The position numbers and the translations under genes were made by a program. This document shows, one piece after another, positions 1 through 64,000 of a DNA stretch of 64,000 nt. The stretch spans positions 62,868,001 through 62,932,000 of the forward strand of contig NC_086383.1 in assembly GCF_036588685.1 (NCBI RefSeq), given 5' to 3'. Every line of letters starts with the position of its first letter. Positions within the stretch are counted from its first letter, which is position 1. The notes under the pieces were generated by a model that saw nothing but the letters and a program-made list of their open reading frames with translations, searched no databases and was not told the origin of the DNA. The DNA is from Mytilus trossulus. Taxonomy: Eukaryota.

Positions 1-1977
1 TCATTTTTTTTTGCAGGATTTTAAGATGAATGAGAAACAATGGCTACTTCCAATACAATAGCACAATTGATAAAATGAACAACACACAAGGACTGCACTT
101 TTCATGCTAAGGAAGATCAACAAATGATACCCAAACAAGGATATTATTTTCATATCAGATTCCTGTACATGAGATATAAAGAGAAAATTCATTTTCCTGA
201 AAAGACAACTCTTTACTTATACATATGTGTGACAAAATTAATGGAATCAAGACTGTTTTAACTGTGCTAAAAGGAATACAAATTAGAAGTTAATTGACTG
301 TATTAAAAAAACGTGAGAAAAAAATTTACTGTATGAAAAAGCAGGTTCAGCAAAAGGAAATATGTTGAAATGAATGAATAACTAACTGCAATGATTCTGG
401 AACATGTGTTAGTTCATGATCAAACAAAGGAAAAATTTATAAGAAAGTGGAATACATATATGTGATATTGTGTCCTAATTATTATGATCACTGAGGAGAG
501 GATGTTTCACAGAACTTTTACTTCATAAATGTGTCACTGTGTACAAATTGTGATTTCATTCAGTGGATAAATTATATTTAGCTGTGGAATATTAAAATCA
601 AAATCATTAATAGTGTTTATTGATAATAATGTGAAACAAAAGCAAAAGTGTTAGGAATGATGAAATGTTTTCACATACAAATTAGCATATATAGATTCAT
701 CAATAGGAACACTCATTCCCTAATTTCAATGATTGTGAAACATGTTTTATAACAAAAACAAAAAATATCTATGTTATTTGGTTATGATGGTAAGTTGTGA
801 CACATTGAAAAACATACCACATGAAGTAAAATAAGTCATGTTAGCTGCATTTTATACATAATTTCAAATCAATCAATCAATGAATGTATATTTTAAATTA
901 CTTGGGTAATATGAAAAACTTTGAGGTTTTCTGTCAGACACTGATCATATATTCCCTTACAAAAACATTCACACCCCCTTTTCAGAAAGTACCAAATAAT
1001 GCTTATTGAGGAGCAATTATCAATATTAATTCAATTATCTAATTACATGAAGCTTTAAAAGATGATAAATATTATAATAACTTTTCTTATTCAGTTCAAC
1101 ATGATTTAAACTGATGTCTGCTAGTTTTATGCTGCTTTATCCTTAAAAATAAACACCTCATTGATGGTTAGCATTGCAATTATAAAAGATAATATATTAT
1201 ATTGATATTAATAAAATATAGATAATCAAAACAGTTACCCAAGTTCATGATTTTTCTAATTATACAGATTTAGGCCACAGATTCATTAATTGGGGTCTGA
1301 ACTGGGGGGTGAGGGGGGTTGTCAATTAGTTGCTATGATAATTTTTCTCTATTATTTTTATTCATATAGCATCTTTTCTTTACCCTGCAAAATTATTATT
1401 ATATATTCTTAAAATAAACTTTACACCCTATATATACCTATATTTCTGTTTCCTGTACCTTAAAAAGAGATTACAGCTAATTTCCAAAAGCATTTAGAGC
1501 AAGACTTAGGTTACCTTGCTTGCTTTGTTTGATATTGTACCATTATAATTTAGATAACATCCAATTGAATTTCACTATAATATTTACAGGTTTAAGTTTG
1601 TCTATATTTATTGTTTGAAGATGACAATCTTAAGTGCTTTAAGCTTTAAGCTTGGGTAAATATTTATACAAACAAGACAAGCAAGTCAACCAAAGTTTCA
1701 CTCTACAAGCTTTAGGAAATTAGCTGTAAAAGAAAATATTCTGCAAATTTATAAGTTTCAGAGATAATGGTACATATATTATACATACATAGAATAAATA
1801 CATATTTTGGAGTTTTAAGTATGCTTGAATGAGACACAGAATACTCATTGAATGTGTACATGATGTATAAAGGGTATGTGTGAAAAAAATGTTGCAGGAT
1901 TTGAAATATAATTAAATTTCCATTAGCTCTTGCACTATCATATTTGGTATAAATTGATTTAATAGTCCCATACTTAC

Positions 1978-2041
1978 TGACCATGGCACCATAAGTTTTT
2001 TTGTTATGAAATCATCATCTATTTTTCTTAAAGTATGTTTT
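1978..2041 (-). other. Candidate small internal exon of an unidentified minus-strand gene that runs off the left edge
   Basis: Minus strand reads TGATAG|A AAA CAT ... TGG TCA|GTAAGT. It is open in one frame (KHTLRKIDDDFITKKLMVPWS) and lies in a CpG-depleted block. No homology recognised. Confidence 0.3.
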
Positions 2042-3780
2042 CTATCAGCATGTGGTAATTAAATTTATTGAGAGAGAGAAAAAGCAGGACATTGAATATA
2101 TATTTCAAGCTGTCATTATATATGATGTGATTGCCACTGTGACCAACGACTGAATGATGTACAGTGTATGGGTCTGTATGATTTATGAGGAATGAGCAAG
2201 ATTCATGATTTTATTGTACACTCTAAAAGTTTACACTGTTACAAGTGGCAAAACCCAAACATGAGAGGCACCTCACCTGACAAAATAGAATTCAAAGAGC
2301 TATCTGATTGATTGAATGGTGTTTAACGACACTTCCCACACTGTTGTGCAAATACACGGAGGTCAGGTTTTATTGGTAGATAAAGCTACAGTGTCCGTAG
2401 AAAAATTCAATACATAATTTTTTTGCCAAAAAACACCAAACAGAAAGAAAAGGGGCTTTATACCCCAAGCCGATGTGTAATTATAATCATTCTGATCTAT
2501 TCTCCGAGTAAAATATATATATTTAAATAGTTTGTTTCTTTTATTAAATATTTGGTTATGGAGAAGATGCAACAAAAAGTACATTTAAATAAAGATCAGC
2601 AATAATTTCCCGATGACTGAAATTTTTATTTCTGTTTACAGAATTACTTCCCTTTGAAAGTCACTTGTGCGTTTGTAAACAATGTCGGACACAAAAAATT
2701 GTGAAACACGTTAACTTTGACTCAAAAGTGCTAGCGTGTAGAAATGATGAATTTTTGAGTCAAGTTAACGTACAGAAAGCTGAATATTAATATTTTTCGA
2801 AAACTGCTACTCGGTTCATGTTGTTAATACCGTTTAAGTGTTAGACGTTGTAATATCTGAAGGTCAAAGTATTTTTGGCACAATTCAGTCGAAAATCTCC
2901 GTTTATGTATTTAATCTTTTTATTCAAAGGAGGCGAGTAGCACTTTTCTAATACTTTGGTATATAAGCTATCCACAGATAACAATATTTAGAAAAACAAG
3001 ACTGTCTACACGCTAGCACTTTTGAGTTTACTGTTTTCACGTTTATAAATAGATTTTGAGTGTCACGTGATAACCACGTGATAATTTGAGAATGTTATTT
3101 TTGAAAACGAAAATTTATATTGTCAACTTACTAGCAAAAATAAAAAATATAACAAATTACACTATAAATGAGTCAAAAAGTCTTTTTATTAAAAGTCGAA
3201 ATTTAAGTATCATTTTTTCATTTTTTCGAAAATACAGCATTAACATACCCGCGATCGATCGATGATATATTTTTCTGTTAGTATTTGTTTTAACTCTGTG
3301 CTTGGTAACATGTTCCTTTTAAACTTGTACATTAATCACACTTATTTATTAAATTCTTTCTGTCTATATGATAAAATTTTCAATCAACCTATTGTATTGA
3401 AATGAACAGAACTGATATGTTTATGAAACTACAAATATGTAAATAAACCAAAGGATGTTTTGCTGAAGTTAGAGATACTGAAATAATACTTAACCAAAAG
3501 TATAGAAAGATTTTTGGTATACTTCATTCAATCGAAGACTAACAAAACACAAATAAATGCAAAAAAAAGACTTCTTGCGTGTTATATGCGATTTTAAGAT
3601 TGGATAAATGTCTTTTACAATATGTCAGGCATGTGATAGTAAGGTTGGGAGCAGAGTTATCTCTTCCTGTAAGAAAAATTCGTCATTGGAATTCAAAACA
3701 TCGAATTTGTTTCCACTTAAATGTCGCACTCCACATTCATACTTTCGGAATTTCATCTTGTTTAACAAAATATGTATATA

Positions 3781-4482
3781 CAGTCAGGGGCATTACTTAA
3801 ACAAGTAACAATTAAAATTACCTATACAAGTAATGTTGAAAACGAGGCTAATTTAAATATAATTTATATAAGTTATTTTTCTGAATATTTTTATAGGTGT
3901 CCAAGAATACAGATTTTACTAGCTTCAAATAATTTTCAAAGTTATCTGGTTATTTTTCACTTGATATATAAAAACTAGTTCTTCTGAAACACTAATTAAC
4001 TTTCCGACGCACTTATCTTTCATACCGACGCTTCTGGGTCAAAGATTGGTCTCTTGGGACTATTAAATTATCATTTTCCTCTAAAATCTTGAAGGTAGAC
4101 TGGTATAAATAGATAGATACTTGTGAATTAATTAAGACCTAAAGTTAATTTATAATTTGTAACCTAAATCATTTAAATATGTGCCTTAGATAAGTGTTAT
4201 AATTATTGTTATTTTGTTCAAAAATGTTTAAAATAACTTATTCAGGTAATATTTTTGTCATTATTTTCAAAGTAACCCTTTATGTCTTTACTCCTCTCAA
4301 ATCTGATAAATTCTATATTTTATGATATAAAATGTTGTTTAAAATCATGAAAATTACATTTTGTGTAAGTTTCTAATGAAAATTAAAATAACTCTATTAA
4401 GTAATTTCATTATTTTTAAAATAAAAAATTACTTATATAAGTAATTAAAAAAAATAACTTGTATAAGTTACGCCCCTGACCG
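3781..4482. mobile_element. Non-autonomous DNA transposon (MITE), about 700 bp
   Basis: Left end CAGTCAGGGGCATTACTTAAACAAGT matches the reverse complement of the right end, CGGTCAGGGGCGTAACTTATACAAGT. Flanks are TA-rich. Confidence 0.7.
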
Positions 4483-4953
4483 ATATAAATGAAATAGAAA
4501 AACTATCAAGTAAGTTTGATTATAATTATAAGTTCGAAACATTCAGTGCACATGATTAATATTGCGTTTTTTTTAACAAGTATGACATTCACAAAAGCCA
4601 TTGGACCAAAGAGCCAGAAAATATGGAACTTTATCCTCTATTGCAAAGCTTACAAAACTTTGCCGATCATCAATAAATTAAGACGAAAGCTGAAGTCATG
4701 TATAAATTTGTATGATAATAATTAAATCCTTAGTCGAAATCAATAAACTAAAAAATATTAAACAATTGCAAGTCATGAATATTATTAGCACATAATTTAT
4801 TGGTTGTTACAGTTTTATCTAATCATGCATTTCCAGTTTTTGACACAGAGTGCGGTAGTTGTGCTATATTTTTCTATCGCATTGTTTTGTGTTTTTTATT
4901 TTGGTGACAAGAGTTAATGAGAAATCATCCATTTGCAGAAAACTACATGTAAA

Positions 4954-5292
4954 ATGTGCAATACACCAACATTTCAATATTATCTTGTTATATGTTGTTT
5001 AGGAGTTGGAATTCGATTATGCGATGCAGTCATTATAACCGGTGGCACTCTACATAAAAACAAAAGCATGGTTGCTGACACTATTTTTTCACTAGACAAT
5101 ATAGGTTTACAAATGTGTATAAGAGAAGCTATGCGATACAAATCATGTACTGGTTTAAACTATTGGCATGACAAGCTTCAATGTAAACTTTTGTCGTGGG
5201 ACCGAAACACATCTAACTTGCCTGTATCATTAGATGACCAGCTTATCGATAGCCCAGGACATATATATACAGATATCGATAGTTGGACAATG
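4954..5292 (+). CDS. Gene 1 exon 1: signal peptide + PAN/apple-like domain
   Basis: Hydrophobic N-terminus MCNTPTFQYYLVICCLGVGIRLCDA; PAN-like pattern MCIREAMRYKSCTGLNYWHDKLQCKL. Ends SWTM|GTAAGA at the same position as paralogous exon 1 copies (WKM|GTAAGG). Confidence 0.88.
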
Positions 5293-8200
5293 GTAAGATC
5301 AGGACATGTATTAACTGATAACGATAGTTAGACGATGGTAAGTCCAGAACATGTATTAACAGATTTCGATAGTTGGACGATGGTAAGTTCAGGACATGTA
5401 TTGACAGACATCGATAGTTTGACGGTGGTAGGTCAAGGACATGTATATAAAGATATCTATAGTTGGACGATGGTAAGTCCAGGACATGGATATACAGATA
5501 TCGATAGTTGGACGGTGGTAAGTCTAGGACATGTTTTAACAGATATCTATAGTTGGACGATGGTAAGTCCAGGACATATATGTTTATATATATATATCTC
5601 TAAATCTCGTCTAAACATCAACCCAACAATGTTAGATCTGTAAATTTGCTTTCGCAAATTTTTGGTTCTTCCCTCGCCGGGATTCGAACCCATGCTACTG
5701 TGATATCGTGCCACAAAATCGCCTGCACTGCAGCCGTCCCGTTAGACCACACGACCACTTTGGCTTCACAAAAGTAAAGCCATCGGTGGGCATGTGTTAC
5801 CTTTCCTCGTCAGTTTTAATCTAGCGGCGCACTACAGTACATGATATATTAGGCATGGATATGTTATTGTTACAGATCAGCTAAATTATCTATAGTAAAG
5901 GATCCTAAAACTTAATGTAAGATACAGTCACAGAAAATTATTATATTTATAAGTACGTCTGAGTCAGTGACAACTCTACAACAGATTTATCCATCGGATC
6001 ACCATCAATGATGGTGATACATGGCTGTGTACAATGTCACAGAAAATAATTGTATTCATATAGATATCGATAGTTAGACGATGGTAAGTCCAGGACATAT
6101 ATATACAGATATCTATAGTTTGACGATGGTAAGTCCAGGACATGTATTAACATATATCGATAGTTGGACGATTGTAAGTCAAGGAAATGTATTAACTTGT
6201 ATCGATAGTTGGACGATGGTAAGTCCAGGACATGTAAATACAGATATCGATAGTAAGACGATGGTAAGTCCAGGACATGTATTAACAGATTTCGATAGTT
6301 GGACGATGGTAAGTCCAGGACATGTATTGAGAGTCATCGACAGTTTGAGGATGGTAAGTTCAGGACATGTATATACATATATCGATAGTTGGACGGTGGT
6401 TAGTCCAGGACATGTACTAACACATATAGATATTTGGACGATTGTAGGTCCAGGACATGTATTAACATATATTGATAGTTGGACGATGGTAAGTTCAGGA
6501 CATATATATTTAGATATCGATAGTTGGACGATGGTAAGTCCAAGACATGAATATACAGATAAGTATCGATAGTTTTATGATTTTTTTATCCAATGCTTTT
6601 CGTAAAAGAATATCTGATATTCCGTATATCGAACGTAAAAGATGCTACATATATTGACCATGATTTGTGTGCTCCAAGGACTGAGCAAAGGTTTATGCCT
6701 TCAAGGCCAGGAGTTAAATCATAAAACATGTGATTAATGAGATAAAGACAACAACAGTCTAAAAACAATCTACACAGGGACTTAGGAATCAGTCGTAATG
6801 TCGCTCCAAGCCAGGGGAATGACAAAGGAGGGGATTATGATATCAGATAGACATTCCAACTCATCAGTCGAAAATAAACATATGAATAAAAAGGAACAAG
6901 ACAGACACTTAAACTATAGTACACAAAACAAAACAAACACACTTAAGATTAAACAAAACGAACCCAACAAAAACATCTGAATGATCTCCGGTGCTCCAGA
7001 AGTATAAGCATAATATGTTCTACATGTGGCACATATAGTGTTGCTGATATTAATATAAACCCAGTAGGTTTCATTCGTGAAAAGGGATGGTATTGTAGTT
7101 ACGACAGAAGGAACATATCCGCTATCATCTGTTCAACGGATTGTTTATATTAGTCAACACACTTATGGTGGCGAATGCCAGATTACATTTCTCGTTTATC
7201 CTAAATATTTCAATATATTTCAAGTCGGATATATGTAGTTAAAAAAAAATAAAAATAAAAAGCTTTGTTGCACTATTTAGCAGTACACAAAACAGACATA
7301 CAATTTTGGTCTTTTTGTTTGTTAGTCATAGCCATAGAGATTCAAAATTTGATCATTCTAGTGACTATTGTGTCGTGTTAATAACTGCTTGTACGAAGGC
7401 AATGTAATGAGTCATCTTCTCCCTTTGATATTTTTTTAATGGGTCTTTTGTGAACTCTACGAATTGAGTAGGGGTATATATTCCAAAGGCATTTAATCAG
7501 TTATCTCAATGTTTTCTCGGGTATATCAAATAAACGATACTTTTTTTCATTTCTTCCATTTTTAAATTTTTATTTTTCATTGTTTTGGAAATAATTAATA
7601 ACACATTACACCAGTATCAATATCAGAAGGTTACCGACATGAGTAGCAATGCGTTCATCATGTACATGATGTATATGCCATAAAGTGTCCTTGCGTCCTG
7701 AAAACATTTGAATCTAGCAACATTAAATACTAAAAACTATTTAATTGAAATTATTCACATTATGTATAGAACCAATCAGAACGAGTTGGATGTAGCATGT
7801 ATGCATCAGATCATTGTTCAAAACTGCAAGTTGCCTTATTGAATTGTTGTTGTCGTTCGGTGGCTGCTTTATTGCTTTATACCCAACACCTGAATGACTT
7901 AAGATTCATATCAATTTTTTTTTTAGAATTAGTTCCTGTTAATTAAGATATTATTGCTATGCTTTTATTACTGCAAAAAGGAGGACAGGGGTTATCATTT
8001 CAACAATTTAAACTTGCATTTTTATTTATTTTATTTTGAGTAAAACAAGTTTTTTATCAATATCGCAAAAAATAAAATCGTATTTTAGTCTGAAATGACA
8101 AGTTCGCATAAATTGATGCACGCAATAACTTCATAAGTCACAGCAATCTCCGTACAGCGCTCGTTTCCTTTCCGTATACCTAGTACACTACAATACAATG

Positions 8201-11200
8201 ACATGTTTAGTGTAGTGATACGAAATAAGTACGGAACGGATGTGAGCTCTGCGCCGGAGATTGAAGTCACAGTCTCATTTAATTTCATTAACAGGATTCC
8301 GATAGCTGTTGGCCCAATCCCTGTCCTGATGGTACAAAGTGTGCTCTGTCCAAAAGTAACGGTGATTTCTGCTTATCATATGGTGAGTTTATCTGACTTT
8401 TTATTTTAATTATGAACATGATAAAAGAGAGAATATATAGTTTTAAGGCATACATCATCAATAAAGTCGGGAAAATTGTAGAAGAATTTATCTTATCAAA
8501 TCAATAACTCATTTTCCGTAAAGATAATCATAAATTAGATATTGCGTATATGGGTTTGTCAATGCTAGAGTTATATCATTCAATAATAGGTCAAGCATAA
8601 TTTCAATTAAGTTTGAATGGAAAACGTCACATGCTATGAATGCATCACCCAACATGCGAATCTTGATAATGTCGAATTTTTACAATCATAAAATAGTCAA
8701 AATTGGCAGAATGAAAGATCACATGACTATACAGCTGGTGTTAAACTTCTCGGACTGCAAGCACATGTCGCTATTTAGTTACGTCACCGACACATCTTTC
8801 AATTAACCGTTTGTTAACATTTAGGTTCATGTTTCAAAGGTTTTGGTTTTGCCATTTGCTTTGGGATTTTCCTTTTAGAATTTGTGACAAAGTTCGGTGA
8901 TTTTCTGCAGAAACAAACAACCAGCGTTATCTGCCGCAAAATTTCCCAATTGTACATGATCACACTTAAAGGGATTTTAGCAACATTAATCTGTTTTTTA
9001 CCTAAAATCATCCGAGTTCCTGTTAATAAATGCAGACGCTTCTTTAGTATCGAATCTCTCTTATTTCACAGTTCATTGGATTACCTTAGACTTTGTTCCT
9101 TATCTTGATGTTCTGTATAATTGATTTACAAGATAATGATACGTTACACCACTGTCGCTAAATAGATACACCGATATACCACTGTCGCTGAATTGCAGCA
9201 TTGGTATACCACTGTCGCTGAACTGAATCATCGGTAGACCATTGTCGCTGATTTAAAATATCGGTAACCCGCTGTCGATGTATTGGATCATCGGTATACC
9301 ACTATCACTGAATAAGAACATCGGTATACCGCTGTCGCTGAATTAGGACATCGGTATACCGCTGTCGCTGAATTAGAACATCGGAATACCGCTGTCGCTG
9401 AATTAGAACAGCAGAATACCACTGTAACTGAAAAAGAACATCGGTATACCGCTGTTGCTGAATAAGAATATCGGTATACCAACGTCACTGAATGAGAACA
9501 TTGGTATACCGCTGTCGCTGAATTAGAACATCGGAATACCGCTGTCGCTGAATTAGAACATCGGAATACAGCTGTCGCTGAATAAGAATATCGGTATACC
9601 AACGTCACTGAATGAGAACATTGGTATACCGTTGTCGCTGAATTATGACGTCGGTATACCGCTGTCGCTGAATTAGAACATCGGTATACCGCTGTTGTTG
9701 AATTGAGTCATCGGTATACCACTGTCGCTGAATTGAATCATCGGTATACCACTGTCGCTGAATTGGATTATCGGTATACCGCTATCGCTGAATTAGAACA
9801 TCGATATACCGCTGTCGTTAAATTGAATCATCGGTATACCACTGTCGCTGAAATGGATCATCGGTATACCGCTGTCACTGAAAAAACCGGTATACCACTG
9901 TCGCTGAATTAGAACATCGGCATACCGCTGTCATCATTGATATGTTAATGATATTAAACTAACTGTTTATAAAACTTCCAAAATTCTCAAATATTAAGGC
10001 TTTTCTACCTCATGAATACATCACTGTAATTGGCAAAACTTTTAGGAGTTTTGTTTATCCTCAATGATCTTTAACTTCGTACTTTATTTGGTCTTTTGAA
10101 AAAAATTTTGATTCGAGCGTCACTGATGAGTCGTATGTAGATGAAACATGCGTCTGTCGTATATATAAAATTTCAATATTGGTATATATGATGAATTTTT
10201 TCAGAACATCAATATACCATTTGCTTAATTTCAAACGTTAATGGTCCTTAAAACCTGATCTGTTTTCTTTTTATTTTGACAGACTGTCCAAGTGTTACGC
10301 TCCACAGTTGTGGATTTGAGAATGAGAATGATACATCATGTATTTTCAAGAATTCATTGCAGGATGATTTTGATTGGACACGTCATTTTGTAAGTTAAAA
10401 CACTTTGGTTTCATGGGAAAACGTTCAAACTCTATATATATGTATATAATTAAGACCCTTTCAAAAATGTAGAATTTATTATAAATTAAAAACGGATATT
10501 ATCATCATTATGTTGAATAGTTTTTTGGCAAAAGGATTTTATTCTGTATCTTGTGAAAAAATATCAGACATCTAAACGTTTAATAACAAATTTTAAACCT
10601 CATCGAAGTACAGCCTTATTACTTATTACTAATACTAGTAACTAATGCGACAAGTGTTTGATATTGAAATGCTATGATTTTATTTATTTGACATATTGCC
10701 ATGCGTTGTAATCCAATGGAGTTATTCGTTAAAAATATATGTCAATTAAATAATTATGTAGATAAAGAAAACAATATATGGCAATGTAACACTCATGAAT
10801 GATGTTCGTTTTGAAATATAAGAGATATATAAAACATATTGACCCAATATGGCCGACTTTGATGAAAATAAAACACGGAGAGCAAAATGCAGATCTGGAC
10901 TTAAAGCGCTGAACCTAAGGCCTTAAGAGCAAATCCGACAAGAGATAAAAATGTCCATCAAGTCTAGTAATTTGTATTGAAGTTGTTTTGTTGCTGCCCT
11001 TAAATTATTAATTAAGTTTTGCAGTTAGTTACTATTATCTTGAATATTATAATAGATGAAAATAAACTGTAAACAGCAAAATTGTTAAGCAAAGTAAGAT
11101 CTAAAAATACCTTTGAGAAGTAATTGCCCTCGTTGTAAAGTTTTAACATTTTTTTTTGTAACTCTTTTTAATTTTTACTTACATCTTCTCCTCTGAAACT

Positions 11201-14200
11201 ACTCAGGCAAATTTACCCAAATTTGGCCGCAATCATCGTGTAAGTCTTTATATAAAAATGTTTCAGATGACCCCGCCTATCAATCATTATTGCTGATATA
11301 TCTATTTATAGAACATAGGGGTAAAATGCAAGTTTTGTCTTCTATTGTTTTAAGCTTCATAGATAGAGAAAATCGGAAAGGTACAGATATGTTCAGAATA
11401 ATGCACTCTACCAACGATCCAATCGATCAACGTCAAAGTGAAATTTTTACTGTTGATGTCAACTACAATTTCGAGTCAACAAAGAGTTAACGCAATGTGT
11501 TCATGAAGAGTACGAATTGAATTTTCACGCATATCTTCATGCTTGATCTTCTCTAGGCTGAAGTTCTTATCAAACTTGGTCCATCCAACATTATAAAAAG
11601 TAATAAAAAGAAAGTCACTTTAACATTTTGATAAACGGAGGCTTTTGATATAAATAAGTAGGAACAATTGTATATTATAATCGAATGTGTTTCTTATTCC
11701 TGCGTGTTTTAAAATATTGAACTGTCACTTAACGTTGTCTTTTCTTTTTGCGTTAATCTCGATATTGTCATACTCGCGCGAGGTTTGGCTAGCTATACTA
11801 ATGTTTATTCATGCATTCTTTAAATTTTAAAATGTCCTGTACCAAGTTAAGAATTCTTTTTTTTTTGTATTTGATTCGTACATCTGAATAGAATAACTAA
11901 TCAGAAAAGCATTTAAACTGATGAATTTTGAACAGCGGTATACTACTGTTGCCTTTATTATTCATAAAAATAAATGAAGGTTATTTTCTATTCTATTTTA
12001 GTTTTTTTTGTTTCATCGTCAAACTTTCAAATATCATGGCATACATCTTTGTGAGTTGATTAACCCCAATTTTAAATAAGGAATGATCCTTAAAACGTTT
12101 TCTGTCAATGATGTTCAAATCTTAATATTACCAAACTTTCCGTTAACTAGATGACACTATTGATATTTTAGGGTGGTACCCCTTCATCAAATACTGGACC
12201 AACAAAGGCAGCTTCCGGAAGTTACTACATGTACACAGAGGTGTCAAACGTACAGAATGGGGATAGAGCTGTACTTACAACACAAACAGCTAGCTTAACG
12301 GGTATGTTCAACCCACCATTGTTTCCTTAGAAAGTCCTGTGCCAAGTCAGGAAAATGGCCATTGTTATATTATAGTTCGTATCTGTGTGTTACATTTTAA
12401 TGTTGTGTTTCTGTTGGGTCGTTGTTCTCCTCTTATATTTGATGGGCTTCCCTCAGTTTTAGCATGTAACCCGGATTTGTGTTTTTTTCATCAATTTATG
12501 AGTTTCGAACAGCGGTATACTATTGTTACCTTGTTGAATAATAAAGAAACAACACTTTATACAGATTATTTGTCCGTAGAAGTTTTTCAAATTTGTCAAT
12601 TTCGAACATCTGAAACCAAATTACTAAATGTAACAAATATCAATTAAAATGAACCAACACACGTAATGAGATATATAAAACAGTAACGTACTATTTTGAC
12701 ATTATTAAAATATATCTATTTTTCAGCAAGTAGTTTCTGTCTGTCATTCCAGTATCATATGAAGGGCGCGCCTGGAACATTAAAAGTATTTGCTGGAGAC
12801 AAAAATTCTTCTTTAACAAGTATCTGGGAGAAATCTGGAGTGCAACCATATCCTGAGCAATGGAAATATGTTAATATACAAATACCACAATTCAATAACC
12901 CAGTTGTAAGTATGTTGTTATTTTATTAGGATTTAGTGATCTTTAACTATATGTTGTATTTTTTTTAAAAAACAACAAAGACTCGGTATCCTCATTTGTA
13001 ATGAAGTCAAAGAAAATGTAATGGGATTGAATTTCGTAAAACTGCAGAGTTCTGTTTTAGTTTAAAATTCTGTCATTTGCTTAGGCACTTATCGTTGAGA
13101 CATCTCCTTGAAGGATCGTTTTTGTTGTTTTTGTTGTATTTTTCTTGTCACATGTATGTGTGTGACCAAACAATGAAATTGACGTAGATGCAAACTACAA
13201 TTCATGCAATAACTCAAATAGCACCAGATATTCTGAGGAAAAAAAGATGTAGAAAACTGGTTTAAAAAAGGACCCACTATTATAACCGATTAATTAAATA
13301 TCTATATAATAATTCGGTACTGACTTGATTTTATAGTTTACTATTTAAATGAACCATTTAGAAATTTTGTAATTAAACAGTAACTAAGTTTCCAACTGCC
13401 TCATGTAAAGTCAGCTTTAGATGAACTTTGCTAAAAATTTTGCCCTGTTTTGTTTACAGCTCTTCAACGTTTACGGTCCGGTCCGTAATTATCATTGGCT
13501 TTTAAAAAGTGTCTTTGAGCGTTCCAGATGAAAGTACATGTATATCCAGAAAATCGCTTCCAATGCATTGAATTCATTTAACGTGTTGTTTTTATATTTG
13601 TACATGTATATACATACTTACAATGTAGACATACCAGACTTTGCTGTTTCCTTCTGGTTATCCAGCAGTAAAAGAAATAGTCTAAATTTTTATTTACTTA
13701 CCCAACTTTAGGTAGCACAATACAAAGATTTTATAACTCCAACTCCAAAATTTTAAAATGCTGTTACTTTCTTAATAATGCTTGAACATTTATAAAAGTG
13801 GTAGTTTTGGATAAGTAACAGATTACACTTTCAAATTAATGCAATGTTAGTATTATGCAACAATTTTGTAACCAATTATAATGTTAGCTGTGTCTAAAAT
13901 ATTGTTCACAAAATTTCCACTTTCAAATGAATTTAGCTTCTGCATATGTATCCCTAGAGGGTTGATTTAAATATATGTTGTTCCTATGGCCATTATTTAC
14001 AAAAGAGTGTCTCAAATTTCAGATAGAATGTCTAGAACAAATTTGACACCTAATTAAACATTATTTTCTTTTATATGGTTAGGATCTTTACACTAATTAG
14101 AGATTTATGAGAGAATGGAATACCATAGAGACAATCTGAGACACACTTTTCAAGCCAATGATGTGTTGATTAAGATTTCGTTAAAATTTTCTGTTTAGTT

Positions 14201-17200
14201 AAAGAGATGATAGAGCTAAATTCATTCAAGTGAACTTACCCTGATTTTTCCAGTAGTTATATAATAATTGATTACATAATGATTGCATCATAAAAATATT
14301 GCATTCATTTAAAAGATTAATCTTTTATCCATCTATATATACCTCTTTTATTATTTTCTATGCATTCATAAGAAAGTTACAGCATTTCAAGGGTTAGTGA
14401 TTGGAAGAAAAAAAATCTTTGTATTGTGCTACCTTAAATGTCTAATGCGCATACACTAGTAGCACGATTTCAGTCTGAAACGGGCATTTTTGTCTGATCA
14501 CATTTTGATTGTCTGGATTTACCGCTAGAGAAAATCGTCAAGATTTTTAAGATCGTTAAGTCGCCGTTCAGATCGATAGCCTCATCAGGTAAATCAGTTC
14601 GTTAAGCCTTGTCAAGACGGAAAAGACTGAATCATCTAGCGGGTTGTTTAGACCCGTTAAGACCGTGTCATACCAAAACAGACCATGTATACAAAATTAC
14701 GTTCAAAATTTTCAGAACTTGTTTAGATCCGTTCATTATACCGGTTTCATACCACGAGTTGCGCCCCTTCTACTCGATTACGTACTTTAGATTAATATGT
14801 ATATATGTTTTTAAATTAGGATTTGTTTGAAGTATATTTTGATTAATTAAAAAAAAAAGATTAAATTTCATGTTGATTCTTTATTTCTTTTCTTGTTTTG
14901 TTAATGAACTATATATGTTGTTTATTTTTTTTTAAATGTAAGTTTTATTAAAATATATATTGGTAATTAAATCCAAGGACGTATGTTAATTGTATACACA
15001 CCAGAATGTATCCCATAAATTAAACCTTAAAATGTTGTGAATACCGGTGAAAATGTTTTTCGTATTTGAAGATTAGTAACGGAAAATCCTAAACGTAACC
15101 TAAATAAAGGCAACAGTAGTATACCGCTGTTCAAAACTCATAAATCCATGGACAAAAAACAAAATCGGGGCAACAAACCAAAACCGAGGGAAACGCATTA
15201 ACTAAAAGAGATAAGGATCCACAGAAATGCAGCGGAGGCAAATTAACACATGCAAATTTTTGTTGTATGTATGACATTTGCTTTAATTCGTTTTCTGTTG
15301 ATATATGTCCTAGTTAACCGTTGAATATGTTGCTTTTTGTTTGTATGTTTATTTTTTTAGTGCGATTTACTCTGTTAAAGTTGGAAAAAAAATATTCCCG
15401 ACATCCGGAAATTCGAAAAATGACTTCTCGGATCCCGAAACCTGAGCATAATATTGCATTTATTCAGCCTCTGTCGGGACGGTGTTAAAGTATCACCGAA
15501 TAAAAATGTTCATTCAAACAATGTATCCTTATAATATTTATTTTCTAATCAATATGATATGTATATAGTACTTAGTACTTAGTATATATATATATGGCGT
15601 TAATTTAAAAAAATCTGTTTTAGTTAAAATGGTCGAGTTCGATGGCACGTGCTAGTAATCAACCGGGTCAACAGGTAACAAAATCAATGATCCATAACGT
15701 AAGAAAGTACATGCTTGTTATATATTACAATTACTCTCATCATCATTCTTAATAGAAAGGTGCCCTAGGGCTGAACGTTAATAAATAATTAATGAATTTG
15801 TGTATTCACGTATTAGTGATGTCTGGTATTCAGTTTTTAATATACATGCTTATTTTTTCAAGTTTTTAAATTGAGCAAAAAAACATGAACTGTTCGGAAT
15901 TTGTTTAGTATTCAAAAGAAACTTTTCGCTTCTATTCTGATATAGTTTAGAGAGTATTCCGATAAATTGTGTCAGTTAAATAAAGTACTGTGTATTTGTA
16001 TTTTATTTATTTTGTCCTAATTGTATCATTATAATATACATTTTGTATTTCACTACTATATAAACTATAAGTTGTAATGTGATTGATTATTGGTTGTTTA
16101 AAGTCCAGTGGCAAATATTTCATGCATTTCCAGGACCAGCTGTAAGTTTATGACATATATGGAACTCACCGGTGTAGTTTTCACGTGTTAAAATAGTTAA
16201 AGAATAATTAATTTTTAAAATATCGAAACATAAAGGAGGCAAGGCGCTTGGAATACCCGCACTTCAGTTCGTTTCTCTGTTTTGTCTTAAAAAAGTAATG
16301 TTATTTTGTTTTATATGTTAATATAATTTACGATAACTGCGGTGTATTCGTGCTGTCAGACGAAATATGAATATGTGCCCTTTAAATGTTTTTTTGTAAT
16401 ATGGATCGTTTGCTTTCGTATTGACGTTTAACACGCAGCTTTAATTACTGACTGTGATGTATGTAGAAATTGAAACGTACTAGAGAATGAAGGATGCAAG
16501 TCCAAGCTTTGAATTAAAATGGTCATTCAATAGACTAACAAATAATAGAACAAGTGTAAGTGTTGGAATGACATATACAATATATCACCTTGTGCATTGT
16601 CGAAGAATTTAAATTTGATTTTACATTGGTAACTGGACAAAATTGAAGAGAGACAGTCCAATCTTTTCTCTTTTTTGTTACGAGTACAAATAAACTGTTC
16701 TTAGTTATTTCGTAAAGCATTTCCTTTAAATAATAAAATCGCGCGTGATCTAAAAAATACTCACATTGCAGTGTACTATACTGCTTTCGAGAAAAATTAT
16801 ATCAAATTATAGAGCAGTCTAACGGCTCCAACTAAAAATTTAAACGCTTTTATGTTGGGGGTTGGGTCTACCATTTAGTTTGACAGATCCAATCATACAA
16901 GCTGTTTCACCCTTTTTATTGTGATGATTGGGAATTTGCATTAAGCCGTTGGTCACGTGTTGATCACGTGCCGAGTGGCACACGCTGATTTAAAAGTCAT
17001 TTAACTTCACAATTACTATAGCTATTGATACCATAGATATGAGTTATATACTAATATTCTCTTATATCCATGTTCTCCGGGGCCTTAAAACGTCGTTTAG
17101 TTAGAGCCATTAGTGCTAAAACTTTCTTCTTAGTGAACTAAAAAATCTTTTCCGGTATATACACAACGGACTCGACACTTTTCTCAATATTTATCAATGA

Positions 17201-20200
17201 TCTAGTAAAGGAATTGAACAATCTAAACGTAGGAATAGATTGAGATTATAGAATATTGTCAGTTTTATTATATGCGGACGACATAGCTATATTAGCGAAA
17301 TTGGAATTGGACCTTCAAGGTATGTTGGATAAACTTCACCAATGGTGTAAGCGATGGCGAGTATTGATTAACACTGAAAAGTCGAAATGTATTCATTGTA
17401 GGAAAGGGAAATCTAAACAAACTGAGTGTAATTTCACCGTGGGCAGGAATAAGTTGGAATTAGTTAACGAGTCCAAATATTTACGTATAACATTTAGCTA
17501 CAACGGTAGTTTTTTGTCAAATGTGGATCTTCTTGCGAAAAGTGGCGGACGAGCACTTGGGAATATAATTGCTAAAATCCATAATGTTAACATGATTAAG
17601 GACTTTGGATATAAATCATATGAAACATTATTCAACTCAGGTATTGTTCCTATTCTTGATTACTCGTCTGGTGTATGGGGATACCTACAATATCAGCTAA
17701 TAGACAATATTCAGAACAGGGCTATTCGTTACTATTTAGGAGTACACAGATTTGCGCCTATCCTGGCTATACAAGGATATATCGGCTGGATCCCGAGTCA
17801 GTATCGGCGTTGGATCAATATGGTGAGATACTGGAATAGACTCATTCGATTTGACAACAACCGCATCACCAAATCAGCATTGAATATTGACTATGATTGT
17901 TGTGAAAGTAACTGGTGTAGAGTAGTAAAGGATATACTGGACCAGCTTGATCTAGGACATTTTACGAACTGAAATCAGAGGTCGGTTTATCTTTGGTTGA
18001 AACTAACATTTTTCGTGAATTTGAACTTGAGTAAAACTAAGCGGTCACAATTTCGATGTGGAATTTTACCATTAAGAGTGAAAATTGGTAGATACTCAAA
18101 CGAGAGGATAGAAGACAGACTTTGTATATTTTGTAAAAATCAAGAAACTGAAAGCTTAATTTTTTTATCACAAATATTTTTATGTCTATATATTTTTGAA
18201 ATTTACTTACGTCAACAAAAGATTAGAACGTGATATAATTGTTTAATAATTGTTTTACTTTATTTGAGGTGACTTATAGGTCCATTGGGCCGGGTGTATT
18301 ACTTTTTATCATATATTATATGTTTATAATCTGTACATAATTTACAAATGTCACTATAATAAATAATTTAATTACTTAATTACTTACTGTACACGTAAAA
18401 CACGAATTTGGTAATTGTCATTGTTTGTCGGGAATACACGTATTTGTCATAATTATCCATTCATTTGACTGTTTCTCCCCGAGGGCTAATCATAAACTAT
18501 GCCATACGGCATGGAGAGATTACTAGAATACTTTGAAAGGGTTAAAGCTATTATTTCGTACCCAACTGTATTTAAATTTTAATTCATTTACTTATTTACT
18601 CATTCATCAATTTTATATCAAATTTTTGCTCTCTAAAATTTTATTAATTGTTTTAGTTCGAAATTATGTTAATTACCACATGATTAAAAATTAAATATTT
18701 AATGCCAAATAAGGCGCAAGCCAGAGCCGACCGTAAAAGGGCTGTATAATCAGTCAAGGTCGTTAAAAACTTCCAATTGTTCAAATGTATTTGACAGAAA
18801 AAACAGTTATAGTGTATTCATTCTTCACACAAAAAATAGAAGTAGAGAACGAAGACGACCTATGCACAAATTACACTAATTTTCAGAGAGGATTTTTTAC
18901 ATGCTTGATCGTGATCAAGTGTTTATATTATCTTGAATTAAATCGAAATACCCAAATAAAGTTTTAAGCGTCGTAAAACTATATATGCAGCAACGGATGC
19001 AGACATTATTTCTCGCTGCATTGAAGACCATTTGGTAACCTTCTGCTGTTGTCTTCTCTATGATCGGATTGTTGTCTCTTTGACACATTCCCCATTCCCA
19101 TTTTCAATTTTGTTATAATGACTTTTGTGTGTATGAACACTATTCCTTAAAAATTGTTATATATTTCAATGATTTCTAACGAAATATTAACAAAACGTTC
19201 GCCTTGTATTTTTATAATTAATACTTTTATTGTCATATAAATAAAAAGAACTAATCTCTGACAAACATAACATATATACAAGATTATACAGTACAATATT
19301 GAAATACAAAATGTAGCAGTTCAAATTATTGTTTTGGGTCTCCCGTCCTCAGTTCTAATGACTCTTATTAAGGAAACTGTATTTTTAATTTGACTGTGAG
19401 ATATGAGTTTAGTAATATTCTAAATTGAAGCATGTTTTCTTTAGAAGTGTTTTTCGACTTCGAATTGATTTTTTCGTGGAGTCAAAATATCTTTTTTTCT
19501 ATAAAAGTTATATATATCATGTAAATAGTAAGAACATTTGAGAAAGAAGTGTTTTTCGTCCTCAATCTCATTACATAATTTGCAATATCTCTGATATCTA
19601 GGAATCTTAAGATGTCTGACCTTTTCTATTAAAAGAGTGTGTTCGCTAATATTATTCCATTATTCCAATTTCCTACTTTTTTCCCTATGAATTGTAAGTT
19701 TGCTATTTGTTCAATTCACAATTTCCTTTTTGTCCAATCAGAACATCCAATCAACATCATGGCATAATGCTGTTAGCTTTATCAACGTTATTTCCAAATG
19801 CAATTAGTAACTCAAAATTATGAATGAATCCACCGTTTCACAATTTACAGCTACAGGTTCAAATGAGGTACCGTATGAGAGTAAGTTAGGGACATTATAT
19901 ATTTCCTATGTATATATATGATAAAAATGCCCCTTCATAAATTATCTGGCTGGGAATCATACTCAAACCAATGTGATATCTTATCTACAAAAAAAATATA
20001 CATTAAGAATTAAGTATTTATTACATCTATTACATTCGACATGTATATCATAAAATTAAATAAGTCAATACCATTTATACTATTTTATATATAACTACAT
20101 GTATTTGATTTGTCATATTTGTAGTAATAATAATTCAACAAATTCTTTTAATAATACTTTTTTATTTCAAAATAGAATTTGTAGAATATTACTACATACA

Positions 20201-23200
20201 TGACAAGGCAAATAGTATGTATAGATTATAACATATATTTAAGTTCTACAAAATTTAGAGAAAACAAATCATTGATAACAATTCAGGGGCGGGTCTAGCC
20301 ATTTTGAAAAGGGCGGTTCCTAACCCAGGACAAAGGGGGGGTTCCAATTACAGGTCCCCATTCAAATGCATTGATCCTCCAAAAACGGGGGTTTCAACCC
20401 CGAGAACCCTCCTTTGGATCCGCGCCTGCAAATTAATGAAACATGCCTGGAAAAATCTTAAATTTCTCTGTCTCGTTAAGGACGCAATGCTGTCACATCA
20501 TGTGGAATCAGGGCACAATATCAATACACTCTCTTTTTTTTTGCCCCAGGCAATTTTGAGGTTATTGCATATGCAAACCCAAGCCTTGAAGGTATTTATA
20601 ACAAATATGTGATAAATTCTAATTATTGTACATCACCCACCAGTGGCTATGTTCCGGACCATATGAGTATTTGGACCATACGCGTATGGTCATGAACATA
20701 TGCGTATCCTCATATGGTCCGACCATACGCGTATGGTCCGACCGTACGCGTATGGTCCGACCGTACGCGTATGGTCGGACCATATAAGTGTATACTCGTT
20801 TGGTTATAAACGGGACGGACCATATGAGTATTTGGACCATACATGTATAGGTATTTTTTTTAATAATATACATGAGAAAACTTTATAAAATAGCAATGAT
20901 TGCTACATGCAATTGTATTATTTACAATTCAATCAACATTAAATAGTGAAGCCAAAATTAGTTTTCATCGCTAATTGTATTCTTGCATGGATGCGTAGGG
21001 TGACCTTTACATCCACACGGTATACCATAGATTTTATTGGGTCCTGGGTCATTCCGATATGTCTACGGTGAAAAAGCTCTAGATCTCAAATATCGTAACA
21101 TCATCATGACGGAGTACATCTTATCACCAGACAACTTTAAAAAAACAAACTTGTGTCTTTGCCGGTGACGTCATTAATTTTTTTTAACTTGACAAAACAC
21201 GTAAAAGTATAAAAAATTATGAATATTGCATTGCTAATGCTAATCATATTAAGTTTCAAAAGTAAGCAATTTATTTGACTCTTTGTCCTGTCGACTTTTA
21301 CGTCAGGTTATAGTAAAACAGTTGACTTCTTGTGTAATAGTTCATTAAAATATTTTTGGAAGTTATCTTCCCAGGTAGACATTTTGTCATGCATTCACTC
21401 GTAATAACATATCGGTATTAAATGAAAAAATATGTGTTTACTATAGTTTTGACTAGTGATGAAATTAACTGTGTGAAACTGCTTATTTTATTTTGTTAAT
21501 CTTGGTATTACTAATTTTAAATGAAAAAGTGACCTTTTGTAGTGTATTTTAAATGACGTGACAACTAGACGGGGTACATAAAGAGGTTAGCATAAATATA
21601 CCTTTTAGTTACCCCGACCATACGCGTATGGTCGGACCATATGAGTATATACCCAAATGGTCATAACCATACGCGAATGGTCCAAATACTCATATGGTCC
21701 GGAACATCTATATAAATAGATTCATCATCATCATGATCATTGTAACATGTGAAGATTGGTTGGTTATGGGTTATAAAAAAATCCAGTAACAAATATTTCA
21801 TAAAAATTTTAGGACGTGACAGTTATCAATACATTATTAAACATACAATACATATGAATATGTAGGGTTACTCCATCAGGGGGTTAGGTCTGGTAATAGG
21901 CCATCCCCACAACTAAACCATTGTGAATACACACAAGGGTTTAGGCAATACACTTGTGTGTATCCAGCCCTTTAAAAGGGGGAATTTAAACCATATTTTA
22001 TATGTACCCTTTTCAAATCATGCATTCATCTTCCAGAAAAAGGGGGGTCCAATCACAGGAACAATTTTTTTACTAGCCCAAATTCTTACTTTGCCTTTGA
22101 ACAATTTACTGTGCAAAAATTTTGTGTATTAGAACGTCGATTCATACCTGTATGCAAAAATGTTAACATTTTTCCTTCAAACTCTTGGGCGGATCAATGA
22201 TTATATTCATGACTGATAGGCATGTTTTAAAATATTATTAATTTCTACTCACTAATTGTAATTTCCAGCTCAGCTTATACTGTACTGTAGTGTCCATCTA
22301 CCATGTCAACGATTTTATGTAAAATAAGTTTGCCATTTGAAGCTGCCGACATGCGACAAGTAAAGAGGGTACGGTAACGTTAAATCGTTTACGGGCATAT
22401 TTTCCGTTTTTAATAAAAACTTGTCAGATTTGATTAATTATCGTCGGAAAATGACCCTAATGGATAGTAATTCAAATTAAACCAGCTTTATTATGCTGTA
22501 TTCATGTAATATATATAACCTGGTCTTTAACTGTACTTCAGGTACACTGGCCTTTTTCTGCTATAATATTCAAACTTTATTTTTTAACGAACTCTTCTGG
22601 TATGTAATTTTTTTTTATAAAAGGCTCTCGAATAATAAACACATTAAAAAATAAAGATGGAAAGTCAAACGCATGAGTCTGGCAAAAATGAACGGACAAT
22701 GGCATGACATTAAACGGAAAACGATAAAAGACATATATTCTAGTTATATATATATATTTTTCCCTGCCTCAAATTTACTCAAATTCAATTTATATAGCTA
22801 ACATTTAAAGTTAAATGAGAATGCATTCATTTACAATATTAATAGAATGCTACATCTTAAATTTAATTAATCATAATTATAAAGATCACGCATTTTCAAG
22901 TGTTCACTGCCGACATCCGTAATTATTTGATAAGGGTGTAAAAATGATCTATTGCGTCAACATGACAAATTTTTCGCCACTTACGACAGTCTGTTATTGC
23001 AAAAACATGTATTGCAATCACTTGTAAACCTTTAATATAAAGGTTCAGGTGCTTACATTCAATGAATAAATGTTATTTCGGCAATCTGTTTATTTTTTTT
23101 AGTCAATTCGCGGCGGTTTGTTCAGCAGTATGACTTTGAGCTACTTTTTAAAATATACAAAACATGTTAAATAGAAAGTAGTAAGAATACAAATGGAATA

Positions 23201-26200
23201 TTTTTCATATTTAATTAACATGATTAAAGGGACGTGGTAGACTTTCAGTTAAAATAAACCAATAAACCGTCTTCTTTCTATTTTTTTTAAAAGGGGAGCA
23301 ACCCCTGATAAACAATGAGAAAGTTTCACTCGTTTTGTGTCCAAATGATTAAAATCTGAACACGACTAGACACGGTTTGACAACGTCTCGACGTGACTTT
23401 GTATCCATTATCTGTTTTGGTCTGACACGGTCTTAACGGGTCTAAACAACCCGCTAGACGATTCAGTCTTTCCCGTCTTGACATGCCTTAACGAATTGAT
23501 TTACCTGATGAGGCTATCGGTCTGAACGGCGACTTAACGATCTTAAATATCTTGACGAATTTCTCTAGCGGTAAATCCAGTCAATCAAGATGTGATCAGA
23601 CCAAAATGACCGCTTCAGACTGAAATCGTGCTACTAGTGATATGTACACGTTATCCGCCATATATTTGAAATACTTGTTTATTTTTTTGGTTTGTATTGA
23701 AACTTTCATTTTTTTTTACTTGTATACGTAATTGAGTTGGAGATGTACAAAAAACAATACGAAATAAATGTCTGATGAAAATCACTCTGTTCTTATAAAA
23801 TTATGAATATTACAGTGATTATTCTCATAAGAGAAATATAAAAATGCTTAAAAAGACATTCTGTCTCGGACATTTGATTGAAGTTTTAAATTTCTACAAG
23901 TTTGAGCTTTCAAAAAAGCTACGGACTGCTCAGCTCTATTCCAATTCATTTAAAGTCATATTTGTGCATGTTGTTGTTTGTTCAGTACTGGAAATATAGT
24001 ATCTTCAGATCTTGATATATATAAAAGTGATGATTTAGTTTTAAAATATCAATTTTGGTTTACATACAGTATTAAGATGAACTTTTAAACTGGCTGTTTA
24101 GTAACAGTTTACTTATGTCTGCAGCGGACTATCAGAGAAGATTTATTTTTGTTCACTAAACTTGTTGAACATTCAAACATTTGAGGAATGACTGTAATAT
24201 TTTGTTTCTGTCTATGAAATACATAACATTAAAAATGGGATGCACACTGAATAACGCGCGTGGCGTATGGAACGCCACACCTGTCTTATGTGGAACCCTG
24301 GTATTACTTTATGTTGTTTTATCATTACTTAATAATAGTTTGTCTTTATTTGATATGGTTTTGACTTTACGTAATGATGTTTAAATATTACTGAATATGT
24401 AATAGTTATTACTTAATGACATTTCGATATTACACGATGTGGTTTCGTATTGACTTGATATAGTTTCGTTATTATTCAATATGGTTTTGTCTTTACTCGA
24501 TGTGGTTTAACCATTATTTAATATGGTTGTGTCATTAGTCAATGCTGTTTTAACATTACTTGATGTGTATGTGACTTAACGTAATTTAATTGTTTCATTA
24601 TATGATATGATTTTGTTATTTCGTATTGATGATTTGTCTAGTCTTTATATGGTTTTAACATTACGTAATGATGTTTCAACACTACTTGATGTGTTTGTTT
24701 CATTATTTGATGTGGTCTTGTCATTCTTTGATGTGGTCTTGTCATTCTTTGATGTGGTCCTGTCATTCTTCGATGGAAAATTTACAAAAATAGGGCGTTT
24801 TCATATACATGTGTAACTAGTTGTAACTTGAACTCTGCCTTTAAATGTGACTTAAATTCGAAGTCCAACTCGATAACCAATTCTCACTAGAACTTAAATT
24901 ATAAGCTTGACTTCTATTCGAAAACTAACTCATAGTTTATCTTAAACAGTAAGCCGAACTGTATTTGAACACTAATTAGATGGATGGCCAAACGCATTCA
25001 AGGCACATACAATATGGAAATCTATCTAAAAATATAAAGGGTTTTTCCGAATTTGTCACGTGGTTTTACCTAATCAAGTAATGGGATAACCACATCAAAT
25101 AATGACAGGACCACATCAAAGGTTGACAAGACCACATCAAATAATGAAACAAACAAATCAAGTAGTGTAAAATGGTCAAATGTTGAAGCACCATTACGTA
25201 ATGTTAAAACCATATAAAGAAAAGAAAAATCATCATTACGAAATAACAAAACCGCATCATGTAATGAAACAACTACATTACGTTAAGTCACATACACATC
25301 AAGTTATGTTAAAACCACACTGACTTATGACGCAGCCATATTAAATAATGGTGAAACCACATCGATTAATGACCAAACCATCTTGAGTTATGACAAAACT
25401 ATATCAAGTCAATACAAAACCATATCGTGTTATATCAAAATATCATTAAGTAATGACTATTCTATATTGAGTTATATTAAAACACCATTACAAAATGTCA
25501 AAACCATATCAAATAAAGACAAACCATTATTAAGCAACGATAAAACAACATAAAGTTATATCAGAGTTCCATAGAACCTTTTTAAGATATTTGAGATTTA
25601 AAATATGACTTGAAAAGGCTGACTTGGACCATTACTTTATATTTGCATTGGTATTATTTGGGTCTCAAAACAAAAGAAAGGAAATCAAGAATTTTCGTAA
25701 ATTTTTAGAAATGACCTTTCATGAGCTATAAAAAAAAATAATGGGTGTTTTACGAGGAAAAATATTTTAACTTGAATTGTATGGAAAAACAGAAAGGAGT
25801 CTGAACATTTGACACGAATTCCAAAATTTACCTAAGAACGTCCTTAAGAAAAGTCTGAAATTCTGTTTCTTATTGAATCACAAAGCTGTTGATGTATCTC
25901 AATCGCATTATACAGCAACCAATAGCATATATATGTGATGGGTAAATAGTTATCAAAGGTGCCAGGATTATACTTTAATACGCCAGACGCGCGTTTCGAC
26001 TAAATAAGACTCATCAGTGACGCTCGGATCAAAAAAAGAAATAAAGCCATACAAGTAAAATGTTGAAGAGCATTGAGGACCCAAAATTCCAAATGATTGT
26101 GCCAAAATACGGCTAAGGTTATCTATTCCTGGGATAAGAAAATCCGTTGTTTTTCAAAAAAAAACAACAGGAAAGTATTAGGTCCAGTAAAACCCTTGTT

Positions 26201-27784
26201 TTGGCCCAAAAAAATAACAGTTTGACAATACTGTTAAAATGTAAAATGGTTGTTATTAATTGGAAAGAAGAATGCTTCTGCTACAAAAATATGGGCTGTT
26301 TTTGACAATATAATACACATATATCGGGTACTAACATCATTTAAACATGCAAAATTACTAAAATTTTCACAATTTTAGCATGTTAGTTAAATTTCAGACG
26401 GTTTACCTCTTAAATGAAAGTGGCCGAATGTGTATTCCTTCTTAATATTGAAATGTAAATTGTATGATAATACATAACATATATCATGTATATAAAGACT
26501 GAGGATGAACACAGATGCGGCCACTTTCATTTTTGACAAAACCAATCTGAAAAGTGACACTTTTGACATATTTGATAGATTTTTCAAATTTGAGCTTAGA
26601 TGGGATCGTTGTAAATGACTGAATCAGTTAAAATATTTCACATCAACTAGTTGAATCAACTGAAATAGACACTTTAGTGTTTAAAGGGGCACTAGCTGAC
26701 AAATTCATTGTAACCGATTTGACTCAAATTCTCATATTTGGTTTATAACAATGTAAAACATTTATCCAAACTATAAAAAGTCTAAAATAAACAGTTTACA
26801 GAGCATGGGGTAGATAATATATAGGTTCGTTTCGTGTGTATTTTAGTCCAGACGCCATCTAATTAACTATCGATTTGACCTCAGATGACCATATAAGCGA
26901 TGTAAACAAAAATAAAGATACGAATAGATTAAAACAACACGTGCAATTGCATTTTTATAGGTCTGTTTGATTTGATTTTATAGATTAAAAATAGATGTTT
27001 CTAATTGTTTTTAACCATATAAGAATGATTTTATGTGCATCCAATTAGTAATCAAATGATTTACCGTAGTTTCACTTTCATTGTTGACATTCTTTTTATT
27101 TAAATAACCAGTACACGTACAATGCATGCGTTGTCAATCTCTAGCTAGGGGTTAACTTGAAGTTCACATGAATACCGGTTAGAATGATGATGACGTTTTC
27201 ACTTGCAAGCGAATCAGTCAAAAATTATGTTTAATCGCTTATTTCAACAAAATTAAAGGAAATTGATTGCTAAAAGCAAATTATTATTTCATTATTCCAA
27301 TTTGATTAATGATTGATCTAAAAAAAATCATACTTTATTTTTTTATATATATCGTAGCTAGTGCCCCTTTAAAAAGTATACAAAATCTTTCGTCAGATGA
27401 ACCTGAAATGTGAAACCAAAACCGCTCCCTAACGGACCTACTCCTTTACAAACATTACCATATGATTGATATTTATGTCATTACCGAAGTGCTGACTACT
27501 GGTCAGGTGATATGTACCAAGATGACTTGTGTGTCGAATAAAACTAACCTAGAAGCGAAGCAAAAATTAAAAGATAGATTTAAAAAATACAGACATATGT
27601 TTGTCAAATTTGAAGAATAAGGTTGTTTCGTTGTATTGCAAGACTGTTTGATTTTTTTTTTCAGATCACGATAGAAGGAACCAGAGGTACTCACTTCACA
27701 GGTGACATTGCTATTGATGATTTGATTCTAAAAATATCGAGTCGTTGTTGTAGGAAATGGTACGTCATTATTTCAACATCATAA
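4954..27784 (+). CDS. Gene 1 (whole span): secreted signal peptide + PAN/apple + 4-Cys EGF-like + MAM domain protein, 312-320 aa; join(4954..5292,8295..8382,10283..10389,12172..12301,12727..12905,27665..27784)
   Basis: Six exons with GT-AG boundaries and compatible phases (0,1,0,1,0) give one open frame. MAM motifs CGFE..C, DDFDWTR, TPSSNTGP, GSYYMYTE, FCLSFQYHM and GDIAIDD appear in order. Confidence 0.88.
5251..6572 (+). repeat. 45-bp tandem array (about 18.5 units) derived from the exon 1 3' end plus splice donor, split by an insertion
   Basis: Unit AGTCCAGGACATGTATTAACAGATATCGATAGTTGGACGATGGTA. Seven full units at 5251-5565, one split unit, ten full units at 6087-6536. Explains ORFs 5335..5643 and 6081..6572. 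Confidence 0.97.
5584..6057 (-). mobile_element. SINE-like element with a tRNA-like segment, inserted in the 45-bp array
   Basis: Minus strand 5765-5671 has A-box-like TGGTCGTGTGG and B-box GGTTCGAATCC. The element ends in a (TA)n tract and interrupts one repeat unit at its TATA stretch. Confidence 0.7.
6830..7175 (-). mobile_element. Decayed 3' end of Penelope-like retroelement
   Basis: Colinear with 36160-36530 (GGTGCTCC.GAAG..TAAGCA, TTGTAGTTACGAC, GGAACATATCCG). Confidence 0.65.
8295..8382 (+). CDS. Gene 1 exon 2: 4-Cys EGF-like module
   Basis: AACAG|GAT...TAT G|GTGAGT encodes DSDSCWPNPCPDGTKCALSKSNGDFCLSY, homologous to exon 2 of copies A and B. Not in the ORF track frame. Confidence 0.9.
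9150..9935. repeat. 30-bp minisatellite, about 26 copies, in intron 2
   Basis: Unit CATCGGTATACCGCTGTCGCTGAATTAGAA. Explains ORFs 9288..9608 and 9703..9912. Confidence 0.97.
10117..10160 (+). ncRNA. Type I minimal hammerhead ribozyme motif within a dispersed repeat (about 9940-10200)
   Basis: GCGTCA-CTGATGA-stem II-GAAA-CATGCG-TC-TGTCGT. Catalytic boxes are intact; stems have mismatches. Confidence 0.7.
10283..10389 (+). CDS. Gene 1 exon 3: MAM domain N-terminus
   Basis: GACAG|AC...TTT|GTAAGT encodes (D)CPSVTLHSCGFENENDTSCIFKNSLQDDFDWTRHF. Confidence 0.92.
12172..12301 (+). CDS. Gene 1 exon 4: MAM domain
   Basis: TTTAG|GGT...ACG G|GTATGT encodes GGTPSSNTGPTKAASGSYYMYTEVSNVQNGDRAVLTTQTASLT. 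Confidence 0.92.
12305..12540 (+). repeat. Dispersed SINE-like repeat with core CCTGTACCAAGTCAGGAA and end GAACAGCGGTATACTACTGTTGCCTTTATT
   Basis: Related copies at about 11780-11960 (+), 15100-15200 (-), 38125-38220 (-) and 43710-43990 (-). Confidence 0.7.
12727..12905 (+). CDS. Gene 1 exon 5: MAM domain
   Basis: TTTCAG|CA...GTT|GTAAGT encodes (A)SSFCLSFQYHMKGAPGTLKVFAG...IWEKSG...QWKYVNIQIPQFNNPV. Confidence 0.92.
13711..14433. mobile_element. Non-autonomous TTAA-type (Kolobok-like) DNA transposon
   Basis: 22-bp TIR GGTAGCACAATACAAAGATTTT; flanks are TTTA and TTAA. Confidence 0.8.
17165..18388 (+). mobile_element. 5'-truncated, disabled non-LTR retrotransposon (CR1/L2-like RT C-terminal region)
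   Basis: TLFSIFINDL, LLYADD, KYL, PILDYSSGVWG and FRCGILPL...RLCIFC motifs; in-frame stops; AATAAA followed by a short TTAC-type repeat tail. Confidence 0.9.
20284..20428. mobile_element. Small GC-rich MITE
   Basis: CAGGGGCGGGTCTAG at the left end versus reverse complement of the right end CAGGCGCGGATCCAA. Confidence 0.55.
20649..21707. mobile_element. MITE with about 47-bp TIRs and subterminal palindromic repeats
   Basis: TIR ATGTTCCGGACCATATGAGTATTTGGACCAT.CGCGTATGGT.ATGA; repeated palindrome GACCATACGCGTATGGTC. Confidence 0.85.
24289..25573. mobile_element. Foldback-type element with about 490-bp modular inverted arms
   Basis: 24289-24775 aligns to the reverse complement of 25088-25573. 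The arms are built from degenerate 21-bp units (TGATGTGGTCTTGTCATTCTT). Confidence 0.85.
25980..26023 (-). ncRNA. Type I minimal hammerhead ribozyme motif (best-preserved copy), in repeat about 25940-26165
   Basis: Minus strand GCGTCA-CTGATGA-GTCTTATTTAGTC-GAAA-CGCGCG-TC-TGGCGT. Stem I pairs fully, the GUC cleavage triplet is present, and stem II has one mismatch. Confidence 0.82.
26179..27447. mobile_element. MITE with TAGGTCC-type ends, host of a nested element
   Basis: TAGGTCCAGTAA at the left versus reverse complement TAGGTCCGTTAG at the right; interrupted at a TTAA site. Confidence 0.6.
26685..27368. mobile_element. Nested Kolobok-like MITE
   Basis: TTAA-AGGGGCACTAGCT ... AGCTAGTGCCCCT-TTAA: perfect 13-bp TIR and TTAA TSD. 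Confidence 0.92.
27665..27784 (+). CDS. Gene 1 exon 6: MAM domain C-terminus
   Basis: T-rich TTCAG| acceptor; encodes ITIEGTRGTHFTGDIAIDDLILKISSRCCRK. Ends either by read-through to TAA at 27782-27784 or at donor TG|GTACGT (27759/27760). Confidence 0.88.
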   Translation: MTIEGTRGTHFTGDIAIDDLILKISSRCCRKWYVIISTS

Positions 27785-28496
27785 GAATGCTTCACACCAT
27801 TGTCACTGAATTTTGTGCTAACCTTGAAAAATACCTATACACGATCAAGAACATGGCAGTTATTTTTCACTTGTCAACGTGATTTAAAGTATTTGATTTT
27901 TGTCAGTGTGTATGGCTTTTCCGTTTTCAGTGTGGCTTGTAGATTTGTCTTTTGTTTTTCTGTTTGAGGTTCACAAAAGTAAATTAACTTTTAGTTTTAA
28001 AATTTTCCTCTCTTTTTCTAAATCAACTACATTGTTTTTTTGCATGGCATTCGGTGGCATTGTGGTATATATTTTCATTAAATTTGTCAACAACAAATTA
28101 TTAGCCCCACCATTTTCTTTATGTGACGGTTGAAAAGGTTTAATGTGGATCAATGGTTGACGTTGGCTAATGTCTGTCATATTTGCTTTTCGTATATGAA
28201 AACATAAGCTGTTAGTTTTCTCAATTGAATTGTTTCACATGTAGGGGCTTTTTTATAACCATTTGTAATTATAATTCATGGCCATATTGTTGCCAATAAT
28301 TGCTGCCATTCACCTCATGCTAACTGCGTGGATTTTATCACATCTTCTGGTTTTGATAATGAGTTATTTAGTTTATTAACGGTTGGCACACGAGGATCAA
28401 GACTCCTCCTCTCTTTCAGTTGTTGATGGAAGTTGTGTTAATTAAGGTAGTACAATTTTTAAAATATTAATAAACAAGAGACACTTCTGTAGTTAC

Positions 28497-28712
28497 TAAA
28501 AAGTAAAATCACAAAAATACTGAACTCAGAAGAAAATCAATACGGAAAGTCCATAATCACATGGCAAAATCAAATAACAAAACGCATCAAAAACGAATAG
28601 ACAAGAACTGTCATATTCCTGACTTGTTACAGGCATTTTCAAATGTAGAAAATGGTGGATTAAACCAGGTTCTATAGCGCTAACCCTCTCACTTTAATAA
28701 CAGTCTCATCAA
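28497..28712 (-). repeat. Dispersed repeat, near-identical to the reverse complement of 44480-44692; relatives at 49530-49770 and 53110-53407
   Basis: Shared TTTAATCCACCATTTTCTACATTTGAAAATGCCTGTA.CAAGTCAGGAATATGACAG core and GTGATTTTACTTTT end. Confidence 0.8.
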
Positions 28713-28899
28713 ATTACTAATTCCACCAGAAGAAAACATTACCGTAGCAGTATTTAGAGAAAAAAAGGTAAAAAACATGTTTTGGTTCTCAATGCTTTTC
28801 TACTTCGTTTTTAATTCGTCCTTTTTAACATTTCATGATTCGATCGTCAATGTTGAGTCTTTGAAGATGATACGCGAGATCAATTGCACAGTTCAAATT

Positions 28900-29195
28900 G
28901 GTTATTTTGTATTTCCTATTTGTGGGCATTAAGTTTTTTTATCTGTGTGTTCGTATGCTGTACATTCGTTCTCTCGTCCGTCCGTCTGTCCCGTTTCAGG
29001 TAAAACGTGTTCGGTTAAGCTTTTCGGTTAAAGTTTGTGTCAAGGTAGTTTTTCATGAAGTCAAATCATCTTTAAATTAGTACACATGTTCCTTTTGATA
29101 TGATCTTTGCAATTGTAGTGCCAAATTAGAGTTACTACGTCCCATTTCACGGTCCATCAAGCAGAAAAATAATAGTGCAAGTGGGGAATCAGAAG
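28900..29195 (+). mobile_element. Helentron/HINE-like non-autonomous element, decayed
   Basis: (CGTC)n microsatellite; reverse-complement similarity to 42946-43253. Confidence 0.5.
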
Positions 29196-29584
29196 ATTTT
29201 CTTATTTCGAAAATACAATTAAGATGTTATTGGGAATATCTATAACAGTCGAATAATTCAATATACTAACATTGCTTCTCATCTGTGACGATAATAAAAG
29301 AATCATAACTTGACTTGCTGTTTGTGGTATTGATTTAACTTTAAAAAAAGGTATCACAAGTATTATTGACAGTTTTCAATAGAAAAAAACACAAGTGACA
29401 TAGGAATCTCGTAACATATGAGGATATTAAGATACAACTTCAATTTACCTTAGTTTGAATTTTGTTAAAAAAAAATAGAGTGAATTTGTACAAGTTATCG
29501 GTGTTTTGGCAATTATCCTCTTCTTTATTACATTGGTTGCAATGAATTGTCGGGATTTCCCTTAAAATGAAAACCTATAAAGTA

Positions 29585-29755
29585 CAGCCCTTGGATGGTG
29601 TAAACTTCCCAAAACAACGTGTATGGTGTAATGGTGTATGGTGCAAAGGTGTAACGTGTATGGTGTAATGGTACAAGGTGTATGGTGTAATGGGGTATGG
29701 TGTATGGTGTAATGTTGTATGGTGTTAGTGGGAAGTTTACACCATCCAAGGACTG
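29585..29755. mobile_element. 171-bp Tc1/mariner-type MITE with an internal TGGTGTA microsatellite
   Basis: TA-CAGCCCTTGGATGGTGTAAACTTCCC ... GGGAAGTTTACACCATCCAAGGACTG-TA. Confidence 0.85.
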
Positions 29756-32355
29756 TAACCGTGTATTTCGATCATTTGCTGTCATACAACAATAAATGTT
29801 CGACGACGTCACATATAAACAATTCAGGAATGCGTAGAAAAAGAAACAGTTCCTATTTTTTCTACTTCAATTCTAGTTAAAAGCTGATGGGCAATTTAAT
29901 TAAAAAAATAACTAGATAGAAAATTCAAATATTAAAAAATAATCAACTGATAATTAACTCATGCGCTAATGTGGTTTTATGTCATTCGTTGAATATTTTA
30001 CTATTTCAAAAATGAAAACACTCGAATATTTCTTTTTTTATCACCTATATTGACTTGTTTTATCATTGATATGTTATTGACTTGTTTTATCATTGATATG
30101 TTCATAATTATAAATTAACTGTAATTAATTTCATTTTAGATACACTAAACTTTGAATATTTTAAAACCTAAAGCTGCTTTACCCCAGAAATAGATTACCT
30201 AGGCTGTATTTGTCAAAATGTTATGAATTTTTGGGTCCTCAATGGTCTTCAACTTTAAAGCTTATTTGGCCTTTTTCATTTTTATTTTTATTCGGGCGTC
30301 ACTAATGATTCGTTTTCAGACAAAACGCGCGTTTGGCGTAAATATGAAATTGTATATCCTTGCATCTATGATGAGTTTATTCTGCTAAGTCTAGAAAAAT
30401 GATTGCGTTTTCTTATATAAACTTTCTATCAGTGCAATGTAGTAAATATGTTCGCTGTATTTGGCATTGAATTTGCCAGGTATTCGGAATAATCTTGTTT
30501 TTTTATTTCTGTATAATGAAATTTAAAAAAAAAAGCCGAACTAACAAGCATACGGATCCTTTATATTTGTCTACTTTTCTAGTTCCTTTATTTATATACC
30601 ATCAATTTATAACAGTCTTTTAAAAAGCTGGTTATAGGAAACAGAGTATTAATAGATTCACAAACGGAGATATTGTTTAAACCTTATGTAACACTATGTA
30701 AAATATAATATTTACAATAACATGCATTTATAAATAATGCACATATTTCTTCTTTTTTAGATTCGTTGAGAGAAGAAAAAGAAAATTAAGACTTTTAATG
30801 ATCTTGTAATTGTTATTTTTTGTAAACCTTTATAATTAGCAAGTGATATTTTAATATTAATGTGTATTCATTATTTAATAGTAAGTTATGTACTAACGGC
30901 TTTTACAAGTTACCAAAATAAGTATTTTTTTTAACATCTTTCCAGTCACACCTAATTAATTGGTCTTATTATCATATCTGTCCCTACGTCTGTTGGAATA
31001 ATGATGTGGTCAAATTAATCAACAGGTTATAAAAACGGTAATGATAGGATGTATACAAACATTTGCTACATGGCGGATGGCACATGTGAAACTCTCCATC
31101 CAAGTCACAATTTGTAAAAGAAAAATCATGAAAGGTCTACGAACTTCAGGCTATAAAGGGCCGTAAAATTACAATACTAGTGTGAAACCATACAAAAGGG
31201 TAAACCAACGGCCAAATATCTATTCAAAACGAGAAAATGTTTTGAAAAAAAACTTCATTATGGTTGACCTCAAAACAAGAACTAGTCAAATAGTATCGTA
31301 ACATTTATTGACTGATAATATTGAATGTTGTCAGTTCTTTGTTGGTGTATTTTTTTACTAAGATATTAAACAGTTCTTAATGCACAGTATGATGTATGTT
31401 TGAGTGTAATGAATTACCAATATCAATGTATTGATCAATTTGAGTTTGATTGTCATGCGCATAAACTTTTAACTAATATGTTCTATTATGTTCGAATCAG
31501 ACGTAATGGTTATGTGAGCATTTCCAGCTAGGCTTAAGGTCGTACGGTCACGTACATTTGTTAAGATCTGTGTGATTTAGCCTATCGTAGAGTGTTGTCT
31601 TATTGTCACACAAACCACATAAACTCTTTTACATGTAATATTACTCAATCAACGTCTTGACAAATATCTATTTTCGTACGAATAGCATGGCTAATTTAGA
31701 GTAAACATCAGTAGCAGCTAAGTAGGTTATTGATACTTAATTTTATTTCTGGCATCCACACAGCCTCATATCATTATAAAGTCACAATTTCTTTTCCTTT
31801 AGTTGTTTCCATTTCTTTGCGCAGAGCTTTACGTGTGTCTTTTTCAACTTATGAGGTTGAATTTCGTTGTTTTATCTTTCGGCTTTCTTCTTCAATAAAG
31901 TCATCTGGTATTGTTTTACATAATGTTATCTTTTTAATAAGTGTATGTTCTGTGTTATTATAAGATACAACGTTGACTCCAAATAAGTTAAATGTTGCTA
32001 ACATCTTAGATTATGTTCGTGCTTTTTCATAGCAATATATAGTACCATTTTAACGAAGATTTTGTTTTAAATTCCGATTATATAAATAGATCATCTACAA
32101 AATGAACACTTTTAGTTCAAATAAAAATGGTAGAATTCCAATTGATGGTTTCTTATTATTTGTTGAATATTAATTAATTAAGAAAAGACTAGATAATATA
32201 TTTTACGTTAATATTGACTTAGCAATTTTAAATACTGCACGAACCTTTCGATTTCAGCTGTTCTTTTGACATTTTTGCACAATTAGGAACGGTCAATATT
32301 CAAAAATTGTATTATATCAGAGAAACCAAGATGTTACGATAATATCACCGCCTCT

Positions 32356-32567
32356 CTTTATTCTATTTCATCTTAATATGCAAAATTCTTTATTGTATAA
32401 TTTACTTTTGTAATTTGTATATCAAGTAATTAGCATGCGTATTTTAGTCGGGGTTAACGTTCTGAACTTTATTCTATTTCATCTTAATATGCATAATTCT
32501 TTATTGTATAATTTGCTCTTGTAATGTGTATATCAAGTAATTAGCATGCGTATTTTAGTCGGGGTTA
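32356..32567. repeat. Direct tandem duplication, period 111 bp
   Basis: CTTTATTCTATTTCATCTTAATATGCA...TAGTCGGGGTTA at 32356 and again at 32467. Confidence 0.9.
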
Positions 32568-34388
32568 TATTTGTATTGATTTTATAGTTTAATAATTTTA
32601 TGCACTAAAGGAATAGCGGAGAAAATCCAAAAAATACCCAATAAAAGATTCTGTGTGTTTTATTTTAGTGTTTCTGTTGTGTTGTTGTTCTCCTCTTAGA
32701 AATGTCTCAATATCTTTAATTGTTTTTACATAGGCGGTAATGGTAACGTTTTTTCCTGTAGCTCAGTCCATATCGTAAACTTGGATATGTATGATAGCTC
32801 GTTTCGAAGCTGTGACATTTTCACATATGTTGTTAAATTTTCGGGGTACGAAGTGAGATTACTTTTTCTGTAAATTAACAAACCCCGAACATCCTCATGT
32901 GATGCGGCCCCTTGTGGTAAAATATCCCATTTTTAACATTATAAGTTCTTTGAAAATTTAATACTTTGAACACATTCAATAGCTCCATAGTTTTTACACA
33001 TTTATTCTATGTTCCTCTACTTTCATAATCGCCACAAATAACTAAATTCAGTCATTTGTTAAAAATAGAAACATGTCCAATATCACTACACAGAGATTTT
33101 TTCTTTACACGTGACTTTTGGGTTCCTCATTTCGAGGTGCATTAGGGATGTTTTCCCATATTGCAATCCATAGTTCTGATTTTTCTAAATATTTTTGTGT
33201 GATCTTCATTGGTATGACATTCTGAATAAATCTGTATTTTTGTCTATTTCTGAAAAAAATAAAGTTGTTTCAGCACTATAAGGCAATGACACTTTTATCG
33301 GTATATTTATTTATTTTGAATACAAATTGTATGCATAATTAATTTCTTCCAGTATACCTTCACTAGTCAAAAGAAGGACAAAACATCTGAATGTGACCTT
33401 ATATTACAATACACAGACCCTGTTAAAGCATTCAATAAAAATTTCTGGGGCCTAAAAGTGCATATTGACAGAGAAATTTTACAAAAATGAAGATTACATA
33501 AAAAACCACCAAAATACTTCTAGCCAGTGGGAATCTGGTATTTTATACTGTAGAAACCACTATAAACTACTGTAAAAGTCATTTGAATCATATAATTAGA
33601 GTGCAATGAAGTGCAAATTTTCAAAACTTGTTCTTTCACATAATTCTATTTGAGAAAAAAATGTTTTTTACATGTATTTTTGTTCAGTGAAAATCCTTTA
33701 TCAGTGAGAAATCTGCATGAGGTTTTAAAGGAAACATTGCGACATCACACGTAGTATGGCGTCATTAAATAACAACATATCAAAATACGGATAATTAAAG
33801 TTTACAGTGTTACATGAGGAACAGTTGCCGCAAGGTTTAACTTGAAATATGGAGTCGAAAAGATCAGTAACCAAGCATTTTCATTCAATACCAAGACCAT
33901 AGAAACAGTTTTCATATCAGTATACTTTTAACAAACCGACTGTAATTTGAATTGCATTAATACCATAAATAAACAATTTAGATCTTGCCAAATAAAACAA
34001 AATGCTTATCAGTTATTCGGGACTTTTTAAAACCTTTAGTTTGCCATCTCAGGTTAAAAAAGTAATGTTATGTCTGGAACTGAAATATGACAAAAAATTA
34101 CTCAGGCTGTGTTATTATTTCGTTTAGATACATAAGTATCATATTGAGAGAGGAAAAATCAAATTCTTGAAAGTTTTATCGCAAAGAAAAAAAAATGCTT
34201 TTCCCTTGTGGCTTAAAAACCTTCATTTGAATCTTTAATATTAGAAGCAGCGAGTGTTAGCTAACTAGCTCAATATTGTTTTCAAAAGGTTTGTTGAACC
34301 TCCCCCTTTTTCACTGAGAAAAGACAATATCTTGTAATTTGCTAGTGTACATTAAAAGTAAAAATTCATGATTGTCTTAATACATGTT

Positions 34389-34770
34389 CATAAAATTGAG
34401 AATGGAATTGGGGAATGTGTCAAAGAGACAACTACCCGACCAAATAGAAGAAAGGTCACCAACAGGTTTTCAATGTAGCGAGAATTTCCAGCACCCGGAG
34501 GCGTCCTGTAGCTGGCCCCTAAACAAATATATACTAGTTCAGTTATAATGAACGCCACACTTATTTCCAAATTGTACACACGAAACTAAAATTAAAAAAA
34601 TACAAGACTAACAAAGGTCAGAGGCTCCTGACTTAAGACAGGCGCAAAAATGCGGCGTGGTTAAACTTTACCTCTAGCCAATGTATAAAAGTAAACGCAT
34701 AACAATACGCACATTAAAATTCAGTTTAAAAGAAGTCCGAGTCTGATGTCAGAAGATGTAACCAAAGAAA
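34389..34770 (-). repeat. Dispersed SINE-like repeat ending GTCTCTTTGACACATTCCCCATT.CCATT.TCAATTTT
   Basis: Related copies at about 19005-19112 (+) and 57015-57350 (+). Confidence 0.7.
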
Positions 34771-35134
34771 ATAAATAAATACCTTAATTTCAAGATCAAA
34801 TTAAGTACTGTAAAATACAGGTATCTAAATATTAAAATAACTTTAAGGTAACAAAATAGTACTGAATATTAAAAGTAAATTTCTAGTACTGAAGAATTTT
34901 AGTACAGAAATAGTACCTATGCAAAATTGGCTGTGTAGCTACATTTAGAAGAAACAAATAACAGTGGCATTTCCAAGTCACTTGTCATTAACTGCACATT
35001 TCTGTATACTTTAATTTTGGCTGACGTTATTTTGTTATGAGCCCATCGACATAATTTAGTCATGTGACCGTAACGTCATCAACATTTTTTCATGGTTTTC
35101 TACGGTTTAAAATGGAATTGATAATTAAATTATG

Positions 35135-35287
35135 AGAAATGACTGTAATATTTCTTCTGTCTATTCGAAATAACATAAAAAATGTGGAGCACACTGTTAA
35201 ATTACCCGCTACGCGCGTTATTCAGTGTGCACCAATTTTTGTATGCTATTTAATCATAGACAGAAAAAATTATAACAGTCATTCCTT
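35135..35287. mobile_element. Hairpin (palindromic) MITE
   Basis: AATGACTGT...TCTGTCTAT...GCACACTG mirrored by CAGTGTGC...ATAGACAGA...ACAGTCATT. Relatives at about 24184, 41140-41280 and 55825-55960. Confidence 0.7.
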
Positions 35288-35366
35288 AAATACAATCAAT
35301 CTGAGTATAATACCCTTAAATTTATAAATTGAACAAATTTCGTAAACATGTTTCAAAGATAAATAC

Positions 35367-35545
35367 CGATTGCATTGGTGTCCGTAAAAAATACGAAGGC
35401 TTGATTTCAACTTCATCATTTTGAACTCTCGATTTACTATCTCCCTTTTCAGCAGCAATCCTCTATCTAAGAAATCATGATAGGAAACACAAGCCCAGGA
35501 ATATCGTGTCAATTTGGAGATATGTACTCCGTTTGCTGCTAGAAT
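35367..35545 (-). mobile_element. Penelope-like RT fragment
   Basis: GVHISKLTRYSWAC...DFLDRGLLL...KLKSSLRIFYG matches the other copies. Confidence 0.75.
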
Positions 35546-36159
35546 GTTGGCCGTTCGACACAAACCGTGAATATAATGTGGGGTGACAAAAGGACAAGTA
35601 CAAAGCAGGTACGGTAGTTTATCTTCGAGGAAAAGAGACAGTGATTGTGTTAACAGTTTAAAAATGTCCAATGAAGTCTTAAGCATCACTAGTTAAATAA
35701 AAAATGGGAATAAATTTAACACAAACGATAACAAAAATAAAGCATTAAACAGCAATTCAAGAATAAGTCTAAATATATTTTTTTCAAAATTAAAAACATA
35801 CCAAAGTCGTTTTCATCCTTCTTTACCCTACAATAAACTTTACTAGGAGTCATTGATTGCGCAATATCGTGCACATTTCAAAAACGCTCACGTAAATTAA
35901 TTCCGTCATGTGTTAAAACAGTTATTAGCCAATCAAATCGATATATAGGATTAAATGTGCACCGCTCGTATGAGCCTTTAACACGAACTTATCGTCGTTT
36001 GGGTTAATTATAGTCATCGAAGTCGTACTGATTAAATCCTATATACCGACTTGCTTGATCAATAAATATAACCATTGAACAAACTTCTTTAGGTCAGATT
36101 GTCAAATTGGTATAGTATTTGTCAAGACTTTTAGGAATGTTGGTCCTCAATGCTTTTCA

Positions 36160-37056
36160 AAGAGGGACGAAATATACCAAAGGGACAGTCAAACTCACAA
36201 ATCTAAAACAAACTGACAACGTCAAAGCTAAAAATGAAAAGGAAAAACAGAAAAAACAATAGTACACATGACATAACATAGAAAACTAAAGAATAAACAA
36301 CACAAACCCCACCAAAAACTAGGGGTGATCTTAGGTGCTCCTGAAGGGTAAGCAGATCCTGCTCCACATGTGGTACCCGTCGTGTTACATATGTGTTTAC
36401 AAATCCGATAAATAGTCTAATTCGGTAGGTCAGGGGAAAGGGAAGGGGATTGTAGTTACGACGTAAGAAACATATCCGATATCATTTGTGAAACGGTTAT
36501 TCCATAACAGTTAACCAACTCGTGATAGCGTCCGTAAAATTTACGAAGGGATGGTTTCAACTTCACCATTCGGAACTATTGGTTTACTAGGTTCCTTGTG
36601 AGCAGCAACCCTTAACCAGGAAAATCATGAAAGGAAATGCAAGCACGGGAATATCGTATCAATTGGGAGATATATACCCCGTATGCAGGTGCTGTTGGAC
36701 TGTTGCTACTTAGAAATGGAAAGTTTACAATTGGAAAGCTGAAATCATCTCTTTTGTCGTAAAGTTTTGTTTTCAACCGACCCTCATTGTCAATTTCTAG
36801 ATGTAAGTCAAGATATGAAGCCGACTTAACTGTATCTGTAGTATCCTTTATCTCTAGTTCGATGGGATAGATGCGTTCCACATAGTCACCAAATTTTGAA
36901 TTGTTTAGTGACAGAACATCATCTATATAGCGGAAAGTAGAGTTAAAGGATATTGCTAACTTCTTCCTAAGAAGTTCCTGCATGAAGTAAGCCTCATAAT
37001 AATAAAGAAACAAGTCGGCAAGTAGAGGGGCACAGTTTGTTCCAATTTGAATGCCA
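36160..37056 (-). mobile_element. 5'-truncated Penelope-like retroelement (RT C-terminal half + 3' UTR)
   Basis: GIQIGTNCAPLLADLFL, FRYIDDVL and LYDKRDDFSFPIVNFPFLSSN...AYGVYISQLIRYSRAC. No C-terminal GIY-YIG domain before the 3' end. Confidence 0.85.
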
Positions 37057-37863
37057 ACTTCGTACTTTATTTGCCCTTTTTAACTTTTAAGGATTCGAGC
37101 GTCACTGCATAGTCTTTTGTAGACGCAACGCGCATGTATCTAGCGTAAATATAAAATGTAATCCTGATATTTTAGATGAGTTTATGTATAACATATATGC
37201 CAATACAATAAGCCCGTTCATTGAAATATAAGTAAAACACCAAGAAAACAATGGAAAAAAGTTCACTTTATACTTAACTATTTCATCAGTTATGAATCGT
37301 TTAAAGGAAAATATGTTTCATATAACCCAAAGAAATAGTTCTGCATGATATGTGCCTTGTACAGTGTATTTAAAATACTAAAAAAGGCATATAATATCAT
37401 TGCTGTTTATGAAATGTTTGTCATATACTCCCTGACTTTGTATTTTAACTTTTTAATGTTGTTATTTATTTATATTTTTTTTTTGGGGGGGGGGGGGGGG
37501 GGGCTGGCGTCACTGCTGAATCCTTTGTAGAAGAGATGCGCGACTGGCGCAAATACAAAATTTCAATCGTTGTATTTATGATGAGTAATACATGACCGAA
37601 CAGTTCTTTAACATTTAAGTTATCATATTTCGTGTTTAACTTTATAGTTATGTTGAGTCTGATTGGTTTGGCTATATATTTCAATCAGCTAGGAAATATA
37701 TACAACATACAAACCTTGAAGAGTTGTATAATATGACAGGACCTTGACATATAATATGTAAAAGTTTGTTATACAATATGAAACAATGTGATATTTCTTT
37801 GGTTTAAGTCACTAAAGAAGTTTTAACAATAAATTTTTTCCAAGACTAATTCATATTTTCTGT

Positions 37864-38025
37864 TTAGGATGTTATCTTGTAAACATTAGCACTGAATCCA
37901 GCTTTGTAAACGGAACCGTCCGTTGTCATGATAATAGCTATACAATGTCTGATTGATCGAACTTCTGGTGGTAGTTCCTCACCAGTAAAGCTACCTAAAA
38001 GTCTGTTAACACCACATTCGTAGAC
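37864..38025 (-). pseudogene. Copy A exon 4: CUB C-terminal half
   Basis: TTGTAG| then VYECGVNRLLGSFTGEELPPEVRSIRHCIAIIMTTDGSVYKAGFSANVYKITS*; 162 nt, as in copy B. Confidence 0.88.
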
Positions 38026-38325
38026 CTACAACAAGTAAAAGATATATATAATAAAACACACAGCTTTCTGTCTTATAACATTTATGAGTGTGTTTTGGCA
38101 AATAAAGCCACTAGAAGTTTACCACTGTTCAAAAATCATAAATAGATTTAATTGAAATAAAGCCAGGTGATAAACAAAACCAAGTTAAACACATCAACTT
38201 TATGAGGAAAACAACGGACCACCATATACACTAAACTGCTTCAAAAACAAACCCTATCATACATAGACATTGACCATTATAAAACACCTGCTGACTTGGT
38301 ACCCAAAGTCCTACTTTAAGTTTGG

Positions 38326-39345
38326 AGGCAACTCTTTGCTTTGTATCTTGTCTTGAGGAGGGATACATCCTATTTTGTAAAGATTCACTCTGATTCAAAC
38401 AAAAAAAATCTCTCAAACTGACATTGTCAAGTTGCTTGATTTCTAGATTGACAACATATATGTTACGTTTGGAGATCGTATTTTTCATCAGACTGTCGGA
38501 ATCCAAAGGGAACAAATTGGGCCCGTCTTGTTGTCGACTTGTTTCTTGATTATTACGAGGCTAACTTCATAGAGGAACTTCTAAAAAGTTAGCAACATCC
38601 TTTGACTTTCCGCTATATAGATGATGTTCTCTCTTACTAAATAACACACCATTTGTTGACTATGTTGAACGAATATATCCCATAGAATTAGAGATAAAGG
38701 ATAATACAGATACAGTTAAGTCGGCCTCATATCTTGACTTGCATCTAGAAATTAACAAAAGAGATGATTACAGCTTCCCAAACGGAACTTTCTATTTATA
38801 TGTAGCAACATTCCAGCAGCGCCTGCATACGGAGTATATATATCCAAATTGATACGATACTCCCGCGCTTGTATCTCCTATCATGGTTTCCTTGATAGAA
38901 AATTGCTGCTCACCTGGCAGCTATTAAACAAAGAGTTCGAAATGGTGAAGTTGACATCATCCTTTCGTAAATTTTACAGACGCCATCACGAGTTAGTTGT
39001 CTGTTATGGAATAACCGTTTCACTGATGATAGCGGATATCATCTTATGTCGTAGCCCTTTTCATGATTGTGACCTACCAAATTAGACCTTTTACCGGATT
39101 TGTAATAATATAATAATATAATTTGAGACGGATGCCACATGTGGGGCAGGATCTGCTTACCCTTCCGGAGCATCTGATATCACCCCAAGATGGTGGGGTT
39201 CGTGTTGTTTAGTCTTTAGTTTTCTAAGCTTTGCTTTCTGTACTACAGTTTGTCTGTTTGTATTTTTCAGTTGAAGCCATGTAGTAGTCATATTTTTTTC
39301 AATCTATGAAATTTACTGTCCCTCTAGTATCTTTCGTCCCTGTTT
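38326..39345 (+). mobile_element. Decayed Penelope-like retroelement in copy A intron 3
   Basis: FRYIDDVL, KSASYLDLHLEI and AYGVYISKLIRYSRAC with frameshifts; same 3' end (GTATCTTTCGTCCC) as other copies. Confidence 0.85.
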
Positions 39346-39364
39346 TATGTTTGAATAAAAGTCT

Positions 39365-39870
39365 ACGCTTATACTTTGATGGTAGTTTTTGCTAATGTTT
39401 GGACGAGAGTCTTAGCTTATGTTTGGATGTACGTCTTAGCTGATGTTTGGATACAAGTGTTAGCTTATGTTTGGATAAATATCTTAGCTTATGTTCTGAC
39501 AAAAGTTTCATCTTATGTTTGGGTGAAAATTTTAGGGTATGTTTGGGTGTTAGTCTTAGCTTATATGTGGATACAAGTGTTATCTTATGTTTAGATGTAA
39601 CTCTTAGCTTATGTTTGGATGCCAGTCTTAGCTTGTGTGTGGATTAACATATAAGCTGATGCTTGGATTAACGTATTAGCTGATGTTTAGATTAACGTCT
39701 TAGCTGATGTTTGGATTAACGTCTTAGCTTATATTTGGATACAAGTGCAGCTTATGTTTGGATGTATGTCTTAGCTGATGTTAGGATTAAGTCTTAGCTT
39801 ATGTATGAATGAAAGTCGGAGCTTATGTTTGGATGACAGTCTCATAACGTTGGATGACAATCTTAGAACC
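39365..39870. repeat. 21-bp tandem repeat; inverted homolog at 57735-57975
   Basis: Unit approximately GTCTTAGCTTATGTTTGGATN. Explains ORFs 39376..39594 and 39447..39647. Confidence 0.9.
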
Positions 39871-41455
39871 AGACAGCCTTGACTCTCTCGGCTTCTTGTC
39901 TGTTTAAGCTTGTTATTTGCACTCGTTATGAACAAAAGTAACTCCAAAGTAACTCCAACACAGAGTTGTCAGTTTATTTATAATCTGTGAGATTGACTAT
40001 CCCTCTGGTATCTTTAGTCCCTCTTTTTTTAACACAGTTTCTTTCAAACTTGAACATCTTATAAATACCTCTATGCTATAACAAAAATACTTACCCAACG
40101 CAGCACAATATCCTAGTACTGCATTTATTCTAAAACCAGTTGTCAGCATGATAACGGGTTGTTTTTTTTATACATATTTTTTGTTAATAGTATGATACAT
40201 CATTGATAATATTATGACACTAATATCCCTAACGGTATGTATTAAGAGGTACGAAAGATACCAGAGAGAAAGTAAAACTCATAGATAGAAAATAAACTGA
40301 CAACGCCATGGCTAAAAATAAAAAGACAAATAGACAAATAATAGTACACAAGACACAACATAGAACACTAAAGACTAATCAACACGAATCCCACCAAAAA
40401 ACGGGGGGATGTTAACAATGTTATTAAAGTTTCAGAAACGGATTTGGTTTTTCAATTTATCGTATGATGTTACCTTTAGTTACATCACATGCATGTTTAG
40501 GTAGTTCGATAATATATTGGCAATCATACAATATATATGTTGACATGTCTATTGTTATTATGATATGGTTGACAACTGTAAAAGAAACGATCTTAATGAA
40601 AGTTTTTATTTGAAATGGTATTATAAAGCGTATAGATATTTCATTGATTCGATCGTCAAGGGAAATCTTATGTGTACGGAACGCGCGTAGTCAGGAACAA
40701 AATGTAGATAAAATGAGTTTGCATATATGACTTATTTATAAACAGCTTCAAGAGAATATCAATTATACATTCAGACACCGTTAATGTTTCAAAATTAAAG
40801 TTTATAATATTTGATTGATAAATATATCTTATATAAACTGTTATTTATTACGTGAACTAATTTATCTCAAATTACCACCAATCTCTTATATTAAGATTTC
40901 ATCGGAATTGATAAAGCGCTCGAGTATCTGTAAATTATTTTGGCTCAAATGTATTTGCTTTCCATCATAATTAACAAATAATCGTTTTCTTTGCGCTATA
41001 TCATCATTGTTCAAACAGTTCGATATAAGTAAGACTAATGTGATTAAGTTATCGAATATTTAAAATTTATACATATGATTTACAATGTGTGAACATTAAC
41101 TAAAACTGCTTTATCAATGATGTCTTGATATAAGTTTTTAACTTTCTGTCTATTCGAAATAACATTAAATAAGAATATGATGCACACTTAATAACCTGCG
41201 TAGCATGTGCACTAGATTTGTTTAATGTTATTTCGGATAGAAAGAATAGACAAAAAAATACATAACAGGCATTCCTTATAATTTAATTCAAAGTTTCATT
41301 TTAAGCCGGAATAAATCATGACAAAACGTTGATGAAGTCATAGTCGCATGACAAAACGATGTCTATGAGCTGATAAACAACATATGGTTAGCCAATAAGA
41401 AGACGCGTTACATTCAAAATCAAATTATTATCAAATGAAACAAATTCGATATCAC

Positions 41456-41607
41456 CTTTACATAGTCACAGCAGGATTCTAAGTCGAAGTGTGTGAACCG
41501 TAAGGCGACTTTATTACCAATTCCAGCTTCAATCTTCCAAGTTTCGTTCATTTTGTGAACATACTTATTTGGGAAACCTGGTGAAGATATATTCTTCAGA
41601 AATGTTT
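41456..41607 (-). pseudogene. Copy A exon 3: CUB N-terminal half
   Basis: (E)TFLKNISSPGFPNKY...TWKIEAGIGNKVALRFTHFDLESCCDYVK|GTGATA; 152 nt. Confidence 0.88.
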
Positions 41608-42945
41608 CTAAAAGTAAACACAATGAATTTTAGACACTTTCTGCACAGCCTAAAAAAATATCTTATAAAAATGTTTTGAAATAATGATGAAGTTTTTATC
41701 GGATTATCGCAACAATATAGTTATAAATTTTGCAAGTTGTGATTTTTTTATTTTTTTTTTGGTTTGAAAGTTGCATTATCTTTATCCATGATGTATGACA
41801 TCAGCGCATGAGTGCAATCAGTGAAATTCTTTTTGAAAGTTTTGGAATTGATTTGAGATCTTAATGACTCTCCTGATGTTATCGTTGTTCTTATATTAAG
41901 TTGGTTCATGTTATTATGTGAAACTCAGATTTCAAAAATAACCAAAAAAAAAAAAGACTAATGAAAATATTGGAAATACCAATTGTCTTTTCATACTTGT
42001 GGTTCAAGTAACAAAGTTCCAGAATAAATAAATTTGTGATTGATTTCATGATATGTTAAGATTGTTTTCTTTAAATCATAAAAATCATTTTTAACATGGG
42101 AAGCAAAAACTGTTTATCCAACAATAACACGTCAGTTTACCCCGGCCTTGCATAGGGTTCTTGCTCATCAATTTTAGACTTATGAGTTTTACTGTCCCTT
42201 TGGTATCTTTCGTACATCTTTTATAGTTATTACATGTAATAATTGCTGTGTGCTTTTTAGTTCAGTTTTTGTCGTTTTATAATGTTAGTATTAACTGTGT
42301 ATCTTTTGTTATTGTGCATTGAGTTTTAAAATCTTAAACTAAAGAGCTGTAGGACTGAAAATAAAACTAATAAATTAAAGGAAAATTTTACCCAACAAAA
42401 AACAACAACAAAAGCTCAAAAATACCAAACGATTAGCAAACGACTGTCAGATTCCTGAATTGATGTTACTCTGATAACTTTTTCTATCGTCATATTTTTG
42501 TGAGAAATAGTTAGGAATTATCAAGATTAAGTGTGGATGTAGTTACACAAGTATACGAGTATTTTAAGAAATCAAAAAGGGGATAATGGGTATATATATA
42601 TATCATACCACATCTTCTTTTTTATATAGCTTGGAAAAGTTTTGAATCCTATCTAACAGAAATTCAAGAGAAGCTTTTTACTTAAAGAAGCATGACCGAA
42701 ATTACCTGTGAAAATTATAATTATCATTATGAATAATACATGCTTGTAAGATTTGGAAATAACTTAGTACATAATTATATGGTTCGTTCCGTAAAATTAA
42801 ATATCCTGTTAAATTGATACTTGCATCTCCAAAAGATCATTATATTAAAGAAAATGCAAATTAAAATAAAACATTTAAATTGTGTTGGTTGTTTTTATAA
42901 TTTACGAAAGAAACGTGAATAATTGTTAGAATTAAAAATTGATAA

Positions 42946-43253
42946 AACAAGAATGTGTCACACAGTTCCAGGATGCCTAATCCTCATTATAATTGTTTAT
43001 CTTCAGTGGACCGTGAAAATGGGGGAAATCTCTTATTTTGCATTAAAATTAGGAAGATCATATAATAAGTAACATGTGTACTAGTTTTCAAATTGATTGG
43101 ACTTTTAACTCATCAAAATTTACCTCGATCAAAAACTTTACCCTGTAGAGGAACAGACGGACAAACACGCGGTAGAACAGACAAACAGACGAACGAACGA
43201 ACAGACGGCTCCACAGACCAGAAAACCTAATACACCTAAATGGGGCATAAAAA
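42946..43253 (-). mobile_element. Helentron/HINE-like non-autonomous element next to the copy A exon 2 donor
   Basis: GACG/GACA/GAAC tetranucleotide tract; AACAAGAATGTGTC and GGGGCATAAAAA ends in T-rich context; absent at the matching site of copy B. Confidence 0.6.
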
Positions 43254-43258
43254 CTTAC

Positions 43259-43358
43259 CGTTCACAATGTACTTTAAGCAAACATGATCATTTGATGTTA
43301 ACGTTATACATCTTGTTTTTTCTGAGCAAGGATTGTTAGGCCAGCAACTATCTTTCTT
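43259..43358 (-). pseudogene. Copy A exon 2: 4-Cys EGF-like module
   Basis: TTTCAG| KKDSCWPNNPCSEKTRCITLTSNDHVCLKYIVN G|GTAAGT. Confidence 0.88.
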
Positions 43359-45431
43359 CTGAAAAAGGTTGCAAGAGGTGGTTTAAATAAGCACATTATA
43401 GATACCAGGATTACATTTTGTATCTACGACAGATGCGCGTTTCGTCTACAAAAGACCCATAAGTGACGCTCCAATCGAAAAACGTTTAAAAGGCAAAATA
43501 AAGTACGAATCTGAAGAGCATTGATGAGCACAATAGCTAATAAAGCTTCGGTTATCTATTCCTGAGGTAGAAGAGCCTTAATATTTCAAATATTCAAAAG
43601 TTGTAAACAGTTAATTGACATTGAATTGAAATTCACATTTAATAAAACAAAATTCTTTGATATCAGCTTGTGATATATTAATTACTGCAGGTCCCTTTGC
43701 AATACGGATGAATAAAAGGCACAGTAATATACCAGTGTTTGGAAGTAGAAAATTGATTTATAAAAAACAAATTTGGGTCACAAAATAAAACTAAAAGAAA
43801 CACATCAAGTATAAAATAACAACAAAAAAACAGTAGAAACACGAAAGAACAACAAAAAAACACAAAAAACGACAATAAAACACACAGAGAAACGAATTAT
43901 AGTATGATGATTGCCATTGTCTGACTTGGTACAACGTTTTAAGAAAAATGGATGGTTGAAAAGAATTTTGTGGCTAGCCAAACCTCTCGATTTGTATTGC
44001 AATGTTAGATATAAAATAGTAATTCTAACATTACATGACAAATAAATGAAAGAATATACAGGACAGAGAAATACAATATTAAACAGTGTTTTTCTGTCCT
44101 GTTAAATTGTTCCTTTTAAAAGTTTTGGATTCTCATAAATTCCATGTAAAACTTTTTGACTAGTTTGATTTCTGTAATTTATTCTTACATACTTTTGATT
44201 TTTTAACCCTGTATGCGTTCATTGCCTATGTAAATTTTAAAATTGTTTATAATCCTGGTACTTTTGATAACTATTGTATGCACATTGAACGACAAATTTA
44301 TGTGACGTATATAATTTTTATGACGTCAGACACTCAAATCAATCCATGTGTTCGTAGATAGTAGATGTTATTGTGTCCTGTTAAATTGTTATACGATGAT
44401 GACTGATGTACCCATATTTTGACTATTTTATTAATTGTGACTGTTTATTTAACGCATCATGTAAATGTAGCGGAATTTGATGAGACTGTTATTAAAGTGA
44501 GAGGGTTAGCGCTATAGAACCAGGTTTAATCCACCATTTTCTACATTTGAAAATGCCTGTACCAAGTCAGGAATATGACAGTTCTTGTCCACTCGTTTTT
44601 GATGCGTTTTGTTTTTTGATTTTGCCATGTGATTATGGACTTTCCAAATTGATTTTCCTCTGAGTTCAGTATTTTTGTGATTTTACTTTTTTCTGTATAT
44701 TGATCTATTTTCTAGGGTATACATTTTTGCTAATTGAATAAAAAATGTCGTGGATATTTAATTTTGATGTTTTCCCAGTCTTTGCATACACGTCTTTAGA
44801 CAGTTTATAATTCGTTGAACATTTGAATTTGTGGTTTAAATATACCCTCGAAACCCACGTAAATTGATATCTAGCGAAAAGTAATGAATATGCGGTACAA
44901 TTGAACATTACCACATGTGTATAGTTAAAAAATGAACCAGTCTAATAATTTGTATACGCCAGACGCCGGGATCGACTACATAAGACTCATCAATGACGCT
45001 CTGGTCAAAAAAGAAACGAACGCCAAACAAAAATGAAGAGCATTGATGGCCCAAAATTCCAAATAAATGTGTCAAATGGTGCTAAGAGATTTCTTTTTAT
45101 TTCTCATTATGTTTATAGTTGAATAGCTCCGTTCCCGCAGAAAGGGGTATGTAAGTAATTACAATTAGTGTATTACTCAGTCCCTTCTGTACAACCCATA
45201 TTTAAAAGAACAAAAGAGTTCGAAACTGTTCAACCGATCTTTGAAATAACAGAAGAATCCGAATTGCATTTCAGAAATTGAATACAGAAACCGTAAATAG
45301 AATATTTTGTTCAGTTCATTCGGTTGCAAAAAAAATACATTGGTAAGATTATTTCCTTTTTAATATTTGAAATGCTAACAGGGGATTCAAAACATTTGAA
45401 TAGAAATAAAAAAAAGTTTAAAACACGTAAA

Positions 45432-45752
45432 AGAAGAGGGACGAAGGATACCAAAGGGACAGTCAAACTCGTAAATCTAAAACAAACTGACAACGCCATG
45501 GCTAAAAATGAAAAAGACAAACAGAAAAACAATAGTACACATGACACAACATAGAAAACTAAAAAATAAACAACACGAACCCCACCAAAAACTAGGGGTG
45601 ATCTCAGGTGCTCCGGAAGGGTAAGCAGATCCTGCTCCACATGCGGCACCCGTCGTGCTGCTTATGTGATTACAAATCCGGTAAATAGTCTTATTCGGTA
45701 GGTCAAATTCATGAAAGGGAAGGGGATTGTAGTTACGACGAGAGGAACATAT
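45432..45752 (-). mobile_element. Young Penelope-like 3'-end fragment
   Basis: Close match to 36160-36475 and 56597-56786. Confidence 0.85.
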
Positions 45753-45880
45753 ATAATCAACTACTTCAATCTCTTTTAAACAATTTAATTAGTATATCCA
45801 TATTTTTTATAAAACAGGCTATTTATTAATTTCATAGAATTATTAATCTAAATATAAAAGAAAACATGAACGATCCTTAC

Positions 45881-46202
45881 CATTTTCTGAAATGTCTGAA
45901 TAGCTATACCCTGGCGTACTAACCAACTGACTTTCTAAGTTCGAGTCTGACAATAGCTCGCAGCTAAGAAAATCCTTTTGAAAATTTATACTGTCGCAAT
46001 TCTTTATTCGTAAGCATCCCCGAATACACATTTTAGGACCAATATTATCGTGAGTTAATATTATGTGAGAGGTAATTTTCTTGTCATTTTGGAAACTTCC
46101 ACCATTTACAGTATCTTGGAACCAAATTCTAAGTTAAAGATACAAAATATAAATAAAAATGATTTTCATTTTAGATGAAACAGAAGCGCAGTTATGTTTC
46201 AT
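45881..46202 (-). pseudogene. Copy A exon 1: signal peptide + PAN, with a nonsense codon and a frameshift
   Basis: MKHNCASVSSKMKIIFIYILYL*LRIWFQDTVNGG...MCIRGCLRIKNC...; ends TCAGAAAATG|GTAAGG, lacking TGGAA. Confidence 0.9.
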
Positions 46203-46794
46203 TTAGTCTAACTCGTTTTGAATTATCTTCGTCAGTGCAATCAAGTTTTAATTGAAATCCACGAAATTAAATAGATCAAAATCGAAATAGTCAATTCGTT
46301 GTTTGAATTAGTAATATTGTATTCTTTGTGCTGTCAACTTTCATGGATATGATTACATAAAAGTGATAGAGCAATAAAGAGATATGGTGTCATTCCAAAT
46401 GAGAATATTAGCAACTAGAGATCAAATATTAAGCAACTATTTATTCTCGCACGCCTTTGATATGTTCCAATTCATATTGGTTATTATCGAGTAAAGATTC
46501 TTTTTTCTGAGACCCTTCCCGGTACTTAAATTTGAATGTTGTTTTGATAGATTTGAACGAATTAAATATGAATTGTATTTATTAACTACCATTGTTGGTC
46601 TTGCATCATACTGATCAAGAAAGTTTGATACATCTAAAAGACACATTTATCAAGGTATAACCTCACAAACATGTTCCGTGCCATTACTTCGTCACGTGGT
46701 ACGTCAGCAATAACAGAAGTGAAAGATAACGCACGTGGATCAATTACAACATTATCGATCTATGGTTTACATTTTTATTTTATTCGTTTTTTAT

Positions 46795-46953
46795 AGTATA
46801 ACTAATCGCCGTATTTGAATATAAAAAAATAAGACAACGCGTGACCGAACGACGCATGGATTAAACGAGTGCGCAGCACGAGTTTAATCCATAGCGGGGT
46901 TCGGTAACAAGTTGTCTTATTTTTGATATTCACATACGACGATTAGTTATACT
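46795..46953. repeat. 159-bp near-perfect palindrome (probable hairpin MITE)
   Basis: AGTATAACTAATCG.CGTAT.TGAATAT...ATGGATTAAAC mirrored on the right, around the loop GAGTGCGCAGCACGA. Confidence 0.85.
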
Positions 46954-47125
46954 TTTTATTACATTGTCAAATTGCTTTTTTTTTTATTAAACTAATGCAA
47001 AAAATGTAAGGAACTATATGGTTTTCCTACGCATGTTTTGTTTCGACGTTATCGACGTCTTGACAACGCCAAGTCAATCAATGTAATTCATTGCAACCGA
47101 TGTAATAATTTTATTTAATTAATTA

Positions 47126-48552
47126 ATGGATAGTAGGGGGAAATATATAAAAGGTAATGGAAGTTCTTGTGGAGTCAATGTTTGCTCTAATGACCGTCAA
47201 AAATTAAATTTATGAAAGGAACCAATGTGTGAAATACACGAACAATTTCGCGAAGACTCTGCATGTTTAAATCAATATAAACTTCATCTTATGCTGTCGG
47301 ATATTCTAATAAGAGTAGCACGGACGAAGGCATTGCATAGAAAAACTTTGTCGGAAACAGTTTTCGTTTGCTCGAATAATTTTCTAGATGGATATCCGAC
47401 GGACAGAAATCCATTTCCAAAACTTACAATGGGTTATGACACAAAATTCATCATCATGAATCAGATGTTAAAAGACGTAAATTGATTGACTGTGAGGATG
47501 ACAATTCATATTTTGAAGAACTTGATTTAAGTCTTGAAGTAACTGATCAATCTTTGTCCGAAGCTGTCTGTAGTTTTAGCGTTGTCAACCCAACAATTAC
47601 ATGTGCGTCCACACAATATGAAGAAACTGACTTTTTACTTCACAAAGACAATTCATATGCACACGCATTGACTTTCTTATAGGGTGAATTTGCCAAATAA
47701 AACTTTCATGAAGTCAGGAGAAAGAAGTGCAAATATAATTAGATATACGTACTTTGTCAACTGCCTGACATATTGTGACCGATAGTGACTCCTGACTATA
47801 AACTGGTGTAACTCAGGAAGTTTTTTCTCTTTGGTCGGGTGTATGTCCTAGATAACGCTTTCAGCTTTCAACTCGACATTGCCAATCAAATAATGTTAGT
47901 TGTAATGAGGTGAAAACTTGACTTGAGGTTTAGAATTTTTGATAGCCTAGCATGCAAAATGTTTAACCTTTGGATCCAATTGTTGTTAGATAAGTTGAAA
48001 GCTCTTATAACTTGGCTTCCAATGGAAACATTAAGAGTCTGCTGCCCACAGAATTTGTCTGAGAAAAGTACCCTCGAACAACGTGCATAATAGATTGTGC
48101 TGAGACATTTATCCAAAGACCTAATTATGTGAAAAGTCGGGGCGAGACATATATCAACAATAAATCGCATAATACGGCTAAGTACTTGGTAGGTATGTCT
48201 CCTCATGGACAATTTATGTTCATTTGTTGATGTGCAAGTGACAAATTTATTGTTGAAAAAAGTGACTTTCTTAATTATCTGTTATCTGGTGATGAAGTTA
48301 TGGCTGATAGAAGCTTAACAATAGAGGACTTTCTTTTCCCCCGAAGGGTTAAACTTAATATGCCGTCCTTTACTAAGGGTAATCCACAATTGAGTGCTGA
48401 AGTCTCAATTCTAAACAAAGTACGTGAAAGAATCCATATAGAAAGAGCAATCAGGTGAATGATAGTGTTTCAAATGTTGAGTGGTACAGTACCTGTGTCT
48501 TCACTAAAACTTTATGACAAAATTCTTATTGTTTGTTCTGCATTGTAAATTC
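47126..48552 (+). mobile_element. Decayed THAP + DDE_Tnp_4 transposase (ISL2EU / PIF-Harbinger group)
   Basis: THAP-like CGVNVCSN...VCSNNFLDGYPT..NPFPKL; catalytic-region motifs IDCAETFIQRP, KSHNTAKYLVGMSPHGQ, ASDKFIVEKS, GDEVMADR and IHIERAIR; multiple stops and frameshifts. Confidence 0.85.
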
Positions 48553-49304
48553 AAAATATGATCTCATTTGAGGTAAATGTACGGAGGACACCGAATAAAT
48601 TATATCAAAACCATTGTTGTACCGTATATAATGTTCTAGTAAATATGTCTCATATGTCATATAAATGGTATTGTTTTGATTTTTGCGTATAGATAGTGTG
48701 TCTTTGTATTTTGTTTTACAACTTTTCGGTACTTGCACATCATGTACATCGTAACATGTACTCCAAATGACTATTGTTCCAAACACTTTGAAAAAGATAC
48801 AATATATGTGTAATATGTACCAAATAAAACAACCACTGTGTGAATAATAATAATGAGCCAATTACCATAAGACAAAAATTCTACTACAATATTCTCACCA
48901 CAGATATTTTAACATAACATGACATTATAAAATGTTACTTGTAAAACTAATACTTCATCACCCCATGATGAATATCATCACTGTGTGAACATTGTGTATC
49001 ATTAATCTCCAATATTAACATTATTGATCTACATGTATATTCTTACATACTCAAGAATCAATGGAGATACAAAATGCCATTATTCTTAAATTGCAACCTG
49101 TATGAATACAAATGGAAGAAAAGGCCTTTATCCACTTATAAGATGCCAATTTTGAATTGTCAAGAATTTCCTGTTTACAAAACTTTGATTGTTTTGGAAA
49201 AACTAAGGATTTTTTTTATCCCTTTTTATAGCTTTATGGAACTGTAGGATCCTCAATGCTCTTCAACTTTGTATTTGTTTGGCTTTATAAATATTTTGAT
49301 AAAT

Positions 49305-49348
49305 GTGTCACTGATGAATCTTGTGTAGATGAAACGCGCGTCGGGGTT
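49305..49348 (+). ncRNA. Type I hammerhead motif in repeat about 49165-49380
   Basis: GTGTCA-CTGATGA-ATCTtgtgtAGAT-GAAA-CGCGCG-TC. Core and stem II are intact; stem I is damaged. Confidence 0.7.
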
Positions 49349-50365
49349 ATCAAATTATAATCCTGGTACCTTTGATAATTTGTACATTAATCAGGTCGTT
49401 AATTTTCGCGTTCATTTGTCATTTTTGGGGCCTTTTTAAGTTGACTTTGTGGTATGGTGTTTGCTCTTTTTGAAGACAGAACGGTGACCAACAGTTATTT
49501 ATTTCTATATAATTTGGTCTCTGGTGTAAAAAAGTCAAATAACAAAAAACCGAACTCCGTTGAATATTCCTAACGAAAAGTACCTAATCAAATGACAAAA
49601 TCAAAAGCTCAAACACATCTAAAGAACGTATAACAACTGTCATTTTCCTGTCATTATCCTGTCTCGGCACATGCGTTTTCTCATGTAAAAAATGGTGGAT
49701 AAAACCATGTTGTTAAGCTAGCTTTATCTCGCACTCGTATGCCAGATGCATAAAATTCCATATATTGACGTCAAATCAAACATCAATTAAAAATATAAAA
49801 TAACTTTTAGACAATAAAGGACAGTTTAAAATCCAGTTAGAAATAAGAAAGAAGCACTGACCTCCGAAACTAACATATCAATTATCAATCATATTAGTCT
49901 AAGACAAAACGTCTTTGCGCAAGACCAAATGTTAAGTATCAATATGATGTAGGACGATGCAAAAATGGCAATAGGAAAATACAACGCATATTTATTTCTA
50001 GTCTATCAAAAGAGAAAGCCAATTTGAGTACTAGGCAGGTTGTCATATATATAGAAACAAATCCATACTTGCAGATTGTCAATATAAATTGGAACATATC
50101 ACAGGTATGCGAGAGTAAATAGGTGCTTATTTGATCTCTTGTTGCTAATGATCTCATTGGAAATAACACCAGATATCTTAAGTGATTGTTCTATATCTGT
50201 TATGTAATCATGTCAATATTCATAAGTTATGATAGTTGACAGCATAAACGATGCATTATTTCTAATTCAAACAAAGAATTGACAATCTCGTTTTTGATCT
50301 ATTTAATTGATTTCAATTAAAACTTTATTAAACCGACAAAGGTAAATTAAATCGAGTTAGAATAC

Positions 50366-50692
50366 ATGAGACATAACTGTGATTCGTTTTCAGCTATAAT
50401 GAGAATCTTAATATTTTACATAATGTGTCTTAAAATTGGTATTTGCTTCCAAGATACTGTAAACGGTGGAAATTTCCAAAATAACAAGAAAATGAACTCT
50501 CGCATTATCTTAACTCGCGATAATATTGGTCCTAAAATGTGCATTCGAGAATGCTTACGAATAAAGAATTGCAACGGTATAAACTTTCAAAAGGATTTTC
50601 TTAAGTGCGAGCTATTATCAAATTCGAACTTAGAAAGTCAGTTGGTTAGTACACCAGGGTTTAGCTATTCAGACATTTCAAACTGGAAAATG
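50366..50692 (+). CDS. Copy B exon 1: signal peptide + PAN/apple-like domain
   Basis: Hydrophobic segment IMRILIFYIMCLKIGIC; MCIRECLRIKNCNGINFQKDFLKCELL; ends WKM|GCAAGT. Confidence 0.88.
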
Positions 50693-53600
50693 GCAAGTAT
50701 CATTCATGTTTTCTTTTAATTATGTTGTCTTTTATTTTTAGAATTTTTTTCTATCTAATTAATAGAATATAAAATGGTGTTTAAAATTTTAATTAACTTA
50801 TTTAAGAAAGGCAAAAGATGGCTAAAAATAAAAAGACAATCAGAAAATTAATAAAACACAAGAAACAACATAGAAAACTGAACACTGAGCATTGCAAACT
50901 GTAATGTCGTGTTGCTCCTGTTATACACATTCGATAACTAGACTAATTCGGTAAATCACATTGATGAAAAGGGAATGGGGATTGTTATACAACTTAAGGA
51001 ACATATCTGATATCATATGTGAAACGGTTATTCAATAACAGTCAATCAACTCGTGATAGCGTCCGTAAAATTTTACGAATGGATGATTTCAGCTTCACCA
51101 TTTGTAACTCTTTTGTAATATTTTCCTTATAAGCAACAACTCTCTAGCAAGTAAATCATGATAGGGCATACAAGCGCGGGAATATCATATTAATTGCGAG
51201 ATACACACTTCGTATAAAGCCTGCTGGAATGATGATACAAAGAAATGGAAGGTTCACAATTGGGACGCTGAAATCTTGTTGTTTGTCTTAAAGACTTGTT
51301 TCATTGTCAATTTAAAGATGCAAGTCCAGATATGAGGCAGACTTAACTGTTTATATTGTATCCTTTATCTCTAGTTGGATAGGATAGATATTAGTCAAGA
51401 TATGAGGCATACTTAACTGTTTATATTGTATCTTTTATCTCTAGTTGGATAGGATAGATGTTAGTCAAGATATGAGGCAGACTTAACTGTTTATATTGTA
51501 TCCTTTATCTCTAGTTGGATAGGATAGATATTAGTCAAGATATGAGGCATACTTAACTGTTTATATTGTATCCTTTATCTCTAGTTGGATAGGATAGATG
51601 TTAGTCAAGATATGAGGCAGACTTAACTGTGTATATTGTATCCTTTATCTCTAGTTGGATAGGATAGATGTTAGTCAAGATATGAGGCAGAATTAACTGT
51701 TTATATTGTATCCTTTATCTCTTGTTGGATAGGATAGATGTTAGTCAAGATATGAGGCAGACTTAACTGTTAATATTGTATCCTTTATCTCTAGTTGGAT
51801 AGGATAGATATTAGTCAAGATATGAGGCAGACTTAACTGTTTATAATGTATCCTTCATCTCTAGTTGGATAGGATAGATATTAGTCAAGATATGAGGCAG
51901 ACTTAACTGTTTATGTTGTATCCTTTATCTCTAGTTGGATAGGATAGATATTAGTCAAGATATGAGGCAGACTTAACTGTTTATAATGTATCCTTCATCT
52001 CTAGTTGGATAGGATAGATATTAGTCAAGATATGAGGCAGACTTAACTGTTAATGTTGTATCCTTTATCTCAAGTTGGATAGGATAGATATTAGTCAAGA
52101 TATGAAGCAGACTTAACTGTTTATAATGTATCCTTCATCTCTAGGTGGATAGGATAGATATTATTCAAGATATGAGGCAGACTTAACTGTTTATATTGTA
52201 TCCTTTATCTCTAGTTGGATAGGATAGATGTTAGTCAAGATATGAGGCAGAATTAACTGTTTATATTGTATCCTTTATCTCTTGTTGGATAGGATAGATG
52301 TTAGTCAAGATATGAGGCAGACTTAACTGTTTCTATTGTATCCTTTATCTCTAGTTAGATAGGATAGATGTAAGTCAAGATATGAGGCAGACTTAACTGT
52401 GTATATTGTATCCTTTATCTCTAGTTGGATAGGATAGATATAAGTCAAGATATGAGGCAGAATTAACTGTTTATATTGTATCCTTTATCTCTAGTTGGAT
52501 AGGATAGATATAAGTCAAGATATGAGGCAGACTTAACTGTTTATATTGTATCCTTTATCTCTAGTTGGATAGGATAGATGTTAGTCAAGATATGAGGCAG
52601 ACTTAACTGTTTATGTTGTATCCTTTATCTCTAGTTGGATAGGATAGATGTGTTCATCATGCGGTCACCACATTTTAAATTATTCAGTAAAAGAACATCA
52701 TCTTTATAGCGCAGAGTAAAGTGAACGGACATTGTTTACTTTTTTTTTCATCCTAAGAAGTTCCAGTATAAAGTCAGCCTCATACAAAAATAGAAACGAG
52801 TCAGAAGAGGGGCACAGTGGGTTCCCATTCGAATTCTAGCAAACTGTAGAAAAACACATCCTCCAAACGTCACAAATATGTTGTCAATCAAGAAATCAAG
52901 CATCATGATAATGTCAGTTTCAGAGATATTTTTGCTTGAATCAGAGTTATCCTCTACAAAGTGGGATTTATCTCTTTCTAAGACACGAAACTTTTATCTT
53001 CGTTTGCCATTCTTTTTTTATGAAACAAAGCAATACCATCTCAATATTATCCTTTATGTATGTGTTGGTAGGTAGCTGTTTTTGTGTACTGTAAAATTGT
53101 TTCTTTTAAAAGGATGACTGCTGTACCCACATTTTAATAATTTAATTTATTGTGTCTGTTTAGTAAACACATCATTGTAAACATAACTGAATTTGATGAG
53201 ACTGTTATCAAAGTGAAAGGGTAAGCGATATAAACCCAGGTTTAATCCATCGTTTTCTACATTCGAAAATGCCTGTACCAAGTCTGGAATATGACAGTTC
53301 TTGTACATTGGTTTTTTATGTGTTTTGTTATTTGATTTTGATATGTGATTTCGGACTTTCCGAATTGATTTTCATTGAGTTCAATATTTTTGTTATTTTA
53401 CTTTTTTTACACAATAGGACTTTTTCCTCCCTAAGACATAACACTTGTATCTATGGCGGCCATTTTTTTTTTTTTTATGAAACAAAGCAATTCCAACTTT
53501 TTTAATTTGAAATGGGGAATACTTGTGTAAAGTGTAGAATAGTCAAATGTTTTAATACTATTGCAAGATGAAAGAGTCTTAGATTGTATGTACTCTTAGA

Positions 53601-56600
53601 TTTTTTGAATTTTTTAGTTAGTATCTACATCTGATAAACCCCACCTCTAGAAAAGGCAGTTTCACAATAACTTAAAAGCCCAGCTTTGATTGCTTAAAAG
53701 ATAAATGTTACGAATTGGAAAGAGGTATTGTGGAGCACTTGGAAGACTTAGCATTATACCGTTGTTTATAAGGACACTTCTGTAGTTTAGGTATTCAATA
53801 CAGAGATGGAAGATCCAGGTCTTCATCTTAGGAACGTAGAACAGACATTTGAATATCCGGGATTTCCTCTTTGATAAGTGTCGTGAGGGTATAAGTTGAA
53901 TTTCCAAGTGAATTGTCAATACCTTATAATCGGATTTCAAATAGGTGTTGAGCCACAGGTACTGGGACTGGGTAATACACTTGTTGCTAATACTGTCATG
54001 CTGCTAACTGCAGTACAGGAACGGAACTTTTTAACTATAAACATTATGAGAAATTGGAAAAATCAACCAAAAAACCATATCCGTATTGCGTTTAATTTTA
54101 TAATAATATTATATCACAAGCTGACTTCCATAAATTATTTTTCGTCAAATGTGAATTTCAATGGTGTCAGTTCAACCAACTCGTGCAATCTCTTTCAGAA
54201 GGCAGAAAGTTGCTGGCCAAATCATCCCTGCTCAGAGAAAACAATATGTATCCCGTCAAAATCAAATGCTCATGTTTGCCTTAAGTACAAGTTATCCGGA
54301 GGTAAGTTGTTCTTATCCTTTTTAGTTTTTTACAATTATTCACGATTCGTTCATGAAGGATACAAAAACATAACTTAATTTTTTCTTACCAAATCTATTC
54401 ATATCTGCGTTGTTTTCAATATATAGGGAACATCTATTATGATCTTTGGACATGTAATTGTAAAATTAAACAGGAGATTTTACCTCAAGGAAAGAACTAT
54501 ATTACCATGTTCTACGTTATTTTCCAGATCTAACAAGCACATGTATGTTCATGTGCATTATGCTATTAATAACTATGTACCCGTCATATCAGTCACGTGT
54601 CTTTGAGTATTAAGCTTCACTTGCATCAGTTATCAGAGGAGCATCAATTCAGGAATATGACAGTCGTTTGCAAATTGTTTGATGTGTTTGAGCTTTTGAT
54701 TATGAATTTCTTTCCTATTATTTTTAGTTTTTAATTTTAATTCCTACCACTCGTTAGTTAAAGATTAACCGACTACGAAATTTTAAAAGGACCAACATTA
54801 ACACAAACATGACAAAACGACTAAAAACCCAACAAACACACAGCAAACACTACATGTAACAATTATACTTGATTAACACGATATAAATGGCCGAGGTAAA
54901 CCCAAGTGTTCTTGTTGGGTTAACAGTTTCTACATCCCATGCTAAAAATGTTTTTTTTATAATGTAAAGAAACAAACTTAACATATCATAAAATTAATCA
55001 CAAAACAATTTAGTTTTTCTTACTGTATATGACTTTTCAAATATTTATTTTTCCTTCTTCGTGCAAACTTATTTATTTTGAAACCTTTTTACTTGAACCA
55101 CAAGTATGAAAAGACAAATGAAGACGAGTGGTATTTCTTTTATTTCTATAGTCTTATTTTTTGTTATTTTTGAAATCAGAGTTTCACATTATAACATGAA
55201 GCAACTTAATATAAAAACAACGATAACATCAGGAGAGTCATAATGATCTCATATCAATTTGAAAACTTTCAAAAATAATTTCCCTTATTGCACTTATGCT
55301 CATATGTCATACATCATGGATGAAGATCAATGCAACTTTCAAACCAAAAATTAAATAATCTCACAACTTGCAAAATCTATAACTATATTGTTACGATAAT
55401 CCAATAATAACTTCATCATTAGTTCAAAACTTGTTTATAAGACTGTTTTTAGGATGAACAGAAAGTTTTAAAAATTCATTTTATAAACTTTTAGAAACAT
55501 TTCTGGAGAATATATCTTCACCAGGTTTCCCAGATAAGTATGAATACAATCTCAACGTGACTTGGACGATTAAAGCTGGAATTGGTAATAAAGTCATCTT
55601 ACGGTTCACACACTTCGAATTAGAATCCTGCTGTGATTATGTAAAGGTGATATTGAATTTATTTTATTTGATAATAATTTGATTTTGAATGTATCACATT
55701 TTCTTATTGACTAACCACATGTTGTTTATCAGCTCATAGACATCATTTTGTCACGTGGCTCAGACTTAATCAATGTTTTATCCTGACTTATTCCGGCTTA
55801 AAATTGAATGTAGAATTAAATTATAAGGAATGACTGTTATATATATTTGTTTTATATTCTGTCTATTTGAAATAACATTCTTAAAAATCTGGTGCACACA
55901 CAACGCAGATTATTAAATGTGTATTATTTTTTTTACTGTTATTTCGAATAGACAGAAAGTTTAAAATCATTTCCAGACATCATTGATAAAGTAGTTGTTT
56001 ATAAATCATATGCAAATAGATGTAAAATACCTTTAAAGGACATCAAATTATAAACTTGACTCTCTATTTTCCATTATTCCTACTTGTATCGAATTGTTTC
56101 AATAACGATGATATAAAGCGTAGAAAACGATGTGTTATTCAAGATGGAAAGCAAATAAATTTGAGCCGTATAATTTACAGAAACTCGAGCGCTTTATTAA
56201 TTTTGATGATTTCTTGATATAAGAGATTGTTGGTAATTTGAGAGATAAATAAGTTAACGTAATAAAGAACAGGTTATATTAGAAATATTGATCAATCAAA
56301 TATTATAAACTTTAATTTTGAAACATTAACGGTGCCTGAATGTATAATTGTTATTATGTGAAAGCTGTTATAAATAAGTCATATATGTAAACTCAATATA
56401 GCTACATTTTGTACCTGCCTACGCACGTTTTGTCTACATAAGAATTCCCTGGAGAATCGAATATTTTAAGGCTTCATATTACCATTTTTAAAGCAACTTT
56501 CATTAAGATCGTATCTTTTACAGTTGTCAACCATATCATAACAATAGACACGTCAGCATATGTTGTATGATTGCCAATATACTATTTAACTACATAAAAG

Positions 56601-58355
56601 AGGGACGAAAGATACCAAAGGGATAGTCAAACTCATAACTCTAAAACAAACTGACAACGCCATGGCTAAAAATGAAAAAGACAAACAGAAAAACAATAGA
56701 ACACATGACACAACATAGAAAACTAAAGAATAAACAACACGAACCCCTCCAAAAACTAGCGGTGATCTCAGGTGCTCCGGAAGGGTACATCAACATGCAT
56801 GTTATGTATCCTAAGGTAATGTTGTACGACAACTCGAAAAAAAAACGTATCTGAAGCTTTAATAACATTGTTAACATCCCCCGCCCCGGTTTCTGGTGTG
56901 GTTTGTGTTGCTTAGTCTTTAGTTTTCTATGTTGTGTTTTGTGTACTATCATTTGTTTTGTTCTTTTATCCATGGCGTTGTCAGTTTATTTAAAATCTAT
57001 GATCTTGAATGTATTGTGCGTATTTGGGGTGGTTTTTTTTTATTCTACATAGGCTAGATGTATAAGGGGAGGGTTGAGATCTCACCAAACATGTTTAACA
57101 CCTTTCAATGTTTGGGGTCTCCGCCATTTTTCAATCTAGTATGCTATTTATTTTCATTTTAGTTCATTTATATACATATTTTGGAGTTAAGGGTGTCGTC
57201 CATTATACTGAACTAGTATACAATTTATTAAGGGGCCAGGTAATGCCCACCTCTGGGTACGGGGTTTTCTTGCTACCTTGAAAACTCATTGGTGGCGTTC
57301 GGCTGTCATCTTCTCTTTGTTCTGTGACATATTCCCCATTTCCAATATGAATTCTAACTTTTTATGACACAATATGAAAAAAAGAAACTTCCATGACACT
57401 TTTGTTGTAGTCTTATAATAAAATTGGTACAACTCAGGAATTCGTCCTTAACTAAAACCAAATACATCTCGATGATAATTCATTTGCTGATAATTATCAT
57501 GTTCAAATTGTACTTTACGTTCATACTTTTGTTGCCTATAATCTCAGCCTCAACCATGAATATCAAACTGAACATTTTGCAAGAGCTTATCACCCCAGCC
57601 TAGAGCTTCTTAAATTATGTTTTCAACGGAGTAGACATTTTTTGTTTAAGGGAAGCACTTAGAGTTACTTGTGTTTAAAACTTGTGAAAATTACAAGATT
57701 AAACAGAAAACCAGCCGGAAAAGAAAAAACATTATCATCCAAACATAAGCTAACACACATATCCAAACATAAGCTGAGACTATCATCCAAAAAATAAATT
57801 CGATTCTCGCCCAAACATAATCTAAGACTTTCATCAAAACATAGGCTAAGACGTTAATTCACACATAAGCAAAAACTTGCAACAAGGCATAAACAAGGCA
57901 TAAGCCAAGACTTTCGATCAATCATAAGCTAAGTCTTTCAAAGCAAAGAGTTGAAACCAAACATAAACTAGGACTTACTGTACCAAGTCAGGAAAATGGC
58001 AAGTGTTATATAATGGTCAATATATGTATGTACGTTTGTTTTTGAAGTAGTTTAGTGTATATACTACTAGTGGCTTTATTTTCCAAAACCCACTCAAAAA
58101 TTTTATAAGACAGAAAGCGGTGTGTTTTCTTACACAGATTCAAATATATCCAGTATTATTGCATTAAGGTTATCCTTATTTTATTTGTTGTAGGTCTATG
58201 AATGTGGTGTTTACAGACTTTTATTTAGCTTTAATGGTGAGGAACTACCACCAGAGGTTCGATCGATCGAAAATTGTATAGCTATTATCATGACAACTGA
58301 CGGTTCCGTCAACAAAGGTGGATTCAGTGCTAATTTTTACAAGATAACATCCTAA
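50366..58355 (+). CDS. Copy B (whole span): secreted PAN + EGF-like + CUB protein, 247 aa; join(50366..50692,54199..54301,55495..55646,58194..58355)
   Basis: All four exons are open and phase-compatible (0,1,0), 744 nt in total. The first intron starts GC instead of GT. Confidence 0.8.
50805..52990 (-). mobile_element. Decayed Penelope-like retroelement in copy B intron 1 containing a 70-bp array
   Basis: Colinear with 36160-37056 on both sides of the array (GTHCAP, LRYKDDVL motifs on the minus strand). Confidence 0.85.
51321..52650. repeat. 19 x 70-bp tandem array derived from RT coding sequence
   Basis: Unit TTAGTCAAGATATGAGGCAGACTTAACTGTTTATATTGTATCCTTTATCTCTAGTTGGATAGGATAGATG; single-copy equivalent at 36804-36873. 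Confidence 0.97.
54199..54301 (+). CDS. Copy B exon 2: 4-Cys EGF-like module
   Basis: TTTCAG| KAESCWPNHPCSEKTICIPSKSNAHVCLKYKLSG G|GTAAGT. Confidence 0.9.
55495..55646 (+). CDS. Copy B exon 3: CUB N-terminal half
   Basis: TTTTAG| (E)TFLENISSPGFPDKYEYNLNVTWTIKAGIGNKVILRFTHFELESCCDYVK |GTGATA. Confidence 0.9.
56597..56786 (-). mobile_element. Short Penelope-like 3'-end insertion specific to copy B intron 3
   Basis: AAAGAGGGACGAAAGATACCAAAGGG...GGTGCTCCGGAAGGGTA; absent from the homologous copy A intron near 40490-40500. Confidence 0.8.
58194..58355 (+). CDS. Copy B exon 4: CUB C-terminal half and stop
   Basis: TTGTAG| VYECGVYRLLFSFNGEELPPEVRSIENCIAIIMTTDGSVNKGGFSANFYKITS*. Confidence 0.9.
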   Translation, partial: VYECGVYRLLFSFNGEELPPEVRSIENCIAIIMTTDGSVNKGGFSANFYKITS

Positions 58356-61300
58356 TCAGAAATCAGTCATAGACAAAGTTTATTGTTACAACTTCTTTAG
58401 CGACGTAAACCAAAGAAATAGCACATTGTTTCATTTTCTATAACAAACTTTTACATATTATATGTCAAGGTCCAGTCCTACTATAAAACTTTTCAAAGAT
58501 AAATTTTTATTATCGTTTGTGTTAAATTTCTTTCCATTTATTAACTTATTAGTGACGATAAAGACTTTGACATAAAATGCAAAACATACAGCCCGTAACA
58601 GAGTAGTGATCGAATTCGCGTTTCTTTATCGTCAGAATAAGCTACGTATACGTTATCGACAAACTTATTTCAGAAGTGAAATTTAATTTTCATCATCGAC
58701 AAAATATTTCATGTCCAACGTGTGAGTTTTCATTGTTTAAGTCGAAGTTTTTTAAACACAGTTAAACATTTTTCATAATCAACCTCTGTCATTGGCATTT
58801 TCATTTTAACGGTAAAGGATCAAATACAGGATCTCCGAAATTTCTATCATTTGTTACGAGGAAATCATTATTCAATCGAACATATGTCTTTGTTCATGAT
58901 ACATATTATGAAATACAAAGGAGTTGAATTAATCAAATACTTTCGAACTGACGGAAACAAAAATACAGACTCTAGAATGTGTGTTCTGTCAGAAACAATG
59001 GCTTCGTCGTGCGAATCGACGAGATCATGTTACATGAACTGATCTTAGCTGTAGAAACAGTTGGTGCGACCTCGATTAAATCTTTATCAATTTAATATAA
59101 GCGATAAATATTCATAACTACAATGATAATGAATTTATTGGAGTCACTTCAACTGTTTCTACTGTAAACATGAACTCGTCGGTTAGTGCAATGAAGGCAC
59201 TTTTAAAGATTGAGATTGTTGGTTTATTCTTTACACCTTCGTGGTATTAAAATTATTTTAGTGTTTATTTAAAGTTAAGTTTATTTTCAAATCTCTTCTG
59301 TTTAAAATTGTCGAAACTTCCGTTTAAGATTTCTGTGGTTATCTATCTATTCTATAGTTAGGACCATTTTATAATAAATACCCTTTTCATTTGTACAAGA
59401 ATACTTTCGTTATAGAAGTATAGATCTGCTGGTTATAGATTTTTCTTTAAAACTTTCATTATTGTGCCGACGCGCTATGAAATTCAGATTAATTTATAAA
59501 TGAAGTTGTCTATAAATTTTTGGTCATAAACACAAATCTTTTAAACAGTTCGACGAGTGCATCAATGTTACAGTAGTCTGTTTACTGTAAGTTACTAGGC
59601 TTGGCCCGATTCATCTGTCATTTATGGAAACTAATTCAGCACTTTCTGAGACATTCATTTTTATTTTACCATCAGACATTTGTAACTAAAGGAAAACTCT
59701 AAAAATTAAAGAAATTTGACATTATATACTGAAACTTTCTTATAATCAATTAAACGACTGCTTTTCCTAGATTTTTCATGGTCATGGTCCTTGAAATGTT
59801 CTGACCGTCCTAAGATTTAATTTACGGAAATGTTTCGGTAAATTAAATTCAAATCCGAATTGAATGTTTATGACGCACAAAAAGAGAAAGTAGAATATCT
59901 TGATGACCAAACGTATGTACACGTTGGGGCGATTTAGAGCTTTTCAGAAGGAGTGAGATTCCACCCTTGTTGAAAGCCTTGTGGAGACCTCTAGATTTTT
60001 AAATTCCCTCCGTTTTTCTCATCGATGGAGTGTGGTCTCTCTGTAAATTGTCTCATATCTTTTCATTTTCCTATTTACCGAAGGTTCCATGTGAAAATTC
60101 CCATTGCATCATATCTGTTAAACTAAATGTACAAAACAGGCTCAAGAGAAGGCGACATTTCTTTTTCAAACCCGAACTAGAAATCCGTTTTTTTTCTAAA
60201 AGAGCACCTTTCATTATCGTCAATGAGTTAAGGCATGTGAAAAATTATATAATCATACACAAGAAAGAAACCGTGAACAGGCTTTCAGCAATAATTTTTA
60301 CGTTCATGAATTTGATAAAGAACAGATTTAACAAAGAAACTGCCCGGAACCCGACGTAAGAGTACACGTTTTACTGCACGCGTAGTCGGGTGCGTTTACT
60401 ACGAGGAAACTTGTACCCAACTACGCGTAAAGTATGAGTACAGAATCGTCTTATACAGGACATTTTCTATGTTATCTTAGTATACTATCCGACAGTTAAG
60501 AATAGAATCTGGTCAAATTTTGAAGTTAAACCTGTGGGAATTTTTGATTTTTGCCACGGACCATTTAATTTTCATGGAGGAAGGGGCCTGGTAGTTTTTA
60601 GAAAACAATATTCTGAAAAATCAGAAATACGGAATATTATATGTGAATGGTTATGACATCCGTTTACCCTACATGTTTTTAAAGTCAAAGAAAAATGTTT
60701 TAAGAACCAGCTCTGTGTAATTTGACTATATACAAGGACGTTAATATGTTTACTCTGAATTGAAATTATCTTTTCGAACTTTTTTAGTAATTGAGAACCT
60801 ATGTTGTTTATAGGTAATAGGTGAAATGTTGCATGATCCCTCAAAATGACAGCAAGCGCAGTTTTCCGGACGATTTTCATTTGTACACTGCTAAAAATTG
60901 GCCATGGTATAATATTTTGGAGAATATTTTTTTTACTGACTTTTACTAAAAAAATACTCTCTGTGTGTGCCATTGCAAGAAATAGTTTTGCTCGGTTTTT
61001 TTTCATATTAAAAAAAAAAAAAAAATTTTAAAAATTGTACTAGAAACAAGTTTGGCATGTGAAACGGACGAAGACATATTTTAACAGAAGTACAAATACT
61101 AGTCCTCCCTTTTGTGTATACATATGAGAAAAAATTTCAAAGTTATTGATTGAATTCAAATCTATTACACATACGGTACACATTGTAGTTCGAAAAAATA
61201 AAGGACTTCATTCCAATCAAACACCTTTTTTATTGTTTACCAGTATATTTCTTTTAGTTTTGGGTAAAATTGTGAAGGAAATAATACTATCAAGACGTCC

Positions 61301-62659
61301 TTCCATAAATCTTTTTTTTCTGTTCTGACTTTGAAGAAATTACTACTTTTCGAAATCGATCGAAATGGTGCATGAACATATTTTGTTTCATATTATAAGG
61401 ATTATTTTCAATATTATCGGTATTAAACTTGATTATCGACACATGAAAATTTGTCAGCATTGTCAATCTTTTTTAATAATGTTAAAGTACCAATAGTTCA
61501 GTCATTACTCAATTAATTTTGTCGATAACGTAGCTAATTTTGACGGTAAAGAAACATCAATTCGATCACTTCTCTGTTACTGGCTGTATGTTTTGTACAG
61601 TTACTTTATGGAAACCCTAGCTTTTTTTCGTTCTAGATTTGTGGTAGACGCTTACATTTGTTTATATTGTGCCCAGTTACAAATGTATACCAAGATAAAT
61701 GCATAATTGATTGTCTAATTTTAGAACAAAGAATGATTAGACTTTGCAATATGTGATTTCACTAGAAAATAAGCAGAGTTTCTTTTAAAGTTGATTATCT
61801 TAATAGGTTTTTGTTGTAATTCGGTACAGTTTGTTTTTATTAATTAAAAGATAATAAGCTGTTAAAGTATTGTTGAATATGACAACTTATATTTGGTTGT
61901 GAACAAGTTTTCTACGTCCAACTTTTTGGTAAATCAAATAAATAATGATGCAAAATCGCATACAGCCAAATTACATCAGCAGAAATGTAAGACACAAATG
62001 CAAAATTCACCATAGCATAATAACACAATGAAAGGATATATAAGTATGTAGCCACTTCAAATGGATTTACCCAAAAATGGAATAAACAATGGAATTTATA
62101 TATCTGATAACTATGTACTAGAATTCATCAATTCACATGTATCTATCCACTGTTCCTCTGGTATCTTTCGGCCCTCTTTCATATATTCCGATACTTCAGC
62201 TGATGGTCATGTTAGCATTTATCTGAATGCTTTATGAACAATTTCATGAAGAGCTTTATGAATTAAAGTCAAAGTCATTTGTTCAAACTGTCGGGTAACA
62301 TTCTACTCAAATCAAAACCATTAAAAGTTTATTTTGCTAGCTTATACGTGCCGCTTCTTTATTCCTGTCTTATGTTGTCATTTTTTATATATTTTATCAA
62401 ATTTTAATCCACATCTAAATTGTATATAACTTGCCTTAATATATCTCATATTCGATACTCACTTTGGTTTTTTGGGATAGATTCATGTAAATTGTTGAAG
62501 TGAAGTAACACTCCATCTAATGTATTCATATTTCAAACAATATAATGGAGTAACAGGTTTACATTAATTAAACTTTATATTTACCATTTACCTAACTACT
62601 GTTTTGGGTTTCGGTATCGGTTTCGGTTTTGTTATCGGCTTATGGTAAACAGGTCTAAT

Positions 62660-63235
62660 TGAGAACTTTCCATTTATATGTAGCAACATTCCAGCAGCGC
62701 CTGCATACAGAATATATATCTCCCAATTGATACAATATTCCCGCGCATGTATTTTCCATTATGATTTCCTTGATAGAGGTCTGTTGCTTACAATGAAACT
62801 ATTTAACCAAGATATCAAAATAGGGAAGGTGAAATCATCCCTTTTTAAATTATACGGACGCAATCACGAGTTTGTTGACTTTTACAGAATAACCGTTTCA
62901 CGGATGATATCGGATATGTTTCTAGCGTCGTAACTACAATTCTCCTTCCCTTTGCATGAATGTTTACAACCGAATTAGACTATTCACCGAATTTGTATAT
63001 TACGAGCACCACGACGGGTGCCACATGTGGAGCAGTATCTTCTTACCCTTCCAAAGCACTTGAGATCACCCCAGCTTTTTGTGGGGTTTGTGTTGCTCAG
63101 TCTTTAGTTTTTCAAGATGTTTTTTGTGTACTTTTATTTGTCAGTTTGTCGTTTTTTTCATTTTTAGCCATGGCGTTGTCAGTTTATTTTTTATTTATGA
63201 GTTTGACTGTTCCTCGGGTATCTTTCGCCACTTTT
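62660..63235 (+). mobile_element. Penelope-like RT 3' fragment
   Basis: NFPFICSNIPAAPAY...SQLIQYSRAC...MISDMFLAS* followed by the shared 3' UTR. Confidence 0.85.
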
Positions 63236-63301
63236 AAATTACTTTAAAAATTCGAAATATAAAAGACAACATAATTAAAAGAAAACATGAACGATCCTTA
63301 C

Positions 63302-63609
63302 CATTTTCCATTCTGAAATGTCTGAATAGCTATACCCTGGCGTACTAACCAACTGACTTTCTATGTTCGAATCAGACAAGAGCTCGCACTTAAGAAAATC
63401 CTTTTGAAAGTTCATACCGTTGCAATTCTTCATTCGTAAGCATTCTCGAATGCACATTTTAGGACCAATATTCTCAAGAAATAATATAATTCAAGAGTTC
63501 CTTTTCTTGTTTTTTGAAAATTTCCACCGTTTACAGTATCTTGGAGGCAAATTTTAATTTCAAGACACATATTAATATAAATAAAAATATGAATAAAAAC
63601 GGTTTCCAT
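63302..63609 (-). pseudogene. Copy C: orphan exon 1 (signal peptide + PAN), disabled
   Basis: METVFIHIFIYINMCLEIKICLQDTVNGGNFQ, then a 1-nt deletion and an in-frame TGA (63493-63491). Donor WKM|GTAAGG is intact. No exons 2-4 recognised downstream. Confidence 0.85.
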
Positions 63610-64000
63610 TTTATTTTATTTTATTTTTTTTCCAGTTTTCCCCAATACTTTATAATGTTAAATATTGAAAATATAAATTGATTAATAAGGTGAAAAACTA
63701 AATATACTAAATCGCGAGCAACATTTTCTGACACATACAAAAATTCATAACTCATCCCATCCGCCCCTATAAGTGTAGATCAGACTTTTTTTCTAAGGTG
63801 ACTTGGTGGGATGTATATTTATAGGTCTTGAACTTTCAGCACTCCGCTACAGAAAGTCAAAATTTTGTTCAATATCTTAACCTGCTTAGAATGTCAAAGT
63901 TAATACATGTACCGGTATTTTACCATACCGAAATAACTATAATTTAACATTTTTAAATGTTATCATTATTTGAAGGATAACTCCCGAGAAAACAATACAT

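Follow-up and report, generated by a model that had tools for sequence, protein, structure and literature searches.

What becomes of a gene whose first exon-intron junction has been multiplied into a tandem series of splice donors? This question is raised by a locus in a window of 64,000 nucleotides from Mytilus trossulus (contig NC_086383.1), i.e., the whole stretch of DNA that was analysed and to which all coordinates below refer. A sequence-only reading of the window had proposed that donor choice switches between a full-length PAN-EGF-MAM protein and a 125-aa PAN-only or NMD product, with the length of the array acting as a tunable knob. Our analysis favours, at a probability of about 65%, a plainer reading: the array would be a length-variable 45-bp minisatellite that drifts without selection, and its first donor (5293) would be the one mainly used, giving a 320-aa protein.

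The gene lies on the plus strand. Its first coding exon (4954-5292, called exon 1 in the following, with an upstream non-coding exon being possible) comprises 113 codons, ends in phase 0 and encodes a hydrophobic N-terminal helix, presumably a signal peptide, followed by a PAN/apple domain. The Pfam match to PAN_1 (E 0.0016) is under the curated cut-off, and a comparison of exon 1 with the PDB sequences gave no sequence hit. The predicted structure (pLDDT 84.5) matches apple/PAN and HGF-N structures (5 hits at E <= 0.001, best E 4.7e-4), and according to this model exon 1 is a PAN/apple fold. Exon 2 (8295-8382), which is preceded by the acceptor TAACAG, encodes a four-cysteine EGF-like module. 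It does not show the six-cysteine EGF pattern, has no Pfam family at E <= 0.1 and is similar to just the initial portion of an EGF module. Exons 3-5 (10283-10389, 12172-12301 and 12727-12905), which have AG/GT boundaries, encode a MAM domain together with exon 6. They are identical to the respective part of the public model P0045, whose Pfam MAM match has an E-value of 4.4e-21 (75.8 bits, cut-off 26.4). Exon 6 (27665-27784) is the likely last coding exon with the MAM end and the stop codon and matches the C-terminus of P0001 (82% over 22 aa). When joined by script via the donor ATG|GTAAGA at 5293-5298, the six exons show canonical boundaries and an open 320-aa product, whereas each of the 17 other donors leads to a 125-aa product in the window allele. 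That is, 5293 is the sole productive donor in this allele, as had been claimed.

For the array itself, TRF reports two blocks of period 45, namely 5255-5581 (7.3 copies, score 428) and 6058-6561 (11.2 copies, score 649). They contain 18 in-register GT sites: 5293, 5338, 5383, 5428, 5473, 5518 and 5563 in the first block, followed by 6084-6534 at every 45 nt in the second. In block 1 (5254-5581, plus strand), the exonic seed unit, i.e., exon 1 codons 101-113 with donor 5293, is accompanied by six copies, whose donors are 5338-5563, as well as by a partial unit, and the exon 1 frame is kept. Block 2 (6058-6539, plus strand) provides the 11 donor-like sites 6084-6534, which are out of the exon 1 frame and downstream of the stops of an insert. 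The amplification of the exon 1/intron 1 junction into about 18 donors is thus confirmed, as is the in-frame unit of 15 codons, given the period of 45. The composition of the unit needs revision. While its length of 45 bp stands, it had been described as 42 coding bases plus GTA; since all 17 later copies carry a T at donor position +6, it is best described as GTAAGT preceded by the final 39 bases of the exon, with a breakpoint that is ambiguous by a few bases. The later copies keep the GT in 17/17 and show KG|GTAAGT in 13/17 cases. Matches of the KG|GTAAGT type number 17 in the window compared to 3.3 expected, a value reached in 0/100 shuffles. The second unit contains the in-frame TAG that had been noted ahead of the second donor (5329-5331, plus strand); the unit consensus is TGG at this position, and one other allele has GAG. 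Array frames gave Pfam hits to Flagellar_put and HZS_alpha, which we rejected as identities, since no stretch passed by itself.

Contigs from 3/3 DNA runs cover both blocks of the array with a summed depth of tens to a few hundred, which rules out the assembly artefact that had been named as a possible origin. On the other hand, the repeat array is not continuous, as had been assumed: a 476-bp insert (5582-6057, minus strand) interrupts unit 8 within an AT run and divides the donors into 7 + 11. The insert belongs to the dispersed repeats of very high copy number, as its summed contig depth is 0.5-2 million in 3/3 DNA runs compared to tens to a few hundred in its flanks. Its minus strand shows an A-box-like (5757-5747) and a B-box-like (5689-5681) Pol III motif. 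A tRNA-derived SINE would be a candidate given these box-like motifs and the very high depth, but its boxes would be expected at the 5' end and not ~300 bases inside the insert, as found here. ARAGORN detected no tRNA in it, a comparison with Rfam provided a chance match only (E 0.53), and its flanks show no clear target-site duplication. Loose ends and a back-joint of 6033 to 5625 in the DNA runs suggest a tandem arrangement of this repeat at other places. Within the array, the insert brings 7-8 stops into every plus-strand frame and moves the array phase to 2. Block-2 donors are thus unable to extend exon 1 productively, whatever position 5329 holds, i.e., 11/18 donors are unproductive in any allele carrying such an insert.

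We compared the donors by their U1 duplex energy, using a short U1 motif. The first donor (ATG|GTAAGA) yields -8.0 kcal/mol, 13 copies -9.1, one copy -8.8 and three copies -5.1 to -5.4, such that 14/17 copies score above the first donor. It is thus correct that the first donor agrees less well with the consensus than most copies, but the gap is slight, and three copies are weaker. With regard to the gene's four other donors (-5.4, -7.3, -7.6 and -9.2 kcal/mol), the first donor is stronger than 3/4.

The named homologues are all Mytilus proteins. In the homologous models P0003, P0011, P0018, P0019 and P0033, a W-x-x is joined straight to the EGF-like exon, and since they splice at the same W-x-x position, we consider 5293 the ancestral donor. 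The closest homologue (84% aa; P0044 and P0046) reads SWTMVSYHI-stop without an array and may be a sister-species ortholog or a paralog. Contigs with an exon 1 of ~90% identity are present in all three DNA runs. Array units are found in 0/45 other fetched proteins, a set that includes the repetitive low-identity phmmer hits P0005 and P0027. Given this and the array-less P0044/P0046, the array arose recently, and other family members function in its absence.

Only one public model was found for the locus, namely the predicted XP_063406272.1 (P0045, M. trossulus), which is identical to exons 2-5 of the gene. It is not spliced via 5293. Its first coding exon (6261-6353, plus strand) covers two array units, from which the 14th donor (6354), located in the most divergent full unit, is joined to 8295. 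The model drops exon 1, omits the exon at 27665 and continues, 45 kb away, in a paralog CUB exon (58194-58352). It is probably a chimeric annotation, since exon 1 and the MAM end are skipped and a CUB exon from a paralog 45 kb away is joined. A protein with exon 1 of this gene joined to its own downstream exons was not found in our protein searches; the one for longer proteins that contain exon 1 was weak, as it also missed P0003.

Three further paralogs are located within the window, two of them with an exon 1 disrupted by stops or frameshifts and one with a GC donor. Exon 1 of paralog A (45876-46200, minus strand) contains an in-frame stop and is shortened by 5 bases directly ahead of the donor, and that of paralog C (63300-63640, minus strand) contains a frameshift and a stop; these broken copies suggest a family of fast turnover. 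Paralog B uses the GC donor ATG|GCAAGT (50693-50698, plus strand) at the conserved position of intron 1, where paralogs A and C have GT. Paralogs A (40496-46615, minus strand) and B (49938-56598, plus strand) form an inverted head-to-head duplication with 78-82% identity over the longest blocks, and both contain PAN, EGF-like and CUB exons. Among the public models, P0001, P0003, P0004, P0011, P0015 and P0026 combine one N-terminal PAN module with varied C-terminal parts (MAM, EGF, CUB), besides others that we take to be lectin-like and fibrinogen-like. This variety suggests exon shuffling in the mussel PAN family, on which we found no paper in the open-access literature (mussel PAN/apple-EGF family).

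To assess allelic variation, contigs from 4 of the 22 listed runs were compared over 4800-8500, i.e., from the DNA runs X1, X6 and X18 and the presumed RNA run X20. Of the 22 runs, 20 contain part of this DNA, and none is registered as RNA. Differences between alleles were taken from those listed, rows 5572-5609 were excluded, each key variant corresponds to one contig, and differences within the array could be misplaced by one unit. Run X1 is near-identical to the window and may share the window's own source, such that it is perhaps not independent. Exon 1 shows 0-4 differences over 261-334 bases among the alleles of the three DNA runs. The TAG at 5329 is retained in X1 and X18. In X6, one 356-base contig (5125-5480), which is anchored in unique exon 1, carries 5329 T>G, resulting in GAG and thus no stop. 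Furthermore, an X6 contig places 6258-6395 and 7123-8204 as neighbouring pieces, i.e., a 727-bp stretch (6396-7122) is absent in one allele. The deletion removes the donors 6399, 6444, 6489 and 6534 and extends into the unique intron, so it is no clean change of unit number. Still, array length varies between alleles as had been expected, with 6395 joined to 7123 and four donors gone in this one contig. In X18, one donor GT is apparently lost (5429 T>A) and the 4 bases at 6561-6564 are missing, each based on one contig. The only contig of the presumed RNA run X20 (177 bases, 5067-5243, depth 2.3) is within exon 1, with no coverage of exon 2 or of any donor, and uninformative on expression or donor use.

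These alleles bear on the idea that TAG-less alleles could insert variable numbers of 15-aa linkers between PAN and EGF. Such an allele does exist (X6, 5329 T>G), with the donors of block 2 being unproductive all the same. When computed for the TAG-less X6 allele, donors 2-7 result in products of 335-410 aa and the block-2 donors in 229 aa, where the computation is based on the four X6 differences listed, which stem from at least two contigs, and leaves out one difference of the key contig.

Selection on the array was assessed from the changes among its copies. Relative to the unit consensus, we count 11 synonymous, 52 missense and 2 stop changes (17/80/3%) compared to 27/103/5 (20/76/4%) for all possible single changes in the unit, and the mismatches per codon position (31/30/23) show little bias; all these counts are from array copies that are not independent of each other. 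A protein-coding VNTR under selection, i.e., an open frame with an excess of synonymous changes, is not observed: changes are random-like, and the insert has stops in all frames. The donor hexamer shows 3 mismatches over 16 full copies. The conservation of donor positions +1..+6 is equalled or exceeded by 4/45 six-base windows and that of -3..+6 by 10/45 nine-base windows. Thus, the array copies are likely drifting without selection, as far as their sequence can tell. Using a crude null model (10 arrays, about 12 donors), the chance of a donor-spanning array is ~0.05 per 64-kb window, and such arrays are therefore expected in a repeat-rich genome.

The array ends in a degenerate terminal unit without donor (6540-6574, plus strand), which shows a 4-base indel at 6561-6564. 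An ancestral intron start had been suspected here (6559), since the array end resembles the intron starts of paralogs in 8/10 and 7/10 bases. This likeness depends on the 4 bases at 6561-6564, which the X18 allele lacks; without them, 27/31 positions agree with the unit consensus. The ancestral start is hence disfavoured, and the array end more plausibly represents a final unit that has degenerated and carries an indel of 4 bases. The true ancestral intron start may be just behind it.

Going by its sequence, the array is an exon-intron boundary minisatellite of the 'mirage' or F7 type, as it shows three of the defining features, i.e., a boundary-spanning first unit, a reiterated splice signal and haplotype instability. 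According to the available parts of the respective reports, amphioxus mirages are boundary-spanning tandem copies in Adh3, troponin C, the globins BflGb6 and BflGb9, and PGBD5, with units that are 81-100% alike, haplotype length differences and reportedly undisturbed splicing (PMC3087553, PMC3902484). Both systems have an invertebrate host, boundary-spanning copies, most of them with a splice signal, and a copy number varying by haplotype. Unlike the mirages of a cephalochordate, the array of the mussel, a mollusc, provides 18 donor sites within a mostly exonic in-frame unit, is split by a high-copy insert, and its unit 2 has a stop that varies by allele.

The second precedent is intron 7 of human F7, where a length-polymorphic 37-bp VNTR starts with a unit over the exon-intron boundary (Borensztajn et al. 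2006, PMC1557585). In the minigene results covered by the available part of this study, strengthening the downstream copies to consensus values of up to 91 was not enough for them to compete with the first donor, for which perfect copies were needed (PMC1557585). As in F7, the mussel donor is reiterated by a boundary-spanning first unit and the length is polymorphic. The F7 unit combines 4 exonic with 33 intronic bases, is out of frame and has identical donors, whereas the mussel unit consists of 39 exonic and 6 intronic bases, is in frame and shows slightly stronger later donors. The same part of the study lists F7, LAMIN B2 and PDGF as using the authentic donor only, while CBS (intron 13, 15-20 repeats) and the interferon-inducible 6-16 (25 pseudo-sites) use the first donor and the two nearest copies (PMC1557585). 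The mussel array is similar to CBS and 6-16 in copy number. Unlike CBS, 6-16, LAMIN B2 and PDGF, for which no in-frame protein extension is described in the available part of PMC1557585, the mussel GAG allele could add steps of 15 residues if later donors were used. No boundary-spanning case is contained in the available parts of PMC10078293 and PMC10726533, and no paper on a mussel boundary minisatellite was found in the open-access literature. The array described here would thus extend the known class of boundary minisatellites to mussels.

Given these observations, the preferred reading of a drifting minisatellite with a mainly used first donor would involve the following steps. As the unit anatomy shows, a duplication of the junction with a GTAAGT donor seeded the array, presumably by slippage or unequal exchange. 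The DNA further shows that the array then expanded and mutated, received the high-copy insert and, in some alleles, became shorter by several units. The most upstream donor would be favoured via exon definition from the 5' side, as suggested by the F7 and mirage precedents; these are all from chordates, such that mollusc donor choice is addressed here by analogy. In TAG alleles, a leak to donors 2-3 would provide a stop-containing RNA (computed product) that is probably cleared by NMD. NMD is generally expected for such RNAs, given a TAG well upstream of later junctions, which is a rule not specific to mussels. In the GAG allele, the same leak would yield a minor protein with 15-30 extra residues (computed product). 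In both cases, the leak would be a by-product and not a selected knob. Several observations run counter to the preference for the first donor, i.e., P0045 uses 6354, no protein with exon 1 joined to its own downstream exons came up in our searches, 14/17 copies outscore 5293, and the GAG allele leaves donors 2-7 open.

Alternatively, the array might be leaky to a larger extent, i.e., donors 2-3 would take a sizeable share, with a real but likewise unselected effect. This would result in less full-length protein in TAG alleles and in 15-30 additional residues, repeating the last PAN strand, in GAG alleles. We consider such leakage unlikely. The later donors are ~1 kcal/mol better, a GAG allele exists, and a single substitution in repeat 2 of CBS is said, by the title of a CBS study, to prevent alternate splicing. 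Also, two pseudo-sites are used in both CBS and 6-16 as given in the available part of PMC1557585. The strengthened F7 copies (consensus value up to 91), however, failed to compete (PMC1557585); furthermore, the first mussel donor is strong compared to the gene's other donors, and linkers of this kind are present in 0/45 other fetched proteins.

It is even more doubtful that a single base switches the meaning of the array between alleles. Here, use of the later donors would lead to RNA decay or a secreted PAN-only protein with TAG, while with GAG the last PAN strand would be repeated 1-6 more times, in steps of 15 residues, ahead of the EGF-like module. If true, an intronic minisatellite would be creating proteins of diverse length by way of splicing, within a bivalve family that evolves fast.

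Donor choice would hardly matter if the gene were silent or decaying in this lineage, or if transcription started within the array as in P0045. We regard this as very improbable. The public model indeed lacks exon 1 and starts in the array, and the neighbouring paralogs A and C are broken. On the other hand, the gene has six open exons with canonical boundaries that encode 320 aa, its exon 1 is little changed between alleles (0-4 differences over 261-334 bases), and P0045 looks chimeric (MAM end skipped, paralog CUB exon).

Even a selected knob or diversity generator, in which the balance of full-length against PAN-only or linker-extended protein would depend on array length and on the allele at 5329, has a precedent, because the nearest copies in CBS and 6-16 are usable and cited CBS titles reportedly tie the repeat of this gene both to its splicing and to the enzyme activity. 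We give it slightly less credit still than a silent gene: the unit length is divisible by three, alleles differ in length and in the stop, GT is unchanged in 17/17 copies of the window and a fold is predicted for the PAN-only product (pLDDT 84.5), but an in-frame unit length is expected by chance in one of three cases, there is no coding constraint, donor conservation is nothing special, one GT is apparently lost in X18, the F7 copies do not compete, the observed length change takes away only distal, unproductive donors, and TAG and GAG share an A that departs from the TGG consensus, such that GAG would appear to be a further random mutation of the stop.

Under the drift reading, the locus provides a natural test of whether molluscs prefer the first donor or whether NMD masks the use of others, since it combines a weaker first donor and an in-frame unit with alleles that have and lack the stop. 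If later donors turned out to be well used in the GAG allele, an intronic repeat would be turning into variable protein sequence. The locus is also a warning for annotation, as its public model omits exon 1 and begins within the array.

Further repeats are found in the window. Intron 2 of the gene contains a second minisatellite (9148-9932, 30 bp, 26 copies), which has no 12-mer in common with any of the 6 exons or their edges. A 70-bp unit is repeated 19 times with 94% matches in intron 1 of paralog B (51323-52649). It derives from part of a reverse-transcriptase-like element, which is also present at 36379-37058 and 38343-39104. Finally, the 14.8-kb intron 5 of the gene harbours an open stretch of 242 aa (17244-17972, plus strand), which, from its motif, we take to be a fragment of a LINE reverse transcriptase.

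What the first reader, a model, noticed from the sequence alone, without database searches (positions are those of the whole stretch)
4954..63609. Modular secreted-protein family: one PAN + EGF-like front cassette, swappable MAM or CUB back end
Seen: four neighbouring loci share a homologous exon 1 (signal peptide, NIG..MCIRE...C.G.N...D.L.C.LLS...QL...PG..Y.DI..W.M, phase 0 donor). Three share exon 2 (SCWPN.PC...T.C.....N...CL.Y, phase 1 donor). After that phase 1 intron, gene 1 continues into MAM and copies A/B into CUB. Established: PAN, EGF, MAM and CUB are extracellular binding modules, and phase 1 introns are the usual joints for shuffling them. Inference: a locally evolving constant-cassette/variable-module family of small secreted recognition or adhesion proteins, caught in birth-and-death turnover. 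None of this architecture is visible in the ORF track, and I do not recognise it as a named family.
Basis: partly seen in the sequence, partly recalled or inferred. Interest (0 to 1): 0.8.

Follow-up and report, generated by a model that had tools for sequence, protein, structure and literature searches.

The report
Mussel PAN-leader family with swappable back ends
This mussel genome window holds four neighbouring copies (two apparently intact, two broken) of a large, so far unnamed family of small secreted proteins that keep one PAN/apple + mini-EGF front end and carry different binding modules (here MAM or CUB) behind it.

Summary
The window is most likely Mytilus trossulus chromosome-scale contig C11.

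**Loci in the window**
- Gene 1 has six exons: signal peptide + PAN, a 4-Cys EGF-like hairpin, then a complete MAM domain.
- Copy A is PAN + hairpin + CUB. It looks intact but uses a GC donor for intron 1.
- Copy B has a stop codon in the signal peptide and a 5-bp deletion, so it is a pseudogene.
- Copy 4 is a lone, frameshifted exon 1.

**Family**
- Exon 1 has at least 132 matches in this genome and 453 database relatives, mostly Mytilus and more distantly oysters.
- Behind the same cassette, paralogs carry EGF repeats, CUB, MAM, fibrinogen-related, C-type lectin, SRCR, WSC, TSP1 or unnamed domains.
- The junctions read in the window and in four of the paralog loci are phase 1.
- The cassette tree disagrees with back-end type (at least 16 changes; AU tests reject single origins). 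Gene 1 is a mosaic of two lineages.
- This fits exon shuffling plus tandem birth-and-death.

**Limits**
- Function (soluble recognition or bridging proteins) is inferred only.
- No RNA run was listed, so splicing rests on homologous annotated proteins.
- No paper describing the family was found; only PAN + fibrinogen combinations had been noted before.

The parts
4954..5292 (+). Gene 1 exon 1: hydrophobic leader plus PAN/apple-like domain (113 aa), GT donor, phase 0
   Evidence: Pfam PAN_1 19.0 bits, E 1.3e-3. 99.7% identical to the C21 counterpart.
8295..8382 (+). Gene 1 exon 2: 4-Cys EGF-like hairpin (DSDSCWPNPCPDGTKCALSKSNGDFCLSY), phase-1 donor
   Evidence: 86% identical to the exon-2 region of P0028. 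No Pfam hit on its own.
10283..10389 (+). Gene 1 exon 3: start of MAM (profile positions 1-24), phase-1 acceptor
   Evidence: 63% identical to the P0172 MAM.
12172..12301 (+). Gene 1 exon 4: MAM profile positions 29-66
   Evidence: 79% identical to P0027.
12727..12905 (+). Gene 1 exon 5: MAM profile positions 73-128
   Evidence: Pfam MAM E 3.2e-7, 30.7 bits, above the cut-off.
27665..27784 (+). Gene 1 exon 6: end of MAM (…GDIAIDDLIL…) and stop codon. It lies 14.8 kb after exon 5, across an intron that holds at least one reverse-transcriptase fragment
   Evidence: tblastn with the P0027 C-terminus: 82% identity, E 4e-5. Acceptor TTTTTTTTTTCAG| and reading frame. RT fragment in the intron.
50399..50692 (+). 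Copy A exon 1: leader plus PAN/apple (98 aa; alternative upstream ATG at 50366). GC donor ATG|GCAAGT, phase 0
   Evidence: PAN_1 20.9 bits. AlphaFold2 pLDDT 85.7, and all top PDB fold matches are PAN/apple domains. The GC donor is also present in the C21 counterpart.
54199..54301 (+). Copy A exon 2: 4-Cys hairpin, phase-1 donor
   Evidence: 30 matches in the genome, many next to exon-1 matches.
55495..55646 (+). Copy A exon 3: CUB profile positions 11-59
   Evidence: Pfam CUB E 1.6e-8, 35.2 bits.
58194..58355 (+). Copy A exon 4: CUB profile positions 71-110 and stop codon
   Evidence: Pfam CUB E 1.5e-4, 22.4 bits.
45881..46169 (-). Copy B exon 1, disabled: TAA at codon 11 (KIIFIYILYL*) and a 5-bp deletion before the donor (frameshift relative to exon 2)
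   Evidence: One search reports '1 TAA'.
43259..43358 (-). Copy B exon 2 (open)
41456..41607 (-). Copy B exon 3: first half of CUB (open)
37864..38025 (-). Copy B exon 4: second half of CUB and stop codon (open)
63302..63609 (-). Copy 4: lone exon 1 with a 1-bp deletion and an in-frame TGA. No exon 2 or CUB exon follows it in the window
   Evidence: Its C21 counterpart (96% identical) does have exon 2 and CUB exons.

Best explanation
The window lies inside a tandem cluster of a large mussel gene family. The genome is most likely Mytilus trossulus, contig C11, 62.84-62.96 Mb.

Shared design of the family:
- Exon 1 encodes a hydrophobic leader and a PAN/apple-fold domain and ends in phase 0.
- Exon 2 encodes a small 4-cysteine beta-hairpin (the first two-thirds of an EGF-like module, motif CWPNPC) and ends in phase 1.
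- After that come zero to several phase 1-1 EGF exons.
- Last comes a terminal binding module that differs from gene to gene: CUB, MAM, fibrinogen-related, C-type lectin, SRCR, WSC, TSP1, a Ser/Thr-rich tail, or a domain with no Pfam family.

How new combinations arise (inferred): the junctions read share phase 1 and the genes sit in tandem and inverted arrays, so unequal or illegitimate recombination within introns (exon shuffling) can put a new back end behind an existing cassette. Tandem duplication then spreads the new form and mutation kills copies.

In the window, gene 1 (PAN-hairpin-MAM, about 320 aa) and copy A (PAN-hairpin-CUB, 236 or 247 aa) look functional. Copy B and copy 4 are dead.

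Shown: the architecture, the family size, the phases, the discordance between front-end and back-end histories, and the pseudogenes.

Inferred: the products are secreted two-headed binding proteins. The constant PAN head would bind a common partner (a glycan or a host surface or matrix component), and the variable tail would give ligand specificity. They would then act as soluble recognition, opsonin-like or bridging molecules. I give that functional reading roughly 40-50%.
For: Window anatomy:
- Exon anatomy, phases and lesions were read directly from the sequence.
- Pfam on single exons gives PAN_1, MAM and CUB.
- Exon 1 of A folds with pLDDT 85.7, and every top PDB match is a PAN/apple domain: SML-2 lectin, HGF N domain, TgMIC4, plasminogen, factor XI. 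TM is about 0.6.
- In the model of homologue P0172 the cassette (residues 22-132) has block-mean pLDDT of 73-90 per ten residues. It shows a sheet plus a helix, then a hairpin.

Family size:
- At least 132 exon-1 matches in the genome, clustered on C11, C21, C1, C5, C13, C14 and C2.
- 30 exon-2 matches, many adjacent to exon-1 matches.
- 453 database relatives at E<=1e-3. They come from five Mytilus species and, more distantly, from oysters.

Variable back ends on the same cassette in database proteins:
- EGF repeats; EGF + Lectin_C; EGF + Fibrinogen_C.
- CUB; EGF + CUB; MAM.
- EGF + SRCR; SRCR; WSC; Sushi + TSP1.

Own-genome table of 24 loci:
- The cassette is complete in 21.
- The back ends are CUB (6), MAM (2), EGF only within 10 kb (7), EGF + an unnamed domain (2), EGF + FReD (1), EGF + C-type lectin (1) and EGF + CUB (1).

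Phase 1 was read by eye in four paralog loci (L035, L037, L045, L049): at the exon-2 donor, at both ends of EGF exons, and at the first CUB, C-type lectin and unnamed-domain exons.

Swapping:
- The gene 1 MAM clade is sister (99/97) to an EGF + unnamed-domain clade.
- A CUB protein is sister to a MAM protein (100/93).
- An SRCR protein is sister to a CUB protein (100/99).
- There are at least 16 back-end changes on the 46-row tree.
- AU tests reject one clade for the MAM bearers (p 0.013) and for the direct-CUB bearers (p 0.0012).
- Gene 1 is a mosaic. Its front end is 64% (exon 1) and 86% (exon 2) identical to P0028, which has no MAM. It is only 30% and 52% identical to P0172, yet P0172's MAM exons are 56-64% identical to gene 1's.

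Selection and turnover:
- Exons are more conserved than introns between the C11 and C21 copies (96% against 88%).
- dN/dS is 0.31 for A against its C21 copy and 0.46-0.61 between paralogs.
- B is broken in both blocks by different lesions.
- Copy 4 has lost its 3' exons in C11 but not in C21.
Against: - There is no transcript evidence for the window genes. No RNA run was listed, so read laying could not be used.
- The exon joins rest on annotated or predicted homologues from other Mytilus assemblies (P0018, P0021, P0027, P0172, P0061).
- Copy A depends on a GC donor. Gene 1 depends on a 14.8-kb intron that carries at least one reverse-transcriptase fragment. Either gene could be impaired.
- The window exon 1s score just below Pfam's PAN_1 cut-off. 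Gene 1's clade lacks one of the four core PAN cysteines.
- 'EGF only' loci may have further modules beyond the 10 kb sampled.
- The tree rests on only 90 columns. P0172 has a long branch, and the AU groups were named after the tree was seen.
- Nothing here tests binding, secretion or any immune role.
Confidence: 0.8

Rival explanations
1. Same family and architecture, but the proteins are structural extracellular matrix components (byssus, shell matrix or mucus), not recognition molecules. The PAN and EGF parts would serve as cross-linking or scaffold modules.
For: - Several members are auto-named 'adhesive plaque matrix protein 2-like' or 'fibropellin-like' because of Tyr/Gly-rich EGF repeats.
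- One member on this same contig has a Ser/Thr-rich mucin-like tail (P0131).
- CUB, MAM and EGF are common in matrix proteins (general knowledge).
Against: - Those names are automatic similarity labels, not tests.
- Many back ends are classical invertebrate pattern-recognition modules: fibrinogen-related, C-type lectin, SRCR.
- The products are small and carry a single terminal module, unlike long repetitive matrix proteins.
Confidence: 0.3
2. All four window loci are decaying remnants. Gene 1 and copy A only look intact but are not productively spliced, because of the 14.8-kb intron interrupted by retroelement sequence, the array of about 18 extra donors in intron 1, and the GC donor in A.
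For: - Two of the four copies are certainly dead.
- The B counterpart on C21 is also dead.
- The 45-bp array copies the exon-1/intron-1 junction.
- A's donor is GC.
- dN/dS of 0.3-0.6 is only moderate constraint.
Against: - All ten exons of gene 1 and A are open, with proper acceptors and donors.
- Exons are clearly more conserved than introns between C11 and C21.
- dN/dS is below 1.
- The GC donor has the perfect GCAAGT context and is shared with the C21 copy.
- Gene 1's exon 1 is 99.7% identical to its C21 counterpart.
Confidence: 0.12
3. The cassette and the back-end exons belong to different genes, and their adjacency is a gene-model artefact.
For: - There is no cDNA for the window genes.
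- Some public models are clearly chimeric or truncated. P0026 includes a BEN domain, P0054 a DUF7869, P0187 a reverse transcriptase, and P0027 skips exons 2-3.
Against: - The cassette is followed by a compatible phase-1 module on the same strand in 21 of 24 loci examined.
- Independent annotations in five species join them.
- Continuous ORFs span cassette + EGF + CUB, or cassette + SRCR, on 1-2 kb assembled contigs.
- Exon 2 ends in a split codon, so it needs a phase-1 partner.
- The MAM and CUB exons have no start codon or leader of their own.
Confidence: 0.03

Closest known systems
VIgL proteins of the snail Biomphalaria (FREPs, CREPs, GREPs): IgSF front end with a fibrinogen, C-type lectin or galectin back end
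   Same: A lineage-expanded, tandemly clustered family of secreted mollusc proteins. A constant N-terminal module is combined with alternative C-terminal lectin-type modules. FREP architecture is described in PMC7588048; CREPs and GREPs are from my own knowledge.
   Different: The front end here is PAN/apple plus a 4-Cys hairpin, not IgSF. The back ends are more varied (CUB, MAM, SRCR, WSC, TSP1, EGF arrays). No somatic diversification or immune function has been shown here.
PAN/apple + fibrinogen-related proteins noted in Crassostrea gigas (4 genes) and Lottia gigantea, and the EGF + FBG 'FReM' of Biomphalaria
   Same: PAN/apple, or EGF, placed upstream of a fibrinogen domain in molluscs (stated in PMC7588048). 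The L041, P0025 and P0161 type found here (PAN-hairpin-EGF-FReD) is probably the mussel counterpart.
   Different: Those reports treat the combination as an oddity within fibrinogen-related proteins. Here the fibrinogen back end is only one of about ten alternatives on a shared cassette, and the window's own genes carry MAM and CUB.
PAN/apple domains of known structure: Sarcocystis SML-2 galactose lectin, Toxoplasma MIC4, HGF/plasminogen N domains, factor XI apple domains
   Same: The fold. These are the top Foldseek matches of exon 1, and they give the only, weak, PDB sequence hit (2yil, E 0.08). The known members bind carbohydrate, heparin or protein.
   Different: Sequence identity is only 8-17%. 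There is a single PAN per protein. The cysteine set is reduced (four core Cys in A, three in gene 1), and a 4-Cys hairpin exon always follows.
EGF-repeat proteins used as automatic names (mussel foot protein 2 / 'adhesive plaque matrix protein 2-like', fibropellin, Notch/Delta-like)
   Same: Tandem EGF modules encoded by phase 1-1 exons in many paralogs.
   Different: Those proteins have no PAN leader. The window genes have no canonical EGF repeat at all. The names come from partial similarity only.

Membership tests
PAN/apple domain (Pfam PF00024 PAN_1) | Sequence score at or above Pfam's gathering cut-off (21.4 bits) | tested here: not met
   Gene 1 exon 1 scores 19.0 bits and copy A exon 1 scores 20.9 bits. 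Family relatives pass: P0008 22.5, P0056 23.6, P0087 24.0, P0125 32.2, P0128 37.4.
PAN/apple domain (Pfam PF00024 PAN_1) | PAN fold: a helix packed on an antiparallel sheet, pinned by core disulfides | tested here: met
   AlphaFold2 model of A exon 1 has pLDDT 85.7, with helix 45-54 flanked by strands. All top PDB matches are PAN/apple domains, probability 1.00, TM about 0.6, E 1.4e-3 and weaker. The four core Cys are present in A; one is replaced (REAM) in gene 1's clade.
EGF-like domain (PF00008) | Six cysteines in the C1-C6 pattern and a Pfam match | tested here: not met
   Exon 2 has four Cys (C-x4/5-C-x6-C-x10-C) and no EGF hit in the window copies. A paralog's exon-2 region aligns weakly to EGF profile positions 1-21 of 32 (E 0.021). 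The homologue model shows a beta-hairpin there. It is therefore EGF-like only in part.
MAM domain (PF00629) | Match over the full profile of about 158 positions, above the cut-off of 26.4 bits | tested here: met
   Exons 3, 4 and 5 cover profile positions 1-24, 29-66 and 73-128, and exon 5 alone scores 30.7 bits. Exon 6 supplies the GDIAIDD end by 82% identity to P0027, whose MAM match reaches position 154. Homologue P0172 matches positions 1-158 at E 3.7e-23, and its model matches solved MAM domains.
CUB domain (PF00431) | Pfam match above the cut-off of 21.4 bits covering the domain | tested here: met
   A exon 3 scores 35.2 bits (positions 11-59) and exon 4 scores 22.4 bits (positions 71-110). 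The orthologue-like P0018 matches positions 9-109 at E 1.5e-23.
Exon-shuffled modular extracellular proteins (phase 1-1 module rule) | Modules bounded by introns of the same phase (phase 1) | tested here: met
   The exon-2 donor is phase 1 in gene 1, A, B and paralogs. EGF exons are phase 1-1. The first exons of the CUB, MAM, C-type lectin and unnamed domains start in phase 1. One locus (the exon-2 donor of L041) could not be resolved by eye.
VIgL / FREP family of gastropods | IgSF domain(s) at the N-terminus | tested here: not met
   No Ig-family Pfam hit in any window exon or in the relatives scanned. This is an analogy of design only, not membership.

The most novel reading that the evidence does not exclude
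The PAN-leader family (over 100 loci in one mussel genome) may be a combinatorial innate recognition repertoire that has not been described as such. A constant PAN + hairpin head would dock to a common host partner. Phase-1 exon shuffling among tandem paralogs would keep creating new ligand-binding tails. Haplotypes would differ in which copies are present or alive. That would make it a bivalve counterpart of snail VIgLs, built on a different scaffold.
Probability: 0.35. Interest if true: 0.75.

Novelty: new variant of a known kind. Interest (0 to 1): 0.6.

Why it matters
Bivalves lack adaptive immunity and are known for huge, variable families of secreted binding proteins (C1q, C-type lectins, fibrinogen-related proteins) and for gene presence/absence variation (PMC7653742).

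A family that ties many of these modules (FReD, C-type lectin, SRCR, CUB, MAM) to one shared PAN-type leader would cut across the current domain-by-domain catalogues. It would explain some 'odd' PAN-FReD proteins noted earlier.

It would also give a clean natural example of phase-1 exon shuffling caught in action: a mosaic gene 1, young pseudogenes, and gene-content differences between the C11 and C21 blocks.

In practice it gives annotators a diagnostic cassette, in place of misleading names such as 'notch-like' or 'adhesive plaque matrix protein 2-like'.

Tried and rejected
I rejected it in favour of 27665-27784.
- **RNA evidence.** The look-up of sequencing runs on copy A (50300-58400) listed no RNA run, so none was listed and read laying was never used.
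- I could not inspect the 1-2 kb Logan contigs that carry continuous multi-domain ORFs.
- **Genome letters.** The own-genome table is therefore limited to 24 loci.
- **Joined models.** All searches, folds and trees used single exons or database proteins. This is why search for homologous proteins, with its length window, was not useful and was not run.
- **PDB sequence search.** The exon-1 profile gave only one weak apple-domain hit (E 0.08). The fold search was needed.
- **Whole-protein fold search.** The Foldseek search of the whole P0172 model was dominated by the MAM part and said nothing about the cassette.
- **Papers.** Paper searches on PAN/apple with Mytilus, mussel, bivalve or mollusc terms (one search was a syntax error) found no description of this family. 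The only related statement is about PAN + FReD proteins, in PMC7588048. The bivalve C-type lectin survey (PMC10140915) and the mussel pan-genome paper (PMC7653742) do not mention PAN.
- **Module census.** I asked whether relatives of gene 1's MAM exon or A's CUB exon always sit behind a cassette. They do not: 4 of 36 MAM exons and 8 of 19 CUB exons do (hand comparison of the coordinates). This fits capture of modules from wider pools, but the lists are lower bounds.
Full report
**1. What is in the window**

The window is AT-rich (GC about 0.31) and has no N runs. It maps to G000:C11:62868001-62932000 of a 1.30-Gb assembly. C11 is 71,253,669 bases long. That is exactly the contig length recorded for two RefSeq proteins of Mytilus trossulus. 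I therefore take the genome to be M. trossulus. This is an inference from that match.

Motif scans and ORF listings confirm four homologous copies of an exon that encodes a hydrophobic leader followed by NIG..MCIRE..C.G.N...L.C.LLS. They also confirm three copies of a second small exon with SCWPN.PC.

**2. Gene models, read from the sequence**

Gene 1 (+ strand):

| Exon | Coordinates | Content |
|---|---|---|
| 1 | 4954-5292 | 113 aa; donor GTAAGA, phase 0 |
| 2 | 8295-8382 | donor phase 1 |
| 3 | 10283-10389 | MAM |
| 4 | 12172-12301 | MAM |
| 5 | 12727-12905 | MAM |
| 6 | 27665-27784 | end of MAM, stop codon |

- A tblastn with a Mytilus edulis MAM homologue (P0027) found the missing end of the domain (ITIEGTRGTHFTGDIAIDDLILK) 14.8 kb further on, behind a clean polypyrimidine acceptor.
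- That intron holds at least one reverse-transcriptase fragment.
- The product is about 320 aa.

Copy A (+ strand):
- Exons are at 50399-50692, 54199-54301, 55495-55646 and 58194-58355.
- The product is 236 aa, or 247 aa from an upstream in-frame ATG at 50366.
- Its first intron starts with GC (ATG|GCAAGT). The counterpart on contig C21 has the same reading (…KMASIIHVFF).

Copy B (- strand):
- Exons are at 46169-45881, 43358-43259, 41607-41456 and 38025-37864.
- Exons 2-4 are open.
- Exon 1 carries a TAA at codon 11 and a 5-bp deletion just before the donor, which puts it out of phase with exon 2. It is a pseudogene.

Copy 4 (- strand, 63609-63302):
- It has a 1-bp deletion and a TGA.
- No exon 2 or CUB exon follows it.

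A and B lie head to head, and about 700 bp around each exon 1 are 79% identical in inverted orientation.

**3. Domain identity**

- On single exons, Pfam gives MAM and CUB above threshold and PAN_1 just below it.
- An AlphaFold2 model of A's exon 1, built with 27 paralogous exon-1 translations, has pLDDT 85.7.
- All its top PDB matches are PAN/apple domains: the Sarcocystis SML-2 lectin, the HGF N domain, TgMIC4, plasminogen and factor XI.
- Exon 2 has four cysteines, not six, and gets no EGF hit.
- In a model of homologue P0172 the exon-2 region forms a beta-hairpin packed after the PAN domain.
- A paralog's copy aligns weakly to the first 21 of 32 EGF profile positions.
- I call it an EGF-like 4-Cys hairpin.
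I neither built nor searched the joined proteins.

**4. The family**

- Exon 1 of A has at least 132 six-frame matches in this genome, in clusters on several chromosomes.
- Exon 2 has 30 matches, many adjacent to exon-1 matches.
- A profile of 27 exon-1 translations finds 453 proteins at E<=1e-3 among 1.84 billion representatives.
- The named hits are from M. coruscus, M. edulis, M. galloprovincialis, M. californianus and M. trossulus. More distant ones are from Crassostrea and Saccostrea.
- Their names are automatic: 'uncharacterized', 'ficolin-1-like', 'adhesive plaque matrix protein 2-like', 'neurogenic locus notch homolog', 'CUB/MAM/EGF-like domain-containing'.

**5. Variable back ends**

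Pfam scans of the longer hits show the same leader + PAN + hairpin followed by:
- EGF repeats.
- EGF + C-type lectin.
- EGF + fibrinogen C.
- CUB, and EGF + CUB.
- MAM.
- EGF + SRCR, and SRCR alone.
- WSC.
- C-type lectin.
- Sushi + TSP1.
- A Ser/Thr-rich tail.
- A C-terminal domain with no Pfam family (P0028, P0037).

I also fetched 10 kb downstream of 20 paralogous exon 1s in the window's own genome and classified them by tblastn with domain pieces. Of 24 loci, counting the window's four, 21 have the full cassette.

| Back end | Loci |
|---|---|
| CUB | 6 |
| MAM | 2 |
| EGF only within 10 kb | 7 |
| EGF + unnamed domain | 2 |
| EGF + fibrinogen | 1 |
| EGF + C-type lectin | 1 |
| EGF + CUB | 1 |

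Two of the remaining loci (paralogs) show exon 1 only, and copy 4 shows nothing after exon 1. A fourth locus has the full cassette but no detectable module within 10 kb.

**6. Mechanism**

- The exon-2 donor, both ends of the EGF exons, and the first exons of the CUB, MAM, C-type lectin and unnamed modules are phase 1 where I read them (the window genes and four paralog loci). This is the classical condition for exon shuffling.
- A maximum-likelihood tree of the cassette (46 rows, 90 columns) puts different back ends on sister branches with strong support. It needs at least 16 changes of back end.
- AU tests reject a single clade for MAM-bearing cassettes (p 0.013) and for direct-CUB cassettes (p 0.0012). 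Two caveats apply: the groups were named after the tree was seen, and P0172 has a long branch.
- Gene 1 is visibly mosaic. Its exons 1 and 2 are 64% and 86% identical to P0028, an EGF + unnamed-domain protein. They are only 30% and 52% identical to P0172, whose MAM exons are 56-64% identical to gene 1's.
- Relatives of gene 1's MAM exon 5 (36 in the genome) and of A's CUB exon 3 (19) are mostly not behind a detected cassette. By my hand comparison of the coordinates, 4 and 8 are. This fits capture from wider module pools, but these are lower-bound lists.

**7. Turnover**

A 3.6-Mb contig, C21, is collinear with C11 62.84-62.96 Mb. Identities to the window copies are as follows:

| Copy | Identity to C21 counterpart |
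|---|---|
| Gene 1 exon 1 | 99.7% |
| A exons | 94-96% |
| A introns | 81-89% |
| B exons | 91-97% |
| Copy 4 exon 1 | 96% |

- The C21 counterpart of copy 4 still has exon 2 and both CUB exons. The window copy does not.
- The C21 counterpart of B has an intact exon 1 but a TAA in exon 2.
- dN/dS is 0.31 for A against its C21 copy and 0.46-0.61 among paralogs. That is purifying but relaxed selection.
- I could not decide whether C21 is the second haplotype or a segmental duplicate. Widespread hemizygosity and presence/absence variation are documented for Mytilus (PMC7653742).

**8. Function**

Nothing here tests function. The products are small. They have a hydrophobic leader (no signal-peptide predictor was run) and two potential binding ends. 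Many paralogs carry classical invertebrate recognition modules. My preferred reading, at about 40-50%, is soluble recognition or bridging proteins. A structural matrix or mucus role is the main rival, at about 30%.

**9. What is known**

- The paper searches I ran found no description of this family.
- PMC7588048 notes that PAN/apple domains occur with fibrinogen domains in four C. gigas genes and some Lottia FReDs. It also describes an EGF + FBG 'FReM' in Biomphalaria.
- The closest design analogue is the snail VIgL group (IgSF + alternative lectin domains). Membership fails because no IgSF domain is present.
- I rate this a new variant of a known kind: a lineage-expanded, exon-shuffled family of secreted binding proteins.

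**10. Limits**

- No RNA run was listed, so read laying was unusable.
Tandem Repeats Finder confirms 45-bp arrays at 5255-5581 and 6058-6561.

Noticed in passing
window 5255-6561: There are 45-bp tandem arrays (7.3 + 11.2 copies, 81-82% matches). Each unit repeats the last codons of gene 1 exon 1 plus the GTAAG donor (…DIDSWTM|GTAAGT…). Intron 1 therefore begins with about 18 decoy donors. The C21 counterpart (L019) has similar copies.
   Followed up: partly
window 9148-9932: A 30/60-bp tandem array (26 or 13 copies, 79% matches) lies in intron 2 of gene 1. It translates as HRYTAVAELE repeats in one frame. It shows no relation to the gene.
   Followed up: no
window 50692-50698 and L002/L031: Copy A's intron 1 uses a GC donor in a perfect GCAAGT context. 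The 96%-identical copy on C21 has the same donor, which suggests a maintained GC-AG intron and not a fresh lesion.
   Followed up: partly
window 17244-17969 (+); also 36615-37079 (-): A reverse-transcriptase fragment (Pfam RVT_1, E 3e-8) sits inside the 14.8-kb intron 5 of gene 1. A second ORF that looks like a retroelement by eye, downstream of copy B, has no Pfam hit.
   Followed up: partly
window 53403-53927: An interspersed repeat of about 525 bp in intron 1 of copy A is 79-81% identical to dozens of loci on many contigs. It is probably a SINE or MITE-like element.
   Followed up: no
L036:7209-9545 and L037:6865-9200 (C21:879237.., C11:62959025..): Two paralogs next to the window end in a domain of about 135 aa (…GRDGVWPGYYVY…GTFTINGSWNPLSKDINFVKAY…) that has no Pfam family, even at E<=1. 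It is conserved in M. edulis, M. galloprovincialis and M. coruscus proteins (P0028, P0037).
   Followed up: partly
C21:668851-889236 versus C11:62844655-62969024: The two blocks have the same gene order. The spacing between the A counterpart and the copy-4 counterpart is 101 kb on C21 and 12.9 kb on C11. Divergence ranges from 0.3% to 12% along the block. This is either a very divergent second haplotype or a recent segmental duplication.
   Followed up: partly
L044 (C1:3157795-3167794): Two exon-1 copies lie 1.4 kb apart on the same strand, with no exon 2 or back end within 10 kb. This may be a local exon-1 duplication or a decayed array.
   Followed up: no
database proteins P0026, P0054, P0187: Some public gene models fuse the PAN cassette to BEN, DUF7869 or reverse-transcriptase domains. 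These are probably annotation chimeras with neighbouring transposon ORFs and not real architectures.
   Followed up: no
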